Source of the DNA: Candidatus Latescibacterota bacterium
Lineage (GTDB): Bacteria; Latescibacterota; UBA2968; GCA-2709665
Length of the DNA stretch: 64,000 nucleotides
Direction: 5' to 3'
Assembly (NCBI GenBank): GCA_965222075.1
Contig: OZ244937.1
Location: forward strand, 1,760,001-1,824,000
This document shows, piece by piece, positions 1 through 64,000 of the stretch. Each line of letters begins with the position of its first letter. The stretch's first letter is position 1. The position numbers were made by a program, and so were the translations under genes. A model generated the notes under the pieces. It saw only the letters and a list, made by a program, of their open reading frames with translations, was not told the origin of the DNA and did not search any database.

Positions 1-1
1 A

Positions 2-824
2 CCTGACTGCAGAGATGATACCCAAATTGTTGAGAAAGTTTGGAGTTTATGCAATAGACATGGTAACCAGGTATTTGATGCAATTAAGCGTATGAGAGAT
101 ATCCATGACAATTTATACCAACCGATAGAGGAAGGTTCGTTACTCAAGTTGATCTCCGAACGCGAATATTTGAAAGAGCCAATCGAACGGTTGGTTTCAT
201 CTATACGAGAGAAGGTCTCAGACGCTATCCCTGCTATGTTTCGTCAGAATAAGCCTACAAATGAAAATGATCTGAACACAAAAGTTCATGCACTGCTTAA
301 GACACACTGGCAGGATTTAAGGAGTGAACATCCTGAAGTTTCCTTTGCAGTGGCTCAGGTAGTTCCTGACCACAAAATCGGCACTGATCTACTTATAGAA
401 TCAAAAGAGTGTGTAGGATTTTACGGGCGAAATAACAGTCTGTAAAAAAATCACTTACGAAATTTGTTATCGTGAATTTTCTTGCTTTTCAGGCCAAACA
501 TTTAAAGTATCCTCGATGTTTGGTCTCAATGAGCAGCCTCAGGGGCCAAAATGGGATTTGGGAAATGTCGAGCAGGCATTTATGCTGTCTGAAAGCCCTT
601 TCAAAGCGCCCGCGATTTCCTACACACTCGAATCAAAATACATTCGAGACAGTACAACCCCCAGCGTAGCAACAGATGGAATCGCGGCTGATCTTACGAA
701 ATATCCTGTGGATTTACACATTTTGTTTCTCGTTTATGATCCCACGCACAGGATTGCTGATGATCAAGAATTCATTAAAGACATCGAAGCAAAAGGCCGC
801 TGCACTGTCTGTATACTCCGTTGA
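2..824 (+). pseudogene. Protein with C-terminal PD-(D/E)xK (REase DpnII/MboI-like) nuclease domain, interrupted by a MITE; 5' end lies outside the window
   Basis: Frame open from position 2. Motifs NENDL...VPDH...LLIESK; removing 407-638 joins IESK to YIRDSTT...HILFLVYDP in frame (ORFs 92..445 and 516..824 are the two halves). Confidence 0.75.
407..629. mobile_element. 223-bp non-autonomous MITE with 23-bp imperfect terminal inverted repeats and 9-bp target-site duplication
   Basis: Left TIR GAGTGTGTAGGATTTTACGGGCG (407-429), right TIR CGCCCGCGATTTCCTACACACTC (607-629), direct repeat GAATCAAAA at 398-406 and 630-638; no transposase. Confidence 0.92.
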
Positions 825-846
825 GGAGATTAGCCAGGGTAAAGTT

Positions 847-1023
847 ATGAATTTGCGAGATCGTTATCGTAGTGTCTTTCTGGGACTTGCCACAGGGGAC
901 GTGCTGGGAACGACGCTGGAGTTTGCGCATTCAGGACAATTTGAGCCGATTGAAGATATGATTCGTGGTGGTCCATTTGGACTGGAACCCGGTCAATGTA
1001 CAGATGACACCGGGATTGCCTAA
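847..1023 (+). pseudogene. ADP-ribosylglycohydrolase (DraG-like) N-terminal fragment
   Basis: MNLRDRYRSVFLGLATGDVLGTTLEF...GGPFGLEPGQCTDDT then stop after ~58 aa; the family is ~300 aa. Confidence 0.8.
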
Positions 1024-1172
1024 CGCTCGTTGTCTCTCAACTTCAGGTGCCTTCCAATACTTCAGAGACACCGGCCGTAGCGTGACAAACGGTCGATCGA
1101 AAGCTAAGCGTTTCACCGCTGACCGGATGAGCCATCCGCTCGGCAGATTGAGTCGTTCGATTGCCGCCTCAA

Positions 1173-1901
1173 TCACGTCTCGCTTCCGTAAGTCGCCATA
1201 TAGCGCCGCTCGACCCGGCCTGAGACCAGCATAGCACCGATTATGATCAACCACAGAAAAAATGCAGTCCCGATCGCAGGGTGAATCATCGTAGCGGCGT
1301 CAAACCAGATGAACTGCATCGCGACGCCCAAGACCGCCGACACCGGCGCTATCTTGCGCAGCGTACCGCCCACCCGCCACTGATACGGGGAGGCGACTAT
1401 CAGCGCGACCCCGGCCGCGGCGAAGCCCGCTTTGCCGGTAATCCACCTGATGCTGGACATCCAATTCAATACGGTGAGGTCGGTCATTGGAGAATCCCCG
1501 GCGGTTGAAACGGGATCCAGCGCCATATGAACCGCTATCAGGATGGCGCATGCACCCGACGCGGCCGTGAAGCCACCCGACACAACGAACAGGTACGGGA
1601 CGAGCGGTGTTGCCCGGCGCCCACGGATGATCCATGTTTGCAGCAATAACCAGCCTGCCGCGAGAAACGACATGCCGGACAGCAGGCGGGCAATTCCCGA
1701 GGTGACGTACATAAGGGGATATTCTGAGACAGCTTGAAGAGACTGCCGCAGCGTTGGCTGGTCGGCGTCGGCAGCCACCCTGGTGTAAACCATTACTACT
1801 GTGAACATCGCAGCAAGCAGCAACAGAACACCTGCCCTACGAGCCGCCCGGTCCGGTGACTGTACCGGCGCGGATGCTGGCGAACTGGTCGCATCGGACA
1901 T
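1173..1901 (-). CDS. Hypothetical multi-pass membrane protein
   Basis: 242-aa ORF with about six hydrophobic segments; GGAGG RBS upstream. Confidence 0.7.
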   Translation of the reverse strand: MSDATSSPASAPVQSPDRAARRAGVLLLLAAMFTVVMVYTRVAADADQPTLRQSLQAVSEYPLMYVTSGIARLLSGMSFLAAGWLLLQTWIIRGRRATPLVPYLFVVSGGFTAASGACAILIAVHMALDPVSTAGDSPMTDLTVLNWMSSIRWITGKAGFAAAGVALIVASPYQWRVGGTLRKIAPVSAVLGVAMQFIWFDAATMIHPAIGTAFFLWLIIIGAMLVSGRVERRYMATYGSET

Positions 1902-2056
1902 TTCTGTAACCTCCCTCCGGTCGGCCTGGTACAGGACCTGATCCGGATTGAATCGGAAGCCGCCACAGGGTTGATTCCAGGCTATTTTCTCAGTTCTGAG
2001 GCCAACGGAGCCGCTTGGAGGATATCTCGTACGCTTAGAAAACAGGATCTTGCCCT

Positions 2057-3085
2057 ATGGCTTTTGGAGTCGCGGTGCTCGGCACCGGCCGCATCGGCGG
2101 CAGATACATCGAGGTGGTGAAGAAGACGCCCGGCGCCGACATCGTGGTCGTTGCCGAGCCCAGGGAGGATGCCGCCGCGTCCTGGCGGGACCGACATCCC
2201 GACGTCGATTTCGTCGCCGACTACCGGGAAACCCTCGAACGGGACGACGTGGATGTCATCATCGGAACCCTGCCGCACTGGCTCCACTACCAGGCCGCGC
2301 TCGACGCCGCGGCGGCTGGCAAGCACATCTACATGGAGAAACCGACCGCGGTCTGGGCTTCGCAGGCGGAGGAGATGCTGGACGCGGCCCGCGAAAACGG
2401 CGTCAAGCTCATGACCGCGCACACGCAGCGGTATTTTCCCGCCGTCAAAGCGATGAAGGGCGTCGTCGACCGCGGCGACCTGGGGTCGGTGATCATGGCC
2501 TACGACGTGTGGCACAAGCCCTACGGCCCGTACAACCGTCCGGAATGGATGCTGGACCGCGACCGCGGCGGCGGGATGGGTCAAATGGACGGCACGCACC
2601 AGATCGACCGTCTGCTCTGGATCATCGGTTACGACATCGCTACCGTTTCGGCGCAGCAGGGGCAGTTCACCTACCCGAAATCGGAGCATCCCGCGATCAA
2701 CTGCGACGACACCGGCATGTACTTCATCCGATGGAAGAGCGGTATCGTGGCGACAATCAGCCGCATCGCATGGGAGCGCGGCGCGACAGAGTACGGCGGC
2801 GACTGGTTCTTCACCAACGGAATGGCACGCTTCCGCCTGTCCTATGGCGGTGGTGGCTCTCCGGGGTTATTCATCGCCGACACGGGCGCCGGCACGTGGC
2901 GACGCGAAGCCGTGCCAATTCGCGACAGCCTGCTGGACGAATTCACCGAGTTCATCGAGTCGCTTGAACGAGGTGACGAAGATACACCCATACCTCAGGT
3001 TCACGGCCTGAACGTACTTAAAGTGCTCGAAGCAACCGAAGAATCTGCGCGCACCGGGCGCGAAGTGGTGCTAAGTCTGGAATAA
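2057..3085 (+). CDS. Gfo/Idh/MocA family oxidoreductase
   Basis: Rossmann GTGRIG, EKP motif, GGGMGQMDGTHQID. Confidence 0.9.
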   Translation: MAFGVAVLGTGRIGGRYIEVVKKTPGADIVVVAEPREDAAASWRDRHPDVDFVADYRETLERDDVDVIIGTLPHWLHYQAALDAAAAGKHIYMEKPTAVWASQAEEMLDAARENGVKLMTAHTQRYFPAVKAMKGVVDRGDLGSVIMAYDVWHKPYGPYNRPEWMLDRDRGGGMGQMDGTHQIDRLLWIIGYDIATVSAQQGQFTYPKSEHPAINCDDTGMYFIRWKSGIVATISRIAWERGATEYGGDWFFTNGMARFRLSYGGGGSPGLFIADTGAGTWRREAVPIRDSLLDEFTEFIESLERGDEDTPIPQVHGLNVLKVLEATEESARTGREVVLSLE

Positions 3086-3184
3086 AAATGAGAGGGTAAC
3101 AGGTGTTCGAGGAGCATATCGATGGGACTCTCGGCGAGCTTGAACGCCGGCAGACAGGGAACGCACGTAAGGAGAGATACGCAA

Positions 3185-3970
3185 ATGAACAAAATACGCA
3201 CACTTTTCGAGGAGAACGGCTACTACCTGGCCAAAGGCGTCTTTTCGCCAGACGAAGTGGGCCGGCTTGAAAACGAATTTGATCGAATCGTACAACAACT
3301 CAACGAACACGACGACAGCGGCACCTTGAACAATAACGGTGTCATCGACACACGCAATGTGCAGCAGTATTCGGGGCTATGGATGGCGGCCCTGCTTCAC
3401 GAAAAGTTCCTCGACATTGTTGAACAGTTCATCGGTCCCGACATCGTTCTCAACCATACCACACTCTTTGAGAAGCGGATGACAACTGCTCCAACGCCCT
3501 TCCGGATGCACCAGGACTGGAGCTATCTGCCAACCCGGATAAACACCATGATTGCAGGAATGATCCATGTCAGCGAAGCCACGGAGGAAATGGGCTGCCT
3601 CAGAGTCTATCCCGGCTCGCACAGACACGGCCGGGTGGAAGGCTCTACTGCCGTTCATGCCGCGTTCCACAAACAGTTCCCATTTGAAGGCGCCACGGCG
3701 ATTGAAGCCCAGCCGGGTGACGTCATCTTCTTCGATTACTTCATTGTACACGGTTCGACGTCCAACCGCTCTGAAACGCCAAGGAAGGTGGTGATTGCGC
3801 GGATGTTTTCCGGCAGGGACCAAAAGGAGGACATCTACCAGTTCAGTGAAAATCTGGTGTTGCGCGGATGGAACTACCATACGACCTCCGCCACGGCCAG
3901 GAAAGCAGTTTTGAGGCCCGCAAAGAACACCGGAGAACCCGCTGACACAGAGAACGCACAGAAAAGCTGA
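3185..3970 (+). CDS. Phytanoyl-CoA dioxygenase (PhyH) family 2OG-Fe(II) oxygenase
   Basis: FEENGY N-terminus, HQD and distal HGS..N.S..R motifs, GCLRVYPGSH; start chosen by RBS. Confidence 0.9.
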   Translation: MNKIRTLFEENGYYLAKGVFSPDEVGRLENEFDRIVQQLNEHDDSGTLNNNGVIDTRNVQQYSGLWMAALLHEKFLDIVEQFIGPDIVLNHTTLFEKRMTTAPTPFRMHQDWSYLPTRINTMIAGMIHVSEATEEMGCLRVYPGSHRHGRVEGSTAVHAAFHKQFPFEGATAIEAQPGDVIFFDYFIVHGSTSNRSETPRKVVIARMFSGRDQKEDIYQFSENLVLRGWNYHTTSATARKAVLRPAKNTGEPADTENAQKS

Positions 3971-4126
3971 CATCATTTTACCGCTCAAACGGAGCAACCG
4001 GCACGTGGGCGTGGACGAGGCCGACGACGAGATCGTCGACTCTCTTGATGTCCGAAGGGGAAGTGATCTCGCAATGACACCACGCCCAGCAAGAATGTGG
4101 ACAATTGGAACGAAAGGCAGTATCGC

Positions 4127-5449
4127 ATGATTACGAAAATTGAGATCGGAGGCTACCGGCTCCTCGACGAGTTTGAGGCAGACTTCAAGCCGCTGACAGT
4201 GGTGATCGGCGCAAATGCCGTCGGCAAAAGTACGCTGATCGATTGTCTGCAACTGATTGCCGAGTGTTGCGAGGTTCCCCTGAATACCGCGATTGGGTTG
4301 CATTATGGGGCAGCGTCCCTTCTTACGTCAGGGAACGGGAATGGGCAATTGACCTGGAACATCACTTTTCATGAGCCCACCACGTGGGATGCTTTGCCAT
4401 TGGAACACGAAGAGCCTCTGGTGTATGAGGTCGTTCTTCAGGCCGACCCACAGGGCCAGATGCACCCGCAATACGAGGTTCTCAGGACTCAAGAGCCAAG
4501 ACAGGGATACAGCAACCCCCTCAAGTTTCTGGAGGTGACCCCGTATCGACGGCATATATTCGACAGAACAAAGCACCGATTGATACCGTTTGATGAAACG
4601 CAATCCGCACCTGATGTTGTCCGCGATGCCGATTCAGCGGCAGCCCCGCCGAGGAGCGGAGGAACAGGCCTGCCTGCAGCGCAGGGCACTGCGCAGGCAG
4701 GCGCACAACAGGAGGCCGCGCTGCTGCTATCACAAATCCGATTCTTCAACGAGTTTCCCGTTCCTTCCTGGGTACGCGTTCTATTGGCGAATATGGCGTT
4801 CTATCCGGGTTTCGATGTGACACGGTCTTCCACGCTTCGCACCAGGGCCGCCGATATCAAACCAATTACAAGATTATCGGCTAACGGCGACAACCTGGGT
4901 ACCGTGCTGCACGAAATCCTGACCCGATACGATTACCGGTCAGCAGCAGAGGAGTTGCGCGATTTTCTGCGCGTAGCCTATCCCGCATTTGAGGACATCC
5001 ATTGCGATACCACCTATGGAACGCCGCCGCAAGTGCTCGCTGTGGTGCGCGAGAAAGGCATGTCCCGCTCCATGAATCTGTGGGATCTTTCGGACGGCAT
5101 GCTGCGATTCCTTTGCCTGGCGACAGCTCTGTTGAATCCGCAACCTCTGCCACTGGTAGCGATTGACGAACCGGAATTGGGTTTGCATCCCGGTCTGTTG
5201 CCGATTGTGGCGGAAATGATCAAGACAGCGGCGGAGCGCACCCAGGTGCTCGTGACGACACACAGCCCGGATTTGCTCAACTGCTTTGACATAGCCGATG
5301 TTGCCGTGATGGCGCGGAATGCAGACGACGCAAAGGTCGCGTGGCATCGTCCCGCGAACCGTAAGACGCTTGTGCAAATGCTCGAAAACGTTACTGATGA
5401 AACCCTTGGCGACCTGCACCGCTCCGGCGAACTGGAGGCGGTTGTATGA
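4127..5449 (+). CDS. AAA/ABC-type ATPase (AAA_21/AbiEii/OLD-like)
   Basis: Walker A GANAVGKS, LSDG signature, IDEPELGLHP, TTHS. Confidence 0.88.
   Translation: MITKIEIGGYRLLDEFEADFKPLTVVIGANAVGKSTLIDCLQLIAECCEVPLNTAIGLHYGAASLLTSGNGNGQLTWNITFHEPTTWDALPLEHEEPLVYEVVLQADPQGQMHPQYEVLRTQEPRQGYSNPLKFLEVTPYRRHIFDRTKHRLIPFDETQSAPDVVRDADSAAAPPRSGGTGLPAAQGTAQAGAQQEAALLLSQIRFFNEFPVPSWVRVLLANMAFYPGFDVTRSSTLRTRAADIKPITRLSANGDNLGTVLHEILTRYDYRSAAEELRDFLRVAYPAFEDIHCDTTYGTPPQVLAVVREKGMSRSMNLWDLSDGMLRFLCLATALLNPQPLPLVAIDEPELGLHPGLLPIVAEMIKTAAERTQVLVTTHSPDLLNCFDIADVAVMARNADDAKVAWHRPANRKTLVQMLENVTDETLGDLHRSGELEAVV
4669..4701. repeat. 33-bp palindromic element CCTGCCTGC...GCAGGCAGG, in-frame in the AAA ATPase
   Basis: CCTGCCTGCAGCGCAGGGCACTGCGCAGGCAGG encodes LPAAQGTAQA. 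Confidence 0.85.
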
Positions 5450-5535
5450 AACGGTGGAATTCACCTAAGCAACGCAGATCCCACCAGTATACCGGCAAAA
5501 CTCATCGCATATAGGCAAGAAGAGGAAGCACAATT

Positions 5536-6393
5536 ATGGATCATCGCATAGAAATCAATCGAAGGAACTGGAACGAGCGCACCCCTGTTCATGCCGCCTC
5601 TGAATTCTACGATGTGGCGGGATTCCGCAATGGTCAGATAACGCTGAACGACATAGAAAGAACTGAAGTGGGCTCCGTTGAAGGCAAGTCCCTTCTGCAC
5701 CTCCAGTGTCATTTTGGCATGGACACTATGTCGTGGGCCCGCTTGGGCGCGCAGGCGACAGGGGTTGACATCTCAGACGCCGCGATCGATTTAGCGCAGG
5801 CACTGAATGATGAACTTCAATTGAATACTCGGTTTATCCGTTCCAATGTCTACGACCTGCCCGATGTGCTGGATGAAGAGTTCGACATCGTATACATGGT
5901 TATGGGCGTGCTCTGCTGGTTGCCAGATTTGTCTGAATGGGCGCATATCATCGCCAGATTTCTCAAGCCCAACGGTATTTTCTACATCTTGGATGGCCAC
6001 CCGTTCTCGCACGTATTTGAATCTGAAGAGAACCAGGCTGGAGTTCAAGAACTACGAGTGCGATACCCATACTTCAAAAAAACCGAAGGTGAGTTCTACG
6101 AAGGTGGTAACCACAGTTATGCGGGTTCGGGCATAATAGAAGCTGGGTGTTACGAGTGGCAGCACAGCGTTGGTGAGATACTGAATGCCATCCTGGATGC
6201 TGGATTGCGGATCCAGTTCTTCCACGAGTTTGCACACAGTGGCTATAAAGCTTTTTCGTGCATGGAAAAAGGCAGGGATGGCTGGTGGCGGCTTACATCG
6301 CACAACGACTCAGTCCCACAATTATTCTCGCTGAAGGCGACTAATGGTCGATTTCGCAAATACACATGCAGAAGTGGCGAAAAAGGTGGGTAG
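5536..6393 (+). CDS. Class I SAM-dependent methyltransferase
   Basis: NRRNWNER, LLHLQCHFGMDT, GVDIS, FDIVY, LKPNGIFY. Confidence 0.9.
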   Translation: MDHRIEINRRNWNERTPVHAASEFYDVAGFRNGQITLNDIERTEVGSVEGKSLLHLQCHFGMDTMSWARLGAQATGVDISDAAIDLAQALNDELQLNTRFIRSNVYDLPDVLDEEFDIVYMVMGVLCWLPDLSEWAHIIARFLKPNGIFYILDGHPFSHVFESEENQAGVQELRVRYPYFKKTEGEFYEGGNHSYAGSGIIEAGCYEWQHSVGEILNAILDAGLRIQFFHEFAHSGYKAFSCMEKGRDGWWRLTSHNDSVPQLFSLKATNGRFRKYTCRSGEKGG

Positions 6394-6457
6394 AAGAAGG
6401 CTTCACTTTGGATGATCTTCCCCGCAGTGGGCGATGCCGTCTGCGCCAAAGCGGCTC

Positions 6458-6570
6458 CCATTACTCCCCCCTTGAGGGGGAGTCGGCAAGGCAGGGGCAC
6501 CAGCCCGCAGCGGTCGATACCTGGCGGGAATTCACGGCCCCCCCTCATTACTCCCCCCCCAGGGGGGAAT
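6458..6570. repeat. Intergenic REP-like repeat (CATTACTCCCCCC-N-GGGGGAGTC hairpins), two units
   Basis: Units at 6458-6490 and 6546-6570; related sequence at 9728-9827 (inverted) and 61409-61458. Confidence 0.75.
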
Positions 6571-6665
6571 GGAAAAACCGCGGGCTTCGACCCGCATCTC
6601 CCCACTTGCTGCTTTAGCCGCATGACAGGCATTTCGGCAACAGCATCCTAAACGGGGGAACTCCA

Positions 6666-7523
6666 ATGCATCCGATTGAGCATTTGTTGTATTTTAGCTG
6701 TACTTTGATTCACTGGGTGGTGCCATCCCATCCGGTTCACAGGTTGATGAATGCACAACATGCGGTGTTTACGCCGGCGCAGGGGCATGTGGGGGTCATT
6801 GTTCTTATCACCTGTCTGACGATTACATCCTGTACCTCCACGCAGGGTGCAGCCGAGGCTGAGTTCAGCTTCACTTTTCAAAGTGATGCCGAAGGCTGGA
6901 CGGCCGGATTTGCCGACCTTCCCGCCGACTTCGAGCCATCGATCTACGAACTCGACTCCGGTTATCGCCCTCTTCCACCAGGTCTCGAAGGCAATGGTCT
7001 CTACATCCAGGGACATAATCGCAGCGACGACCTCTTTATGTTTTTCAAGAGGCGGATTGACGGGCTTAGGGCAGATGCGACCTACGCGGTATTCGCGTCC
7101 CTCGACCTGGCGACCAGCGTTCCGTCCAACTCCTTTGGCATCGGTGGCTCTCCCGGCGAGAGCGTGTACGTAAAAGCGGGAGCGTCCACCGTTGAACCCG
7201 TAGCAGTGGGGGAAAACCTCAGAATGAACATCAACAAGGGAAACCAATCCAACGGCGGCGAGTCAATGGTCGTTCTGGGAAACGTCGCTCATCCCGAGGT
7301 TAGCGGCGAAGAGTTCCGGCTCAAATCTCTTGACAACGCCGACAATCCAGTGAATGTCACCACTGACAGCAAGGGCGGGCTCTGGCTGATCGTCGGTACC
7401 GACTCTGGCTTTGAGGGACTGAGCACTTTCTACTACGCCCGCATTTCCTACACACTCAAAATAGTGGAATCCCCCAACCCGGGGGCTTCACTTCTCGGGC
7501 CGAATAACCGGAGTTTGGATTAG
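6666..7523 (+). CDS. Conserved hypothetical lipoprotein fused behind a sterol-desaturase gene fragment
   Basis: First 41 aa (MHPIEHLLYFS...SHPVH...AQGH) resemble fatty acid hydroxylase/sterol desaturase; then a hydrophobic stretch, lipobox-like ITSC and a GWTAGFADLP...HNRSDDLFMF domain. Confidence 0.65.
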   Translation: MHPIEHLLYFSCTLIHWVVPSHPVHRLMNAQHAVFTPAQGHVGVIVLITCLTITSCTSTQGAAEAEFSFTFQSDAEGWTAGFADLPADFEPSIYELDSGYRPLPPGLEGNGLYIQGHNRSDDLFMFFKRRIDGLRADATYAVFASLDLATSVPSNSFGIGGSPGESVYVKAGASTVEPVAVGENLRMNINKGNQSNGGESMVVLGNVAHPEVSGEEFRLKSLDNADNPVNVTTDSKGGLWLIVGTDSGFEGLSTFYYARISYTLKIVESPNPGASLLGPNNRSLD

Positions 7524-7713
7524 GTTTGCGCGGGCACTCAATCCCCAGGTTCACCTATACTCAAGCCCCTTGGCTGGAAACACCCGAGTTTTTCGACGAA
7601 CATCGATCTGGCGTCCTCCCGCTTCACCCGGATCAGGAGTTGCCCTGTTGGTTCAATAACCGCGCACGCCACAGGAGGGGACAATGCAAAATGAGACACG
7701 CTCCTTCAGTGGC

Positions 7714-8712
7714 CTATATCCGCAGGACCGCCGCTCCGTTGAGCTGTCCATTTTTCATTCGCCTTAAGGCGGTGTTCGCGTGCGCAAGTGGGTATGCTTC
7801 GGTCTGAGTATGGAGCGGTATGCTGTGTGCCAGGTGGAGCAACGCCTGCCCGTCCTGGCGCGTGTTGGCCGTGACACTGCGGAGGGTGCGCTCATAGAAG
7901 AGAGCGTCGGCATAATCGAGCGGCGGAATCCGGGTCATGTGGACTCCGGCCAGGGCCAGGGTTCCGCCCCGGTCCAGCGCTGCCAGGGCAGGAGGGACCA
8001 GGTCTCCTGCCGGAGCAAAAATAATCGCCGCATGGAGTTTCTCCGGCAGGGGATCGGTGATCTCCCCTACCCAGGTGGCGCCTAACCGGGTGGCGAGATC
8101 GCGGTGTGTCTGGCCCCGCGTCACCACATAGACTTCGCAGTCCCAATGCCGGGCAATCTGGATGACAATATGGGCCGAACCCCCAAAGCCATACAAGCCC
8201 AGGCGTTGTTTGGGTTGGACGCCACACCGCTGTAAGGCGCGGTAGCCGATAATCCCGGCACACAGAAACGGGGCGGCTTCCACTGAGGAGAGCGCAGCAG
8301 GCAGGGGGTACACAAATGCCTCTGGAGCGACAACATATTCGGCGTAGCCACCGTGTTTGGTATAGCCGGTAAATTGAGGCTGCTGGCACAGATTTTCATC
8401 CCCGCGCCGGCAATAGATGCACTGCGTACAGGCAGCGTAGAGCCAGGCAACGCCGACCCGGTCGCCTTCCTTGAGGTGCTGTACACCTGCTCCGCTGCGT
8501 ATTACGCTGCCGACGATTTCATGGCCGGGGATGAGGGGACTGCGCTGGGCCGGCAGGTCGCCTTCGGCAATATGCAGGTCGGTCCGACACACCCCGCACA
8601 CCTCGACACGAATGAGGACTTCGCCCTGGGCCGGCCGGGGAGTCGGGAGGTCCAGCGAGTGGAGAGGATGGGTCTCGATCGGTCCGGGAGAGACAACGGC
8701 CATCGCTTGCAT
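7714..8712 (-). CDS. Zinc-dependent alcohol dehydrogenase (AdhP-like)
   Basis: CGVCRTDLH, PGHEIVG, CxxCxxC-x7-C structural zinc, GLYGFG. Confidence 0.93.
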   Translation of the reverse strand: MQAMAVVSPGPIETHPLHSLDLPTPRPAQGEVLIRVEVCGVCRTDLHIAEGDLPAQRSPLIPGHEIVGSVIRSGAGVQHLKEGDRVGVAWLYAACTQCIYCRRGDENLCQQPQFTGYTKHGGYAEYVVAPEAFVYPLPAALSSVEAAPFLCAGIIGYRALQRCGVQPKQRLGLYGFGGSAHIVIQIARHWDCEVYVVTRGQTHRDLATRLGATWVGEITDPLPEKLHAAIIFAPAGDLVPPALAALDRGGTLALAGVHMTRIPPLDYADALFYERTLRSVTANTRQDGQALLHLAHSIPLHTQTEAYPLAHANTALRRMKNGQLNGAAVLRI

Positions 8713-8750
8713 CGGGTTCCCCTGAGGTGAGACTTGTGCGCCCCCTGCTG

Positions 8751-9536
8751 CTATTTCGCCACCCCGGCGTTTACGCCCAGCTCCCGGCGATACGCTTCCA
8801 GGGTCATCAGATCACCGGGAGCGACATTGCCCAGGTTGACCTGGAAACCGTAACGGTCAATCAGTTCACGCCTCATCCGATGGACGTCGTGCAGGTTCAC
8901 ACCGGCAATCCACGGACCGGGCAGTTCGAACATCACCCGCTCCAGTCCTACCGCCTCCACCACCTCCTCCACCTCTTTTGCCGTATCCGCATCCTCGCTG
9001 ACCAGTTCAGCGGCCTCCAAAAGGACGATACGGGAGCCGGCATCCAGGCAGGCCAGTGCATCGTCGACCATCCGGACCGCAGCTTGCAGCCCTTCTTTCT
9101 GCCCCACCTCTCCCATGACCGACAGACCGTACTCTTCCACAGCCTTCCGGATCATTCGCACCTTCCATTCAAGCGAAACCGATGCCAGGTTGTCGGAGAC
9201 CTCAACCCAACAGTACCCGGCCTGGACAGCCGCAGGAAAGTAGAGGTCTGATTTGCCATATACCTCGGCGTATTCCAGGTACTGTCCCCCGGGAAAAGCC
9301 TCGATCTCGTGCGCCTGATACTGCTTCAACTTGGCTGTTAGCAGGTCGTTGGAAAGCAACCGGGAAATCCCCACCGCAACCTTGGCAAAGTCAAAATAAG
9401 ACGCCGTGGTTGCAAGCAGGTCTTCCTGCGCGTTCAGGCCCAGTCCCCAGTCCACCACCATGGTCAGCCCCTCGTCCCTCGGCTTTCCCGGTCGATCCTT
9501 CCCGTCCAGTCCTTCAAAGAAGTGTGTGCCTTCCAA
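8751..9536 (-). CDS. comA: Phosphosulfolactate synthase
   Basis: KPRxxGLTMVVDxGL, FPGG.YLE, VEVSD, EVG.K, VNLGNV...LEAYR. Confidence 0.85.
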   Translation of the reverse strand: MEGTHFFEGLDGKDRPGKPRDEGLTMVVDWGLGLNAQEDLLATTASYFDFAKVAVGISRLLSNDLLTAKLKQYQAHEIEAFPGGQYLEYAEVYGKSDLYFPAAVQAGYCWVEVSDNLASVSLEWKVRMIRKAVEEYGLSVMGEVGQKEGLQAAVRMVDDALACLDAGSRIVLLEAAELVSEDADTAKEVEEVVEAVGLERVMFELPGPWIAGVNLHDVHRMRRELIDRYGFQVNLGNVAPGDLMTLEAYRRELGVNAGVAK

Positions 9537-9727
9537 TGCGTACCTCCATTTCCAATTAAAGTGACGCGTTCAAAGTTCAAGGTTCAGCCCAGGCACGGTT
9601 TTCGCTCGCGCTCGGGAACTCACCAGGAATTTTAAAACAGTTGTCATGCGCCCCTCTGGGGCACCCATTATGATGAAAATGGTTGCGCAACAGACTTGTG
9701 TGGTAACCGTACACGCCCGCGCACACA

Positions 9728-9827
9728 TTTCGCCTCTGCGATCCGATCCCCCACCGCATCAGCCGTCCCGACTCATGCTCAGGCCCTCGCGCTTCTGCGA
9801 CTCCCCCTCAATCGGGGGGAGTAATGG
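9728..9827. repeat. Intergenic composite REP-like repeat, inverted relative to the 6458 and 61409 copies
   Basis: 9799-9827 is near-identical to the reverse complement of 6458-6484; 9728-9744 is the exact reverse complement of 61442-61458. Confidence 0.75.
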
Positions 9828-9854
9828 AGGGCCGCTTTGCATGGGTGTGAAGTC

Positions 9855-10053
9855 CCCCTGGCGTCGGATGTTCGGGCACAATTCCCATCCCGAGTTGGTC
9901 ACAAAAACAACCGTGACCGTTCGGCCGAAACGTCCAGGAGTTCGCCGCACCTCGCTTCGACCTCATCCTCGTGAACCTGACGTCCCTCCTGTTGGGCCTC
10001 GTACATCAGATTGTTGATCCACAGCGTGAGGCAGTCGACCAGGAGCACCTCTT
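9855..10053 (-). pseudogene. cobU: Adenosylcobinamide kinase/guanylyltransferase remnant
   Basis: VLLVDCLTLWINNL, then frameshifted TVVFVTN and GMGIVPE motifs; N-terminal P-loop missing. Confidence 0.8.
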
Positions 10054-10265
10054 TTTCGGCCTTTTTCCTGGGCGGGCAACGAACGTCAACTTGCCGCTTC
10101 ACCTCCTCCGCCTTTCTCCCCCTTTCCTCTCAGGAAAGGGGGCCGGGGGGATAGGTCACTATACCGCAACACATCCACCGGGTTCGCCCGCTCCGAATGG
10201 ACCACTTAAACACAATAAACACAATAAATTACGTTACAATCTGAAAGGTTATTTTCTAAGCAGCC

Positions 10266-10880
10266 TTAAAACTCGATCCCCTCTCGTGCCGGCGTCCCCC
10301 TGGCGTAATAATGCTTCACCTTCCGCATCTCGGTCACCAGGTCCACGCGCGCCACCAGCGCGTCCCACACCTTGTGGCCCGACAGCACCAGCTCACACCG
10401 CCGCTTTGCATCATAGAGGTCCAGCAGCCGCATCACATCCTCCCGTGCCAGCAGGTCGTAGACCACGCCCGCCAGGATTTCATCCAGAACCAGCAGGTCC
10501 TGCTCCCCCTCCCGGATCAACCGCTCGGCGATCTCCAGCCCCCGCCTGGCCTCCTTCACATCCTCCTCCTCCGCCCCAAACCGGAACGACCCGTCGGGCA
10601 TCATCCGCTCACAGCCCGTCGGATAGAGGTCAATCCCGTCCAGTTTCCGGAGGACATGCCGCTCGGAATAGTGCTCGTGCACGCCGTCGTAGCCCTTATC
10701 GAACTGGACCAGGGCCACCTTGTGGCCAGCCCCCAGCGCACGCACGGCTAAGCCCACACAGCAGGTCGTTTTCCCCTTCCCATACCCATAGTAGGCGTGG
10801 ACCTGATGGACCTTTTCTCCACCCTTTGCAGGCGGAATCACGCGGGGGCCGGTCGCCCTCCTCGGTCGATCTTCTGTCAT
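10266..10880 (-). CDS. cobO: Cob(I)yrinic acid a,c-diamide adenosyltransferase (CobO/BtuR)
   Basis: YYGYGKGKTT, VQFDKG, LVLDEI, ELVLSG, DLVTEMRKVKHYY...AREGIEF. Confidence 0.9.
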   Translation of the reverse strand: MTEDRPRRATGPRVIPPAKGGEKVHQVHAYYGYGKGKTTCCVGLAVRALGAGHKVALVQFDKGYDGVHEHYSERHVLRKLDGIDLYPTGCERMMPDGSFRFGAEEEDVKEARRGLEIAERLIREGEQDLLVLDEILAGVVYDLLAREDVMRLLDLYDAKRRCELVLSGHKVWDALVARVDLVTEMRKVKHYYARGTPAREGIEF

Positions 10881-10900
10881 AGCCCCACCTCCAGTCGTTG

Positions 10901-10933
10901 CCTGCCTGCCGAGCCGAGCTCGGCGCAGGCAGG
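10901..10933. repeat. 33-bp palindromic element CCTGCCTGC...GCAGGCAGG, intergenic
   Basis: CCTGCCTGCCGAGCCGAGCTCGGCGCAGGCAGG. Confidence 0.85.
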
Positions 10934-10937
10934 CGCA

Positions 10938-12218
10938 TCAGCCGCTGTGGCCGAAAAGCCTCGCAAATATAACAAAATCTCCGAAATTCACCCGTCCGTC
11001 GCCGTCCAGATCGAACTTCGGAGCCCAGTCAGGCGATTCCGGCCCGGTGCCGAAGGCCCGGGCAAACGCCGCAAAATCCCCGAAATCCACATCCCCATCT
11101 CCGTCGAAATCGGCGACCGTCGCATCCTCCAGGAAGGCGATAAAATTGGGCGGCAGCCCCGTTGAAATCGGCCCGGCTACCAGCGTATCGGCCGATGTGT
11201 CATAAACCCGGAGCCCCACCGTCTCCGGACTCTCGGGTCTACCCTGGTCCAAAACATAGAGCCGCCCCTTCAGTGCCCCAATCGCCGGTGTAAACCCGCC
11301 CGAAGTCCCCGGCAGCGGTGCCGACACCGATCCCGCCGCCAGGTTAAACCCCCTCACGCTGTTCACGAACGAGGCGTCGTCGGCCACCACCACATAGCCC
11401 CGGTCCTGCGACACCATCGCAAAGGCGCCAGCATCCCCACCCAGGTCAACTTCGCTCAGCAGAACCCCCTCCGATCGGTTGTTCTGAAGGTCCAGCACCT
11501 CGATGCCTCCATCCAGCGCGCCGCGCCTCCCCAAGCACGACAGATAGAGCTTTGCGCCCACCCGCACCTGTCCGCCGAAGGGGTTGCTGGCCTGAAGCAC
11601 AATCCCCTGAGTCCCGTCCCGCGTCGAATCCAGGTCGATCACGGTATCCGTATTCACATCCACGACCACCACCTCGCTTCGGTCGGTTGGCGGCCAAAAT
11701 GGCTCGTCCCGATCCAGCCGCTGGCAGGTCACGTAGAGGCGCCCGTCGAAAATCGTCAGGAATGTTGCCTCGGGCAACCCGTCCGCGTCGGCCACAAAAG
11801 AAAGGTCAACACCCCCCAGCGAATCCCCCGTCGCCGGGTTCACCACCAGCACCCGTTCCGATTTCAACCGCGACACATAGGCCTTCGTCTCACTTGCAAA
11901 AGCGATATGCTGAGGGTTGGAACCGTTTCCCACGGAAAACTGGAGCACCGGTGTGGTCAGATCGTCCGGATCGAGCACCAGGATATTATCCTGTCCCAGA
12001 CGATTGACCACATAAATCTTACCTCGATAGGTTTGAACCGATGCATCGCTGTGGATATTGAGCAGGTTTACCGTCGCCTGGTGGGTCTCCAGGTTCACGA
12101 CTGCAAAACTCCCGCTGCTGAAATCCGTCGTCGTCAAGATGGCTCGATCCCCTGCCCATGCACCCACAGCATTCAATCCCATCACGACAAAACCGATAAA
12201 CAGCCCCCAAAACTTCAT
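10938..12218 (-). CDS. Secreted YncE-like beta-propeller (putative cobamide-binding) with C-terminal EF-hand/dockerin-like domain
   Basis: Signal peptide MKFWG...AWA; propeller repeats (IYVVNRLG, GSNPQHIAF, KAYVS); two DFDGDGxVxFxDF motifs; located in the B12 riboswitch operon. Confidence 0.8.
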   Translation of the reverse strand: MKFWGLFIGFVVMGLNAVGAWAGDRAILTTTDFSSGSFAVVNLETHQATVNLLNIHSDASVQTYRGKIYVVNRLGQDNILVLDPDDLTTPVLQFSVGNGSNPQHIAFASETKAYVSRLKSERVLVVNPATGDSLGGVDLSFVADADGLPEATFLTIFDGRLYVTCQRLDRDEPFWPPTDRSEVVVVDVNTDTVIDLDSTRDGTQGIVLQASNPFGGQVRVGAKLYLSCLGRRGALDGGIEVLDLQNNRSEGVLLSEVDLGGDAGAFAMVSQDRGYVVVADDASFVNSVRGFNLAAGSVSAPLPGTSGGFTPAIGALKGRLYVLDQGRPESPETVGLRVYDTSADTLVAGPISTGLPPNFIAFLEDATVADFDGDGDVDFGDFAAFARAFGTGPESPDWAPKFDLDGDGRVNFGDFVIFARLFGHSG

Positions 12219-12256
12219 ATCTTCCCTCCACAATAACTGTTGATGGGTCAACTCGT

Positions 12257-14479
12257 CTAAAAACTCTCCCGCACCGTCACAAAAAACGACCGCCCCGGAA
12301 GGGGATATCCCCACAGGTCGGCTACCTGATTGTCCAGCAGGTTCTTCGCCTCAAGCGTCACCTCCACGTGCCGGTACAGCATATACCGCATCCCAACATG
12401 GTGAATGTGTCGCGCCCGCACCGGGCGCAGATTGGCCCGATCCAGAAAATTGCCGTCCTGGAATATATAGTCGTAAAACCCCCTCCAGCGCCCCAGGGTC
12501 AGGCCCGTATGCGCATGGGCCTCATGCTGGGGACGATTGGGCAGCACCCTGCCCCTGCGGTGGGGCACCCGCGACGCATCGACTGCCCGTTGATAGGTAT
12601 AATTTCCCGACAGCATCCACCGGCCGAACGGCCTCCCCCTCAGCATAGCCTCCATCCCCCGCACACGCGCCTTCCCGATATTCCGAGCCCGGCCCATCCC
12701 CTGGGAAAACTGGACAACCTGGATCAGATCGGTATAACGGTGATCAAAATAGGCCGCTTCCAGAACCGCGCCTCTCCCCTCCAATTGGGCATGGAAGCCC
12801 ACATCCCAGGTCAGCCCCCGCTCCGGCTTCAGCCCCGTATTTCCGATCACCCCGCCCCGATCGCCGAAAAACTCATAAAAGCTCGGCGCCCGGTGGCTCC
12901 GCCCCACATTCGCCTTCAGCCAGAACCCGGGCCTCAGGTCAAAGCGCCCGCCCGCCCGAACGCTCACCAGCGTCTGCCCTGTCGTGGAATCGGGAGCCAG
13001 AGGTGAAAACCGATAGGGGTTTTCCTCAAACACGCGGCTGTCCTGGTACTCCACGCGTGCAGATGCCGAAAATACCCCCCGGCGCTTCGGGAGCGCCCAG
13101 TCCGTCCCGACCTGTCCGGAGGCCGTCCACCGGCTGCTCTCAAAAAGCCGATCGGCCCGGTTCAGCCGTTCCTCGGGCAGGAAGGCCTCTCGCCGGACCG
13201 AAACGCCCAGCGCTGCCGCATGCTGTTTCCCGAAAACGGTCCGGACCTTGCCGCGCCAGCCATAGCTCCTTGTGCGGTAGCGGTTGTCCTGCCGGCCCAC
13301 GCCCACCTCGCCGAACCGGTCTACAAACCCCTCACGCCTGTGGCTGAAAAAGAGCGTCTGCCGCACCGAAAAACGGTCCAGCCAGTCCGGGATCAGAACG
13401 CCGAGCTTCGTCAGGCTCCGAAAGGTGTTCATCCGGGCGTGCTTCGACTGGTTGTTGCTGATGCCCGGAATGCCCTGGCGCTTCCAGTAGAGGTTCTCCT
13501 GCACGTAGAGCCGGCGGTGGCCGTTGAACCGATAGCTCCACTTCCCCAGCAGGTCCGACGAGAAAAAGTCGCTGTTCCGGCGGCTGGTCAGGACATCATC
13601 GGCCAGATTGTATTCGGTTCCATTATCGTCCAGAAAGCGGAAATCATTGTCGCTTGACGTGTAGTCGGCCACCACCAAATAGGTGGTCTTCCGCCGCTTC
13701 TCAGATACCATCGCATTGAGACTCCGGGTATCGAACGAGCCCCAGGACCCGCTTCCCCCCTGTTTCCATCCCTTGCCGGGCGTCCGGGTCCGAATATGCA
13801 CGGTTCCCCCCATCCCCCCATCTCCCACAGCCGCACCCCGATAAACCTCAATGTGCGACACATGCGCCAGGGACAAATTGCTCAGATTCACCCCACCCCC
13901 AAGCGCCGAATTGAGCAGGATGCCGTCTAAGTAAACCTCCACCTGTTCCGCAGAGGACCCCCGGATGGAAATCGCGCCGAAACTCCCCAGCCCTCCCAGG
14001 CGCACCACCTGCACACCGATTGATGTCGAAAGCACCTCCCGCACCGACGTCGCCTGTCCTTCAAAGGCCTCGCCGCGCTTCAGCACCGTCACAAACACGG
14101 GCATCCGATGAATTTCCGCTGCGCCCACCGGTTCGGCCGCCACTTCCATCTCACCCAGCGCGATCACCCTGGGCATCAGAACCAGCCGCACCTCAACACG
14201 TCCTGTCTCCGAAACACCCACCTCCCGCTGCACCCCATCCCAAAAGCCCACGTGCGATGCTCGCACCACATAAACGCCCGGAGGCACCTGACGAATCTCA
14301 AACCTGCCCTGAGTGTCGCTCTCATCCCCAAGGCCGGGTCCCACCCCCACAGAAGCCCCCTCCAGAGGCGCGCCTGTCCGGGCATCCTCCACGATCCCGA
14401 CGATGGTCCCGGCATCGACACCAGAGGCACATCCTGCCAGCGTGAAAACGGTGAGAAACTGACAAACCAATCGTCTCAT
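12257..14479 (-). CDS. btuB: TonB-dependent receptor, BtuB-like, with N-terminal carboxypeptidase-regulatory-like domain
   Basis: Plug ISIRGSSAEQVEVYLDG, LKPERG, NLLDNQ...YPLPGRSFFVTVRESF; downstream of a cobalamin riboswitch; start chosen by RBS. Confidence 0.85.
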   Translation of the reverse strand: MRRLVCQFLTVFTLAGCASGVDAGTIVGIVEDARTGAPLEGASVGVGPGLGDESDTQGRFEIRQVPPGVYVVRASHVGFWDGVQREVGVSETGRVEVRLVLMPRVIALGEMEVAAEPVGAAEIHRMPVFVTVLKRGEAFEGQATSVREVLSTSIGVQVVRLGGLGSFGAISIRGSSAEQVEVYLDGILLNSALGGGVNLSNLSLAHVSHIEVYRGAAVGDGGMGGTVHIRTRTPGKGWKQGGSGSWGSFDTRSLNAMVSEKRRKTTYLVVADYTSSDNDFRFLDDNGTEYNLADDVLTSRRNSDFFSSDLLGKWSYRFNGHRRLYVQENLYWKRQGIPGISNNQSKHARMNTFRSLTKLGVLIPDWLDRFSVRQTLFFSHRREGFVDRFGEVGVGRQDNRYRTRSYGWRGKVRTVFGKQHAAALGVSVRREAFLPEERLNRADRLFESSRWTASGQVGTDWALPKRRGVFSASARVEYQDSRVFEENPYRFSPLAPDSTTGQTLVSVRAGGRFDLRPGFWLKANVGRSHRAPSFYEFFGDRGGVIGNTGLKPERGLTWDVGFHAQLEGRGAVLEAAYFDHRYTDLIQVVQFSQGMGRARNIGKARVRGMEAMLRGRPFGRWMLSGNYTYQRAVDASRVPHRRGRVLPNRPQHEAHAHTGLTLGRWRGFYDYIFQDGNFLDRANLRPVRARHIHHVGMRYMLYRHVEVTLEAKNLLDNQVADLWGYPLPGRSFFVTVRESF

Positions 14480-14536
14480 GAAATCTCCATCCCAACCCGC
14501 ATCACGAAACCCCGGAAGTCCATTACAATTCTCCCA

Positions 14537-14575
14537 CAAACAAAAATCCCCAGCCTCGCAACCGAGGCCGGGGAT
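14537..14575 (-). terminator. Intrinsic terminator/attenuator in the btuB leader
   Basis: Minus strand ATCCCCGGCCTCGGTTGCGAGGCTGGGGAT followed by TTTTGTTTGT. Confidence 0.7.
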
Positions 14576-14642
14576 ACAGGTAGGACACACATCACCACCT
14601 TGGCTTCCCGGTCCACGAGGAAGATCAACAAAGGTACTCAAG

Positions 14643-14812
14643 CTCAGGCAGGTCTTCTGGCTTCCGGATCATCTGCCTTCTCACACCTTCCCAGCCGGTC
14701 ATTTCGGCCAGTGGTCTGTTGTGGAAGGCATCCCCGGTCACAGCGGCGGGCCCGCGACGGAATTTCACCGTCTTCCCTCTTCGGCCCCCAAAGGGGGACA
14801 ACCTGAACTACC
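14643..14812 (-). ncRNA. Cobalamin riboswitch
   Basis: Minus strand AAGAGGGAAGACGGTGAAATTCCGTCGCGGGCCCGCCGCTGT...GACCACTG...GGGAAGG...AAGCCAGAAGACCTGCC (B12 box). Confidence 0.95.
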
Positions 14813-14843
14813 GAATGGCAATATCAAAGATCGAACGTGTTCA

Positions 14844-14872
14844 AATATACGGCCCAGGAGACCGATCGTCAA
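14844..14872 (-). promoter_or_regulatory. Sigma70-type promoter for the riboswitch/btuB transcript
   Basis: TTGACG-17 bp-TATATT. Confidence 0.65.
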
Positions 14873-14997
14873 GAGCAAAATGCCGCTTCTCTCTCCCTTG
14901 CCTCTGGGGTTCAAAAAAAGGTGGCGTCTCAACATCTGTTGTTTTATCTTCTCACCACGCATATATCAATAAAAGACAAGACCTTCTCGACAACGCC

Positions 14998-15912
14998 ATG
15001 ACCCAGACGCTCGCGCCGGCCATCCCCGTCTCGCTCGGGGATGCCTTCGCCTACTGCGAGGCCCTCACAAAGGCCCACTACGAAAACTTTCCCGTCGGCT
15101 CCCGCCTGGTCCCCAAAGCCCTCCGCCCGCACGTTTGCAGCATCTACGCCTTTGCTCGAACCGCCGACGACTTTGCCGACGAACCCGGTCTGGAAACAGA
15201 CGAACGCCTCCAGCGGCTCGACGAATGGGGAGAACGCCTCCAGACCTGTCTCAATACCCCCCAAGGTCCCATTTTTACCGCCCTGGCCGAAACCATTCGC
15301 TGCCACCAGGTCCCCCACGACCTCCTGCACGACCTCCTGCGGGCCTTCCGGATGGACGTGACCACCCCACGCCACCGCACCTTCGACGACCTCCTGGCCT
15401 ACTGCCGCTATTCGGCCATGCCCGTCGGCCGCCTCATCCTCCACCTCTTCGGCTACCACAACACACAGCGGCACCGTCTGTCCGACGCCATCTGCACCGC
15501 CCTGCAGCTGGCCAACTTCTGGCAGGACATCGCCGTCGACTTCTCCCGCGGCCGCATCTACCTCCCACAGAAGGACATGAAACAGTTCGGCGTCACCGAA
15601 GACGACCTGGCAAACCAGCGGGTCACGCAACCCTTCCGCTCGCTGCTGAACCACGAAATCGACCGCACCCGGGCCATCTTTCAGCAGGGCCGCCCGCTCC
15701 CCGACCAGGTCAGCGGCCGACTGAAATTCGAACTGCGGCTCACCTACCTGGGGGGCATGGAAATACTCAACAAAATCCGGCGTAACGGATACGACATCTA
15801 CCAAAAACGCCCGCAGATCACCGGCCGAGACAGCGTACGCCTGCTGTTCCACACGTTCTTTTTCTGGAAAAACACCGGGCGACCGGCCGGTCGCCCCTGC
15901 ACCGATCCCTGA
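14998..15912 (+). CDS. hpnC: Squalene synthase HpnC
   Basis: HYENFPVGS, YAFARTADDFADE, YCRYSAMPVGRL, LQLANFWQD. Confidence 0.92.
   Translation: MTQTLAPAIPVSLGDAFAYCEALTKAHYENFPVGSRLVPKALRPHVCSIYAFARTADDFADEPGLETDERLQRLDEWGERLQTCLNTPQGPIFTALAETIRCHQVPHDLLHDLLRAFRMDVTTPRHRTFDDLLAYCRYSAMPVGRLILHLFGYHNTQRHRLSDAICTALQLANFWQDIAVDFSRGRIYLPQKDMKQFGVTEDDLANQRVTQPFRSLLNHEIDRTRAIFQQGRPLPDQVSGRLKFELRLTYLGGMEILNKIRRNGYDIYQKRPQITGRDSVRLLFHTFFFWKNTGRPAGRPCTDP
15877..15896. repeat. REP-like perfect palindrome overlapping the hpnC 3' end
   Basis: GGGCGACCGGCCGGTCGCCC; variant at 39203-39230. Confidence 0.65.
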
Positions 15913-15923
15913 CCCCTGCTTCT

Positions 15924-16778
15924 ATGAACCTGAATTCCCACATCGCCGCCCTCGTCCGGAAGGCCCGCACCAATTTCTACTACGCCTTCGTCTTCCTGCC
16001 CAAACCCAAGCGGGAGGCCATCTTTGCCGCCTATGCCTTCAGCCGGCATGCGGACGACCTGGTAGACGATGCCGACTCTCCGGAAGCCGCCGCGCAAAAC
16101 CTCGCGGCCTGGCGGGACGAACTCCACGCCTGTTACAACGGCCACCCAACCCAGCCCATCACTCGCAACCTGCAGCAAACCCTCCAGCGCTTCCCCATCC
16201 CCAAAGCGCACTTCCTCCACCTCATCGACGGCGTGGAAATGGACCTCCGCAAACGTCGGTACGCCACCTTCGAAGACCTCTATGCCTACTGCTACAGGGT
16301 CGCCTCCGTCATCGGTTTAATCTGCATCGAAATCTTCGGCTACCGCAATCCCGCCACCCGGGATTACGCGGTCAACCTGGGCGTCGCCCTCCAGCTTACC
16401 AACATCCTCCGGGACATCGGGCCCGATGCCCTGCAGAACCGCATCTACCTGCCCGCCGAAGACCTCCATCGCTTTGGGTACTCCCAGGAGGACCTCCTTG
16501 CCTGCACCTACAACCCGGCCTTTACCGACCTGATGGCCTTTCAGTGCAAACGCGCCTGGGACTATTACGCGCAAGCCCGGAGCTATCTCACCCAAGAAGA
16601 CCGCCCGGGCCTCTTCTCCGCCGAAATTATGGGCCGCATCTACGCCAGCCTTCTCCGCCGAATCGAAACCGTTGGGTATAACGTATTCGATCACCCCATC
16701 CGCTTGAGCAACTTGAGGAAACTCGGCATCGCGCTCACCATCTGGCTCCAAAGCCTCCCCCACCGGTCCGCACCATGA
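15924..16778 (+). CDS. hpnD: Presqualene diphosphate synthase HpnD
   Basis: NFYYAF, DDLVDD, YCYRVASVIG, LQLTNILRD, RIYLP. Confidence 0.92.
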   Translation: MNLNSHIAALVRKARTNFYYAFVFLPKPKREAIFAAYAFSRHADDLVDDADSPEAAAQNLAAWRDELHACYNGHPTQPITRNLQQTLQRFPIPKAHFLHLIDGVEMDLRKRRYATFEDLYAYCYRVASVIGLICIEIFGYRNPATRDYAVNLGVALQLTNILRDIGPDALQNRIYLPAEDLHRFGYSQEDLLACTYNPAFTDLMAFQCKRAWDYYAQARSYLTQEDRPGLFSAEIMGRIYASLLRRIETVGYNVFDHPIRLSNLRKLGIALTIWLQSLPHRSAP

Positions 16779-18100
16779 GCCGCGTAGCCATCATCGGAGG
16801 CGGCTTTGCCGGGCTCTCTGCCGCGGTGGCCCTCTCTGCGCAGAACGTCAACGTTTTCCTCATTGAACGGCGCAGACACCTGGGGGGCCGGGCTTACTCC
16901 TTTACGGACCAAACCACAGGAGACACCGTAGACAACGGCCAGCACCTCCTGATGAAGTGCTTCCGCCACACCCGGGATTTTCTGACCCGGGTCGGCACGG
17001 CCGACCACCTCCACTTTCAGGACCATTTCCGGATCGACTTTCGCCATCCCCGCGCAGGACAGGCGACCCTCTCCTTTTCCCGCCTGCTTCCTCCCCCGCT
17101 CCATTTGCTCGTCGGGTTCCTCCGATTTGGCCAGATCGGATTCGGAGATGCCCTCCGGCTCGGCCGCATCGCCAATGCCATGAAATCTCTGCAGGAGACC
17201 GACCTGACGGTAAATGCCTGGCTCAATCGATGTGGGCAGTCCCCCCGCATCCGCCAATCGTTTTGGGACCCCCTCTGCACCTCCGCCCTGAACCAATCCC
17301 CTGCCTCGGCCCCCGCCAGCCACCTGATGGCGGTCCTGCACGAAGCCTTCTTCAGCGGTCCGGAAGGCAGTTGCCTCGGCTATGCCAATGTGGGCCTCAG
17401 CGCCCTTTATACCCACGCAGCTCACCGCACCATCGAAGACCGGGGAGGCAGTGTGCGCCTCCGGGCGGCCGCCATCGCCGTGAAAGGCACGCCAGGCGGC
17501 ATCTCAATCCAGCTCCAGTCGGGCGAATGCCTCACTGCGGACGCCTGCATCTGTGCTGTCCCTCCACCCGCCCTCGCGCGGGTCCTCCCCGATGCCCTCG
17601 CCCATCTCAGAAACGACCTCGCGGCATTCCGTCCCTCCCCCATCCTCTCCGTCAATCTCTGGTTCGACCGCCCCGTCATCGAGGCCAAATTCATCGGCAT
17701 GCTGGGAACGCGCCTGGACTGGATCTTCAACAAACCGGCCCTCTACGAAAACCGCGACCGCGCCTCCGCAGGTCACATCGCCTTAGTCGCCAGCGCCGCC
17801 GACACCCTCGTCGGTCGCTCCGACGATGAGCTTGTCGCCATCGCTTTGGAAGACCTCCGCGCACTTGTGCCCAGCGCCGAAAGGGCCCGTCTCCAGCACC
17901 ACCGCGTCGTCCGGGAGCGCCACGCCACCTTTGCCCTCCCCCCCGGCCACCCCCATCCTTCTACCCGCACCGACCTGCCGGTCCTCTTCCTGGCCGGTGA
18001 CTGGACCGACACCGGCCTTCCTGCCACCATCGAAAGCGCCGTGACCAGCGGCTACCGCGCAGCCGAAGGTGTCCTCCAATTTCTGAAGGTCAACCCCTGA
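16775..18100 (+). CDS. hpnE: Hydroxysqualene dehydroxylase HpnE
   Basis: GGGFAGLSAA, GGRAYSF, DNGQHLL, LAGDWTDTGLPATIESAV. Confidence 0.92.
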   Translation: MSRVAIIGGGFAGLSAAVALSAQNVNVFLIERRRHLGGRAYSFTDQTTGDTVDNGQHLLMKCFRHTRDFLTRVGTADHLHFQDHFRIDFRHPRAGQATLSFSRLLPPPLHLLVGFLRFGQIGFGDALRLGRIANAMKSLQETDLTVNAWLNRCGQSPRIRQSFWDPLCTSALNQSPASAPASHLMAVLHEAFFSGPEGSCLGYANVGLSALYTHAAHRTIEDRGGSVRLRAAAIAVKGTPGGISIQLQSGECLTADACICAVPPPALARVLPDALAHLRNDLAAFRPSPILSVNLWFDRPVIEAKFIGMLGTRLDWIFNKPALYENRDRASAGHIALVASAADTLVGRSDDELVAIALEDLRALVPSAERARLQHHRVVRERHATFALPPGHPHPSTRTDLPVLFLAGDWTDTGLPATIESAVTSGYRAAEGVLQFLKVNP

Positions 18101-18133
18101 AAAAAAAGGGGCACAGCCGCCTGCTGTGCCCCT
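18101..18133 (-). terminator. Intrinsic terminator between convergent operons
   Basis: AGGGGCACAGC/GCTGTGCCCCT stem with an A7 tract (U-tract on the minus strand). Confidence 0.7.
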
Positions 18134-18161
18134 CAACAAAACTGCCAGAACGCCTTTTCGG

Positions 18162-18551
18162 CTACCCCACCCGAAAGTTGGCCATCCCCTCATCGATAAA
18201 TGTCCGCGTCTCCAAGTCCAGGGCCGTAATCCGGGCGATATAAAGCTTCCCCTCGTTGTCCTCTTCAACCAGCGGCAGCCCGTCGATCTGATAGAAGTCC
18301 GCCCCGTCCGTGGCCTGAGCCTGCAGCTCCGGCCCGCCGCCCTTCTGCGCGCTGAACCGGTCGAAAAAATCGTCCGGCGCGATCGCGTACAGGTTGGCGC
18401 CCGTGCCCACCCATTCCTTCGTCTCCGGGTGTTCCTCAAACCCCGTCCCATCCAGAAATGCACGGTGCTCCGCCACCTCCCCTATCACCACCACCACATC
18501 CTCCCGTTCCAGGATGAAACTCTTGTATTTCCCAATCTCCTGTTTGATCAT
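18162..18551 (-). CDS. Hypothetical acidic protein
   Basis: 129-aa ORF with RBS and host-like codon use, downstream of thrC. Confidence 0.7.
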
Positions 18552-18612
18552 TGCCGCATCACTCCCGTTTGAAATACCCCCAGGTCCTGCACGCCGCCTC
18601 CATCCCGCACGG

Positions 18613-19788
18613 CTATGCCTCCGGTTCTATGACATCGATGTACTTCAGACCCGATCCCGTATTGAACAACACCACCCGCTCATCCGGAGACACCAGCCCC
18701 TGTTTCACAAGCCCCTTGAGCCCGGCCAGGTTGGCGGCCCCTTCCGGCGCCGGGAAAATACCCGTGGCCGAGGCCATCTCCCACACGCAGGCCATCAGTT
18801 CCTCATCGGACACCGCAACAGCGCACCCCCCGCTCTCCCGAATCGCCCGCAGCATCAGAAAATCCCCCACGGCCCGGGGCACCCGCAGCCCGGCTGCTGC
18901 CGTCTCTGCCCCCTCCCAGGGCTCGGCCGACGCCGCTCCGGCCTCAAATGCACGCACAATCGGCGCACACCCCGCCGCCTGGACCGAAACCATCTTGGGG
19001 CGCTTCGGCCCGATCCACCCCATCTGTTCCATCTCGTCAAACGCCTTCCACATCCCGATCAACCCGGTGCCGCCCCCCGTGGGGTAGATCACGACCTCCG
19101 GCAGATCCCAATCGAACTGCTCGGCCAACTCGTAGCCCATCGTCTTCTTCCCCTCCACCCGGTAAGGTTCCTTCAGCGTTGACACATCGAACCAGCCCTC
19201 CTGGTCCTTTCGGTCGGCCACAATCCGCCCGCAATCCGTAATCAACCCGTCCACCAGCGCAACGTGCGCCCCCAGGACCTCGCACTCCACCTGGTTGGCC
19301 CGGGGCACATCCCGGGGCATAAAAATGTGGGCCGGCATGCCTGCGCGGGCGGCATAGGCCGCCGTGGCCCCCCCCGCGTTTCCCGCCGACGGGATGGCCA
19401 CCGCCCGTGCGCCCAGCTCACACGCGCGGGAAACCGCAACCGACAGCCCCCGCGCCTTGAACGAGCCGGTCGGATTATTCCCTTCATCCTTCACATAGAG
19501 CTTCGGCACCCCCAGTTTCTGTCCCAGCGACGTGGCCTGCAGCAAGGGCGTGAATCCCTCTCCCAGACTTACCCGGTAGTCCTCCCGTTCAACCGGCAGC
19601 ACCTCGGCATAGCGCCACATCGTGGGCATCCGTTCTGCAAGGCGCTCCCGCTTCAAATCCTCCATGGCCCCTTCCAGATCGTAGCGAGCAAACAGGGGCG
19701 CCTCACAGCACGGACTCAAATTCCAGAGCCGATCCTTCGGATAGGCCCGACTACACCGGGTACAGGTCAAATCCGTAAGAAACCCCAT
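18613..19788 (-). CDS. thrC: Threonine synthase
   Basis: [19 protein letters not shown] (PLP lysine), [27 protein letters not shown]. Confidence 0.92.
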
Positions 19789-19839
19789 CTCCACCTCCTC
19801 CGGAACGGCGATCGGTTTTCATCGTGTACGACTGCTCTA

Positions 19840-19868
19840 ATTATGCATCAGACCACATCATAAGTCAA
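19840..19868 (-). promoter_or_regulatory. Sigma70-type promoter of thrC
   Basis: TTGACT-17 bp-CATAAT. Confidence 0.6.
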
Positions 19869-20037
19869 GACAGAACAGGGTATGTTACGCCCGTCCCTGT
19901 TGCGTCGCTCGCCGGACGCAGGGCATCTTTTATCGTCCATGCCATGCGCTAACACTTGACAAAAACCCCACCCATGTCATATTTTTACTTATAGAGGATT
20001 TGACACACGATCCCAGGACGAGATCGGGCCGAAGCTC

Positions 20038-20355
20038 TTGAGTCAAATAACGGCCCCGGAGGTGGTACCTCTGGGGCCGTTACCAAAGGAGCCCCCGGCA
20101 GAGGAGGGGCTGCTGGATCACATCGGGATCGGTGTGCGCGCTCACGCAATGTGGACCTGGTGCCAGGACCGCGGAGTCAACATTCGGCACCTGGCCATGC
20201 AGTTCTGTCTGGCGGCTCCGATCAACGGCATCGTCATGCCGGGACCTGCGAACAAACAGCAGGTCGAAGAGGCCTATGAGGCCGCTACCGTTGACGTCCC
20301 CTCGGATGTCTGGGCGGATTTCAAGGCGGCGTTCGGAGTCGGCCTCGAGGTCTGA
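20038..20355 (+). pseudogene. Aldo/keto reductase C-terminal fragment
   Basis: RHLAMQFCLA...VMPGPANKQQVEE...VPSDVW resembles the AKR C-terminus; catalytic N-terminal half absent. Confidence 0.6.
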
Positions 20356-20356
20356 C

Positions 20357-21736
20357 TTACCCTCCTCCGATATGATCGGTCGCCTCCAGACGCGCTCCCT
20401 CCGCATTCACCAGCCCATAATAGCGCATCTTGCGCCGCAGTGTCGGCCGCGTAATGCCCAGGAGCTGACACGCCCGACCCCGGTTCCAGCCCGTGATATG
20501 CAGCACCCGCGCAATATGGTCTCGCTCCATCTCCGCCAGCGTGGGGACCTGCTCCAATCCCTCCGGCTCCGCTTCGGATCTCAACCCGCACAGGTGGACG
20601 GGCAGAATGGTCTCTCCCCGGCAGAGCATCGCGGCCCGGGTGATCACATTCTGAAGCTCCCTCACATTCCCGGGCCAGTGATAGGACATCAGCCGCTCTA
20701 AAGCATCTTCGGATACCCCCCAAACCTTCCGGTGTAACCTCTGATTAATCCCCACCAGCGTCCTGCGAACCAGGGGCGGGATATCCGATCGTCGCTCCCG
20801 TAGCGGCGGCAGGTGAATGGCGATCTCACAGAGCCGATAAAACAGATCGCCTCGAAAGCGTCCCGATGCCACCAGATCGTCCAGATCGCTATTGGTGGCA
20901 GCCACCACCCGCACATCCGGATGGATCAGTTCCTGTCCGCCGACCCGATAGAACTCCCCCCGGTCCAGCACCCGCAAAAGCTTGGCCTGGAATGCCGGCG
21001 GGGCGTCGCCGATCTCATCTAAGAAAAGCGTTCCCCCATCCGCCTGCTCAAAACACCCCGGACGCCGTTCTACGGCCCCGGTGAAGGCGCCCCGCTCGTG
21101 CCCAAAAAGCTCACTCTCCGTCAACGTCTCCACCACGGCCGCGCAATTGACGGCTACAAACGGGCCCGGCCGCACCGATGCCTGGTGGATCGCCCGTGCA
21201 AAAAGCTCCTTTCCCGTGCCGCTCTCTCCCTTCAACAGAACCGTTGCGTCGGTGTCCGCAACCGCCCCCGCCGTCTTGAGGGCCTGGATCATCGCCCCAC
21301 AGCGCCCCACCACCATCTCATCCTGCGCGCCCGCAAGGGGCGTGTCTCTATCTGTCCTGCAGCGGAGCGAAGGACGGCCCTCCCCCTGCAGACGGCCAAG
21401 CAGGTCATCCAGCGCCGGGTCGTCAACCGGCTTGGGAAGACAATCGTAGGCCCCTCGGGAGATCGCAGAAAAAACCAATTCGGGCGAGAATGTCTCGCTC
21501 ACCACGACCACCGGGGTATACCCCTCCTGCCCCTGTGCGGCCTCCAGCAGAGGAAACCCATCTCCATCGGGAAGCACAGCCTCGGTAAGCACCAGCTTTG
21601 GGGCCCGCTTTTGAACCATCCGAAGCCCTTCCAATGCCGTCCCCGCCTGAGACACCAGAAACCCGCGCCGGGTCAAACGCTCTGCCATATCCCGACAGAA
21701 CCCCTCGTCGCCATCCACCAGGAGAACCTGATCCAT
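20357..21736 (-). CDS. Sigma54-dependent response regulator (NtrC/ZraR family)
   Basis: Receiver-like N-terminus, GESGTGKE, ESELFGHERGAFTGA, LFLDEIG, WPGNVREL, Fis-type HTH. Confidence 0.93.
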   Translation of the reverse strand: MDQVLLVDGDEGFCRDMAERLTRRGFLVSQAGTALEGLRMVQKRAPKLVLTEAVLPDGDGFPLLEAAQGQEGYTPVVVVSETFSPELVFSAISRGAYDCLPKPVDDPALDDLLGRLQGEGRPSLRCRTDRDTPLAGAQDEMVVGRCGAMIQALKTAGAVADTDATVLLKGESGTGKELFARAIHQASVRPGPFVAVNCAAVVETLTESELFGHERGAFTGAVERRPGCFEQADGGTLFLDEIGDAPPAFQAKLLRVLDRGEFYRVGGQELIHPDVRVVAATNSDLDDLVASGRFRGDLFYRLCEIAIHLPPLRERRSDIPPLVRRTLVGINQRLHRKVWGVSEDALERLMSYHWPGNVRELQNVITRAAMLCRGETILPVHLCGLRSEAEPEGLEQVPTLAEMERDHIARVLHITGWNRGRACQLLGITRPTLRRKMRYYGLVNAEGARLEATDHIGGG

Positions 21737-21795
21737 AACCACCTCCCCATAAAAAGGTCCGCAAAGCGTTGCCTCAATACGAGAGAACCTGCACA

Positions 21796-21811
21796 GCAGA
21801 CCCTGTGCCAA
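21796..21811 (-). promoter_or_regulatory. Putative sigma54 -24/-12 promoter
   Basis: TTGGCAC-AGGGT-CTGC (GG-N10-GC) ~60 bp upstream of the regulator start. Confidence 0.55.
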
Positions 21812-21958
21812 CCGGCAGAAGGAGGAGGTATCTACGTAGACAAGCCTACATATTTCAATAAATTAATCAAAATTGGCCTTAGCTTCTCCACCCGTCCAAT
21901 TGCCCTGTCTTTAAGGACAGATTCCACACCGGCTGTCGCAGCACACATGGCAATTGCT

Positions 21959-21995
21959 AAAAAAACCGGCGCTCCCCAAAGGGTGCGCCGGTTTC
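21959..21995 (-). terminator. Intrinsic terminator downstream of the FN3 lipoprotein gene
   Basis: AAACCGGCGC...GCGCCGGTTT stem with an A-tract. Confidence 0.7.
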
Positions 21996-22014
21996 AAGCC
22001 CGTTTGTCCGTCGG

Positions 22015-24588
22015 CTACTCTTCTATTGCAGGCAGCGAGACCCCCACAGCTGTTGAGGCCTCACTGAGCACACCCTTCAGATTGGTCAGCACCCGATAGA
22101 GGTAGGATTTACCGGGTTCTACGCCCGAATCTTCAAAGGTGGTCTCCGTCTGTGCCAGCGAGACCGTCTTGAAGTCGCTCCCCGATGAGGTGCCCACGGT
22201 CTGGCGCTCCACCCGGAAATTCGTGAATTCCGCCGGTGCCGTCCAGGTCACCCGGACCAGCGTATCGGCGCCTGCGATCACCAAATTTGCCCGGACATTG
22301 GTCGGAGGCATAGCCGAACTGGTCGTCAGCGTAATCGAATTGGACAATACGCTCTCGTTTCCATGGCCGTCCAGGGCACTGATCCGGTAGGCGTAGGTCG
22401 TTGCCATCTCCAGACCCCGGTCACGATAAATGCGCAGCGTCGAATCCACCTGCGTGAACAGATAGAAGCCCGCGCCTCCGGTCCCCACGGCCCGGTAGAG
22501 CCGGAACCTGGAGAGTCCGGTCAGCTCGCTCCCCCCCGTGTCGGTTTTGGGTGCGGCCCAGGTCAGTTCGATCGCATCGCTGCTCACCAAACGCCCCGAA
22601 AACACTCCCGGCGTCGCCGGCGCCCGGTTGTCTGCGGGCACCTCCTCCGAGACAAACTGCGACAACTCGCCCTCCAGCAGGCCGCCAGCACCAACGGCTT
22701 GCACCCGGTAGACATACGTCTGGCCCGCAACCAGCGGAGAATCTACGTAGGCCGTCCGAACCGTGTTGAACGTCGCCTCGGGCGCCGTCTGGGACGGGTC
22801 GGTGTAGCGCAGCACCCGGTAACCCGTTAGCTCCAACTCCGTATTGGCTGCCCAGCTGATCGTAATCTGGTTGACATCTCCCGTGGCCGTAACATTCCCG
22901 GGCGCGGCCATTCTCCGGGTCGTGCCCGTTACAAACGCAGACGTATCGCTCTGAACACCGTTTCTGCCCACCGCGATCAGGCGGTAGAAGAATACCTGAT
23001 CCGCCACCAGCGAGGAATCCACGTAAGCGGTCTGTGCTGTGGTAAACGCCTCGCTCTCCTCTCCCTGAAGAAAAGTGAAAGGACCGCCGGACCGATCCGA
23101 CCGGAGCACCTTATAACCGATCAAGTCCGACTCGGTGTTGGCCGACCAGACCAATACCAACCATCCGATCCCGGGGGTGGCGTGCAGACCCTTTGGAACC
23201 GCCAGCCCTCCGGTTGTGATCGGCACAGTGGTCGATCGAGCACTGACGTTATCGTTGTCATCAACCGCGCTGACGGTATAGAAATACTGGGTGAGCAGCT
23301 CCGTATTCCGGTCCTCATAGCTGGTCTGATCCCCAGGGACTTCTGCCAGCAGCGCAAAAGACGTATTATTTCCTTCCGAACGGAAAATCCGGTAGGTCTC
23401 CAAACCGGTCAAATCCCCACCGTTGCTGTCCTTAAGTGGGGCCGACCAGTTGAGTTGCACCGTTCTGACATCGGTCCCACCCAGGCTGACAATCAGGTCC
23501 GAAGGCGCCGCCGGGGGGATCTGGTCGATGGTGGCTTTCCCATCTACAAAAGGTGATTCCGTACTTCGAACAACGCCCCGGGAGGGGTCCTGAATCACGG
23601 CCTGCACCCGGTAAAAGTAGACCCTGTCCGGCTCCACATCGGTATCGATATATTCCGTTTGTGCGGTCGTAAAGAGAGTATCCGCCGTTACCGACTGGAA
23701 CACCTCCTGTGTGGAGGCAGACCGGAGCACCAGGTAGCCGATCAGGTTGGGATCGGTTACAGCAGTCCACGTGACCACAATCTGTCCAATGGTTCCTATA
23801 ACCCTCAACCCGCCCGGCACATCCACCCCCGAATCGGTGGTGGTAACAGAAGCCGAGGCCGAACGCCCACTTTCATTCTCTGCGCCGTCCAGGGCGCTCA
23901 CGCTGTAGAAGTACCGCGTGTCCACCTCCAGATCGGAGGTGTCCTTATATGTGGCCTGCCCGGCGGGCGCCGTGCCGATCTGAACAAAGGCATCCTGGGT
24001 ATCTTTTGCTCTGAAGATCCGGTAGGCATCCAGACCGGTCAGTTCCTGGTTGTTCACATCGGTCTGAGGCGCCGTCCATGTCAGGGTCACATGCCCGGTC
24101 TCTACATCGGTTACCACAGAGAGAGCGGCCGGCGGACCAGGTGGACGGTTATCCTCTAAGGCCTCGGCACTCACAAGGACCGACAGCTCGCTGGAGCGCT
24201 TCTGGTTATCGACCGTATTGACCTTATAGAAATAAATTTTCGCAACCTTCAGATCCAGCGTGGTATCCACAAATGTGATGCGCGCCGTGGTAATCAGAGA
24301 ATCGGCCACTTCCCCCGACAAACGCACATAAGTGCCCGTGGCCGATGTGGACCGCCACACGCCGTAACCGGCCAGACTGGTACTGGTAACAGGGTTCCAG
24401 GTGAGAATGATCCGTCCGATATCTCCGGCCGCCCTCAGGTTACCGGGGGTGCTCAACCCCTCGTTCCCCGGGAAATTTGGATCAATGGGATTGACGCGTT
24501 CTCGACCACACCCCCATACCCCCAGAAGGGCAACAGCCAGCACTCCCCAAAACCCGATGTGCAATCGAGCCGATCTCCTGCACCTCAT
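22015..24588 (-). CDS. Lipoprotein with multiple fibronectin type III repeats
   Basis: Lipobox VWGC, then about eight repeats of LxW...GY.v.R...Y.D..L.....Y.Y.V.AV; start chosen by RBS. Confidence 0.85.
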   Translation of the reverse strand: MRCRRSARLHIGFWGVLAVALLGVWGCGRERVNPIDPNFPGNEGLSTPGNLRAAGDIGRIILTWNPVTSTSLAGYGVWRSTSATGTYVRLSGEVADSLITTARITFVDTTLDLKVAKIYFYKVNTVDNQKRSSELSVLVSAEALEDNRPPGPPAALSVVTDVETGHVTLTWTAPQTDVNNQELTGLDAYRIFRAKDTQDAFVQIGTAPAGQATYKDTSDLEVDTRYFYSVSALDGAENESGRSASASVTTTDSGVDVPGGLRVIGTIGQIVVTWTAVTDPNLIGYLVLRSASTQEVFQSVTADTLFTTAQTEYIDTDVEPDRVYFYRVQAVIQDPSRGVVRSTESPFVDGKATIDQIPPAAPSDLIVSLGGTDVRTVQLNWSAPLKDSNGGDLTGLETYRIFRSEGNNTSFALLAEVPGDQTSYEDRNTELLTQYFYTVSAVDDNDNVSARSTTVPITTGGLAVPKGLHATPGIGWLVLVWSANTESDLIGYKVLRSDRSGGPFTFLQGEESEAFTTAQTAYVDSSLVADQVFFYRLIAVGRNGVQSDTSAFVTGTTRRMAAPGNVTATGDVNQITISWAANTELELTGYRVLRYTDPSQTAPEATFNTVRTAYVDSPLVAGQTYVYRVQAVGAGGLLEGELSQFVSEEVPADNRAPATPGVFSGRLVSSDAIELTWAAPKTDTGGSELTGLSRFRLYRAVGTGGAGFYLFTQVDSTLRIYRDRGLEMATTYAYRISALDGHGNESVLSNSITLTTSSAMPPTNVRANLVIAGADTLVRVTWTAPAEFTNFRVERQTVGTSSGSDFKTVSLAQTETTFEDSGVEPGKSYLYRVLTNLKGVLSEASTAVGVSLPAIEE

Positions 24589-24667
24589 AACGCTCTCCTT
24601 CGTCCATACGAGTAGGGGAAGGCATGCCTTGCCCCTTGAATACCCGTTCATCTGTAGTTGCTTCTGC

Positions 24668-25105
24668 CTAAAAACGCCTCTTAATTTCAACCCGCACGGC
24701 CTGAGACCGGGCGTCCCCTTTCAAATCCAGCGTCAGCCTGCGATCCACTTTGGGGATATTGTCATCCACACTGCTGGACAACAGCAGCCGCAGGCCGCTT
24801 ACCAGCATCACCACCGACAGGCCGATGCTCATCTGGCTCTTCGTATCCTGATCGCTGGAGCGCTCAAACAATCGATCTGCCTCCTGCGCCGTCTGAGCCT
24901 GTCTGTATGCATCGTAGATTCGGTTGGCATCCCGTCGGAAATCGATGGCCTTCTTGGCCATAAACGTGCTCCCCCCCAGGAAGAGAACACCGAACGTCCG
25001 ACGCGGCGTAAAAAAAGACTTGGCCTCTGCAGAAGAAGCCACCCCTCCGGTAAACAGCGCCAACACCGGGAGGCAACAGAGAAATTGAACGGTTCGCCTG
25101 CCCAT
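24668..25105 (-). CDS. Hypothetical exported/membrane protein
   Basis: Signal-like N-terminus, two hydrophobic segments, C-terminal beta-strand ending in F; RBS AAGGAGG. Confidence 0.7.
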   Translation of the reverse strand: MGRRTVQFLCCLPVLALFTGGVASSAEAKSFFTPRRTFGVLFLGGSTFMAKKAIDFRRDANRIYDAYRQAQTAQEADRLFERSSDQDTKSQMSIGLSVVMLVSGLRLLLSSSVDDNIPKVDRRLTLDLKGDARSQAVRVEIKRRF

Positions 25106-25141
25106 AAGCACCCTCCTTGCCTGGTAGATCTGTCGGTAAGA

Positions 25142-25171
25142 TTAGACGGTATAGGGCCTGGAAAGGTTTCA
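25142..25171 (-). promoter_or_regulatory. Putative ECF-sigma promoter
   Basis: TGAAAC-17 bp-CGTCTAA upstream of the 25105 start. Confidence 0.55.
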
Positions 25172-25204
25172 TCGGAAACTACAAAACGGCCTCTGCCGGT
25201 CAGA

Positions 25205-25978
25205 TCAATCGTAGATTCGGATATCCGCCGGTTTCTCCCAGGAGCGGAGCGTGCGGGCAACGCGGGTGCCGGACAGCTTATCGTGAAGAGCCTGCTTCTG
25301 GCGGTCCCGGATCATCCACAGGCCGCTCACGCCCACCGTAAGCCCAAAAAGGACGTACTGCCCCAAAAACCTGACCAGCGCCTGTTTGGCAGATGGCGGC
25401 CCCCCACCGACCGATTCGAGTCTGACGCCCGCCTCCCGCATCCCCGGTGTCATCCCCGACCGGAGCCAGGCCGTCAGCGTCAAAACCGCCTTAAAGGCCA
25501 GGATGCCCAGCAAAACCTTCCATTTCAAGAGGGCCAGCCCGCCCAGGTAAAAGAGCAACGCGCCAACCTCCCTGGCGCTCAGCACATCCATAAATTGTTC
25601 AAGAACCGGTGTCTCGCTGGCCGGGGGGGCAACCCGGGCGGCCTCTTCGGCCCCAAAGCCCTGGATCAGGCCCACGGCCGCCTCCACGACCAGGAAGAGC
25701 AACCCCAGGATCAGCGCAAAGATAAACAGGTCCACCAGGCCCGCCCAGAGGCGCCGGAAGAACCCCGCCCCCCCCATCGCCTCATCCCCCGGCATCTTTC
25801 CTTTTGCGTCGAGCGTCCGCAGGCGGTCCTCAAGCTCCTGGTGCACCATCTCAAACCGCTGGGGGTAGACAATGCGGTCCAGGTGTGCATAAATATCTTC
25901 CAGCTCCGACAGGGTGTTGTTCCGAATCTGCTCGCGATAGGCCTCATCCGCCGCCTGCTGCCACTCGGCCTGATTCAT
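25205..25978 (-). CDS. RDD family protein
   Basis: AGFFRRLWAGLVD, GMTPG, KQALHDKLSGTRV. Confidence 0.88.
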   Translation of the reverse strand: MNQAEWQQAADEAYREQIRNNTLSELEDIYAHLDRIVYPQRFEMVHQELEDRLRTLDAKGKMPGDEAMGGAGFFRRLWAGLVDLFIFALILGLLFLVVEAAVGLIQGFGAEEAARVAPPASETPVLEQFMDVLSAREVGALLFYLGGLALLKWKVLLGILAFKAVLTLTAWLRSGMTPGMREAGVRLESVGGGPPSAKQALVRFLGQYVLFGLTVGVSGLWMIRDRQKQALHDKLSGTRVARTLRSWEKPADIRIYD

Positions 25979-25981
25979 CCG

Positions 25982-28900
25982 CTACTCCTTCCGGTCGACC
26001 AGCGAATAGATCGTCGGGATGAGCACCAGGGTCACTAAGGTCGAAAAGACGAGCCCGCCGATGACGGTAATGGCCATCGGCGCCCGAATTTCCGCGCCCT
26101 GTCCCACCGGAAACATGATATTTAGCCCTCCCATCACAAAGGCCATCATGCCGGAAGGCAGGAGGCTGCTCAGGGCCGAATCCAGGGCCCCTGCCAGGGG
26201 TCGGAAATCGAAAATACCCAGCGCCATCGGCAGCAGCCCCAGCACCGTGGTGGAAGTGGTCATCAGAATCGGCCGGAGCCGCACCTCTCCGGCCCGTACA
26301 ATCGCATCGAATTTGGCCATACCCTGTTCGCGCCTGAGCGTATTGATATAATCGATCAGCACAATGGCATTGTTCACCACAATCCCCGCCAGCATAATCA
26401 AACCGATCAGCACCACCACGCTTACCGTCTGTCCGGTCAACAACAACACCAGGATCACACCCACCAGCGCGAAGGGAATGGAGAACATAATCACAAAGGG
26501 GTGGACCAGCGATTCAAACTGAGAACCCATCACCAGATAGACTAAGAAAATGGCCAGCCCGATGGCCAGTTGCATGCTCTCAAACGACCGCTTGCGTTCC
26601 TCGTTTTGACCGCCGACCTTGATGCTGAAATCCGGCGGATACTGCATCTGGCGGATCTCCCCCTCAATATCCGTTACCACGTCGCTCAGGCTGCGGCCTT
26701 CTAAGTTGGCCGAAACCAGCGCAACCCGTTCCTGCCTCAGCCGGCGGATCTCCGCTGGCCCCATCTCCACAGAGAGATCGGCAACCACCGCAAGCGGAAT
26801 GGCCGCCGACGCGTTTGGCGGGCTTACAACCAGGCGCTTCAGGTCCTCCACCGTGCTGCGGTGCTCCTCGCTCGCCCGCACCCGGATATCCACCTTGCGG
26901 TCCCCCTGGGTAAATTCGGTGGCCACCTCCCCCTGCACCTGATTTCGGATAATCTCCCCGATGGCGCTGATGGTGGTACCCATCTGAGAAACCCATTTCC
27001 GGTTGAAGCGGATCTGCACCTCCGGATTCCCCCCCTCCGCGCTCGTCTTCACATCCGTAAGCCCCTCGATATGGGACATCCGCTCCACCATCTCGTTTGC
27101 CAGCAGCCGCAGGGTGCCCAGGTTGTATCCGGAGATCTCCACCTCCACCGGTGTCTTGGAGGTAAAAAACGACGGTCGGGCAAACTTGTACTCCACAGAG
27201 GGAATATTTCGAAGTGCGCTGCGCAGGCGGTCCATCACCGCCTCTTCCCGATCGCGGATAATGCCCTCCGCCAGCGCCACCTGAATCTGCCCCACGTTCT
27301 CGCGCTCTTCCCCCACCGAACCGCCGGATGCCCCGCTTGATCCGATAATGCTGTAGACCAGCGCCACCTCCGGCTGTTCCCGAACCACCTGCTCCATGGC
27401 CCGAACCGTCTGTTCCGTAGCGGCCAGCGGGGTGCCCACCGGCATCTCCACGTTAATCACGAACTCGCCCTGACTCATCTCGGGAATGAGTTCGCTTCCC
27501 AAGAACTGCCCCAAAAACAGTGTCCCGCACAGAACCCCCAGCGCCGCCAGAATCACCAGCCCCCGGTGGCGCAATGCGAAGCGGATTACCTGTGGATAGA
27601 CCGCATACGCCCTGCCGGTAATTTGATCGAAGACCCAGAACAGGGGTGACAGGAGGCACAGAATACCCCTGCCAATCTTCTGCACCCACCCCCAGAACAG
27701 CCCCAGGAATTTCGCCGGCCCCTGCGCAGACCCCCGTCCCAGCGCCAGGCGGCGGCGTTCCACCTGAGCCACCTCCCCCATCCACTCAAATTCCAAAGAG
27801 GCCAGCATCGGAATCAGCGTGAGCGCCACAAACAGCGAGGCGACTAAGGAATAGGTCACCGTCAGCGCCTGATCCCTGAAAAGCTGTCCCGCAATCCCCT
27901 CCACAAACACAATGGGCACAAACACGCAGATGGTTGTGATCGTAGAGGCCACCACCGCCTTGCCCACCTCACTGGCACCCCTGTTGGCGGCCTCCCGCGC
28001 AGGCACCCCCTCGTCCCGGTAGCGCTGAACGCTCTCTAACACCACAATCGAGTTGTCCACCAGCATCCCAATGCCCAGGGCCAGCCCGCCCAGAGACATA
28101 ATGTTCAGGCTGACATCCGAGACGAACATGAAGAAAAACGTGGCCACCACCGAGATCGGGATAGAAAGGCTGATAATGCCGGTGCTCTTGGGGCTGCCCA
28201 GGAAGAGATAGAGAACGATCACTGCTAAGATTCCGCCCATAATCGCCGTATTGCGCACCTCAGTGACCGATTCCCGGATGAAGGTGGACTGGTCGAACAC
28301 GACCTCCATTCGGAAGTCTCCCACCAGCTCCCCCGCCTCTTTTGCAAATGCCTCAAGCTTTTCCTTGACCTGCACGGCGACCGTAACCGTGTTCGCGTCC
28401 CCCTCCTTATAAACCGCCAACTCCACGCTCTCTTGACCGTTGATCCGGGTAATCACCTTGCGCTCTTTGTGCCCCCGCCGCACCGTGCCCACATCAGCTA
28501 AGGTAATCACGGCGTCCCCCCGCTCTCCCACCACAATATCCTGGATCTCGTCCACGGCCTGAAACTCGTTCAGCGTGCGCACCAGGTACTCTGCTTCGCC
28601 GTCCTTAAGCTGACCGCCGGTCAGGTTGACATTTTCCTGGGAAAGGCGGTTCACGATCTGAGAAAGGGAAAGCCGCAACGCCGCCAGCCTCGGCTCGTCG
28701 ATCTCAACGTGGATCTCCTCCTCCAGCCCCCCATTGACCCGCACGGCCGCAACCCCCTCCAGGCTTTCCAGTTCCGGCCTGATCTGTTCTTCCCCCAGGA
28801 GGCGCATGGCAATCAGGCTCTCCCGGCCGTACAGACCGATGCGCACAATCGGGTCCAGCGAAGGGTCGAACCGCAGCAGCACCGGCTTTTCCACGCCCTG

Positions 28901-29260
28901 GGGCAGCTGCAGCCGGTCCAGTCTTTCCCGGATATCCAAAGACGCAAAATCCATATCGGTGCCCCAGCGAAACTCCACCACCACCTCAGACACCCCGGGC
29001 CGGGAGGTCGAACTCACCCGGATCACATTGGTCACAACCCCAACCGCCCCCTCGATGGGCTCCGTAATCAGACGCTCCATCTCCGAGGGCGCCGTACCCT
29101 CGTAGTCTGTACGAACGGTCAACGTCGGGTATGTAATATCGGGCAGCAGGTTCATGGCGATGAACTGATACCATAACGGCACCAGACCAAAAATCACGGC
29201 CGCCGCCATCAGCATCGTCACCGTCACCCGGCGCCGCGTTGAAAATTCAATCAGTTTCAT
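25982..29260 (-). CDS. RND efflux permease (AcrB/SwrC-like)
   Basis: LLPDITYP, GMLVDNSIVVLE, GIVVNNAIVLID, RLRPILMT. Confidence 0.95.
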   Translation of the reverse strand: MKLIEFSTRRRVTVTMLMAAAVIFGLVPLWYQFIAMNLLPDITYPTLTVRTDYEGTAPSEMERLITEPIEGAVGVVTNVIRVSSTSRPGVSEVVVEFRWGTDMDFASLDIRERLDRLQLPQGVEKPVLLRFDPSLDPIVRIGLYGRESLIAMRLLGEEQIRPELESLEGVAAVRVNGGLEEEIHVEIDEPRLAALRLSLSQIVNRLSQENVNLTGGQLKDGEAEYLVRTLNEFQAVDEIQDIVVGERGDAVITLADVGTVRRGHKERKVITRINGQESVELAVYKEGDANTVTVAVQVKEKLEAFAKEAGELVGDFRMEVVFDQSTFIRESVTEVRNTAIMGGILAVIVLYLFLGSPKSTGIISLSIPISVVATFFFMFVSDVSLNIMSLGGLALGIGMLVDNSIVVLESVQRYRDEGVPAREAANRGASEVGKAVVASTITTICVFVPIVFVEGIAGQLFRDQALTVTYSLVASLFVALTLIPMLASLEFEWMGEVAQVERRRLALGRGSAQGPAKFLGLFWGWVQKIGRGILCLLSPLFWVFDQITGRAYAVYPQVIRFALRHRGLVILAALGVLCGTLFLGQFLGSELIPEMSQGEFVINVEMPVGTPLAATEQTVRAMEQVVREQPEVALVYSIIGSSGASGGSVGEERENVGQIQVALAEGIIRDREEAVMDRLRSALRNIPSVEYKFARPSFFTSKTPVEVEISGYNLGTLRLLANEMVERMSHIEGLTDVKTSAEGGNPEVQIRFNRKWVSQMGTTISAIGEIIRNQVQGEVATEFTQGDRKVDIRVRASEEHRSTVEDLKRLVVSPPNASAAIPLAVVADLSVEMGPAEIRRLRQERVALVSANLEGRSLSDVVTDIEGEIRQMQYPPDFSIKVGGQNEERKRSFESMQLAIGLAIFLVYLVMGSQFESLVHPFVIMFSIPFALVGVILVLLLTGQTVSVVVLIGLIMLAGIVVNNAIVLIDYINTLRREQGMAKFDAIVRAGEVRLRPILMTTSTTVLGLLPMALGIFDFRPLAGALDSALSSLLPSGMMAFVMGGLNIMFPVGQGAEIRAPMAITVIGGLVFSTLVTLVLIPTIYSLVDRKE

Positions 29261-29305
29261 AGAACTGGAAAACCCCTCCCCCCTCGCAAGAAATAGGGAG
29301 TCAAG

Positions 29306-30721
29306 TCAATTCCCCCCCCCTCTTCCACCCCCGCCCCGCCCACCAAACGACACCACCCCCTTCTCCCGCATCTCCCCGATGAACGCCCGCCACTTATCGG
29401 CGTTCGTCGCCAGCTCCGGATCTTTCTTCACCCGCTTTTCGAACTCTGCCTTCAGGTCCGGAAACCGCCCAAACATCCGCTCCTGCATCATCTTCAACCG
29501 CTCCGGGGACATCTCTCCCCCGCCGAATCCACCTTGACCGGACCCGCCTCCCCCGCGCCTCCCGCCACCCTCTCCCCCCGGCCGACCGGCCGGTGTCTCC
29601 TCCCTGGACGCCGAAGCCACCACCGCTTCACCCACCAGCCGCACCCCCGTTCCGGGACGCAGCCCGTCCTGGCCGACGGTAATCACCTGTTCCCCTTCCG
29701 ACAGTCCCGACAATACCTCCAACCGCTCATTGTCGGTAAAACCGATCTTTACCTTCTTACGCGCCGCACGCCCCATCCCTGTCTCTTCGTCCTTTTCGTA
29801 GACGAAAATCTGGTTGCCCTCTCCCCCTAAGACCAGCGCCTTTTTGGGAATCACCAGGGCATTTCCGTGCGTCTCTGTAATAATATAGACCGAAACGAAC
29901 ATCCCGGGCCGTAAGATCCCGGTCTTCTCCTCGGGGATCTCAATCGTCACCTTGATTGTTCCACTCTCCGGGTTGACCACCGGACTGATCATCTTCACCC
30001 GGCCGGAAAATGTCTTGCCGGGCGAGGATTCCACGGTAATTCTGGCCCCCTGGCCTACAGCGATTTTTCCGATATTCTTTTCCGGAATACGAATGCGGGC
30101 CAGAAGAGGGTCAAAATCAGCCACCGAACAGACAACCTGATTGTTGGTCACCATATTCCCGACCTCGACGCTCCGGATGGTGACCACCCCTTTGACCGGC
30201 GATGCGATCGTCGTATAGCTCAAATTGAGTTTTGCCTGATCAAGCTGAGCGCGAGTCCGGTCGACGTGCGTATTGGAATTCTCGTACCGCTCGTCGCTCA
30301 CCAGCTTTCGCTGGTACATCTTCTCGTCACGCTGGAAGACCCGGCGCGCTTCCTCATAGGCCACCTCCATCTGGGTGACCTGAAGCCGGGCCTCCTCCGC
30401 GTCCAGGCGCGCAATCACACTCCCCACCACCACCCGGTCCCCCTCCTCTTTCAAAATCTCCACCACCTGTCCCGACGTCCTGGACCGCACGTCCACCCAC
30501 TGGAACGCCTCAAGGGTGGTATTCGCTAAGATATGCTCTGAAATATTCTGGCGGGTAACCGCTTCGACCTTGACCGGCACCGCCGCAGCGCTCTGCTGGC
30601 CCCCAAAACGCCCCCTCCTTCCGGACGACTGCCCTTCCCCATCACCACCCGACCCACACGCAGCAAGCGCCAGAAGCGCAACAGCCCCCATCAGCATGCC
30701 TCTCCGACGCGACAAAACCAT
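29306..30721 (-). CDS. RND periplasmic adaptor (membrane fusion lipoprotein)
   Basis: Lipobox LAAC, EGDRV, IASPVKGVV, LRPGMFV, GLSEGEQV; Gly-rich C-terminal extension. Confidence 0.92.
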   Translation of the reverse strand: MVLSRRRGMLMGAVALLALAACGSGGDGEGQSSGRRGRFGGQQSAAAVPVKVEAVTRQNISEHILANTTLEAFQWVDVRSRTSGQVVEILKEEGDRVVVGSVIARLDAEEARLQVTQMEVAYEEARRVFQRDEKMYQRKLVSDERYENSNTHVDRTRAQLDQAKLNLSYTTIASPVKGVVTIRSVEVGNMVTNNQVVCSVADFDPLLARIRIPEKNIGKIAVGQGARITVESSPGKTFSGRVKMISPVVNPESGTIKVTIEIPEEKTGILRPGMFVSVYIITETHGNALVIPKKALVLGGEGNQIFVYEKDEETGMGRAARKKVKIGFTDNERLEVLSGLSEGEQVITVGQDGLRPGTGVRLVGEAVVASASREETPAGRPGGEGGGRRGGGGSGQGGFGGGEMSPERLKMMQERMFGRFPDLKAEFEKRVKKDPELATNADKWRAFIGEMREKGVVSFGGRGGGGRGGGN

Positions 30722-30814
30722 CGGCCCTCCTCCGGACATCGATCCAGAAGTAAATAATCACTTACAAAACAAAAAAAGACCTTATTTTTCCCCAGGGGTG
30801 GGCCGCCCATCTAC

Positions 30815-31237
30815 TCAACCGCTTGGCTCCTGCCCCTGCCTGGAGTGGCGTCCCTGGCGGCGATCTGACCTTTTGCGCCTCTGGTCATCCCATTCCTGCG
30901 TCATCTTGTTGAACCGTTCAGCCTGTTCGGCAGAGAGAATCGCCCGGATCTGCTCCCGGGTTTCGAGCTTGATCTGCCGGTACTTCGGCTTCATCGAACG
31001 GCTCAACGCCATGATACGTTCCCGGCTCTCTTCCAAAATCCGTCCCAGGCGCTCTTTCTGCTCCGGCGCCAGATCCAGTTCCCGGGAAAGTTTAACCACC
31101 ATCCCGCGGGAGGAATGTCCCCTCCTTTTTCCAACGCGTGAATCAAGCGCAACACGATGGTAGACTACGGTACTAACAGCCCCAAGCAGGAAACTCACCA
31201 GGAGCAAGCTGATAAGGCGCGTTCGGCTGATCAGCAT
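30815..31237 (-). CDS. Spy/CpxP-like periplasmic protein
   Basis: N-terminal TM, ELDLAPEQKE and ILSAEQ (LTxxQ-like) motifs. Confidence 0.75.
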   Translation of the reverse strand: MLISRTRLISLLLVSFLLGAVSTVVYHRVALDSRVGKRRGHSSRGMVVKLSRELDLAPEQKERLGRILEESRERIMALSRSMKPKYRQIKLETREQIRAILSAEQAERFNKMTQEWDDQRRKRSDRRQGRHSRQGQEPSG

Positions 31238-31252
31238 GGCAAACCTCCCTCC

Positions 31253-31711
31253 TTATCGGCCCTCACTGGCAATCACAAGGTCCAGCACCCGGTCCTTGGA
31301 CAGCCCGGACTCGGTCAGGGTTGCGATCTCCAGCACTTCCCGGTCCAACGAGCGATTCAGATAACTCTCAACGGTCATAGGCTCCGGCCCCACCGCCAGC
31401 TGATCGGCCAGAAACAGTAAGGCGCCGATCGAAACCACGGCCAGGGTAGCGGGAACAAGCCGCGCCCACTTTCTCCAGGCCCGGCGTTGGGCCGCACCGT
31501 TCAACTGCCGGTTCAAACGCGCCTCGAAAAAGGGCCTGGGGGGTGGAGGCGCCCACCCCTCGAACAGGCCCTGAACCCGCTGCAGCGCCGCCAGTTCCTC
31601 CCGGCAGTGGCCACAAACCTCGAGATGGCGCGCCAGGGCCTCCCGCTCTGGTGCGGGAAGCTCACGGTCCAGATAAGCAGAAAGGACCTTCGGATTGCAC
31701 CGATGTCGCAT
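31253..31711 (-). CDS. Zinc-finger (zf-HC2) anti-sigma factor
   Basis: LSAYLDREL...HLEVCGHC, single TM helix. Confidence 0.88.
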   Translation of the reverse strand: MRHRCNPKVLSAYLDRELPAPEREALARHLEVCGHCREELAALQRVQGLFEGWAPPPPRPFFEARLNRQLNGAAQRRAWRKWARLVPATLAVVSIGALLFLADQLAVGPEPMTVESYLNRSLDREVLEIATLTESGLSKDRVLDLVIASEGR

Positions 31712-31734
31712 ACTCAGCCACCTCTTTTCTAAAG

Positions 31735-32334
31735 TTATGTCCCGTACCACTCCCTGTAATCCTTCTCCAGCACCTCGCGAAGCTGTGCTCTTGACCGGAA
31801 CAGCCGGGACTTCACGGTTCCGACCGAACAGCCCAGCGCATAAGCGATTTCATCGTAGGCAAGCCCGTCGATCTCCCGCAAAACCAGCGTCGCCCGATAT
31901 TCGACCGGCAGGGTCTCCATCGCCTGTTCTAAGATCGCCTGAAGCTCCTTGCGCAACACCCCCGCATCGGACGCCTGCGGATGGCGAAATACCCCATCCA
32001 GCCCCCACGGCTCCCGCTCCAGCGAGACATCCTTCCGCCGGTTCCGGGATTTCATCCAGTCCAGACAACAGTTGACCCCAATCCGATAGACCCAGGTATA
32101 AAACTGCGATTGACCCCGAAAGTTGGACAGCGAGCGATACGCCTTCAGAAAGGCCTCCTGGGCAAGGTCGTCTGCGTCATCTCGATCGCCCACTAAGGAA
32201 TAAATCGTACCGTAGACGCGTTCATAATAACGCCGAACCAGTTCAGAAAATGCTTCCCGGTCGCCTTTCCGGGCCTGCGCCACAAGCTCCATATCCCCGG
32301 CATCCGACTGTTTTGACGATTCCTGGAACGACAT
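31735..32334 (-). CDS. ECF RNA polymerase sigma factor (RpoE/SigW-like)
   Basis: GDREAF, DLAQEAFLKAY, FYTWVYRI, YDEIA..LGCSVGTVKSRLFR. Confidence 0.93.
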   Translation of the reverse strand: MSFQESSKQSDAGDMELVAQARKGDREAFSELVRRYYERVYGTIYSLVGDRDDADDLAQEAFLKAYRSLSNFRGQSQFYTWVYRIGVNCCLDWMKSRNRRKDVSLEREPWGLDGVFRHPQASDAGVLRKELQAILEQAMETLPVEYRATLVLREIDGLAYDEIAYALGCSVGTVKSRLFRSRAQLREVLEKDYREWYGT

Positions 32335-32399
32335 TGTTCCCTCTCTTGGGTCACGGGTCCCCCGGGTTGTGGACGACACGTGACTCCTGAACGCGCGAC

Positions 32400-32816
32400 T
32401 CACGACCCACCTTTCTCTACCGTGGCAATCACAAACCGTTTGATCCCCACCCCCTTGATCAGATCCAGGATGCCCATCACCTCTCCGTATGGAAGCACCC
32501 GGTCTGCGCGCAAGACAAGCCCTCCGCTGGCATTGATCTCCTCTGCGGCTTCCCCCAGCCTCACCTGGAGCACCTCCCGGGTCGCACCCTCTCCATTATA
32601 ACTCATCTCCCCATCCGACGCCACATTCAGGACAAACAGCTTCTCCTGCTGCACCCTGTCCGAATGCTGCATGGAGGGCAGTTCCACCTTAAGCGCCGAC
32701 TGCTCGATAAAGGTAGTGGTCACCAGGAAAAATGTCAACAGAAGGAAAAGTACGTCAATCAGAGAGGTGATATTGATCGACGGTCGCCGCCGGGGCCTCT
32801 GCAAGAGCTGCATCAA
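32400..32816 (-). CDS. exbD: Biopolymer transporter ExbD
   Basis: INITSLIDVLFLLLTFF, LRAD. Confidence 0.9.
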   Translation of the reverse strand: MMQLLQRPRRRPSINITSLIDVLFLLLTFFLVTTTFIEQSALKVELPSMQHSDRVQQEKLFVLNVASDGEMSYNGEGATREVLQVRLGEAAEEINASGGLVLRADRVLPYGEVMGILDLIKGVGIKRFVIATVEKGGS

Positions 32817-33457
32817 TCCGCCCTTTCTGCCCGGAGCGCCTCCGCTGCGGTCTGAAACCCCCGCAGCTTTTTCAGGAGGGCATTGGAATATTTCTCAATT
32901 TCCAGGATCAGGGTCTCTGCCTTGTTGCTGAAATAGTTGTAAAACACCAGCGACGGAATTGCAATAAAAAGCCCCGCGGCAGTGGTCAGAATCGCCTCTG
33001 CAATCCCCCCGGCCAGCAGGTTGCCCTGCCCTATTCCCACCTCTGAAATCTCCTGGAAAACCTTAATCATCCCCAGCACCGTCCCCAGGAGTCCCAGCAG
33101 CGGCGAGACACTCGCCACCGTCTCCAGCACCACCAGCCCTTTCTGCAAGGCCCCCATCTCCTGCCGTCCCTGGTCCAGAATACTCTCCCGGATCTCGTCC
33201 TGGGGGAGATGCCGGTTGTCCAGACCGGCGCGCATCACCTGGGCAAAAGGCCCTTTATACTGCCCGCAGACCGACTGCGCCAGCCCGACATCCTCCGGCC
33301 CCTGGATATTCTCAACCACGCCGACGATCTCCGGCCGGATGATCCGCTTGCGCCGCAGACTGAGCCCTCGCTCTAAGCTAATGGCAAGGGCAAGCACCGA
33401 ACAGAGCGTGAGCGGGTACATCATCAACCCCCCCTGTTCAAAAAGCTCCCAACTCAT
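32813..33457 (-). CDS. exbB: MotA/TolQ/ExbB proton channel
   Basis: GGLMMYPL, SPLLGLLGTVLGMI, GGIAEAILTTAAGL. Confidence 0.92.
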   Translation of the reverse strand: MSWELFEQGGLMMYPLTLCSVLALAISLERGLSLRRKRIIRPEIVGVVENIQGPEDVGLAQSVCGQYKGPFAQVMRAGLDNRHLPQDEIRESILDQGRQEMGALQKGLVVLETVASVSPLLGLLGTVLGMIKVFQEISEVGIGQGNLLAGGIAEAILTTAAGLFIAIPSLVFYNYFSNKAETLILEIEKYSNALLKKLRGFQTAAEALRAERAD

Positions 33458-33458
33458 A

Positions 33459-34370
33459 TCATCGACTCCTATCAGCATCCCGTATCAGTGTATAGTTAAA
33501 AAGGCCTGTAATCTCCAGAAACGCATCGGGAAAGTCGTCCGGCAGGGGCCGAAACGGCGCCGACAGGACAACCGCGTGGTAGCTCGTATTCCGCAACAGG
33601 TCGCTTCCGTCGTAGTTCATCACTTCCAGGTCTTTCAAACGCCCATCCCTCAAAATCTTAAACCGGAGCAGCGTCCTGCCTTCGATCAACCCCAGCTCCG
33701 TAAAGGCCGCAGGAGGAAAAACATGGTTCCCAATGTGGCGTTTCAGATAGGCGACATAAGGCGCAAAGTCCCATTTGTAGGTGCTCAACTGCAACGCCCC
33801 GTCTTCCAGGGCGCTGGACCGCTGGTTGTCCAGCTTCAGAGCGGGCGGAATGGCCGGTGTGCCATAAACCGCCTCCCTGCGCTGCTCCCGGGTCTGCATC
33901 GGGCCCTCTTTTAATAGGGAAACGAAATCGACGTCCTGTTCCCGAAACATGAGGGCCTGCTGCTCGGACGCCTCTACCGACGCCTCGCCCTCTGTCCCTT
34001 CTCCGTTGGCGCCCCTTTCCCCATCCCTGCCCACGGCTGTGCGCAGGTGCTCCCTGGATTCCACCAGCCCCTCGGAATAGGGCAGATAGGACGGCTCCAT
34101 CCATGCCTCCTGCCAGTCCTGCGCCACCGACTGTCGGTCGGACAGCAGGGGGGACTCCTTCGGCGGGCGTTCGCTGGAACGCTGGTTGGGAACCTCCACA
34201 AACTCGAAGGTCAAGGGCGGCGTTTCCTGCCTTGAGGGGAGCACCGTGCGGGGACGGATCAGGATCTTGGCCAGGGGAACGTACACCGTGAAGAAGAGCA
34301 GGTGCAGCAGCACGGCAACCGCATAGGAGAGGGTATACCGGTTGGTAAAAAGAACCTTTACCGTATCCAT
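33459..34370 (-). CDS. tonB: Energy transducer TonB-like protein
   Basis: N-terminal TM with LHLL, C-terminal FPPAA...GLIEG...FKILRDG...PFRPLP; upstream of exbBD. Confidence 0.78.
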   Translation of the reverse strand: MDTVKVLFTNRYTLSYAVAVLLHLLFFTVYVPLAKILIRPRTVLPSRQETPPLTFEFVEVPNQRSSERPPKESPLLSDRQSVAQDWQEAWMEPSYLPYSEGLVESREHLRTAVGRDGERGANGEGTEGEASVEASEQQALMFREQDVDFVSLLKEGPMQTREQRREAVYGTPAIPPALKLDNQRSSALEDGALQLSTYKWDFAPYVAYLKRHIGNHVFPPAAFTELGLIEGRTLLRFKILRDGRLKDLEVMNYDGSDLLRNTSYHAVVLSAPFRPLPDDFPDAFLEITGLFNYTLIRDADRSR

Positions 34371-34571
34371 TTCGAAACACACCCCTGAAAATGAGCAATC
34401 AATTAAGATAAATATATTGGAAACGAGATGAAAGAGCAAAGTCCGCCCCCCCTGCGGGATGCTCGCCTTTCCCAGGCAGGGCATGGCCTGCATACGCCAA
34501 ATCGCCATCGAGCGCCTCGGTTCTCTTTCTCGACGCGCAGGCTGAGCAGGAAGGCTGCAACCGGCAGAAAA

Positions 34572-34603
34572 GAAGAGGGGCGGCACCCTTGCCGCCCCTC
34601 TTC
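34572..34603 (-). terminator. Intrinsic terminator downstream of the radical SAM gene
   Basis: GAAGAGGGGCGGCA/TGCCGCCCCTCTTC stem followed by a T-rich tract on the minus strand. Confidence 0.65.
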
Positions 34604-34655
34604 TGAACAATATCTCCCGCCCGCATGCGGCAGCTCTCCATCAGCATCTAAACGC

Positions 34656-35612
34656 TCAGTCCTCTGAGCTGGAGCAGGACCCTCCGCCCAGCACGCAGAA
34701 CCTGGCGCAATGCGGGTGGTTGAGTTTCACCTCCCTGGAGGCTTCCGCCAGGGTCTCCCCCATCTCGAACTCCGGGTCATAGGGCAGCAGGTTACAGGAC
34801 AGGACGGCCGGGCGTTCGGCCCCTTTGCGCTTGACGACCAGGCGGGAGGACGCGCACATAATGTCGTCCGGCGACATACCCAGGATGTCCCAGCACGCCG
34901 TGGTGATTTCAGGCACATCGACCGTTTCATCCATCTCCGGAAAAAGCACAAGCTGGGTGGAATCCCACGCATCGATGGTGACGTTTAATGCTGCAAAAAG
35001 TCGGGCGTAGCCGGCCCGCAGGCTCGCTTCGGTTTCGTCCCAATAGGTGCGGCCTGCAGCGGCGATGTTAAACCCGTTTTCCGACAGCCACAACAGGCCC
35101 TCGATTGTTGGCTTCCAGGATCGCAGACCGCGCTCTTCCTCGTGCAGCTCCCGGGTGTAGTGGTCGATGGAGATACGGAGGGTCAGCCTGTGCCCATACC
35201 GTGCCTTCAGATCAAACAGGGGATCGGCCAGTTTCAACATGGGCCGCATGGCATTGGTCAGCACCAGCGCCTCGAAGCCGCGGGACAGGCATGCTTCGAG
35301 CATCCCGGTGATCTGGGGGTTCATGAACGGCTCGCCGCCGGTAAAACCGATCTCCCGGGTGCCCAACCCGTCGCGTTCGATTTCATCCAGATACGCCCTG
35401 ACCTCTTCGGTCGTGATGTAGACAAGCCGGTCGTTGAGCGGGCTGGACTCGATATAACAGTTCACACACGTCAGGTTACACAGCGTACCCGTGTTGAACC
35501 ATAACGTCTCCAGCCTGTTCAGCCGAACAGACGCGCGCTGCTCCCCTTTTGCTGTAATATCGGGATCCTGAAATTTCGCAGGATCAAGCGTTTTGACAGC
35601 TGTTTGGACCAT
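34656..35612 (-). CDS. Radical SAM protein (family related to ArsS/DUF547-cluster enzymes)
   Basis: NTGTLCNLTCVNCYIESSP, FTGGEPF, VLTNA, C-terminal HPHCARFCVLGGGSCS. Confidence 0.88.
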   Translation of the reverse strand: MVQTAVKTLDPAKFQDPDITAKGEQRASVRLNRLETLWFNTGTLCNLTCVNCYIESSPLNDRLVYITTEEVRAYLDEIERDGLGTREIGFTGGEPFMNPQITGMLEACLSRGFEALVLTNAMRPMLKLADPLFDLKARYGHRLTLRISIDHYTRELHEEERGLRSWKPTIEGLLWLSENGFNIAAAGRTYWDETEASLRAGYARLFAALNVTIDAWDSTQLVLFPEMDETVDVPEITTACWDILGMSPDDIMCASSRLVVKRKGAERPAVLSCNLLPYDPEFEMGETLAEASREVKLNHPHCARFCVLGGGSCSSSED

Positions 35613-35630
35613 AGTGCCTCCTCTATCTGT

Positions 35631-37361
35631 TTACTCTCCACGCTCCACATGTTGAATGGCCTTTTCCACGCTCCACAACAGCCGCCTCAGACCGGCTTCC
35701 ACACCTGCGGAGAGGTGCACCCGCACCGTGCGCCGGCACCGTCCTCTCAGGGCCAGAGCATCGCCCAGGACCTGCGCTGCCTTAAGCGTCCCGAAGGAGG
35801 AGCGTCTCCCTGGAATCGGCAGGTCCTCAGCGTCGTCTGAAGTAATCTGCAGAAACAGCCCGCTGTTGGGGCCCCCCTTGTGCAGTTGTCCGGTCGCGTG
35901 GAGGAAACGCGGGCCGTACCCAAGCGTTGTGGCCACGCCCATGCCGTCTCGGATCCGCATACGGATGGCTTGCAGCCGCTCCCGGTTTTGGTCGTTCATA
36001 TCAAGATACGCACAAAGGGCTGCAAACTCACCCGGTTTGAGACGCCCAAGGTGGGCAGCGAGGCAGGCCTCCAGAGATTCCGCACCGGCAAGGGCCGCGG
36101 CATTCTCACCATCGGCAAACACCTGCACCCCACCGTCGCAGAGGAACGGCGCTTCGATCGGCAGGCGGCCTTCGACCTCAAAATCGTCCATCAACCGGGC
36201 CGTGAACGCCTTGCTCTCCTGCACATTTGGCTGATCAAACGGATGGATGCCCAGCACGCAACCGGCTACGGCCGTGGCGATCTCCCACAGGAAAAATGCC
36301 CCGCCCAGGTCCATCTCATCCTCCAGATGCACCCTCACGACCGGCTGGGCGGCCCGTTCGAGCGCCCCTACCGCCTCATCCTGACCGGGGTCATACCCCA
36401 ATGTCGGCCGAATGTAAACAAAGAGGCGGTCCTCCCCGTATACCTCCGGCGGTCCCAGGGGCTCGTTGTCTACCGGAACCAGTCCCTTTCCCTCCTTTCC
36501 CGTACTCTCGGCCAGGAGCTGCTCCAGCCAGCTTCCCAGCCCCCGAATACCGGGAGACGTCACAAGCGTCACCTTGTCCCGCCCGGCGGCCGCCAGTTCG
36601 CCCAGGACCACCCCCAGGACCACCCCCGGGTTCTTCTCGGCAGGGACGTCCGCGCCACAGCGCGCCACCATATGCGCCGCCCGCCGCAGAAACGCTTCCA
36701 CATCGATGCCCATCATTGCGGCCGGGACCATGCCGAAGTTCGACAGCGCCGAATACCGTCCCCCAATCTCCCGCGCCCCTTCAAAGGCGTACCTGAACCC
36801 TTCCTCCCAAGCGCGGGCCTCCAGCGGGGACCCCGGATCGGTAATCACTCCAAAGTGCCCGCCGGCCCGTTCCCCTACGGCCTGTTTCATCTCCTCAAGA
36901 AAATAGTCGCAAAACGCATTCGGCTCCGTCGTCGTCCCCGACTTGCTGGCCACCACACACAGGGTCTTCTTCAGGTCCACCCGATCCGCAAAGCGCCTGA
37001 CCTGCGCGGGCACCGTGGAGTCCAGCACGCGCAGCCGGGGATATCCCTCCACCCTGCCGAACGTCAGGCTCAAAACCTCGGCACAGAGACTGCTGCCCCC
37101 CATCCCAAGCAGAAGGAGGTCCTCAAACCCGGCCCCTTGAACCTCCTGTGCAGCCCGTTTGAGATCCCCGCAGAGCCGAAGCTGACGGTCCACACCGTGC
37201 AGCCACCCCACCCACCGCCCTTCGTCCCCTCCCGTCCAGAGGCCGGCGTCCCCCTGCCAGAGCCGTTCAACCCTGCCCTCCCGCCGCCAGACCGTCAGGG
37301 TCTTCTCCACGCGCCTCTCATAAGCGCCGATCGAATACGCCACGTGCAAATTCTCGGCCAT
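35631..37361 (-). CDS. pgi: Glucose-6-phosphate isomerase (PGI half of the Tal-Pgi type)
   Basis: GMGGSSL, ASKSGTTTEP, IGGRYSALS, EQLLAESTGK, PFDQPNVQESK, GYGPRFLHATGQLHKGG. Confidence 0.88.
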   Translation of the reverse strand: MAENLHVAYSIGAYERRVEKTLTVWRREGRVERLWQGDAGLWTGGDEGRWVGWLHGVDRQLRLCGDLKRAAQEVQGAGFEDLLLLGMGGSSLCAEVLSLTFGRVEGYPRLRVLDSTVPAQVRRFADRVDLKKTLCVVASKSGTTTEPNAFCDYFLEEMKQAVGERAGGHFGVITDPGSPLEARAWEEGFRYAFEGAREIGGRYSALSNFGMVPAAMMGIDVEAFLRRAAHMVARCGADVPAEKNPGVVLGVVLGELAAAGRDKVTLVTSPGIRGLGSWLEQLLAESTGKEGKGLVPVDNEPLGPPEVYGEDRLFVYIRPTLGYDPGQDEAVGALERAAQPVVRVHLEDEMDLGGAFFLWEIATAVAGCVLGIHPFDQPNVQESKAFTARLMDDFEVEGRLPIEAPFLCDGGVQVFADGENAAALAGAESLEACLAAHLGRLKPGEFAALCAYLDMNDQNRERLQAIRMRIRDGMGVATTLGYGPRFLHATGQLHKGGPNSGLFLQITSDDAEDLPIPGRRSSFGTLKAAQVLGDALALRGRCRRTVRVHLSAGVEAGLRRLLWSVEKAIQHVERGE

Positions 37362-37369
37362 TTGCCCTC

Positions 37370-38347
37370 TCACGCATAGAGGTGGGCCACATCGTCTGCG
37401 TATCCGTTGTAGATCTGCGTCGGCACCCGCTTGCCCGTGTCAATCAACCGTTCGGTTGCCTGCGACCAGCGGGGATGGGGCACCCCGGGATTGACATTGG
37501 ACCAGAAGTCGTACTCGCGTGGCACCGCATCGTTCCAGAACGTTGGCGGCCGCCTGTCCGTAAATTCGATCGATACGATCGACTTGATACTCTTATACCC
37601 GTATTTCCAGGGGACAATCAGCCGGATCGGCGCGCCGTGCTGCTTGGGAAGTTCGTGCCCGTAAATGCCGGTCACCAGGAGGGTCAACTCGTTCATCGCT
37701 TCCTCGATGGTCAACCCTTCATAATAGGGCCAGGGATACCAGTGCTGCTCCACCTGCCCGGGGGCCTGATTCGGGCGGAGGAAGGTCACCATCCGCACGT
37801 ATTTCGCCGACGGCCTGGGCTGCACCTCGTCGATCAGAGACTTGAAGGGAAACCCGGTCCAGGGAACGGCCATCGCCCAGGCCTCCACGCAGCGAAACCG
37901 GTAGAGGCGCTCCTCTAAGGGCATCCGCCGGAGCAGATCGTCCACATCGTAGACCCTGGGCGCTTCCACCAGCCCCTTCACCTCCACCGTCCAGGGGCGA
38001 GTCTCAAAGCGGTCTACCAGGCGCCACACCCGGTCCTTAATATGAGAAAATTCGTAGAAGTTATTGTAGCGTGCCGCCACCGCCTCGTCCGTCAGCGCCC
38101 GGTTCAGCGTGTAGGCCGGATTTCTCTCAGCCGGATAGATACCGGCCGGGGCTTTCGAAGCCCGGGCGGGGGGCCGTCCGCCGGCCTCCTTTCCATCGGC
38201 CGGACGCTCACCGGCACACCCCACGACCAGCCCCGCGCCTGCGAACCCCATCGCCTTCAGGAATTTCCGGCGATTCATATAAATATCCTCCGGCGTTGTG
38301 AGACGCTCGGGCATCTCCCACCCCTTTGGAACCCGGATGTATGGCAT
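37370..38347 (-). CDS. msrP: Protein-methionine-sulfoxide reductase catalytic subunit
   Basis: Tat signal RRKFLK, YNNFYEF, FRCVEAW, PWPYYEGL, GAPIRLIVPWKYGYKSIKSI, HPRWSQATER. Confidence 0.93.
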   Translation of the reverse strand: MPYIRVPKGWEMPERLTTPEDIYMNRRKFLKAMGFAGAGLVVGCAGERPADGKEAGGRPPARASKAPAGIYPAERNPAYTLNRALTDEAVAARYNNFYEFSHIKDRVWRLVDRFETRPWTVEVKGLVEAPRVYDVDDLLRRMPLEERLYRFRCVEAWAMAVPWTGFPFKSLIDEVQPRPSAKYVRMVTFLRPNQAPGQVEQHWYPWPYYEGLTIEEAMNELTLLVTGIYGHELPKQHGAPIRLIVPWKYGYKSIKSIVSIEFTDRRPPTFWNDAVPREYDFWSNVNPGVPHPRWSQATERLIDTGKRVPTQIYNGYADDVAHLYA

Positions 38348-38361
38348 TGGACCTCTCCTCT

Positions 38362-39177
38362 CTATTGGTCAGGCGCCCGGTCGGTGAGGGCCTGATCGTT
38401 CAACGTCCAATCGTAGTCCACATGCTGGACCTGCACATCGCGATTCTGCTTTAAATAGATCCCTTCCACCTCCGGAAGGTACATCCTCAGATAATCAATA
38501 AGCTTCGCATCCTCAACCTGGTAGGTCCGTTTGTACCAACCGGTAAAATCCTCTTCGAACCACTCGAAAATCTTCGACAGGGTAACCTCGCTCTGCGTCC
38601 TGTCAATCCGGACGTTTCGGGCCTCCCGGATAAAAAACCGCATGGCCGCCTCCAGCCGGGCGTCTAAGTCTTCGGGCCGGAAGGCCTTCTGCTCCAGTCT
38701 GGGGCACCCCACCGAGGCGCAGTTGATTGCCGTGTGGATGCGGGGGTCCTTGAATTTTGCCCTCAGAATATTGTGCTCAATATCGTTCAGCGTATAACTT
38801 TCCCCTCCGGCCGTAAAATAGGTCCGGTTGAAAAACCCGGACAAGAGCTTGATCTTCTTCACGCTCTTCACCGGGTAGGCGTCGACCACGCCTTTGATCA
38901 CAAAAGCATTGTAGGCGTTGATCCAGTAGGCCAGACGGTCCTCCCGCGTGGGAAACCACGCCGGATGGCTTGCCGGGCGCACGCGCCCCAGCAGCGCTAC
39001 GTATGCCTCCAAATCCTGCGGGTGGGCCTTCAGACCGGCATAGTCCACCTGGCCGCCTTCGTCCACGTAGGCCGACAGCACCCGGTCCAGCGCCGAGTGG
39101 TCAAACCGCGCCCCCTCTTCCGCCGCCGCCCAGGCCGGCGCAGCCAGCACCAGAACAACCATTGTCCATCGCATCAT
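38362..39177 (-). CDS. DUF547 domain secreted protein
   Basis: Signal peptide, VDY, LAYWINAYN, DPRIH.AINCASVGCP, LSKIFEWF.EDF, YDWTLN. Confidence 0.9.
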   Translation of the reverse strand: MMRWTMVVLVLAAPAWAAAEEGARFDHSALDRVLSAYVDEGGQVDYAGLKAHPQDLEAYVALLGRVRPASHPAWFPTREDRLAYWINAYNAFVIKGVVDAYPVKSVKKIKLLSGFFNRTYFTAGGESYTLNDIEHNILRAKFKDPRIHTAINCASVGCPRLEQKAFRPEDLDARLEAAMRFFIREARNVRIDRTQSEVTLSKIFEWFEEDFTGWYKRTYQVEDAKLIDYLRMYLPEVEGIYLKQNRDVQVQHVDYDWTLNDQALTDRAPDQ

Positions 39178-39193
39178 ACGCACCCTCTCTCCA

Positions 39194-39946
39194 TTACCTG
39201 ACGCAGGGCGACCGGACCGGTCGCTCCTGCATTTTCACCTCTGCTTCTCTCACGGCCTTTTGGGCGGTTCGGGTAATCAAGATCGTGACCGCAACCGTGG
39301 CCAGAAACCCCACGCCAAAGAGCGCGTACTCCAGCGGGGTCCGGCCCTGTCCGCCTTCGGCCGCAACCCTGCCAACGGCCCCGAGGTAGACATACATCAC
39401 CGTTCCGGGCAGCATACCCAGCCAGCTCACCAGCACGTAGGGCCAGAATTTCACGGCCGTCAACCCGTAGAGATAATTGCTCAGGTTAAACGGAATCGCC
39501 GGGCTCAACCTCAGCAGGCCCACGATTTTCCATCCCTGCCGGCCGATCGCGGTGTCGATCGCTTTAAACCGCTCGTTTTGCTCCGCCTTCGCCGCAACCC
39601 GGTCCCGGGCCAGGTAGCGCGCAACCAGAAACGCCAGCGAAGCGCCCAGCGTCGAACCGACGGAGACCACAGCCGTGCCCCAGACGACGCCGAAGAGAAA
39701 ACCCGACCCGACCGTCAACGGAGATCCGGGCAGGAACAGCACGGTCGCCAGAACATACACACCCGCGTAAATCGCCATGCCCGCCGGCCCCATCTGTCCG
39801 ACCCACGCGTTGAACGCCTTGATCCATTCGCCGATCGGCAGCAGGCTTCTGGTGACCAGAAGTCCCACGATCACGACCCCCAGCACAACCCATTTCCAGG
39901 AAAAACTCCTCCGCACATCCTGCTGGGCCGCAATATCTTCCACCAT
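39194..39946 (-). CDS. TVP38/TMEM64 (VTT/DedA-like) membrane protein
   Basis: FLPGSPLT, GSTLGA, LRLSPAIPFNLSNY.YGLT, GMLPGT. Confidence 0.9.
   Translation of the reverse strand: MVEDIAAQQDVRRSFSWKWVVLGVVIVGLLVTRSLLPIGEWIKAFNAWVGQMGPAGMAIYAGVYVLATVLFLPGSPLTVGSGFLFGVVWGTAVVSVGSTLGASLAFLVARYLARDRVAAKAEQNERFKAIDTAIGRQGWKIVGLLRLSPAIPFNLSNYLYGLTAVKFWPYVLVSWLGMLPGTVMYVYLGAVGRVAAEGGQGRTPLEYALFGVGFLATVAVTILITRTAQKAVREAEVKMQERPVRSPCVR
39203..39230. repeat. REP-like palindrome overlapping the VTT gene 3' end
   Basis: GCAGGGCGACCGGACCGGTCGCTCCTGC, related to 15877-15900. Confidence 0.6.
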
Positions 39947-39962
39947 TTACCTCCTTTAACCC

Positions 39963-41441
39963 TTAAATGCCCCGCCGCTTTCTGTAGAGCCAGCGAAAGA
40001 TCGACTTCACCCTCGGCGTCAGGCGTGTCCGGTTGTACTGATCGCCCATTTTGCGCGCCAGTTCGGCAAAGGTTGGATAGGCGTGAACGGTCGAAGCGAT
40101 GGCCCCCAGCCCGATGTCCTGACTCATCGCCAGCACGAACTCGTGCAGCAGGTCGCCTGCATGCTCGGACACCAGGGTGACCCCCAGAATCTTATCGCTG
40201 CCCTTTTCCGTCAGCACCTTTGCAAAGCCCGCCTCCTCGCTCTCCACAATCGCCCGGTCCATATCGTCTAAGGGCTGCGTAAACAGGTCATACGCGATCT
40301 TCTGCTCCCCCGCCTCCGTCTCGCTCAGCCCCACGCGGGCCACCTCGGGCGACGTGTACGTGCACCAGGGCACCACCGAATAGTCCACCTTCTGCCGAAG
40401 CGCCTGAAACGGCATCAAGATGTTCCGGATGACCACCCGGGCCTGCGCATCGGCCATATGCGTAAACTGATACGGCCCAACAACATCCCCCGCAGCGTAA
40501 ATGTGGGGCTGCAACGTCTGCAGGTAGTTGTTCACCTCGATCCCCTGCGTGTTGAACCTCACACCCGCCGCGTCCAAGTTGAGCGGCTCCACGTTCGGAA
40601 TACGCCCTGCGGCGATCAGCAACGCCTGGGCCTGAAGCGGCAGCGTCTCGCCTTCACCGTTCCCCGGCGTCTTTTGCAGCACCTCCAGGTGGACGTGCCC
40701 GTCCCGCACCTGCGCCCGTTTTGCCGCGGCCCCGGTGAGTACCCGAATCCCCTCGGCCTCGAGCTGCTTCCGCATAAACGCGGCCACATCGGGATCTTCC
40801 TTCACCATAATCCGGGGCAGAAACTCGACCACCGTAACCCGAACACCGAGGCGACTGAGCGCCTGGCTCAACTCGCATCCAATCGGCCCCCCGCCGATGA
40901 CGACCATGCTCTGGGGCTTCTCATTGAGATGGTCGAAAATTGTCTCATTCGTGAAATAGGGCACCCCATCGATCCCCTCGATTGGCGGGATGCCCGCCCG
41001 ACGGCCCGTGGCAATCACAAAATGTTTCGCCTGCAGGGTCGTATCGCCGTTGATCACCACCGCGTTTGAGGAGGCAAACTGCGCTTCCCCTGAGAAGACA
41101 TCCACCCCCAGCCCCTCGAAACGCTCCCGGGAATCGTTCGGTTCGATCACTGCGCGCCGCTCCCGCATCCGCTCGAACACCCGGGTAAACTCAAACTGTG
41201 GTTCCTGCGGCTCCAAGCCCCACTTCCGGCCCTGCCGGATGTGCTCGATTGCCCGGGCGGAGGAGATCAGCGCCTTGCTGGGCACGCAGCCGTAGTTGAG
41301 ACAATCGCCGCCCATCTTGTGGCGCTCGATAAGCGCCACGCGCCCGCCCAGTCCGGCGGTGCCCGCTGCGGTCACCAGCCCGGCCGTACCCGCCCCGATC
41401 ACCACGACATTGTAAGTCCCTTTCCCTTTTTCTTCCGCCAT
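39963..41441 (-). CDS. Flavin-disulfide oxidoreductase (mercuric reductase/dihydrolipoamide dehydrogenase-like)
   Basis: GAGTAG, GGDCLNYGCVPSK, GGGPIGCE, YAAGDV, HAYPTFAE; no C-terminal Cys-Cys. Confidence 0.9.
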   Translation of the reverse strand: MAEEKGKGTYNVVVIGAGTAGLVTAAGTAGLGGRVALIERHKMGGDCLNYGCVPSKALISSARAIEHIRQGRKWGLEPQEPQFEFTRVFERMRERRAVIEPNDSRERFEGLGVDVFSGEAQFASSNAVVINGDTTLQAKHFVIATGRRAGIPPIEGIDGVPYFTNETIFDHLNEKPQSMVVIGGGPIGCELSQALSRLGVRVTVVEFLPRIMVKEDPDVAAFMRKQLEAEGIRVLTGAAAKRAQVRDGHVHLEVLQKTPGNGEGETLPLQAQALLIAAGRIPNVEPLNLDAAGVRFNTQGIEVNNYLQTLQPHIYAAGDVVGPYQFTHMADAQARVVIRNILMPFQALRQKVDYSVVPWCTYTSPEVARVGLSETEAGEQKIAYDLFTQPLDDMDRAIVESEEAGFAKVLTEKGSDKILGVTLVSEHAGDLLHEFVLAMSQDIGLGAIASTVHAYPTFAELARKMGDQYNRTRLTPRVKSIFRWLYRKRRGI

Positions 41442-41515
41442 CCCCGATCCCCCTTCCCCTGAAAAGATGCGGTCCTCCCACATTCCCTGACCCTCACCCC
41501 GCAAAAGGACTGAAG

Positions 41516-41531
41516 GCAATCGGTGTGCCAG
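41516..41531 (-). promoter_or_regulatory. Sigma54 -24/-12 promoter
   Basis: CTGGCAC-ACCGA-TTGC matches TGGCAC-N5-TTGC exactly, ~75 bp upstream of the 41441 start. Confidence 0.8.
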
Positions 41532-41681
41532 CGGGCCTGAGGCCCCATCCCCCAAACAAAAAAATCTGTAACATCAACTATAACAGCATCCTGTACCAAA
41601 AGACCGCCAGGCTCCTTCGTCCTCCTCCCGTCCGCTACTCTCATGCAATCGAAAGACTACTGTCCGGTAAGAAGCTGATAT

Positions 41682-41840
41682 TCACACCAGCCCGGTAAAC
41701 CCCGCTCCTTCCGTCCCCCCGCTGACCACAGAGTATTCCCCCTTCACCAGAGCTTCGTTCGGCTTCAGGGCCTCGTCAATCTCATGCGCCTGCAGCTCAA
41801 TCCGTCCCGGCTCCACCACAACCAGTTGTTTCGACCTCAT
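41682..41840 (-). pseudogene. Truncated zinc-binding (MDR) dehydrogenase, N-terminal 52 aa
   Basis: MRSKQLVVVEPGRIELQAHEIDEALKPNEALVKGEYSVVSGGTE...stop; RBS GAGG; follows the GH88 gene. Confidence 0.7.
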
Positions 41841-41847
41841 CGGCACC

Positions 41848-43221
41848 TCATGCCTGATCAAAAAACGTCATATATGGCTTCCCGTCCATCTCCCGCATCA
41901 AAAGCAGCGCCAGCTCCATTGCATGGTAGTCCCCCCACATGGACGACTCTCCGTTGGGCACCCCCTGCCCCGGCTGCACGTGATCCCACCCGTTCGGACG
42001 GTGGTAAATCGAATGCAGGATCAACCCCTGGTGCCCTTCGTCCTTCGAGAGGTAGGGCGGCGCAAACAGCGTATCGGCAACCATCAGCGCGGCCTGCCGA
42101 TACCGGGCCCCTTCCTCGCCCCCCAGGTATTTCCCCAGGCGGTAGAGCCCCTGCCCCGCAATCGCCGCGGCCGAACTGTCCACCGGCTCATAGGTGTTGT
42201 ACGGATCGGCAGGCCGCCCCTGCCAATCTCCCATTTGCGCCAGGCCCGGCGCTCCCGTATCCCAATAGGGGATGCCGTCTGCCGCAGCCGCCTGGTCAAT
42301 GTAGAAATCCGCTGTCGCCCGGGCGGCCTTCAGCATAAACGCTCTGATCCCCGCCCGCCCCCCGTAAATGTCCAGCTCCGCATCGGACAGAACCTCTAAG
42401 AACTCCAGCAACTCGGCATACCCCGTCACCATCCATGCCAGCCCCCGCGTCCACGTCGAAAACGGAGAATATCCCTGCTGCGTGCTGGGACATCGATAGT
42501 TGCCGTCGTTCAAATTGAAAATCGACTCGTGCACCACCCGCCCCCGCACATCGTACGCGTCCCGTCCCTCTCCGTAATAGACGTTAAACCGGGCCGTCGT
42601 ATCTGCATGGTGGACCAGGCGTTCCAGCAGAGAAATCACACGGTCGTTCTCCCCCATCAGCACGTGCCCAAGCTGGTGCCCCACCCCCAGCGCCCGACAG
42701 GACCGGATCGTATCGGAAAACAGCGAGTGCGGCCCGTTAAACGAAGGAATGTAGCCCTTCCCGTTTTTGATCGCAGTCCAGCGGGCCGCCTGCACCGCCC
42801 CGGAGGCCTTCAGCCCCAACTCGTAAAAATGGCGCTCCCAGGCATCTTCCCGGATCGCCCCCTCCCGCATCAGCCGCCGCAAATTTCCGTAAGTGGACAC
42901 ATTGTTGAACCCGTGGTCGTGCACGCCCACGTGGGTCAGGTGTGAGGCCATCCGTTCCAGCGTCCCCTTCCGGCCGATTGCCAAAAACTGCTCGTCCCCC
43001 GACACCTCAAACTGCAAAATCGAGCACCCGAACCGGAACCCCTGCGTCCACTCGGTCCAGCCCCGGGTCGTATAGGTCCCCCCAACCGTAAACACCGGCG
43101 TCCCCCGGCTTGCATCCCACGAGGCCTCAATCGAGAGAACCTTCTTCCCCGCCAGATCAAAGAGGTCGTCCAGCTTCCTCTTCAAATCGCCGATCCGGAT
43201 CGCTTCATTCACCTGCATCAC
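41848..43221 (-). CDS. Glycoside hydrolase family 88-like (unsaturated glucuronyl hydrolase)
   Basis: WTEWTQGF, HDHGF, STWTRGLAW, PYWD, DSSAAAIAG, MWGDY. Confidence 0.85.
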   Translation of the reverse strand: MMQVNEAIRIGDLKRKLDDLFDLAGKKVLSIEASWDASRGTPVFTVGGTYTTRGWTEWTQGFRFGCSILQFEVSGDEQFLAIGRKGTLERMASHLTHVGVHDHGFNNVSTYGNLRRLMREGAIREDAWERHFYELGLKASGAVQAARWTAIKNGKGYIPSFNGPHSLFSDTIRSCRALGVGHQLGHVLMGENDRVISLLERLVHHADTTARFNVYYGEGRDAYDVRGRVVHESIFNLNDGNYRCPSTQQGYSPFSTWTRGLAWMVTGYAELLEFLEVLSDAELDIYGGRAGIRAFMLKAARATADFYIDQAAAADGIPYWDTGAPGLAQMGDWQGRPADPYNTYEPVDSSAAAIAGQGLYRLGKYLGGEEGARYRQAALMVADTLFAPPYLSKDEGHQGLILHSIYHRPNGWDHVQPGQGVPNGESSMWGDYHAMELALLLMREMDGKPYMTFFDQA

Positions 43222-43292
43222 GATGCTTCCCCAAAAACAGTTCCAGGGTGCAGGTTAGCGTCAGATATACGGAAAACCAGGAACCCGGAACT

Positions 43293-44087
43293 TTAAATTT
43301 CAACCACCTGCCCATCATAAGCCAGTGCAACGTTGTCGGGCAGATCGATGCCCTGTTCCGCGCACTGTTCCGGAAAGGTGCGGTGGTCCAGCCGGTGCAT
43401 AATATGTGTCAGATACGTCTGCCTGGGTCCCAGCCGGTCTGATATTTCTACAGCCTCCCCCACCGAAAGGTGTGTGGGGTGCCGTGGATTAAAACTGAGA
43501 CCGTCGATAATCAGCACCTCCACCCCCTGCAGCAGGTCCAGGGAAGACGCCGGCATTTGCTTCACATCGGGCACATATCCCAAAACGCCAATGCGGTACC
43601 CGTATGTGGTGACCGCCCCGTGCGCCACGGGAATCGGGAGGCACTCGACACTGTAGACCTCAAAACAGGAAGACACCGCCTGCGGGATCAGGTGGGCCAC
43701 GCCGCCGCCCCGGTAGGCCTCCCTGGAAAACATATAGTCGTAATTCTTCCGGAGCACACGCATCGTCTCTTCGGGGCCGTAGATCGGCATGTCCATCTCC
43801 TGCTTCCGGCAGGGCATCACCAGGTCGTTCGTCCCGCTGATGTGGTCCGCGTGGCAGTGGGTGTAAACCACCGCATCGATCCGGTCCACGCCGTTCCGGT
43901 CGATCTGGTCTAAGAAATTCGGCCCCGTATCCACCTGCAGGTGCGCCCCATCCGTCTCAATATGAATCGACGGCCGGGTGCGGTTATTTTTTGACCCTGG
44001 CTGCCGCGCGTCTTGACATGTCTCGCAGACACACCGGTACTCCGGCACACCAGTGGATGTCCCGGAGCCGAGAACGGTGAGTTTCAT
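43293..44087 (-). CDS. MBL-fold metallo-hydrolase (PhnP-like phosphodiesterase)
   Basis: LGSGTSTGVP, C.C..C, VDTGP, THCHADH, HPTHLS, YLTH, LAYDG. Confidence 0.9.
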   Translation of the reverse strand: MKLTVLGSGTSTGVPEYRCVCETCQDARQPGSKNNRTRPSIHIETDGAHLQVDTGPNFLDQIDRNGVDRIDAVVYTHCHADHISGTNDLVMPCRKQEMDMPIYGPEETMRVLRKNYDYMFSREAYRGGGVAHLIPQAVSSCFEVYSVECLPIPVAHGAVTTYGYRIGVLGYVPDVKQMPASSLDLLQGVEVLIIDGLSFNPRHPTHLSVGEAVEISDRLGPRQTYLTHIMHRLDHRTFPEQCAEQGIDLPDNVALAYDGQVVEI

Positions 44088-45058
44088 ACCTTCCCCTTGA
44101 CCCCCTCTGCAATCGCCTCGCACATCTCCATCGTCTTCACCAGATCCTCCAAGCTGCTCCAGGGCGTTTGATCCTCGCGGATGCACGTCACAAAATGCCT
44201 CGTCTCATTGAAATCCGGCCCGCCCACCGCATCTAAGTCCAGAAGGCCCTCCCGGGGTTTTCCATCGGCGTAAAGCTCATACTTCGGCTCGCCCGTCAGA
44301 TCCAGGTACGCCGAAAAATCCTCCGCGTGGACCTCCGCCCGCTGAATCCGGAACCCCACGCCGTAGTGGCTCATCATCACACCCCGGCAGCCGGTCTCAA
44401 ACAGGACCGTCGCATCATACCGAACACTACCCGGCCGCTCCCCCTGCCACGACTCCGCATACACCTCCGTCGGGTCCGCTGCCGTTTCCAGGGCCGGCCC
44501 CGCCAGCCACCGCAGCAGGTCCACGTGGTGGATGGCGTCACAGATGATCGGGGCCGGGGCAATCCCCGCCATCTCCGGTGTTCCCAGGCTTGTCAGCGGC
44601 TTGTTGTACGTGGCCGCCACGTGGACCGCGCCTCCACGCTCCAGAATCAACCGCTTCGTCGCCAGCACCTCGGGCTTGTACCGGCGGTTCACCGAGACAA
44701 TCGCCTTTCCCCGGCTCCGCGCCGAAGCCTCCAGCATCTGCCTGGCATCCTGCGAGGACATCCCCACCGGCTTCTCGATCGAGATGTGCAGCCCCCGCTC
44801 CAGACAGTCCAGCACGATGGGGGTCAGATGCCCCGGCATCGTCACGGCGTAGACCATGTCCAGATCACAGGTGTCGAGCATCTCCCGGTAATCTGTGAAC
44901 CCGTGCTTCGGACCGTGTGCCTCCCGGGCCTTTGCCAGGCGGGCGGGGTCAATCTCCGCCACCGCCACCAGCTCCATCTCCGGCTCGGCCGCGATCATGG
45001 CAAAATGGCTCTGTGCATGGCCCCCCGCTCCAATCATCCCAACGCGCAACCGCTCCAT
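44084..45058 (-). CDS. Gfo/Idh/MocA family oxidoreductase
   Basis: GMIGAGG, IEKP, NRRY, DAIHHVD. Confidence 0.88.
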   Translation of the reverse strand: MERLRVGMIGAGGHAQSHFAMIAAEPEMELVAVAEIDPARLAKAREAHGPKHGFTDYREMLDTCDLDMVYAVTMPGHLTPIVLDCLERGLHISIEKPVGMSSQDARQMLEASARSRGKAIVSVNRRYKPEVLATKRLILERGGAVHVAATYNKPLTSLGTPEMAGIAPAPIICDAIHHVDLLRWLAGPALETAADPTEVYAESWQGERPGSVRYDATVLFETGCRGVMMSHYGVGFRIQRAEVHAEDFSAYLDLTGEPKYELYADGKPREGLLDLDAVGGPDFNETRHFVTCIREDQTPWSSLEDLVKTMEMCEAIAEGVKGKV

Positions 45059-45286
45059 GGCATCCCTCCAAAAGCGTTAAGTCTGCCGGGTCTTCTCGGC
45101 GTCGTTTTCCCGGCGCCCCCGATATGTTCCACCATCGTTCTCATAAACCCTCAACCGGAGTCCCTCATCCCCTCCTGCCAAAAATCACACCCGAAAGATA
45201 TCTATGCCCGCCTGGTATGTCCAGCAGATTTCTAAGCCAGGCCCAAAGGCCTGGACAAACCGGAACGGAAAGGCGAACAATCATAC

Positions 45287-45315
45287 TTGATATTTGTCCG
45301 ATTTTGGTCTAAATT
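45287..45315 (+). promoter_or_regulatory. Putative sigma70-type promoter
   Basis: TTGATA-17 bp-TAAATT upstream of the ABC operon. Confidence 0.5.
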
Positions 45316-45386
45316 ATGGTTCAATTCAGGCAACACCCAGGTTACCCCATTCTATTTGTGTCCATCCATGTCCGGTTGTTTTTTCG

Positions 45387-46133
45387 ATGATCAAAGTCGA
45401 ATCCGTCACCAAAACCTACGGCAATATTACAGCCGTCCAGACCGTCAGCTTCACCCTCAAACCGGACGAAATCGTCGGCTTTGTGGGCCCCAACGGCGCA
45501 GGCAAGAGCACCGTTCTCAAGATGCTCTCCACCTTTATCTACCCCACCAAAGGCACTATCACCGTCGACGGTTTAGACGTGGTAGAACACGCCCTTGCCG
45601 TGCGCCGCAGAATCGGCTACCTCTCCGGCGACACCCCGCTCTACCAGGGCATGCGGGTGGACAAATTCCTCCGGTTTATCGGGCAGGCCCGCGGCCTTTG
45701 CGGTAAGCTGTTGAAAAAGCAGTTCGACTGGGTCGTAGACGTCTGCGGCATCGAGGAAGTCCTCTTCAAACGTGTCAACCAGTGCTCCACCGGCTTCCGC
45801 CAGCGCATCGGACTGGCCACCGCCCTCATCCACGATCCCCCTATTCTCCTGCTTGATGAACCCACCCACGGCTTCGACCCGCTCCAGGTGCTCGTCTTCC
45901 GCGACATGTTGCGCAGCCTCAGCCCCAACCGCGTCACCCTCTTCAGCACCCACATCATCCAGGAGGTGGCCGCCATCGGCGACCGGGTGATGCTCATCAA
46001 CAACGGCCGCCTGCTCGCGGACGACCAGCCGGAGGGTCTGGCGGAAAAAACCGGCCTGTCGGCCGACAACCTGGAAGGCATCTTCGCCCATCTCGTGCGG
46101 CAATCGGAGCAAACGGAGGCACCCCGTGCCTGA
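45387..46133 (+). CDS. ABC transporter ATP-binding protein (GldA-like)
   Basis: GPNGAGKST, STGFRQR, LLDEPT, STH. Confidence 0.9.
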   Translation: MIKVESVTKTYGNITAVQTVSFTLKPDEIVGFVGPNGAGKSTVLKMLSTFIYPTKGTITVDGLDVVEHALAVRRRIGYLSGDTPLYQGMRVDKFLRFIGQARGLCGKLLKKQFDWVVDVCGIEEVLFKRVNQCSTGFRQRIGLATALIHDPPILLLDEPTHGFDPLQVLVFRDMLRSLSPNRVTLFSTHIIQEVAAIGDRVMLINNGRLLADDQPEGLAEKTGLSADNLEGIFAHLVRQSEQTEAPRA

Positions 46134-46893
46134 CCTGGACCGCCTGTCCCTGAAGGAACTCATCCACGGCGTCCGGGTCGTTACTGCGCGGGAGTTGGAA
46201 GCCTATTTCGATGCGCCCATCGCCTACATCTATGCCACCGTCTTCTCAGTCCTCTCCTGCTCGGCCTTCATGAACGCCTTCTTCCTCAACGGCTTCATTG
46301 ACATGGCCCCCTACTTCGACCTCCTCCCCTTCCTCCTCATCCCATTCGTCCCTGCCATCACCATGCGCATCTGGGCGGAGGAACGGGCGCACAATACCTT
46401 CGAACTGTTGATGACCCTGCCCATGCAGCCCTTCCAGATCGTCCTGGGAAAATACCTGGCTGCCCTCTGCTTCTACCTCATCGTGCTCTCAGGCAGTCTG
46501 CCCATTACCGCCATGCTTCTCTACCTGGGCGATCCGGACCTGGGGCTCATCCTGGCCAGCTACGCAGGCGCCGTCCTCTTAGGCGCGTTCTTTCTCGCCT
46601 CCGGCCTCTTCGTCTCAGGCCTCACCCGGGACCAGATCGTCGCCTTCGCCCTGGGCGCCCTGCTCTGCTTCCTCTTCGTCTTCAGCGGCCACGAAAAGGT
46701 CGTCGAAGTCCTGGACGGCCTCGCCCCAACCCGGCAGATCGGCACAACCCTCTATGAATCCGTCTCCGTTATGCCCCACTACGAGGCCTTCTGCCGTGGC
46801 CTCATCGGCCTGCCCCACACCCTCTACTTTGTGTTGATGAGCGCCTTCTTCATCTGGATGAACGAGAGGACGCTGAAACAGAGCAAATACTGA
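46126..46893 (+). CDS. ABC-2 type permease (GldF-like)
   Basis: RELEAYFDAPIAY, PAITMRIWAEER..TFELLMTLP, LGKYLA, TRDQIVA. Confidence 0.88.
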   Translation: MPDLDRLSLKELIHGVRVVTARELEAYFDAPIAYIYATVFSVLSCSAFMNAFFLNGFIDMAPYFDLLPFLLIPFVPAITMRIWAEERAHNTFELLMTLPMQPFQIVLGKYLAALCFYLIVLSGSLPITAMLLYLGDPDLGLILASYAGAVLLGAFFLASGLFVSGLTRDQIVAFALGALLCFLFVFSGHEKVVEVLDGLAPTRQIGTTLYESVSVMPHYEAFCRGLIGLPHTLYFVLMSAFFIWMNERTLKQSKY

Positions 46894-46908
46894 AAACACG
46901 AGGGGTGC

Positions 46909-49900
46909 ATGACCCCCAGACCAGACCGCCGCTTCCTGTTCAAAACAGCCCTGCTTTTCCTCCTGCTCCTGTTCGTCGTCGTCCACGCCGGCCGCATCCT
47001 CACCCGCCTGGGCGGTCGGGAGACCGCCTTCCTCTCCCCCCGGACCGAAGCCTTCCTCTCACAGCTTCAGGCGCCGCTCTCGGCCACCTACTTCGTCTCG
47101 GCCAGGGGAAAAATGCCCTCCCACCTCAAAGGCGTGGAGGCCTCGGTCCGGGGTCTGCTGGAAGCGCTGAAGGCCCGGGCGCCCGAACGGGTTGACGTGC
47201 GGATCATCGATCCGGAGACGAGCGGACAGTCGGGCATCGCCTATGCCTCACGCAAGAAGGCCTCCCCTTTCAGTGTGCGCAGCATCCACCGGGACGAACA
47301 CAGCGAGCAGGTGGTCTGGTCCTCTCTGGTCCTCTCGTACGCCCGGCATCCGGACATCCTGATCCAGGGCATCACCCCGGCCGACCTGCCCTATCTGGAA
47401 GACCTCATCGTTCAGAACCTGAAGGCCCTGGACAGACCGGTCCGGCCCACAATCGCCGTCTCCGCGCCGCCGCCCTTCCGGCTCCTGTCCGACCACCTCG
47501 AAGAATACGGCCGCGTCGTCCGGATCGACCTCGACCGCATCCCCCGCATCCCCCCCGAAGCCGACATCCTGTTCTGGGTCCAGCCCGCGCGGATTACGCC
47601 CCAACACCTGGGGGAGTTTCAACGGTTCGTGGCTGCCGGCCGTACCGCCGTCCTGGCCGGCAGCGCGTACACCGTGGACTACGAAAAGGGGAACGCCGGT
47701 GAAATCCGTTACCGGACCTACCCCCTGTCCCCGGCCTGGGAAACCCTGCTCTCCCCCCTGGGGCTGCGCCCTCAGCCGGACCTCCTGATGGACAAAAGCA
47801 GCGGCCCCGTCCTCTGGCAGGATGCCCGCGGCACGGTCCACCAGATCGATGCCCCCTTCCACCTCCGCTGCCTGCCGGGGTTCTACACCCTGAAAAACTT
47901 CCTCGCCCCGGCCAGGGGCGCGCTCAACTTCGTTGCGGCCAGCCCCCTGCAGATCAACCCCAAACGGGCCACCGGATTCCAGGTTGAAACCCTGGGCACC
48001 ACCACCGGCGATGCCTGGGTGAGCGCCCTCCCTCACGCACCTTTTACCAGCGCGGCGCTGGCGCTCAAGGTCGGAAAACAGAACCTCATGGTCCTTCTCA
48101 AACCGGAGGATGCCTGGAGGGGCCAGGTTCTCGTCCTGGCCAGTTCCAGCCCCTTCCGGGACGGCATTCTCAACCAGCCCGGGTACGCGCACCGGGTCTT
48201 TCTCCGGACCCTGATGCGCACCTTCACCGACCCCCGGCGTCTGGTGCGTGGGCGCATCGAACGGCCCACGCCGCAGGCCATTCCGCCTCTCAGCGCCCTT
48301 GCACGGTTCACCTGGCGGGTCGTCGTCATCTTTCTGATCCCCTTCGGCCTGCTTGCCCTGGGCATCCGGCGCTACGTTGCGGGAGGCGGATGCCGGACTG
48401 CGCTCGGAGGCATCGGCCGAATACCTGTTCACATCGCCGCCGCCCTGGCGGCCATCTGCCTGGGAACGCTGGTGTGGAAAGGCGGCATCGGCATCGACCT
48501 CACCCGGGATGCGGCCAACACCCCCCTGCCCCAGACGCGCCGGCTCCTGTCCGGGCGCGGTGGAGACCTCCGGGCGGAACTTGTCATGTCCTCCAGAGCC
48601 TCCCTGCCCGCATCCATGAAATCCCTCGAAGCCGCTGTCCGCGCCCGGCTCCGCGACCTCGGCATTCCCTCCCGAACCCTCCGTCCGGAAACGCTCTCCG
48701 AGGCGGACCGGGCATCCCTGAACGCGTCGGGCCTCCGGCCCTTCGAGGTACAAACCGTGCGCAACGACTCGGTCGTCTCCCTGCAGATATGGAGCGGCCT
48801 TCGGCTCTACCGGAGGCAGGAGGTGGCCGTCATCCCCCGACTGGACGCCCACACCCTGGACCACCTCGAATTCCTGCTGGCCGCCGCGGTGCGCCGCATC
48901 CGGACCGGCAGGGCGCCCCACGTGGCCGCCATCGCGGAAACGCCCCGGCTGTCCCCCGCCGAGGCATACACGGACTACGACCAGAAAGGGCTCATCCCCC
49001 CCAAAGGAGCGGATGTCTACAGCGAGGTGAAACAGCTTCTGCGCACCTATGGATACCGGGTCTCCTACATCAATCCGCAGGCCCCCCACCTTCCGGAAGG
49101 CACCGATGTACTCCTCTATCTGCAGCCCCGCCGCGACGCCAGCCGTGCGATCCGCCTGCTGAGCCGGCACCTGACGGCCGGACGCAGCGCGATCGTCGCG
49201 CTCCAGCACTTCAACATCCAGCAACGCCAGTACCCCGGCACCGGGTTCCAGACCGTATACTGGCCCCAGCCCCAGTTCCAGGATCTGGACCGCTACCTGC
49301 GGCTGTTTGGTGTGGAGCAGGTCCGCGAAGTCCTGATGGATCGAACCCGATCCCACCTGAATCTGGAAACGCAGATCAACCGGCGGACGGTCCGGGAGTA
49401 CGAGGGCCAGGAAGTCGCCCTCCCCTTCCTGATCCGGACGGTGAACGTGAACTTCACCCGCGAATCCCCCATCACCCGTCACCTCGGAAGCCAGCTCTTC
49501 ATCTGGGGCAACCGATTCGCCCTGGACGCCTCGCGGCTGGCCGAATTGGACCTGTCAGCCCGGGTGCTGATCGCCACCTCCGATCAGACCTGGTCCTATT
49601 TCTGGAAAGGCGGATGGCTACCCGAGGAAATCTTCGAGCCCCGGAACTATCTACCAGGCCCCCAGCCGCTGTCCGTACTGCTGCACGGCAAATTCCCCCC
49701 GGTCAAACTTCAGGAACGCGCAGGCAGAAAAACGGCGCTGGCGCTCCAGACCGCCGCACCCGTTCAGCCGGAAGGCGCCCTGCTCCTGATCGGCTGTTCG
49801 GAGATGTTCAAAAACGATTACCTCTATGCGCCTGATTTCCAGCACGACCAGTTCCTCCTGAACGCCCTTGCGAATGCGGCCTACGGCCCCGAAATGGCCC

Positions 49901-50061
49901 AACTCCAGGCCCGGCGCGCAACCGCTCCCGGCTTTGCCTTTCAAACCCCGCGGAGCAAGGCCTTCTGGCGGCTCACCGTCGTAGGCGCCGGCCCCCTGCT
50001 CATCCTCCTGTACGGTCTGCAGCGTTATGTGAGACATCGCAGAGAGACGAACCCCAATTGA
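46909..50061 (+). CDS. GldG-like ABC auxiliary protein with two tandem GldG modules
   Basis: Two TM-flanked halves sharing motifs (VWSSL/IWSGL, LLMDKS/VLMDRT, PFHLR/PFLIR); follows gldA/gldF-like genes. Confidence 0.75.
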   Translation: MTPRPDRRFLFKTALLFLLLLFVVVHAGRILTRLGGRETAFLSPRTEAFLSQLQAPLSATYFVSARGKMPSHLKGVEASVRGLLEALKARAPERVDVRIIDPETSGQSGIAYASRKKASPFSVRSIHRDEHSEQVVWSSLVLSYARHPDILIQGITPADLPYLEDLIVQNLKALDRPVRPTIAVSAPPPFRLLSDHLEEYGRVVRIDLDRIPRIPPEADILFWVQPARITPQHLGEFQRFVAAGRTAVLAGSAYTVDYEKGNAGEIRYRTYPLSPAWETLLSPLGLRPQPDLLMDKSSGPVLWQDARGTVHQIDAPFHLRCLPGFYTLKNFLAPARGALNFVAASPLQINPKRATGFQVETLGTTTGDAWVSALPHAPFTSAALALKVGKQNLMVLLKPEDAWRGQVLVLASSSPFRDGILNQPGYAHRVFLRTLMRTFTDPRRLVRGRIERPTPQAIPPLSALARFTWRVVVIFLIPFGLLALGIRRYVAGGGCRTALGGIGRIPVHIAAALAAICLGTLVWKGGIGIDLTRDAANTPLPQTRRLLSGRGGDLRAELVMSSRASLPASMKSLEAAVRARLRDLGIPSRTLRPETLSEADRASLNASGLRPFEVQTVRNDSVVSLQIWSGLRLYRRQEVAVIPRLDAHTLDHLEFLLAAAVRRIRTGRAPHVAAIAETPRLSPAEAYTDYDQKGLIPPKGADVYSEVKQLLRTYGYRVSYINPQAPHLPEGTDVLLYLQPRRDASRAIRLLSRHLTAGRSAIVALQHFNIQQRQYPGTGFQTVYWPQPQFQDLDRYLRLFGVEQVREVLMDRTRSHLNLETQINRRTVREYEGQEVALPFLIRTVNVNFTRESPITRHLGSQLFIWGNRFALDASRLAELDLSARVLIATSDQTWSYFWKGGWLPEEIFEPRNYLPGPQPLSVLLHGKFPPVKLQERAGRKTALALQTAAPVQPEGALLLIGCSEMFKNDYLYAPDFQHDQFLLNALANAAYGPEMAQLQARRATAPGFAFQTPRSKAFWRLTVVGAGPLLILLYGLQRYVRHRRETNPN

Positions 50062-50097
50062 ATTGCGGATTGAATCCCACCCGGAGGCGGGCAGGCC

Positions 50098-51855
50098 CTA
50101 ACGTATCGTCACTTCCGGCATCTGCAGCACCCCCTGCTCCGCTCCAGGTCCCATCTCTCGGACCAGACGGATAACCGGCTGCACCGCCTTCAGCACACGG
50201 GCCAGAAGCACCGCCGCCCGCGCCTCGCTGCTTCCCAACGCCGGCTCCAGGATCATCTCGATCACCGACCGCTTTTTGGGAAAGACCTTCAGCCTGACCG
50301 GCGCATCCTCGGCAATACCCATCGCCTCCCGGACCCGTTTCAGCGCCGTTGGAAATCCTCCCAGGTCGTCCACCAGCCCCAGGTCCCGCGCATCTTCACC
50401 CGTCCACACCCGCCCCCTGGCCACCTCCAGCACCTTTTGCTTAGACAGATCCCGTCCCTGCGCAACCTTGTCTGTAAAATCGTCGTACACCCGGTCCAGC
50501 CAGGCCTGCAACCGGGTCCACTGCGCCGGGGTGAAATCCTGGTTGCCGGTCCACATCGTGGCATTCTTCCCGGTATGGATCTCATCCCAGGAAAGACCAA
50601 TCTTCTCCCACAGTCCCGAGGTAAGCATCTTCCCCCCCAGCACCCCGATGGAGCCGGTCAGGGTCGCCGGCTGGGCCACAATCCTGTCTGCGGCCATCGC
50701 CACGAAGTACCCGCCCGAGCCCGCCACATCCCCCATGGAGACCACCACCGGTTTGCCCGCCTCCTTTGCGCGAACCGTCTCCCGCCAGATCGCGTCCGAA
50801 GCCACATAGGACCCACCCGGGCTGTCCACACGAAAGAGGATCGCCCTGACCTCTTCGTCCCGAACGGCGGTTCGGAAGGCCCTGGTCACAGTATCCGAGC
50901 CCATCGTCGTGTATTCGGACAGGGGATCGGTCTGGCTCTGGCCGCGCAGCACGGGACCCACCCCGTAGATCAGGGCAACCGTCTCCCCTTCCGTGTGGGG
51001 CCGGCCCGCCCGTTCCAGATAGGTCGACAGGTACAGGAACTCCGCCCCCTCTCCGGCCCGTTCCACCACCCTCTCGTACACCTCGTCCCGGTAGGCCAGG
51101 CCGTCCACCAGGCCCGCGTCCACGGCCTCCTGCCCCAGAAAGGGGCCCCGGTCCACAAGCGCCCGGACCTCCGCTTCGGACAGCCCCCGGACCCGGGCGA
51201 TCCCGCTTACGATCTGTCCGAACAGGGAGGTGATGATCTTCTCCATCGCCTCCCGCTGGGGCTCCGTGTAGGCCTGTTCGGTAAACTGGTTCATCGCGCC
51301 CTTGTACTCGTGGCGGTGGTCCAGCCGGGGAACGATCCCCAGCTTTTCAAGCGTTCCCTTCAAAAAGGGGCTCTCGGCGATCAGGCCGGTCAGCCCCACA
51401 TCGCCCGAAGGCTGCAGGTAGACCTGCTCAAATGCTGTGGCCAGGTAGTAGGCCCCGTTTCCCGGACCGAATTCGCCGAAGGTCTCGGCGTAGGCAACCG
51501 CAGGTTTTCCACTGCTCCGGAAGGCCAGTACAGCGTCCCGGATCTCCTGGATCTGCGCCAGCCCCATCCCCGTCGCCCCCACCCGGGCGATCAGGGCCTC
51601 TACCCTCGCGTCCTCTGATGCCCGTTCCAGGGCCTCCACCACATCACGCACGACCAGGACCTTTGGCCGGATGATCCTGGATAAGGGGTCATCCGGGACA
51701 TACTCCACCAGCGCCCGCTCAAAGTCCACCTCCAGAACCGTCCGGTTGGAAACGTGCCCCTTCCCCCGCAGCAGAACCCCCAGCAACACCCCCAATACCA
51801 GCAACACCGTCACCCCTCCGATCCCCGCGAGGATCTTGATCAGAATCCGTCTCAT
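50098..51855 (-). CDS. sppA: Signal peptide peptidase SppA (long type)
   Basis: YYLAT, YKGA, RVDSPGGS, VSMGDVAGSGGY, TGSIGV, GRVWTG. Confidence 0.93.
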   Translation of the reverse strand: MRRILIKILAGIGGVTVLLVLGVLLGVLLRGKGHVSNRTVLEVDFERALVEYVPDDPLSRIIRPKVLVVRDVVEALERASEDARVEALIARVGATGMGLAQIQEIRDAVLAFRSSGKPAVAYAETFGEFGPGNGAYYLATAFEQVYLQPSGDVGLTGLIAESPFLKGTLEKLGIVPRLDHRHEYKGAMNQFTEQAYTEPQREAMEKIITSLFGQIVSGIARVRGLSEAEVRALVDRGPFLGQEAVDAGLVDGLAYRDEVYERVVERAGEGAEFLYLSTYLERAGRPHTEGETVALIYGVGPVLRGQSQTDPLSEYTTMGSDTVTRAFRTAVRDEEVRAILFRVDSPGGSYVASDAIWRETVRAKEAGKPVVVSMGDVAGSGGYFVAMAADRIVAQPATLTGSIGVLGGKMLTSGLWEKIGLSWDEIHTGKNATMWTGNQDFTPAQWTRLQAWLDRVYDDFTDKVAQGRDLSKQKVLEVARGRVWTGEDARDLGLVDDLGGFPTALKRVREAMGIAEDAPVRLKVFPKKRSVIEMILEPALGSSEARAAVLLARVLKAVQPVIRLVREMGPGAEQGVLQMPEVTIR

Positions 51856-51931
51856 GAGCCACCTCCAACCGTTTATGATTCACCTCTACCCGGATCGTCC
51901 TTGTCCCCCGAATCCGTTAGCGCAAGTACTA

Positions 51932-52492
51932 TTACAACACCATTTCGACCAGCCCTGCACTCTTCTTATCCAGAGCATCCAGATCGGCCACCTCAAACCG
52001 ATTGCCGTCCACGTCCACAATCATCAGCCGGCGCTCCCCCAGCCACTGGACGTTCTCAGCCACGTCCTTCGCCACAAACTCCCGCCGGCCCCGGTCCGTT
52101 TCCACATCCCAGTAGGACACCCCGAACTCGGTCCGAACAGAAGTCACCTGCACCACCCGGGCGGTCAGGTACCGCTGCTCCAGCTCCTCACGAACCAGAG
52201 GTCGGAAATCCTTCCGGATATCCTGAATATCGTCCACCATGCAGATCACCTCGTCCTTTGCATCCAAGAAGCAGATGTACTTATCCGGTTGTGACAGGGG
52301 CGCCGCACGGACGACCTTGACCTTCAGGTACGAACGGTCCCCTTCAATCGTCATCCGAAGCCGCCAGGCCGGCTCTCGAAACAACCGGATCGCCTTCGGA
52401 TCGACCGCCCCGGGATGCGTCATCTCAATCGGCGTGGGCTTCCACTTCCCATCCACCCTGGAAGGTGAAGCCCCGTTTTTTTCTGTTTCCAT
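51932..52492 (-). CDS. DUF1854 domain protein
   Basis: VVRAAPLSQPDKYI, EELEQRY, WDVETDRG, DVDGNRF...LDKKS. Confidence 0.85.
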   Translation of the reverse strand: METEKNGASPSRVDGKWKPTPIEMTHPGAVDPKAIRLFREPAWRLRMTIEGDRSYLKVKVVRAAPLSQPDKYICFLDAKDEVICMVDDIQDIRKDFRPLVREELEQRYLTARVVQVTSVRTEFGVSYWDVETDRGRREFVAKDVAENVQWLGERRLMIVDVDGNRFEVADLDALDKKSAGLVEMVL

Positions 52493-52496
52493 AGCG

Positions 52497-54737
52497 TTAG
52501 CCTAACGGGTCGCCCTTTCCTCCTCCGACCTCCATAACCGCCGACGTCTCCTGCTGGGTCTTCACCAGCCGGTAGAAGATCCCCTGACGGTCCATCAACT
52601 CCTCGTGTGTCCCTACCTCGGCGACCTTTCCATCGTCGAGCACCACCAGCCGGTCCGCGCTTCGCAGGGTCGACAGCCGGTGTGCGATCGCAAAGGTCGT
52701 CCGCCCCTCCACCAGCCGGGAGATGGCCACCTGGATCTTCTTCTCCGTCTGCGTATCCAGCGAAGAGGTGGCCTCGTCCAGGATCAGGATCCTCGGATCG
52801 TGCAGAATCGCCCGGGCAATGGCGATGCGCTGCTTCTCTCCCCCCGACAGCTTGCCCCCCCGCTCACCCACCTTCGTGTCGTATCCGTCCGGCCTGGCCA
52901 CAATAAACTCGTGGGCCTCTGCCGCGGCCGCAGCCCGCACCACATCGCCAAACGTGGCGCCCGGCTTGCCGTAGGCGATATTCTCCGCAACCGTCCCGTC
53001 AAACAAAAACGGCTCCTGCTGCACCATACCGATCTGAGAGCGGAGGTCCTTCAAGCGGACCTTGCACATATCCACTCCGTCGATCTCAACGCAGCCCCGA
53101 TCCGGATCGTAAAACCGGCAGATCAGATTGATCAGGGTCGATTTTCCCGCGCCGGACTTACCCACCAGCCCGATCATCTCCCCAGGCGCCACCTCCAAGT
53201 CGATCCCCTTGAGCACCGGCTTGCCCGGATCGTATCCAAACACCGTCTCCTGAAACCTCACCCGCCCCTCAATCCGGGGCATCGGCGCTGCGTTTGGGTC
53301 CTCGAACGGCTCGGATTTCGAGTCAATCACTTCGAAGATCCGCTCGGCGCCGGCAAAGGCCCGGAGCATAAAATTGTAGAAGTCGCCGAACCACCTCAGC
53401 GGCCCGTAGAGCATCCAGAGGTAACCGATAAAGGCCATCAGCGCTCCCAGGGTCATCTCGTCCCGCAGGATCTGCCTGCCGCCGAAGTACCAGACGAAGA
53501 AGATCCCGCAGCTCATTAAAAAATTCGTCACCGTAAAAAAGACAAACCACTGCCGTTCGCCGGTCACGCTCACCCCCCTCAGCCCCTCGTTGTTCCGGTC
53601 GAACCGCTCCCCTTCCCGGGCCTCCTGCGAGAATGCCTTTACCACCCGGATGCCCGTAAGCGATTCGTTGAGCTGCGCGTTCAGCCGGGACCACTTGGCC
53701 CCCCAGCGGCTCCAGTGCCGCATCATCCGGTCCCAGATCCGGCCTCCGCCCACCACAATGGGCGGGATGGGGAGCAAAACCCAGAGCGTCAGCTGCCAGT
53801 TGGTCACCAGCAGGAATACGAGAATCCCGGCAAACATGAGCGCATTGGACAACACAAACGGAATATCGACGGTCATGTACTCTTCCAGCTGATCGGAATC
53901 GTTGGTCATCCGGGAAATCAGCGCCCCCACCTTCCGCTTGTCATAAAACCGGATCGGCAGGAACTGGAACTTCCGGTAGAGTTCGGCCCTGACGTCCTGG
54001 ATGGCCCGGTGCCCCAGCCACCGGCTCAGCCACCGGGTGCCAATGCCGGTCACCCAGATCAGAATCTGGATGCCCAGCAGCCCCAGCACCAGCCAGACCA
54101 ACAGCCCCAGGTTCGCCCGGGGAGTCAGCACATCGTCGATAATATACTGCGTCACCTTCGGCGGCAGCAGCCCCAGCACCGCACTGACCAGGGTGAACGC
54201 CACCATCAGCGCCGTCCGACGCTTGTAGACCGTCATATACCTCAAAATACGCCAAAACGTATCCCACTTCTTGATACAGAACGCACAGATCCCGTTCTTC
54301 TCCGGAAGCAACCGGCCGCATTTGGAGCAGCGGACCCGTTCGACCTCCGTTGGCAGCGACAGCGGCTCCCCCTGTGAAAGCTGTCGGATGCCCTCGGCCA
54401 CCTCCGCGAACTTGGGCGCCAGCGACCGCGAATACGGCACGTAGACCGGCGCCCCCCCTCTGCGCTCCAACTCCAGGCAGCCGGCCCCGACCAGATCCTC
54501 CAACTTCACCTCTTTCACCTCGTCAATCGGAACCTCTACCGTGCCGTCCGCGTCTTCTGAAGGGATCACCAGCAGCCGCCGATCCGTTACCACCACCCAC
54601 TGCTCCCCGAACGACCGGTTGTCGGCCAGATCGGTGGCCACCTGGATGAGCACTTCCTCCTCCAGGGGCTTGACCGCCCGCAGCTTCGTATCCACCTCCG
54701 GCGGAAGAGGCTCTTTAAAGGGATGCATCAGACGCAA
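52497..54737 (-). CDS. ABC exporter (fused TMD-NBD) with N-terminal extension and Zn-ribbon, DUF1854-associated
   Basis: CSKCGRLLPEKNGICAFC, GKSGAGKST, LSGGEKQR, ILDEATSS, IAHRLST. Confidence 0.92.
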   Translation of the reverse strand: MRLMHPFKEPLPPEVDTKLRAVKPLEEEVLIQVATDLADNRSFGEQWVVVTDRRLLVIPSEDADGTVEVPIDEVKEVKLEDLVGAGCLELERRGGAPVYVPYSRSLAPKFAEVAEGIRQLSQGEPLSLPTEVERVRCSKCGRLLPEKNGICAFCIKKWDTFWRILRYMTVYKRRTALMVAFTLVSAVLGLLPPKVTQYIIDDVLTPRANLGLLVWLVLGLLGIQILIWVTGIGTRWLSRWLGHRAIQDVRAELYRKFQFLPIRFYDKRKVGALISRMTNDSDQLEEYMTVDIPFVLSNALMFAGILVFLLVTNWQLTLWVLLPIPPIVVGGGRIWDRMMRHWSRWGAKWSRLNAQLNESLTGIRVVKAFSQEAREGERFDRNNEGLRGVSVTGERQWFVFFTVTNFLMSCGIFFVWYFGGRQILRDEMTLGALMAFIGYLWMLYGPLRWFGDFYNFMLRAFAGAERIFEVIDSKSEPFEDPNAAPMPRIEGRVRFQETVFGYDPGKPVLKGIDLEVAPGEMIGLVGKSGAGKSTLINLICRFYDPDRGCVEIDGVDMCKVRLKDLRSQIGMVQQEPFLFDGTVAENIAYGKPGATFGDVVRAAAAAEAHEFIVARPDGYDTKVGERGGKLSGGEKQRIAIARAILHDPRILILDEATSSLDTQTEKKIQVAISRLVEGRTTFAIAHRLSTLRSADRLVVLDDGKVAEVGTHEELMDRQGIFYRLVKTQQETSAVMEVGGGKGDPLG

Positions 54738-54814
54738 TCTCCGATCGGGACCTGACCCCCTTCCCCCTTTTCTGAGGGGAGCAAGCCCTTATCCCAAAGT
54801 ACGTTATAGGGGGG

Positions 54815-57088
54815 TTATTCCCTCACCCCAATAATCTCCGACACCTCCTGCTGCAGCTTCACCAGGTTGTAAAACGCCCCCTGCCGCTCCATCAGCTCTT
54901 CGTGCGTGCCCACCTCCACGATGCGCCCACCCTCCAGAACCACCAGGCGGTCTGCATTCCGAAGCGTCGACAATCGGTGCGCGATCGCAAACGTCGTCCG
55001 GCCCATCACCAGCTGACCAATTGCCTCCTGGATCTGCAACTCCGTCTGCACGTCTACGGAAGAGGTCGCCTCGTCTAAGATCAGGATCTTCGGATCGTGC
55101 AGGATCGCACGCGCAAGCGACACCCGCTGCTTCTCTCCGCCCGACAGATTGTTGCCACGCTCGCCCACCTGCGTGTCGTAGCCGTCCGGCCTGGCCACGA
55201 TAAAATCGTGCGCCCGCGCTGACATGGCCGCACCTACAATCTCTTCGAAATCCGCCCCGGGCTTCCCATACCCGATGTTCTCTGCAATCGTCCCGCTGAA
55301 CAGGAACGGCTCCTGAAGCACGATCCCGATCTGGGAGCGCAGGTCCTCCAGGCGGACCTTCCGGATATCCACCCCATCGATCTCGATGCCGCCCCGGTCC
55401 ACATCGTAGAACCGGCAGATCAGGTTCACCGTCGTCGTCTTGCCCACCCCCGATTTGCCCACCAGCCCGATCATCTCTCCCGGCGCCACCTCTAAGTCGA
55501 TTTCGTAGAGCACCGGCTTGCTCTTGTCGTATCCAAACGTCACCTCCCGGAATCTCACATGCCCTTTCATGTCGGACATCGACGCCGCGTCCGGGTCCTG
55601 GTAGGCCTCCGGCGGGGTGTCCAGCACTTCAAAGATCCGCTCGGCGCCGACAAAGGCCCGGATCATCCAGCTGTTGACCATCCCGAACCACTCCAGAGGG
55701 CCGTAGAGCAGCCACATATAGTTGTAGAACGCCAGCAGCGTGCCCAGCGTCAGCGTGCCCCCGATGACCTCCTGCCCGCCGAACATCCAGACGATCAACA
55801 CCCCCAGGCCGGTCAGAAAGCTCATCGTGGTAAAGAAGACCGCCCGGTTGACCTCCGACCGCACCGCCGCCCGGGTCAGGTTGGCGTTATGCGCCTCGAA
55901 CACTTCGACCTCCCGGTCCTCCTGCGCAAACGCCTTCACCACCCGGATGCCGGAAAGAACCTCGTTGACCCGGGCCATCCAGATCGACCAGGCCTGCATC
56001 CACTTGGTGAAAAAGAGCCGCATCCGCTTCCAGAATATGCGCCCCCAGGCCAGAATCAGCGGAATCGGCAGCAGCACGTAGAGCGTCAACTGCCAGCTCA
56101 TGACCAACAGCACCACCAGGATGCCCAGCAGCAGCAGTCCGTTGATCACCAGATAGGGCAGCCCATCCACCAGAAAATCCTGCAGGCGGTCGCTGTCCCG
56201 CGTCACCCGGGACATCACCGCGCCCACCTTCCGCTTGTCGTAGAACTGCAGCGAGAGCAGCTCCAGCCGCCTGTAGAGCTGGCTGCGGATATCGGTCGTT
56301 ACCCGCGCGCCCAGCCAGGTGATCGTCCAGCCGTGCAGCCACTCCGCCCCCCATGTCAGCAGCCGCACCCCCACCAGCACCAGCACCAGCAGCCCCAGCA
56401 GCCCCACCCGGTCCACGCCCTCCAAAGACACTCCCTCAGGTGGCACCAGCACCCCGTCCACAATCCGCCTGGTAATCAGCGGCGGTATCAGCTCGGCCAC
56501 CGTCGTCAGGATCGATGCGAACGCCAGCAGGGCCGTGCGTCCTTTGTAGGGACTCAGATATTTCGCAATCCGCCCCAGCACGGCCAGCTTCCGGATGCAG
56601 GCCGGGCAGATCCCGTCCTTCTCGGGCAGAAGCCGGCCGCATTTTTCACACCGCGTCCGTTCCAGCTTCGACCGGATCAGAAGAGGCTCGGCCTTCCGGA
56701 GCTGCTCGATCCCCCGGGCCACCTCGGAAAACTTCAGCGCCTGGGTGTGTGAGTAGGGCACGGTGACCGTGGGCCGGTCCTTCCGCTCGATCTCCAACCG
56801 CGCGCCCCCCACCAGCGGCTCGGTGCGGGCCAGGGTCACCTCCTCGATCGGGACCTCCACGACGCCCCTTCCATTCCCACCTGCCTGCGCGGCGCTGTCG
56901 CACCGCGCTGCAGGCAGGTCGGAAAAGACCAGAATACGCTTCCCCGTCACCACCACCCACTGCGTGCCGTAGTCTCCCCGGGCGTCTAAGTCCGAAGACA
57001 CCCGGATCAGCTCCTCCTCGTCTCCCGGAAGCATCGCTTCAAGCATCGCTTCAAGCCCGTTGGCCGCCGGTTCCAGCAATCGGTTCAC
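54815..57088 (-). CDS. ABC exporter paralog (fused TMD-NBD) with N-terminal extension and Zn-ribbon
   Basis: CEKCGRLLPEKDGICPAC, GKSGVGKTT, LSGGEKQR, ILDEATSS. Confidence 0.92.
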   Translation of the reverse strand: MNRLLEPAANGLEAMLEAMLPGDEEELIRVSSDLDARGDYGTQWVVVTGKRILVFSDLPAARCDSAAQAGGNGRGVVEVPIEEVTLARTEPLVGGARLEIERKDRPTVTVPYSHTQALKFSEVARGIEQLRKAEPLLIRSKLERTRCEKCGRLLPEKDGICPACIRKLAVLGRIAKYLSPYKGRTALLAFASILTTVAELIPPLITRRIVDGVLVPPEGVSLEGVDRVGLLGLLVLVLVGVRLLTWGAEWLHGWTITWLGARVTTDIRSQLYRRLELLSLQFYDKRKVGAVMSRVTRDSDRLQDFLVDGLPYLVINGLLLLGILVVLLVMSWQLTLYVLLPIPLILAWGRIFWKRMRLFFTKWMQAWSIWMARVNEVLSGIRVVKAFAQEDREVEVFEAHNANLTRAAVRSEVNRAVFFTTMSFLTGLGVLIVWMFGGQEVIGGTLTLGTLLAFYNYMWLLYGPLEWFGMVNSWMIRAFVGAERIFEVLDTPPEAYQDPDAASMSDMKGHVRFREVTFGYDKSKPVLYEIDLEVAPGEMIGLVGKSGVGKTTTVNLICRFYDVDRGGIEIDGVDIRKVRLEDLRSQIGIVLQEPFLFSGTIAENIGYGKPGADFEEIVGAAMSARAHDFIVARPDGYDTQVGERGNNLSGGEKQRVSLARAILHDPKILILDEATSSVDVQTELQIQEAIGQLVMGRTTFAIAHRLSTLRNADRLVVLEGGRIVEVGTHEELMERQGAFYNLVKLQQEVSEIIGVRE
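56880..56918. repeat. 39-bp palindromic element CCTGCCTGC...GCAGGCAGG, in-frame in the ABC exporter
   Basis: CCTGCCTGCGCGGCGCTGTCGCACCGCGCTGCAGGCAGG encodes LPAARCDSAAQA; absent from the adjacent paralog. Confidence 0.9.
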
Positions 57089-57252
57089 ACCAAAATCCTC
57101 CGTCCGTGTCTTTATCTATCGGACTTACGTCGTCCCCTTCGTGTTTCAGATTTCAGCAATGATCGCCCACAAAAAATCACGGCATCCCTCCGGCGCCGTG
57201 GAATGATAAGTCGTTAAAATACAACTCAGGGAGTGGGAAGAACCCCCATGCC

Positions 57253-58155
57253 TCAGGTCAGCTGCGCCCAGTCGCCCCCCACCTCGTCGAACCGCCTGCA
57301 GAACTCCGCCACCACCTCGTCTGCAATGGGCATCTCGTTCTCCAAGAGCCGGATATTGTCCACCAGGTGCTCGGGATTGGTCGTCCCCACCAGGGCGACG
57401 TCGATCTCGGAGCGGGCAAGCGTAAAGCCGAGCGCCGTAAGAATCCGATTCTCGGGTGCACCGGGAATCGGGCCGAGGGACATCACCTTCTCAACCCGCT
57501 CGTAAATCTTCGAAAACTGCACCGTCGTACCGGCTGTTTCCGTTGAGCCGCCCCAGGTCCCATTGGCGATGGTCCGCTTCACGATAACCCCCACATTCGC
57601 CTCGCGCGCATGCGGAAACAGCCTTGTGCGGGCGCGTTGATCCACCACATTGAAACTCGTCTGAAGCGTATCGAACAGACCGCTGTCAACCGCCCACCTG
57701 GCCGCCTCATTGTCGCCGCTGTACCCCACAAAGCGCGTCTTCCCCGCGTCCCGGGCTTCCAGCAACGCACCGATCACCTCGCCCCGCTCCAGCACGTCCA
57801 CATCGCATGAATGGATCTGCACCAGGTCTACGTAGTCCGTCCGAAGCCTTTGCAGGCTGCGGTCGATGTGTTCCCTGACCGTCTCGGCGGTCCAGGGCAC
57901 TTCCGCGGCCCAGTGCCCGCACTTGGTCGCCAGGACGCATTCGCTGCGGCGGTGCGAAACCGCCCGGCCGATCAGCTCCTCACTGTTGCGATAACTCGCC
58001 GCGGTATCCAAAAAGTTGATCCCGTTATCCAGCGCAGCATGGATCAGCGCGTCCACCCTGTCCACGTCGTCCAGTGAGAAGGCGCCGATCTGGGCCAGCC
58101 CAAGCCCCAGGCGGCTGACCTCAAGCCCTGTTTTTCCCAGAACCCTGCGTTCCAT
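57253..58155 (-). CDS. Aldo/keto reductase
   Basis: MERRVLGKTGLEVSRLGLG, GINFLDTAASY, LATKCG, SLQRLRTDYVDLVQIH. Confidence 0.92.
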   Translation of the reverse strand: MERRVLGKTGLEVSRLGLGLAQIGAFSLDDVDRVDALIHAALDNGINFLDTAASYRNSEELIGRAVSHRRSECVLATKCGHWAAEVPWTAETVREHIDRSLQRLRTDYVDLVQIHSCDVDVLERGEVIGALLEARDAGKTRFVGYSGDNEAARWAVDSGLFDTLQTSFNVVDQRARTRLFPHAREANVGVIVKRTIANGTWGGSTETAGTTVQFSKIYERVEKVMSLGPIPGAPENRILTALGFTLARSEIDVALVGTTNPEHLVDNIRLLENEMPIADEVVAEFCRRFDEVGGDWAQLT

Positions 58156-58193
58156 ATTGCCCTCCCTTTCATAAACCCTGTATTCCGCCTTTC

Positions 58194-58838
58194 CTACCTC
58201 ACCAGTTCCACCGTCCCCCACAGGCTGGGATCGTACGACACCGGCAACGGCTCGTCCGCGGTCCAGAACTGGCGGCCCAACTTCCGGTCCTTCAGCAGAT
58301 ACGTAAACCCCAGACGGTTGTTCTCCTCCGGGTCGAACCCCCGAAGCGCCTCCGCCGGCAGGTGGATTTCCATCCGGTACCCGGTCCGGGTCACCTTCGA
58401 CGCCACCCCGAGCCGGCGCGGATCGCACGGTTTCCCCTGCGCTCTCGCCCGCCGGATGCGCGCCTGTCCCCCCACCGGCTTCCGGCTCCCCCTTCCCGGC
58501 AGAAAATAGAAATGATGGCAATACCGGCTGGCCCGGTGGGCGTCCCGTACATCCCGCGTATCCACCCAGATCTCCAGCCCATCCCCTTTCAACGGCCGCT
58601 CCGTCTGCACATCCATCCCCGCCGCCTTCCGGACGTGGACTGCAAAATACAGCCCCGCGTCGTTCCAGGCCATATAAAAATCTGCAAACGGCTTCCCCCC
58701 CTCCACCTCCATCAGATCGGGCACCCGAAATCCCTCGTCCCAGTCTTTCAGGTCTCCATCCAGCACCGGAGCGTCTGCCCGGAAAGGGCACGCGAAGGCG
58801 AAGTTAAAAAAGGCGCGTTTTGGGATCGACAGTTTCAT
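58194..58838 (-). CDS. CBM9/DOMON-like domain protein
   Basis: PVLDGDLKDW, MAWNDAGLYFAV, DGLEIWVDT, YRMEIHLP, PSLWG. Confidence 0.75.
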   Translation of the reverse strand: MKLSIPKRAFFNFAFACPFRADAPVLDGDLKDWDEGFRVPDLMEVEGGKPFADFYMAWNDAGLYFAVHVRKAAGMDVQTERPLKGDGLEIWVDTRDVRDAHRASRYCHHFYFLPGRGSRKPVGGQARIRRARAQGKPCDPRRLGVASKVTRTGYRMEIHLPAEALRGFDPEENNRLGFTYLLKDRKLGRQFWTADEPLPVSYDPSLWGTVELVR

Positions 58839-58853
58839 AGGGCCGGCTCCTCG

Positions 58854-60074
58854 TCAGTCGCGCTTAGCTCCCAAATCTTCGTCTTCGCGGATCAGATTGC
58901 CGGCCTCGTGTGTAATCCCCGAGTTTTCCATCACATTGCCACGGATCAGAATCGGTCGGTTGGTGCCGGTCTGGTCGTTCACAATCAGTTCAACGTTTTT
59001 GAAATGGTTGCCGGTGACCGCCATGCCGGCGCCTGTGAGCCACAAAGGAAGGCGCTCTTCCCCGTCGTGCCCCCGGATCACATTCCCCGTCACAGACGTG
59101 TCGAAGCCCCGCACATCCATCGCCAGCCCCAGCTGGCCGCCGCCATCCACAACGACGATATTATTGGCGATGACATGCCGTTCGGAATCGGCCCAGGAGC
59201 GGAAGGCGATATCCAGATCCCCATTCTCCCTCACGTGGACGATGTTGTTGGACATCACGATCGAATTCCCGGCATCGGACCCGACCGCAACATGCGTGCG
59301 CCCGGTGATCTCCACGTAGTTCCCCATAACGAACCCGGGACCGGTCAGAAGCTCGACCGCATCCGACATCGCGTTGCCCAGACGATTGTTGACCACCCGC
59401 AGGTTGCGGCCCTGGAGCATAATGCCAAGACGCTGGGCATTGAGAACGGTACAGTTCTCGATCGTGATATCATGGTTGGGCTCGGGACAGGATCCGCCCG
59501 GTTCGGCGCAGAATGCCTTGATGCCGCAATACTCAAACCGCCCGTGCGAGATATTGCGAAACTCGGCCCCGTTGTAAGGATTCTGGTCCCGGTTCTGGTC
59601 CACCCAGAGGTCGCGAATCGTGATATTGCCCACGCCATTGCCGATGATGCGGATCACATTCGTATTCTGATTCGGGGCCAGAATCAACCGTGTGGCCGAG
59701 CCCTGGCCGGCCAGGGTCACATCGCTGCGGTCGATGATCAGCCCGCCCAGCTTTCCCTCCACCTTGCGGATGTCGTAGACGCCCTCCATGAGTGTCACGG
59801 TACCGCCGACCGGCGGAAGGGCTTTGATCGCGGCGTAAATCTCCTCCTGATCCCCAACGCCGTCGCCCACAAAATCGGCAGCGGCCTTCGACTTCTCCGA
59901 TGAATTCTCCGTTGCGACAATCATCGTTCTTCCCTGTGTCTGAGATGAAAAACTGAGGATGGAAGAAAGTGCCACGACCAGGACTGCCGTCTTTGTCCAT
60001 CCGGGATGCCCATGTTCAGACCGTTTCGCACAGGCCACTTTTCCATGATCCGAAATCAATCTTACCCCTCGCAT
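58854..60074 (-). CDS. Right-handed parallel beta-helix protein (pectate lyase/NosD-like), start uncertain
   Basis: ADFVGDGVGDQEEIYAAI...GGTVTLMEGVY, repeated V.gN.I strands. Confidence 0.75.
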   Translation of the reverse strand: MRGVRLISDHGKVACAKRSEHGHPGWTKTAVLVVALSSILSFSSQTQGRTMIVATENSSEKSKAAADFVGDGVGDQEEIYAAIKALPPVGGTVTLMEGVYDIRKVEGKLGGLIIDRSDVTLAGQGSATRLILAPNQNTNVIRIIGNGVGNITIRDLWVDQNRDQNPYNGAEFRNISHGRFEYCGIKAFCAEPGGSCPEPNHDITIENCTVLNAQRLGIMLQGRNLRVVNNRLGNAMSDAVELLTGPGFVMGNYVEITGRTHVAVGSDAGNSIVMSNNIVHVRENGDLDIAFRSWADSERHVIANNIVVVDGGGQLGLAMDVRGFDTSVTGNVIRGHDGEERLPLWLTGAGMAVTGNHFKNVELIVNDQTGTNRPILIRGNVMENSGITHEAGNLIREDEDLGAKRD

Positions 60075-60078
60075 TCCT

Positions 60079-61149
60079 CTACCTCTTCTTCAAACAGAAC
60101 AGATATTCCTCCACGCGGTCTGCCTTATAAACCCGGTTCTCCCGGTCCGTATCCGCCCGAAAACGCTGGTAATCCCGTATCACCACATCCACCTCACCGT
60201 ATTGACCGATCATTTGCAAAATCTCATCCTTAGCCATAATCCCCTCACTGTTATAGCTGAGGAATACATACCGTGCCGATGTCTTTTTAACCATATCCTC
60301 AAGTGCGGGTAACGCCCGTTTTTTCGTACAGAAATCTGACTTCTGTCCATCGTACGGCCTCAATCCGGTCACGCCTTTCAAGTCCGGGTCGTCGTACCGG
60401 GCAATTGTCTCCAGCACGTGGTAATTCGCACAGTACTGGCGCTGATTATAGGGAGGATCCATATAGAGCACGTCACAAAATAGACGCTCAACCAGCTGTT
60501 GCCCATTCTCATTGTATACTTCGTGGTCCTCATCGCTCCGGACAATTGCAGGCCGCTCCAGATGCAGGGGCTTCATCGCGCTTTTCTTGATATGCTTCAA
60601 AAATGCCCCATAAACCGACGCCGTATTTGCAACCTTATCCACCGCGTCAATCAAGCTCGCCAGAAGGTAAAAGTACTCATCCTCCGTCAGCTTTCCTTCC
60701 TCTCGCCACACCTCAATCTGCATCCGGACCGCGTCGCACCGTTTGCCGTTCTCGTCCGAGAAATACTGGCGTTTGAACGCTGAGCCTGCCGTCCCGCCCG
60801 GGCAATAATTGCGATAGACGAACCCGGCTTTTCCTTTCAGCGTATTGAGGTGTTCCAGCACAACATCGATAGCATCGTAAAACAGTGCCGTCCGAATGAC
60901 TTTTAATTCCTTGAGAATCCCAGAAAATTCCGGCACCTTATTCATCCTCACAAGCGCCCGGTTGAGACAATAGGCATAATACTGGATGTCGTTGGCGACA
61001 ATTCGGAACCCCTGCTGTTTGAAGTGCCACCCCACAATCCCGGTGCCTGCAAAAAGGTCCAAAAACACCCGGCTGTCGGAATCAACCTTTTTCAGAATAC
61101 CCTTTTCGAGAAAGTGAAGGAGGGAATATTTGCTTCCAATATAATTCAT
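60079..61149 (-). CDS. D12-class N6-adenine DNA methyltransferase, M.NlaIII/M.HpyI-like
   Basis: MNYIGSK, DLFAGTGIVG, KVANTASVYGAFLK, LYMDPPYN.RQY.ANYH, FLSYNSEG. Confidence 0.88.
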   Translation of the reverse strand: MNYIGSKYSLLHFLEKGILKKVDSDSRVFLDLFAGTGIVGWHFKQQGFRIVANDIQYYAYCLNRALVRMNKVPEFSGILKELKVIRTALFYDAIDVVLEHLNTLKGKAGFVYRNYCPGGTAGSAFKRQYFSDENGKRCDAVRMQIEVWREEGKLTEDEYFYLLASLIDAVDKVANTASVYGAFLKHIKKSAMKPLHLERPAIVRSDEDHEVYNENGQQLVERLFCDVLYMDPPYNQRQYCANYHVLETIARYDDPDLKGVTGLRPYDGQKSDFCTKKRALPALEDMVKKTSARYVFLSYNSEGIMAKDEILQMIGQYGEVDVVIRDYQRFRADTDRENRVYKADRVEEYLFCLKKR

Positions 61150-61217
61150 GCATCCCTTTCAGAACACCATTTGTTGATCCTGCTGCTGCTTAGAAAATAA
61201 CCTTTCTTTTGTTCTTG

Positions 61218-61249
61218 GCCTTTTTCTTGCACGCCCAAGAAAAAGGCCG
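61218..61249. repeat. Intergenic inverted repeat
   Basis: GGCCTTTTTCTTG-CACGCC-CAAGAAAAAGGCC. Confidence 0.6.
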
Positions 61250-61408
61250 AAAAAGAAGGGCGCCGCTCAGACGCCGCGGGGGCTGCTTTTCCGCGAATTG
61301 CCCCTGTGGTGTAAGCAGGCGTTTGTGCCCTGCGGACCTTTGGGGCGTTTTTGGGCGCAGGTGCTGGGGGGATCTGCGCGGAAAAGCCCCTTCACCCCGC
61401 ACCAAACC

Positions 61409-61458
61409 GGGGGAGTCGGCAAGCCAGGCGCGCCGGTGGGGGGATCGCAGAGGCGAAA
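61409..61458. repeat. Intergenic composite REP-like repeat
   Basis: GGGGGAGTCGGCAAG identical to 6476-6490; GGATCGCAGAGGCGAAA is the reverse complement of 9728-9744. Confidence 0.75.
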
Positions 61459-61499
61459 CGCGTGAGCACAGGGCCAAATTTTCGCATTTTTTGAAAAGA

Positions 61500-64000
61500 C
61501 TACCCTCTCCCCAGCACCCCTCTCAAAAACCGTCCCGTGTGCGATCCCTCCACCTGAGCAACCTCTTCGGGCGTGCCGACCGCCACCATATATCCCCCCT
61601 CGTCGCCGCCCTCCGGCCCCAGGTCGATCACCCAGTCCGCCGTCTTGATCACATCCAGGTTGTGCTCAATCACGATCACCGTATTTCCGGCATTGACCAG
61701 CCGATTGAGCACCTCCAGCAGTTTCTGGATATCCGCAACGTGCAGCCCTGTGGTCGGCTCGTCCAGGAGGTAGACCGTCTGCCCGGTATTCGGACGGGAA
61801 AGTTCCCTGGCCAGCTTCACCCGCTGCGCCTCCCCCCCCGACAGCATCGTGGACGCCTGGCCCAGCACCATATAGCCCAGGCCCACATCCTCCAGCGTCT
61901 GCAGGAACCGGCGTGCCTTCGGCACATTTTCGAAATGCAGCAGCGCCTGTGACACCGTCATCTCCAGCACATCTGAGATCGACCGCTCCCGGAACCGCAC
62001 CTCCAGCACGTCCCGGTTGAAGCGCTTTCCGCTGCACACCTCGCATGTCACCCACACATCGGACAGAAAGTGCATCTCGATGCACCGGGAGCCCAGCCCC
62101 TCGCACGCCTCGCAACGCCCTTTGCGGCTGTTGAAACTGAAGGCCCCCGCCTTGAACCCCCGCACCTGGGCCTCCGGGAGCTGGCTGTAGAGCCGCCGGA
62201 CCTCATCGAACAGCTTCACGTACGTGGCCGGGTTGCTCCGGAGCGAAAACCCGATCGGCGTCTGGTCGATATTGATCACCTTGTCGACCAACTCCAGCCC
62301 CCTGACTTCGTCCCCCCACGCCCCGGACGCCTGGTTAACCCCTGCCGCAAGCGCCCCGAAAAGCACATCGTTCACCAGCGAACTCTTGCCCGACCCCGAC
62401 ACCCCGGTCACGCACGTCAGCGTCCCCAGCGGAAAGCGCACGTCCAGGTCCTTCAGGTTGTTGTGGTGGACGCCGGCCACCTCCAGGGCCTTCCCGTTTG
62501 CAGGCCGCCGCCTGGACGGCACCCGGATCGCCAGCTTCCCCTTGAGGTACTGCGCCGTCAGAGACCCCTTTCGCACGCTCAGCCGCCCGGGTGAATTGGC
62601 GGCCACCACCTGCCCCCCCTCTCTCCCAGCGCCCGGCCCGAAATCCAGGATGTGGTCCGCCGCCTCCAGCGTCTCCCGGTCGTGCTCCACCACCACCAGC
62701 GTATTGCCCAGGTCCCGCAGCCGCTTCAGCGCCGTCAGCAGCCGCTGGTTGTCCCTCTGGTGCAGCCCGATCGTGGGCTCGTCCAGCACGTAGAGCACCC
62801 CGGTCAGCCCGGAACCGATCTGGCTCGCCAGCCGGATACGCTGCGCCTCTCCGCCCGACAGCGTCGGTGCCCGCCGCGAAAGCGTCAGATAGCCCAGCCC
62901 GACCTCATCCAAAAACCACAGCCGGCTCCGGATCTCGTGCAGCACCTCCCCGGCGGCCGCCTGTTCCCGGGGTCCCAGCGCCATCTCCTCGAACCAGGCC
63001 CGGGCCTCTGCAATCGACAGATCCGCCGTCTGGGGCAGCGTCTTGTCCCGCAGCCGGACCGCAGCGCTCACCCGCTTCAGCCGCATTCCCTGGCAGGACG
63101 GACAGGGCACATCCTGCACGAACGCTCCCAGCCCCTTCCGAAACCCGGGCGACAGGCGGACGAGCGCCTCCACGGTGGGGAACAGCCCCCGGTACTGGAA
63201 CCTCAGCCCCCCCGGCCCGTTGATCCATTTATCCCCCAGCCCGTAGAGCAGCGCCTCCACCGCTTTATCGGGCATCTCGGACACCGGCGTGCGCAGGTCA
63301 AATCCAGCCTCCCGGCCCACTGCCGTCAACAGATCCAGCAGCTTCCCGGACAGCAGCCCCCAGGCCGTCACCGCCCCTTCCAGCAGCGACCGCTTCGGAT
63401 CGGGAATCAGCGTATTTTTCCCCATCCCCCGCTGTGTCCCCAGCCCCTCGCAGACCGGGCACCAGCCCTCCGGGCTGTTGAAGGACAGCCGCTGCGGCGT
63501 CACCTCGTCAAAGCTCTGTCCGCAGGAAGCGCATGAGAGGTGCTGGCTGAACCGCGTCTCCTCCTCTCCGTCCGCTACCACCACCACCCCGCCCGACAGG
63601 TCCAGCGCCGCCTTCACGGAATCGGCAATCCGCTTTCGCGCCGACCGCTTCAGCGTGATGCGGTCCACCAGGATCTCCAGCCGGTGCGTCTGCCGGTAGT
63701 CGATCTCCACCGGCGTCTTTAAGAGGAACACCTTCCCGTCCAGCCGCCCCCGCAGATACCCCTCCCGCCGCGCCCGCTCGATCAGCATCTCGTAGTCCTC
63801 TCCCCGCTCCGGCTCCCGGGGCGCCAGCAGGTAAAGCAGGCGCCTGCCTGCCGAGTCGCCTGCCTGCGCCGAGTTCTGCTCGGCAGGCAGGGCGCAGGCA
63901 GGTCCCTCCGGCATCTGCACCACGCGGTCTACGATCTCCTGTGCCGACTGCGCCCCGGCCGCCACCTCGCAATCGGGACAGATCACCTCCCCCAGCAGCG
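61500..64000 (-). CDS. uvrA: Excinuclease ABC subunit A (5' end outside the window)
   Basis: SFNSPEGWCPVCEG, LSGGEAQRIRLASQIGSGLTGVLYVLDEPTIGLH, TGVSGSGKSSL, DLGPEGGDEGG, SHTG. Confidence 0.96.
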   Translation of the reverse strand, partial: LLGEVICPDCEVAAGAQSAQEIVDRVVQMPEGPACALPAEQNSAQAGDSAGRRLLYLLAPREPERGEDYEMLIERARREGYLRGRLDGKVFLLKTPVEIDYRQTHRLEILVDRITLKRSARKRIADSVKAALDLSGGVVVVADGEEETRFSQHLSCASCGQSFDEVTPQRLSFNSPEGWCPVCEGLGTQRGMGKNTLIPDPKRSLLEGAVTAWGLLSGKLLDLLTAVGREAGFDLRTPVSEMPDKAVEALLYGLGDKWINGPGGLRFQYRGLFPTVEALVRLSPGFRKGLGAFVQDVPCPSCQGMRLKRVSAAVRLRDKTLPQTADLSIAEARAWFEEMALGPREQAAAGEVLHEIRSRLWFLDEVGLGYLTLSRRAPTLSGGEAQRIRLASQIGSGLTGVLYVLDEPTIGLHQRDNQRLLTALKRLRDLGNTLVVVEHDRETLEAADHILDFGPGAGREGGQVVAANSPGRLSVRKGSLTAQYLKGKLAIRVPSRRRPANGKALEVAGVHHNNLKDLDVRFPLGTLTCVTGVSGSGKSSLVNDVLFGALAAGVNQASGAWGDEVRGLELVDKVINIDQTPIGFSLRSNPATYVKLFDEVRRLYSQLPEAQVRGFKAGAFSFNSRKGRCEACEGLGSRCIEMHFLSDVWVTCEVCSGKRFNRDVLEVRFRERSISDVLEMTVSQALLHFENVPKARRFLQTLEDVGLGYMVLGQASTMLSGGEAQRVKLARELSRPNTGQTVYLLDEPTTGLHVADIQKLLEVLNRLVNAGNTVIVIEHNLDVIKTADWVIDLGPEGGDEGGYMVAVGTPEEVAQVEGSHTGRFLRGVLGRG
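63843..63902. repeat. Nested palindromic elements (27-bp outer + 33-bp inner at 63859-63891), in-frame in uvrA
   Basis: CCTGCCTGCCGAGTCG[CCTGCCTGCGCCGAGTTCTGCTCGGCAGGCAGG]GCGCAGGCAGG encodes PACALPAEQNSAQAGDSAGR. Confidence 0.9.

Follow-up and report, generated by a model that had tools for sequence, protein, structure and literature searches.

What are the short palindromes that lie in frame inside unrelated genes across the window (the whole 64,000-nucleotide stretch of DNA analysed here), and how did they come to be there? The initial annotation had reported five copies with constant inverted ends around variable hairpins, and we recovered exactly these five matches, compared with none in 100 dinucleotide-preserving shuffles. 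The copies and their host open reading frames (ORFs) are as follows.

4097..5449, plus strand: AAA_21/AAA_15 ATPase ORF, 450 aa, host of the 4669-4701 copy
4669..4701, minus strand: 33-bp hairpin copy, canonical CCTGCCTGCGC...GCAGGCAGG on the minus strand, in frame in the ATPase ORF
10901..10933, minus strand: 33-bp hairpin copy, intergenic
54815..57088, minus strand: ABC exporter ORF (ABC_membrane + ABC_tran), 757 aa, host of the 39-bp copy
56880..56918, plus strand: 39-bp copy, a variant whose inner stem is longer, within the ABC exporter ORF and in frame
61500..64000, minus strand: UvrA-type ORF running out of the window, host of the composite
63843..63902, plus strand: 60-bp composite made of a 27-bp copy (63843-63858 and 63892-63902) that encloses a 33-bp copy, in frame within the UvrA-type gene
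63859..63891, plus strand: 33-bp copy nested in the composite, reading in canonical form on the plus strand

The copy in the ATPase ORF would read in frame as GLPAAQGTAQAG, and the intergenic copy lies in a 57-bp spacer that separates the stop of the minus-strand ORF 10938-12314 from the start of ORF 10266-10880, which is likewise a minus-strand ORF. The UvrA-type ORF is, in the full genome, one 1922-aa frame with two UvrA units. Its insert had been described as 27 + 33 bp; the span was correct, but the two copies are not side by side, the 33-bp copy being nested within the 27-bp copy (DNA fold of the inner copy -13.8 kcal/mol, z = -4.35). The uninterrupted 27-mer and an identical 33-mer are each found elsewhere in the genome, and the 60-bp composite occurs at two more loci whose flanks are unrelated, in one case as a slightly altered version.

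Genome-wide, the modal unit is 33 bp, CCTGCCTGCGC-N4-N5-N4-GCAGGCAGG, and consists in order of CCTGCCTGC, GC, a 4-bp variable stem, a 5-nt loop, the stem's second half and GCAGGCAGG; shorter, longer and nested versions are also present. On one strand, CCTGCCT-GC-GCNNNN-N5-NNNNGC-AGGCAGG fits 76 of 76 genome copies, and the one-sided GC is kept in 96 of 130 hits from other genomes and viral contigs. The 76 exact 33-mers compare with none for a back-to-front control, placing the motif, as with the window shuffles, beyond chance. Paired loci number 115 in the genome, rising to 293 with one mismatch allowed per end. The proposal that the stems vary yet stay paired was borne out: across 62 distinct copies from many genomes, the inner four pairs covary with changes on both sides (0 of 500 shuffles reach the score), the nine outer pairs being uninformative because rows were chosen by their fixed ends. 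As DNA, the hairpins fold with energies of -14 to -24 kcal/mol (z -2.8 to -4.4). Like a REP, the unit is an imperfect palindrome within the 20-40 bp size range and is dispersed in many copies; its ends are paired 9-mers, with no unpaired GTAG or CGTC tag at the end of the stem-loop, and copies are mostly singlets or nested, with few pairs less than 1 kb apart and inverted doublets not the main form. One repeat of about 130 bp bears a hairpin copy and then a T-rich run, giving it a terminator-like look.

Comparison of eight sites with relatives yielded six exact empty sites without target duplication, at PurL (33 bp), uvrA (60 bp), the ABC exporter (39 bp), the spacer copy (33 bp), UvrD-like copy 1 (36 bp) and hydantoinase (33 bp). 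Within the window, the same-genus genome G001 lacks exactly 33 bp at 10901-10933 and exactly 39 bp at 56880-56918, and exactly 60 bp of the uvrA composite are missing in G001, G004 and G003; the PurL copy is missing from 21 of 21 orthologues. At 4669-4701, the nearest homologues, in G003 and G002, are without the hairpin, with a gap of 30 bp in a diverged stretch and no clean empty site. The clean presence and absence expected from orthologue comparison was therefore seen at six of the eight sites and not at the other two, and the reported lack of a target-site duplication held at every exact empty site.

The 39-bp site is also polymorphic within a species, as read from assembled contigs of public runs: contigs of X9 and X13, at >99% identity over 6 kb, join 56879 to 56919, and contigs of X3 and X5 carry the copy. 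The junction joins ttccca to tcggaa with no flanking direct repeat, and the boundary of gain or loss, from which we took the exact ends of the element, falls exactly at the palindrome's outer C and G, with no duplication and no scar. Insertion and exact excision cannot be told apart at this site, and the 39-bp variant has no second genome copy as a potential donor. Site preference is weak, C-R preceding the canonical strand and Y-C-K-G following it, which on the other strand reads as a weak C-M-G-R before (66 distinct flanks).

Copy number ranges from 0 to 76 among 21 same-family genomes; G001 has copies missing from G000, and one copy is common to both at the same site. Across the phylum, 19 of 168 genomes have a match, nearly all in that same family, and five genomes from records titled Lentisphaerae, Desulfarculaceae, Nitrospira, Thiorhodospira and Verrucomicrobiota hold 5 to 40 copies, the 40 being in Thiorhodospira sibirica ATCC 700588 (record title). 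Identical termini occur in at least six phyla. Together, presence and absence between and within species, the nesting of copies within one another, patchy copy number and cross-phylum spread support the conclusion that the hairpin is a mobile, non-autonomous unit.

To place the copies relative to genes, we used a rough codon-usage gene caller written for this analysis. By these rough calls, 53 of the 115 paired loci (about 46%) are inside predicted genes, 20 of the 53 near ORF ends, and 62 lie between genes, compared with 15% of the genome being intergenic (p = 1e-21). The claim that every length is a multiple of three holds for the five window copies but not genome-wide, where 96 of the 115 paired loci comply, mostly owing to a basic unit that measures 33 bp in intergenic copies too. 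When lengths other than 33 bp were tabulated by location, as the initial annotation had proposed, 17 of 21 genic loci were multiples of three compared with 14 of 29 intergenic loci (p = 0.037). Reading-frame use was 30/15/12 (p = 0.007), and 72 of 76 copies are open, with no stop, in all six frames. These results support the conclusion that genic copies keep frame.

Genic copies are randomly oriented in their host genes (17 sense, 19 antisense), and the 40 tandem, 12 divergent and 7 convergent intergenic copies compare with 66, 19 and 15% of spacer bases. Intergenic copies track the amount of spacer DNA, and orientation is unbiased relative both to the host gene and to replication; there is no sign of a regulatory role, and the family looks selfish or neutral, not regulatory.

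We conclude that the window copies are probably a REP-like, non-autonomous mobile hairpin. Since 33 bp cannot encode anything, an enzyme made elsewhere would move it, and the best fit would be a structure-specific single-stranded-DNA enzyme like the HUH/Y1 proteins that mobilize IS200/IS605 elements and REPs, as suggested by the need for a hairpin, the short site preference and the lack of duplication. A copy that happens to enter a tolerant gene loop would add only about 11 residues and so persist, its survival in genes being favored by a unit that is a multiple of three and nearly always stop-free in six frames; copies of other lengths would be filtered out of genes. The one copy modelled for loop placement, the 39-bp copy of the ABC exporter, is consistent with such a course: the exporter's N-terminal domain is conserved as protein, and its 13 added residues (DLPAARCDSAAQA) are predicted to occupy a loop in the N-terminal beta domain, flanked by strands predicted at 51-56 and 76-80, and pLDDT is <50 at residues 60-73.

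The initial proposal of a minimal hairpin moved in trans stands as regards mobility and non-autonomy, but no enzyme acting in trans was found. Among Y1/RAYT, DUF559 and TnpB genes we found no cognate transposase (no TnpB was found at all), and no recurrent gene is bracketed by copies, the 10 bracketed genes in the genome being unrelated to one another. As no HUH/Y1 enzyme is tied to the family, the mover may be of another kind, undescribed or housekeeping. One could go further and suppose that the palindrome spreads without any dedicated transposase, relying on the host's replication or repair machinery or on a class of enzyme so far unconnected with repeats. Dependence on host functions would explain the occurrence in many phyla, with identical termini in at least six, and the same has been said in print of the CGTC REPs, which "apparently lack a dedicated transposase" (PMC3733652, abstract). 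We regard this as rather unlikely, however, as scar-free, exact gain or loss without a flanking direct repeat is hard to achieve by slippage or end joining, and the range from 0 to 76 copies in close relatives, whose housekeeping genes are shared, points to a factor that some of them lack.

Also unlikely is a standard REP/REPIN family whose mobility is supplied by a RAYT of its own, as in the GTAG REP-RAYT system, with the cognate RAYT missed or recently lost. Size, hairpin, multiple copies, intragenic copies (uvrA, UvrD-like) and patchiness match what the accessible portions of PMC3733652 and PMC3116915 describe, and RAYT-like genes are present in this genome and in the high-copy same-family genomes G002, G009 and G021; in G021, one hairpin copy lies 7 bp past the stop of a RAYT-like gene, and a degenerate look-alike hairpin lies about 150 bp upstream of a decayed IS200 in the genome. 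Yet the motif-flanked RAYT or IS200-like tnpA sought on the initial annotation's advice did not appear. The genome's RAYT-like gene (genome positions 3242107-3242869) is flanked by GTAG-type REPs instead, its intact IS200 has end hairpins that differ from the 33-bp hairpin, all three of its Y1-type loci bear other hairpins, and different repeats flank every RAYT-like locus inspected in relatives. Y1_Tnp gene numbers do not track copy number across 41 relatives (G019 has 26 copies and no Y1 match, G004 has 32 Y1 genes and no copy), and none of 16 Y1 loci in the five carriers from other phyla has the motif within 1.5 kb. The paired, untagged 9-mer ends and the prevalence of singlets or nested copies over inverted doublets likewise argue against this reading.

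The constant part of the hairpin, two inverted 9-mers, is operator-like, which raises the idea that the copies serve a DNA-binding protein or a selfish cassette as dispersed binding sites, each built from two inverted 9-bp half-sites and retained through that use. This is quite improbable, given that a duplex-binding protein does not require the inner stem to covary, that the 10 bracketed genes are mutually unrelated, and that placement follows spacer DNA with no promoter link and half of the copies inside genes. Even less probable is an element acting at the RNA level (a protein-binding hairpin, terminator, translational bypass site or micro-intron), an alternative that the initial annotation had raised. 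The stability of the hairpin as DNA and the terminator-like 130-bp repeat would agree with it, whereas the random orientation in host genes, the absence of enrichment at the 3' ends of genes or in convergent spacers and the lack of a matching Rfam family do not; judged from the letters of the genome, the open, multiple-of-three lengths of variant genic copies would fit translation, arguing against bypass or micro-introns, and would be needless in a segment that is skipped or spliced. Nor do the copies fit a MITE, a DDE-transposase derivative with a target-site duplication and with terminal inverted repeats flanking a non-palindromic core: neither the six exact empty sites nor the polymorphic one shows a duplication.

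Several known systems resemble the REP-like mobile hairpin. Rickettsia palindromic elements were reportedly described by Ogata et al. in 2000 as selfish palindromes in frame in genes that stay functional; they share with the hairpin in-frame insertion into host genes that remain open, but RPE-1 measures roughly 100-150 bp and is restricted to Rickettsia, whereas the hairpin is 33 bp and occurs in several phyla. The Nostoc small dispersed repeats of Elhai et al. (2008) are said to be 21-27 nt, hairpin-forming, present in genes and nested, with marks of mobility; they differ in sequence and have a cyanobacterial host range. IS608-type transposition has a lagging-strand bias, and our copies show no strand bias relative to replication (42 leading, 34 lagging; p = 0.42). 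IS200/IS605 elements have two different end hairpins and tnpA and insert on the 3' side of a fixed tetra- or pentanucleotide, unlike the 33-bp element with its one hairpin, no gene and weak site motif. Some traits of IS200/IS605-type elements and their miniatures (no duplication, hairpin ends, exact excision) are nevertheless found in the hairpin, and "peel and paste" by IS608 is likewise described, in the text available, as hairpin-dependent, with no target duplication, a short specific site and exact excision (PMC3116915). From the same partial source, REPINs and RAYTs (Bertels and Rainey 2011, PMC3116915) offer a further likeness, as non-autonomous hairpin DNA thought to move single-stranded, with insertion into or beside existing copies and excision seen by population sequencing. 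A REPIN, however, is described there as a REP doublet of about 100 bp tied to a single-copy RAYT with the same flanking REPs; here there is one 33-bp hairpin, and no such single-copy RAYT flanked by the repeat (a REPtron) was found in the genome, its relatives or the five other carriers.

The closest parallel was missing from the list in the initial annotation. REPs of 20-40 bp inside genes, notably uvrA, uvrB, uvrD, polA and recBCD, were described in 2013, with Rickettsia RPE-4 and RPE-6 among such small intragenic REPs and with a CGTC class, lacking its own transposase, in which stems measure 8-9 bp and loops 4-5 nt (Di Nocera, De Gregorio and Rocco, PMC3733652, as far as its available text goes). 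Like these GTAG/CGTC REPs, ours are 20-40 bp multi-copy stem-loops with hosts that include uvrA and a UvrD-like helicase, uneven among close relatives and found in distant phyla. In comparison with the account in that available text, the hairpin differs in having no unpaired tag and no CCA tail, a constant part made of a paired 9-bp stem plus the one-sided GC, singlet or nested copies in place of head-to-head dimers, about 46% of paired loci inside predicted genes, and exact within-species polymorphism. Small REPs in genes, including uvrA and uvrD, are therefore already in print (PMC3733652), and what is new is the untagged, RAYT-less variant.

What moves REP-like repeats without a transposase of their own was a question already raised in 2013 for the CGTC class (PMC3733652, available part). 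The present family may make it testable, with base-exact ends from natural alleles, a length of only 33 bp and strain-level activity, to which multi-copy presence under a culture-collection strain title (Thiorhodospira sibirica ATCC 700588) adds. It also offers a clean natural case of selfish DNA adding short loops to proteins, and a caution for annotation, as in-frame hairpin inserts are neither errors nor frameshifts.

The family has spread across phyla, with phages as possible carriers. More tentatively, the hairpins might form a third, untagged REP-like super-family, with termini that match letter for letter across at least six phyla, one 33-nt hairpin, exact cut-and-paste or copy, no RAYT, a housekeeping or undescribed mover and carriage by phages, still writing loops of 10-20 residues into proteins, DNA-repair enzymes included, within living species. 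Copies are present in 11 viral contigs, in two of them inside a capsid-fusion ORF.

A pattern search of the window for CCTGCCTGC-N(5-35)-GCAGGCAGG returned five matches, reproducing every coordinate of the five copies in the initial annotation, and 0 of 100 dinucleotide-preserving shuffles of the window contained a match. Across the single 5.36-Mb contig (59% G+C) in which the window occupies bases 1,760,001-1,824,000, the two end 9-mers occur 233 and 246 times. They form 143 left-then-right pairs within 60 bp, overlapping pairs included, of which 76 span exactly 33 bp, and the reverse order occurs once genome-wide; clustering gave 115 paired loci plus 204 clusters keeping one kind of end, and tolerating one mismatch per end gave 293 loci.

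Features of the hairpin family
Hairpin unit: CCTGCCTGCGC-N13-GCAGGCAGG
Peptide segment predicted for the hairpin insert: VFSDLPAARCDSAAQAGGNGR
4669-4701: copy in an AAA ATPase gene
10901-10933: copy in a spacer
56880-56918: copy in an ABC exporter gene
63843-63902: nested copy in uvrA

All 76 exact 33-mers, read on the proper strand, fit CCTGCCT-GC-GCNNNN-NNNNN-NNNNGC-AGGCAGG, with a left end of 11 nt, a right end of 9 nt, a loop of 5 nt and a variable inner stem, which is longer in the 39-bp copy at 56880-56918. They comprise 34 distinct sequences, the commonest occurring 22 times in 17 different flanks. In an alignment of 62 distinct copies from the window, other genomes and viral contigs, four inner pairs vary on both sides (24 cells), and the observed covariation was reached by 0 of 500 shuffles, bearing out the proposal that the stems vary yet stay paired; the nine outer pairs are uninformative on covariation because the aligned rows were chosen by their ends. 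The family is real, and the hairpin is maintained by compensatory change. As single-stranded DNA the copies are predicted to fold at -14 to -24 kcal/mol (z -2.8 to -4.4). Strand-specific G.T wobble, considered as a clue to the folding strand (33 vs 12 by copies), was rejected because the signal is gone on distinct sequences (6 vs 10; 15 vs 17).

We compared eight hairpin sites with the genomes of relatives and found clean empty sites at six of them. The 33 bp in PurL are missing in 21 of 21 orthologues found among 21 relatives, and in the alignment with G001 (same genus, 95% protein identity) the gap coincides exactly with these 33 bp; a second, degenerate copy of 21 bp lies 20 bp further on. 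Exactly 60 bp are missing from uvrA in G001 and in two further relatives, G004 and G003, while G001 lacks exactly 39 bp in the ABC exporter and exactly 33 bp at the spacer copy at 10901. G001 and G004 both lack exactly the 36 bp of the first copy in the UvrD-like helicase and exactly the 33 bp of the hydantoinase copy. The expectation that orthologues would be cleanly empty held at these six sites but not at the AAA ATPase, whose homologues were found only in G003 and G002 and show a 30-bp gap within a diverged stretch, or at the second UvrD-like copy, where a 24-bp gap is not clean. For one further host gene, L002, neither G001 nor G004 gave a match. G001 itself carries six hairpin copies, one at the same site as in the window's genome and two missing from the window's genome, though not cleanly. 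No target-site duplication was found at any of the eight compared sites.

The ABC-exporter copy is also polymorphic in nature. Several public studies cover this stretch, and we placed contigs of four sequencing runs (X3, X5, X9 and X13) on window 54500-64000. Contigs from X3 (7.5 kb) and X5 (5.8 kb) are continuous through 56880-56918, whereas those from X13 (6.3 kb) and X9 (9.1 kb) join 56879 to 56919 as consecutive letters and show only 41 and 20 further differences, respectively. In the empty allele, ttccca is followed directly by tcggaa, and, since the element begins and ends with letters unlike those next to it, its extent is exactly CCTGCCTGC...GCAGGCAGG. The contig comparison reveals neither duplication nor scar, in agreement with the absence of target-site duplication noted in the initial annotation. 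Exact, duplication-free presence and absence therefore occurs both between and within species, and this base-exact natural polymorphism within a gene is the main interest of the family. The 39-bp polymorphism is either a recent insertion or an exact excision; the genome holds no second copy of the 39-bp variant. At uvrA the run contigs break within the repeat, and polymorphism scoring covers the ABC-exporter copy. Nearby, 61157-61473 is a high-copy repeat that matches dozens of stretches of G001, G002 and G003 at 80-94%, with a summed contig depth of 800-5400 vs 5-130 in most adjacent bins, and a breakpoint for contigs of all four runs.

The N-terminal 260 residues of the ABC exporter are conserved at the protein level in eight orthologues and paralogues, and the 13 inserted residues are missing in 8 of 8. 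A structure model of moderate quality (mean pLDDT 67.6) places the insert after strand 51-56 and before strand 76-80; residues 60-73 score below 50 in pLDDT. Judged from sequence and model, this insert appears to be truly coding, and the inserts in general would be translated.

Genes were called by a purpose-made codon-usage score (3,832 genes, 85% of the genome), so that the genic and intergenic counts are approximate.

Placement and length of the paired loci
Well-scoring ORFs, away from ends: 33 loci, 31 multiples of three
Weak ORFs or close to ORF ends: 20 loci, 18 multiples of three
Intergenic: 62 loci, 47 multiples of three

That every length is a multiple of three is true of the five window copies; genome-wide it holds at 96 of the 115 paired loci. 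Intergenic DNA is strongly preferred (54% of the 115 loci vs 15% of bases), and, as the 33-bp mode is also found between genes, the multiple-of-three length is in the first place intrinsic to the element. Among non-33 lengths, however, multiples of three make up 17/21 genic vs 14/29 intergenic loci (p = 0.037); a length filter on genic copies is visible beyond the effect of the 33-bp unit. Stop codons are absent in all six frames from 72 of the 76 33-mer copies, and genic copies are read as xLPA....QAG (30), PAC....AGR (15) or CL....RQA (12), an uneven use of the three frames (p = 0.007). The host genes are mutually unrelated, including PurL, UvrA, a UvrD-like helicase with two copies, hydantoinase, HsdR, sigma-54 activators, a gingipain-like protease and a TPP enzyme. 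Window 8001-64000 has an unusually strong negative GC skew (-0.12 to -0.25 per 4 kb), and its minus strand carries most genes.

The uvrA copy is a 33-mer within a 27-mer, and this composite was found again at two other loci with unrelated flanks. A repeat of ~130 bp also carries the hairpin, in 13 copies (genome 391139, 1155662 and 11 other sites), one of which holds an extra nested 27-bp copy that its twelve sisters lack; the hairpin is either a passenger of this larger repeat or the repeat is a longer form of the element. In the ~130-bp repeat a T-rich run comes after the single 33-bp copy, which gives it a terminator-like look.

Exact 33-mers number from 0 to 76 across 41 relatives, and close kin differ (G001 4, G002 53, G003 68, G009 75, G021 65, G004-G008 0), as does the dominant inner stem between genomes. 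A scan of the phylum found matches in 19 of 168 genomes: 14 come from the window's own family, which has 21 other genomes in the set, and four come from other families, where no genome has more than 3 copies. In a one-genome-per-species scan the pattern appeared in records titled as many phyla, in at least 118 stretches, and the same one-sided GC was seen in 96 of 130 hits among the matches listed. Outside the phylum, five genomes have 5, 7, 16, 19 and 40 copies, with 0 for a control pattern; the record with 40 is titled Thiorhodospira sibirica ATCC 700588. The hairpin's confinement to one family of the phylum, taken together with its presence in distant phyla, points to horizontal acquisition. 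Eleven viral contigs carry one copy each, in two related ones in frame within an ORF ending in a capsid domain, beside a portal gene, and phages may be carriers of the hairpin.

Nesting and patchy, cross-phylum spread are observed and, with exact presence/absence, favor the proposal of a mobile hairpin; in genes the frame is kept. As for a mover in trans, no RAYT or IS200 was tied to the family in this genome, its relatives or the carriers. We rejected the intact IS200 of this genome, which has its own, different hairpins, and a broken IS200 has a degenerate look-alike ~150 bp upstream; an IS200 TnpA is encoded at genome 2071937-2072296. The 254-aa RAYT-like gene (genome 3242107-3242869) was rejected for the GTAG-type repeats on both its sides; genome 3241500-3243000, where it lies between identical ~130-bp blocks of GTAG-type hairpins in direct orientation, is REPtron-like in the classical sense but belongs to another repeat family. 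Y1_Tnp counts did not track hairpin copy number in 41 relatives, whose RAYT-like genes have other repeats at their flanks; one RAYT-like gene in G021 has a hairpin copy right after its stop. The motif lay within 1.5 kb of 0 of 16 Y1 loci in five carriers from other phyla. In one relative (L208 of G013, 500-2800), and also at L205 and L206, RAYT-like genes form tandem arrays of ~890-bp units, each with a 20-nt hairpin containing CCTGTCTGC at its bounds; despite its likeness to the family's end, this hairpin is a different element. In G002, G020, G021 and G003, open frames of 1200-1440 aa include a Y1_Tnp-like stretch that covers part of the profile (positions 40-121), and three of these genomes have a small RAYT-like gene 10-15 kb away.

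Other candidates were likewise set aside. Tandem DUF559 (Vsr-like) nuclease cassettes (genome 3758900-3760450 and 3773900-3774520) have other hairpins at their flanks in this genome; at both sites the same pair of GC-rich hairpins forms the bounds, after the stop of an FtsX-like permease. TnpB (PF07282) is absent from this genome. The 10 genes bracketed by two copies are mutually unrelated, and include a sigma-70 factor, two sigma-54 activators, a methylase-like protein and a DDE transposase; the sigma-70 gene, between two 19-bp copies, is not a transposase. Near the copies in viral contigs, ORFs encode only portal, capsid, tail and unrelated domains, with no candidate mover.

The reading we favor is that a structure-specific enzyme, acting in trans, moves the hairpin on single-stranded DNA, the hairpin being probably selfish rather than useful. 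The observation in the initial annotation is confirmed and its interpretation partly supported. The flank preference is weak (C-R before the canonical strand, Y-C-K-G after) and already there in empty sites, and the copies show no orientation bias with respect to host gene (17:19) or replication (42:34). Spread of the hairpin without a dedicated enzyme is an unlikely rival, in keeping with the search for a mover but hard to reconcile with the exactness of the empty sites. A binding site is less likely still, as the inner stems stay paired by compensatory change. An RNA element is the least likely; a terminator or 3'-end placement was rejected, as intergenic copies show no excess at gene 3' ends and track the distribution of spacer DNA, and Rfam at gathering score gave a cobalamin riboswitch as the sole match in the window and none for the hairpin. 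An ordinary REP driven by a RAYT is about as unlikely as spread without a dedicated enzyme, given the comparison with described classes.

In-frame small palindromes are a known kind: Di Nocera et al. 2013 reported 20-40 bp REPs with a GTAG or CGTC tag in >80 species of 8 phyla, the CGTC class being without transposase (PMC3733652), and Bertels and Rainey 2011 reported REPINs, RAYTs and excision detected in population reads (PMC3116915). Unlike the former, the present family lacks the tag, and unlike the REPIN-RAYT system it has no RAYT tied to it, so that it does not fit these classes. It is a new form of the REP kind, untagged and RAYT-less. The motif was not found in a relevant context in the literature searched, though the REP-encoded peptides tabulated with PMC3733652 may include a similar family; passages of a 2026 preprint on non-coding elements do not treat the family.

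The UvrA-type gene at 61500-64000 and beyond (genome 1821500-1827268) is a single 1922-aa open frame in which two complete UvrA units, and two sets of UvrA_inter and UvrA_DNA-bind stretches, can be recognized; it resembles a double UvrA formed by fusion. Three further families of short repeats lie at 9599-9641, 10100-10265 and 6369-6511; the 42-bp family has >20 perfect copies in G001, many of them where contigs end, and a 67-bp family has >40 copies in G004. The cobalamin riboswitch (14630-14821, minus strand, 133.9 bits) lies just upstream of a 794-aa ORF at 12257-14641.

Follow-up and report, generated by a model that had tools for sequence, protein, structure and literature searches.

The 64,000-nucleotide stretch that was analysed (the window) belongs to a sponge-associated member of Latescibacterota and ends within a UvrA-type gene that carries a 60-bp palindromic insert, equal to 20 codons (Table 1). 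The gene product has 1922 aa and consists of two complete UvrA units in tandem in one frame. UvrA proteins are recognized by two ABC ATPase modules with UvrA-specific inserted domains and by similarity to solved structures, and the product matches the UvrA structures 9gxk, 3zqj and 2r6f (E 1e-114). An open frame of at least 1886 aa is found in 37 of 40 relatives. The host is therefore not a canonical single-unit uvrA (~940 aa); a separate gene of that length, a 938-aa open frame at genome position 2685068, contains no element. An earlier note on this DNA had placed the insert in the core repair gene uvrA, which is right as to the type of host, except that the host is the fusion and the canonical copy is free of the element.

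Table 1. Features of the window (positions counted from its first letter; ORFs and gaps outside the fused gene follow crude gene calls)
Feature	Position	Strand	Remarks
33-bp family member	4669..4701		within a 450-aa ORF
Intergenic 33-bp family member	10901..10933	+	2 mismatches to the reverse complement of 63859-63891 (inner element); in a 57-bp gap between gene calls (end 10880, start 10938)
39-bp family member	56880..56918		within a 757-aa ORF
Fused double-UvrA gene, 3' part	61500..64000	-	whole gene at genome 1821500-1827268, continuing past the window end
Whole insert	63843..63902	-	60 bp, in frame, in the second half of the fused gene
Outer 27-bp element, left 16 nt	63843..63858	+	
Inner 33-bp palindromic element	63859..63891	-	strand that matches the copy at 10901-10933
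Outer 27-bp element, right 11 nt	63892..63902	+	

The insert and its empty sites

The arrangement described in the earlier note, a 33-bp copy inside a 27-bp copy, 60 bp in total, was confirmed in both coordinates and sequence. The inner 33-mer has 2 matches in the window at no more than 3 mismatches, compared with 0 in 100 shuffles, and its exact variant is present in 5 copies genome-wide. Joining the two arms of the outer element restores a 27-mer that is intact at 4 other genome loci and occurs at 1 more with a single mismatch. Read in codon alignment on the minus strand, the insert encodes PACALPAEQNSAQAGDSAGR; its length is divisible by three and it is free of stop codons in every frame. 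The predicted single-strand DNA fold has an energy of -24.3 kcal/mol (z -4.2) for the whole insert and -13.9 kcal/mol (z -4.8) for the inner element. Rfam gave no match at the insert site, the sole match in the window being a cobalamin riboswitch.

In DNA alignments with four relatives (G001, from the same genus, G004, G007 and G003), an exact 60-bp gap opens between GGA and CGC, and the target duplication amounts to at most 1 nt. The codon 3' of the insert is CTG, compared with CGG in the relatives; either a scar left by the insertion or a plain substitution may explain the difference. In a protein alignment of 20 genomes, the 20 residues are missing from 19 of 19 relatives, the same genus included; the segment is lineage-specific, which supports the fairly recent, tolerated insertion that the earlier note inferred. 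Four other near-identical assemblies encode the insert, one of them with a D-to-A variant inside it. Five proteins carry both elements at this site, while G001 and 18 further relatives carry neither, and no one-element allele was found among the 6 cluster proteins that cover the site and the 18 further relatives.

The repeat family across the genome

The two elements belong to a large family of short, dispersed, imperfect palindromes, with 279 members in the genome and 2 in a reversed-genome control, which agrees with a broad definition of REPs (~20-40 bp, many dispersed copies). Members share 9-bp perfect inverted termini, CCTGCCTGC...GCAGGCAGG, with ends that read CCTGCC.../...GGCAGG; the inner stem and loop vary, and the elements are GC-rich. 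Most are 25-36 nt long, 33 nt (95 elements) and 27 nt (77) being the commonest lengths, and in 209 of the 279 the length is divisible by three. In the window, the 9-nt terminus occurs 11 times compared with 0.87 expected (maximum of 4 in 100 shuffles). All six frames are free of stop codons in 227 of 250 elements; the same holds for 1371 of 5000 windows drawn at random from the genome and for 2100 of 5000 shuffles.

According to gene calls from a crude codon-usage model, 154 of 278 loci are intergenic, an enrichment considering that only ~14% of the genome is so called, and yet 120 (43%) lie within called genes, some of which are low-scoring or spurious ORFs or gene ends, with a few chance matches such as one to a Walker-A motif. 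Among 78 elements within genes, the three reading frames are represented by 39, 20 and 19. In a set of 20 host ORFs chosen by hand, 16 had Pfam matches at E<=1e-5, including PurL, AcrB, hydantoinase, xanthine dehydrogenase, TPP enzymes and UvrD, which shows that elements do lie in real genes. Clean empty sites were also found relative to G001 for 27 bp in an AcrB-type gene and for 36 and 45 bp in a UvrD-like helicase. The PurL site and a second UvrD-like site were set aside as clean empty sites, the G001 gaps being 54 and 24 bp and the flanks diverged. Any target duplication is limited to 1 nt at the four clean sites: the one in the fused UvrA gene, that in the AcrB-type gene and the pair in the UvrD-like helicase.

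A second family member, of 36 bp (12 aa), interrupts the first UvrA unit of the same fused gene. It is present in this genome (P0123) and in P0127, and is missing from P0001 and P0124, which are otherwise ~100% identical to the carriers, as well as from G001. This polymorphism catches the family in the act of moving among near-identical strains.

Identical variants are distributed patchily across genera, with 104 in G000, 99 in G009, 90 in G021, 77 in G003 and 63 in G002, and none in 23 of 41 genomes; G019 has 30 elements. The commonest 33-mer includes 11-13 copies with shared flanks. A larger parent element was considered for these and rejected, the shared unit being only ~100-230 bp long and free of genes. 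With copies that share flanks removed, the flank preference is weak (G/A before; CG, TC or TG after), and the left-flank tetramers are biased (CAGG 10, CCGA 8 and CCGG 4 of 76).

Nesting and origin of the composite

Nested elements make up 42 of the 279 (15%), compared with 4 of 20000 in the control, although elements cover just 0.16% of the genome, and the nests comprise many different combinations of inner and outer members. The preference of the element for its own hairpin, suggested in the earlier note, is supported to the extent that landing within the family is favoured, but part of it may be due to the short flank preference and not to the hairpin being recognized.

The 60-bp composite is not unique to the fused gene. 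An identical copy, with the same junction and orientation and unrelated flanks, lies at genome positions 1741864-1741923, within an Omp85/POTRA (BamA-type) gene that reads it in the frame used by the fused gene; a further copy, at 558202-558261, differs at 2 positions and also has unrelated flanks. Because of these copies, and because no one-element allele was found, a single insertion of a ready-made composite appears likelier than two hits in place. The two successive insertions proposed in the earlier note, with the 27-mer entering the gene and the 33-mer later entering its apical part, are consequently the less probable course, although they keep an appreciable chance. Nesting by insertion is frequent and varied in this family, the 27-mer and the 33-mer each occur alone elsewhere in the genome, and the composite must have formed in this way once, somewhere; against this, the same junction recurs at unrelated places and the alleles at the site carry either both elements or neither.

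As a whole, the 60 bp is very probably a selfish REP-like composite that is tolerated in frame in a fused double UvrA. Two family members would have formed the composite elsewhere, and it would have entered the second UvrA unit at a codon boundary, most likely in one step as a pre-formed unit, without target duplication and once the lineage had diverged from its same-genus relative. The gene would then read through the insert, because its length is divisible by three and it is stop-free in every frame, to give a 20-residue low-complexity loop.

Effect on the fused UvrA

Alignments with solved UvrA structures are interrupted where the insert lies. In an AlphaFold model of moderate quality (mean pLDDT 67.5, 20-row alignment), the inserted segment (residues 144-163) is without secondary structure, at pLDDT below 50, and is placed between a helix (131-139) and a strand (166-173). 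The earlier note had considered whether the insert might fall in a surface loop, and the model is in line with a loop, unstructured and of low confidence. According to residue numbering mapped in this analysis, these would be the first helix and first strand of the mobile UvrB-binding domain. Given this predicted disorder and position, the fused UvrA with its insert probably still works. Most likely, the insert does no harm to the gene, and we infer that the loop is neutral.

An effect on the protein, such as an altered UvrB contact or a tuning of repair, for which the insert would have been retained, is improbable. It would fit the location of both insertion sites in regions mapped to UvrB-binding domains and the three inserts in the UvrD-like helicase. 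In other bacteria, uvrA, uvrB, uvrD and recBCD genes are also reported to carry REPs in the available excerpts of Di Nocera et al., who speculated on an effect on REP-tagged repair genes (PMC3733652). Weighing on the other side, inserts are found in many unrelated genes, though the hosts scanned were hand-picked, the 12-aa insert varies in presence between strains that are nearly identical, and the inserted peptide is of low complexity and predicted to be disordered.

Misassembly at the repeat, a concern of the earlier note, was addressed with four read runs, examined as k-mer contigs, a form that drops rare variants. Contigs of X19 bridge the left (63500-63886) and right (63871-64000) junctions; X1 has a contig over the left junction (63785-63891), and in X20 and X21 no contig reaches 31 letters to each side of a junction. 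None of the four runs has a contig that joins the flanks across the 60 bp, which, given the loss of rare variants, is silent on rare empty alleles. A depth spike over 63857-63890 sums the repeats of all organisms in the samples and does not reflect copy number. An assembly or polishing artefact would agree with the breaking of short-word contigs within the repeat and with the one other assembly in which the gene is split into two ORFs exactly here (P0126 and P0125), but it is very hard to reconcile with the bridged junctions and with proteins from four other contigs that contain the insert, one with an internal variant, and its probability is very low. The least credible reading, an ancestral or functional UvrA segment lost by the relatives, has only the preserved reading frame in its favour and is practically dismissed by the lack of the segment in all 19 relatives across genus, family and order, in the paralogous first unit of the same protein and in the solved UvrA structures, and by DNA that is a perfect pair of family repeats.

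Search for a mobilizing enzyme

REP/REPIN elements are mobilized by RAYT tyrosine transposases, and IS200/IS605 elements move by single-strand transposition. A search of the genome with PF01797 returned 2 matches, one intact and one broken Y1 transposase. The intact gene is IS200-like and has its own hairpin, unrelated to the family, and the broken copy has a single 25-mer 150 bp upstream. With both matches inspected and no link to the repeats found, a RAYT or REPtron was rejected as the mobilizer. Eleven pairs of elements 250-2500 bp apart bracket ORFs, and the 9 ORFs scanned with Pfam included no transposase, encoding instead a sigma factor, a serpin, a glutamyl-tRNA synthetase, a methyltransferase and others. 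Across 41 genomes, the counts of Y1 transposases and elements showed no correlation, with 32 Y1 matches and 0 elements in G004, 75 and 0 in G038, and 0 and 30 in G019. Weaker, partial Y1-like matches (E ~1e-8) were observed in some element-rich relatives, with no counterpart in this genome. As a guess, movement might be due to a trans-acting single-strand nuclease, of the HUH/Y1 type or another, that acts on extruded hairpins.

Comparison with known systems

The closest parallels are the GTAG- and CGTC-tagged palindromic repeat superfamilies described by Di Nocera, De Gregorio and Rocco (2013), which include intragenic REPs (PMC3733652). As presented in the available excerpts of that work, these are palindromes of 20-40 bp with tens to thousands of copies and a patchy distribution among species; some lie wholly within ORFs and are translated, two-unit inserts encoding 20-30 aa. 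They are reported in uvrA of Opitutus terrae and Thioalkalivibrio and in other repair genes, sometimes at two sites per gene, and the CGTC families are described without a dedicated transposase, their mode of movement being raised as an open question (PMC3733652). The family described here resembles these repeats, as the excerpts portray them, in its short, dispersed palindromes, its patchiness and its intragenic members, including those at two sites of a uvrA-type gene. In contrast, its ends form a 9-bp perfect inverted repeat with no GTAG or CGTC tag at the stem end, in the element or consistently in the flanks; its units are nested, whereas theirs are described as side-by-side dimers, head-to-head or tail-to-tail; its intragenic share is high (the 43% of loci given by crude gene calls); and the lineage is Latescibacterota. 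In our literature search, no paper on such repeats in Latescibacterota was found, and single matches to 'palindrom' may be CRISPR wording.

Rickettsia palindromic elements are likewise described, in the part of the source available, as selfish repeats found in frame in many unrelated housekeeping genes and apparently compatible with fold and function; they are ~150 bp long, and every family has its own conserved peptide, tens of residues in length (PMC10969869). The present family shares with them, on that description, the palindromic, selfish character and the in-frame position in unrelated housekeeping genes. Unlike them, its elements measure 25-36 bp, equal to 9-12 aa, and use three frames, with no single one conserved.

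With REPINs and IS200/IS605 elements, going by general knowledge and the same excerpts (PMC3733652), the family has in common hairpin units, the lack of target-site duplication and possible movement as a doublet or composite. It differs from REPIN/RAYT systems in that no RAYT or REPtron, and no Y1/HUH gene flanked by the repeats, was found in the genome, Y1 counts do not track the elements, and there is no strict target tetranucleotide. The fit to IS200/IS605, which insert 3' of a fixed tetra- or pentanucleotide, extends to the hairpin ends and missing duplication, but the left-flank tetramers are biased, not fixed, and the transposase does not co-occur. MITEs combine terminal inverted repeats, which are present, with target-site duplication, which was not seen beyond 1 nt at the four clean empty sites.

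Implications

A further reading, which we put forward tentatively as it is probably too strong, is that the family is 'coding-proof' selfish DNA, with lengths of 27, 30, 33 and 36 nt and freedom from stops in six frames as adaptations, spreading by a non-RAYT, non-IS200 route that targets extruded hairpins. If true, this would account for self-nesting at roughly a hundred times the expected level and for composites that move ready-made, and closed conspecific genomes would provide a currently active system in which to look for a new REP-like mobilizing enzyme.

REP insertions in uvrA are already published, as the available excerpts of Di Nocera et al. attest (PMC3733652), and the present family is another case, in Latescibacterota. 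For annotators, the insert should be taken neither as a UvrA feature nor as a sign of a broken gene. Copies lie in frame in PurL-, AcrB-, BamA-, UvrA- and UvrD-type genes, and about every seventh element of the family is nested in another. For studying REP-like movement without a RAYT, closed genomes of conspecific strains that differ in such sites are good material. Judging from the structural model, the case also suggests the extent of short insertions that a repair ATPase of several domains may tolerate in a region mapped to its mobile UvrB-binding domain.

A nested insertion in a fused UvrA gene

Re-reading the sequence at window positions 63843-63902 gave the structure and coordinates of the earlier note, with one palindromic element nested inside another. 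Read on the opposite strand, the inner 33-mer (63859-63891) differs from 10901-10933 at 2 positions. With up to 3 mismatches allowed, the window contains no match besides these two, and 100 shuffled sequences yielded none. The outer 27-mer, formed by the 16 nt before and the 11 nt after the inner unit, is uninterrupted at four other loci of the genome, and an additional copy carries one mismatch. The window contains 11 occurrences of the 9-nt terminus CCTGCCTGC, where 0.87 would be expected, and as single-stranded DNA the 60-mer is predicted to fold into one hairpin inside another (-24.3 kcal/mol, z -4.2).

The genomes G001 (same genus), G004, G007 and G003, aligned at DNA level, lack precisely these 60 bp, the gap falling between GGA and CGC. 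Its edges can be shifted by no more than 1 nt, and thus there is no target duplication. In a 20-row protein alignment, residues 145-164 of the second UvrA unit are missing in all 19 other genomes, which read PEG/RRLYLLAP or a variant at the insert site (slash); the first unit of the same protein has EEGTRVHVLAP at the homologous place. The codon following the insert is CTG in this genome vs CGG in relatives. The alignment to relatives that had been proposed therefore identifies the 60 bp as a recent insertion.

The host gene, on the minus strand, extends past the window end in a single-contig genome of 5.36 Mb and 59% G+C. Its frame comprises two complete UvrA units, head to tail. This fused form is not confined to this genome, as an open frame of at least 1886 aa was found in 37 of 40 relatives searched (of the remainder, two are truncated by fragmented contigs and one gave a weak match only). 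A database search limited to long proteins returned 5441 matches, the named homologues from Latescibacterota, Gemmatimonadetes and Singulisphaera (Planctomycetes) being labelled simply UvrA. The view that a core repair gene tolerates the insertion should be put more cautiously: the gene is of UvrA type, but it is the fused form, and an element-free single-unit uvrA exists separately. The host is a conserved paralogue. Given that UvrA acts as a dimer, the fusion may be a covalent pseudo-dimer. Directly downstream lies a 356-aa ORF with a DPPY motif, a putative adenine DNA methyltransferase.

Coordinates of the features discussed
Feature	Position	Strand	Description
Fused double UvrA (L085)	genome 1821500-1827268; window 61500-64000 and beyond	minus	1922-aa frame
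Second insertion in L085	genome 1826664-1826699 (2664 nt past window end)		36-bp family member, giving the first UvrA unit 12 extra residues, LPVRAAARTQTG
Separate single-unit uvrA	genome 2685068		938-aa frame
Exact 60-mer copy (L043)	genome 1741864-1741923		in frame in Omp85/POTRA (BamA-type) gene, genome 1740160-1741986; same peptide
Near-exact 60-mer copy	genome 558202-558261		two differences
UvrD-like helicase (L044)	genome 1988302-1991895		1197 aa; three element-derived inserts, all missing in same-genus G001
Larger repeat, ~100-230 bp	genome 391019-391300, with 10 or more other occurrences, e.g. 1905896, 3042246, 3992668, 4835817		contains commonest 33-mer variant
356-aa ORF	window 60079-61149	minus	DPPY motif
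Cobalamin riboswitch	window 14630-14821	minus	133.9 bits

Modelling of the second UvrA unit with AlphaFold2 (20-row alignment, mean pLDDT 67.5), a check that had also been suggested, rendered residues 144-163 as a segment of pLDDT below 50 without secondary structure, flanked by helix 131-139 and strand 166-173. The alignments with solved structures of UvrA are interrupted at the insert, halting before it and resuming after it. In the excerpted text of PMC12796330, residues 90-119/120 and 423-506 of the best-matching solved UvrA make up its signature-I domain, and the UvrB-binding domain is mobile and not visible in cryo-EM. From this numbering and the Walker-A lysine (39 in that structure vs 36 here), we infer that the insert would be located inside the UvrB-binding domain, about 25 residues from its start; the first unit's 12-aa insert would probably occupy the same domain of its own unit. 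The limits of that domain outside the published signature-I numbering are our assumption.

Assembly support and strain alleles

Logan contigs of four sequencing runs, one of them possibly the source sample, were mapped to window 63500-64000. Run X19 gave contigs at 63500-63886 and 63871-64000, each of which crosses one junction and has over 31 letters on either side of it, and a contig of X1 spans 63785-63891; from either side, contigs of X20 and X21 extend just 13-29 letters into the insert, under the bridging criterion. None in the four runs skips the 60 bp, although contigs cannot exclude rare alleles. Because of the bridging contigs, and because four other assemblies encode the insert, misassembly is very unlikely. 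The runs containing this DNA are labelled sponge, coral-reef or marine, and a sponge association of the genome fits these labels and the source names of related proteins.

The eight members of the 90%-identity cluster of the fused protein were aligned. The 20-aa insert is present in P0123 (this genome), in the fragment P0125, and in P0001, P0124 and P0127, whose contigs measure 3.28, 5.46 and 5.24 Mb, respectively; P0001 and P0125 have a D-to-A change within the insert. It is absent in P0122, the G001 protein, at 95% identity. On one 17-kb contig of another assembly, the fused gene is called as two ORFs (P0126 and P0125) with the break just before the insert, possibly owing to a frameshift or to misassembly at the hairpin. 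The 36-bp element of the first unit, missing from six relatives, varies among otherwise ~100%-identical strains, being in P0123 and P0127 and not in P0001 and P0124. This polymorphism is direct evidence that the family moved very recently.

A repeat family that lands in itself

A census that tolerated one mismatch in each terminus and a spacer of 0-24 nt found 279 elements at 278 loci, vs 2 in the reversed genome, and takes in sub-families with CCTGCCTGTGCG..., CCTGCTTGCGCGC... and CCCGCCTGCGCGC... ends. Lengths peak at 33 nt (95), 27 (77), 30 (19), 25 (18) and 36 (10), and 209 of the 279 are divisible by three. The termini are constant, while the inner stems vary with compensating changes. 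Among elements of 25-36 nt, 227 of 250 are stop-free in all six frames, compared with 27% of random genomic windows and 42% of element shuffles. Exact-termini elements number 104 in this genome, 99, 90, 77, 63 and 30 in five relatives of other genera, 6 in the fragmented G001 assembly and 0 in 23 of the 41 genomes, and identical variants are common to different genera. Such a patchy distribution is typical of mobile DNA. The commonest 33-mer variant sits within a larger repeat, followed by a second, T-rich hairpin of terminator-like appearance; this repeat contains no gene.

Each element was deleted in silico and the restored outer element scored. An outer element was restored in 42 of 279 deletions, in 25 of them identical to an intact copy elsewhere, vs 4 of 20000 deletions at random positions. 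As elements cover just 0.16% of the genome, the family lands in itself far above chance, and the self-landing part of the suggested preference for its own hairpin is borne out. The cut points are mainly TG/CG, CG/CG or GG/CG, some of them in the stem and others at the edge of the loop. Once copies with shared flanks had been set aside, 76 loci remained, where G/A stands before the element and CG, TC or TG follows it; the -1/+1 pair is complementary in 36 of them. These biases make hairpin recognition inseparable here from a short-motif preference.

The composite probably arrived at the UvrA site by a single insertion. The 60-mer recurs exactly in the BamA-type gene, about 25 codons from its start and possibly just after the signal peptide, and nearly exactly at 558202, with unrelated flanks. 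Two successive hits in place, the reading first put forward, are less likely in view of these copies; moreover, the aligned cluster holds no single-element allele.

Elements within genes

Genes were called crudely with a log-odds model of codon usage, which gave 3793 genes over 86% of the genome; 120 element loci fall inside these calls, 154 between them and 4 partially within them. Of the calls scoring at least 50, 65 carry elements, with 78 loci between them; at 63 of these loci the element length is divisible by three, and the three reading frames account for 39, 20 and 19 loci (chi-square p 0.008). A few of the 78 loci are chance matches or lie at gene ends. Strong Pfam matches were obtained for 16 of 20 hand-picked host ORFs, including a C25 peptidase, a hydantoinase, two TPP enzymes, FGAM synthase (PurL), a histidine kinase, a xanthine-dehydrogenase subunit, an AcrB-type pump, the Omp85/POTRA protein, a UvrD-like helicase and a type I restriction R subunit. 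Comparison with G001 gave clean gaps of 27 bp in the AcrB-type gene and of 36 and 45 bp in the UvrD-like gene. A third gap in the UvrD-like gene is less clean, and the picture at the PurL site is complex. A cobalamin riboswitch was also detected in the window.

Mechanism and relation to known repeats

The family resembles REP/RAYT and IS200/IS605 single-strand transposition in its hairpin ends and lack of target duplication, but, unlike tagged REPs, carries neither a GTAG nor a CGTC tag. The genome has just two matches to PF01797: an intact IS200-like gene whose hairpin is unrelated, and a broken copy. No transposase was found among nine scanned ORFs bracketed by elements, and Y1 transposase counts do not track element counts across the 41 genomes. 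These results speak against membership of a REP/RAYT system, and transposase co-occurrence lends no support to IS200/IS605-type mobilisation. The relatives G004 (8.1 Mb) and G038 (8.4 Mb), both with large genomes, have 32 and 75 IS200-type Y1 matches, respectively, and zero CCTGCCTGC elements. Our best guess is that a trans-acting nuclease acting on single-stranded hairpins would provide the mobilising activity.

The excerpted text of Di Nocera et al. 2013 (PMC3733652) describes CGTC families without a dedicated transposase and REPs within genes of several species, many in replication and repair genes, including double REP inserts in both uvrA genes of Opitutus terrae and two REP dimers in a Thioalkalivibrio uvrA. 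Those inserts lie side by side, whereas the units here are nested. The Rickettsia RPEs are a classic larger case (PMC10969869, in part). The UvrD-like and UvrA hosts echo the published remark on repair genes. The insert is real and explained and belongs with already known intragenic repeats; what is new is the family itself, tagless and with 9-bp perfect termini, together with its lineage, the nested arrangement and the strain-level polymorphism.
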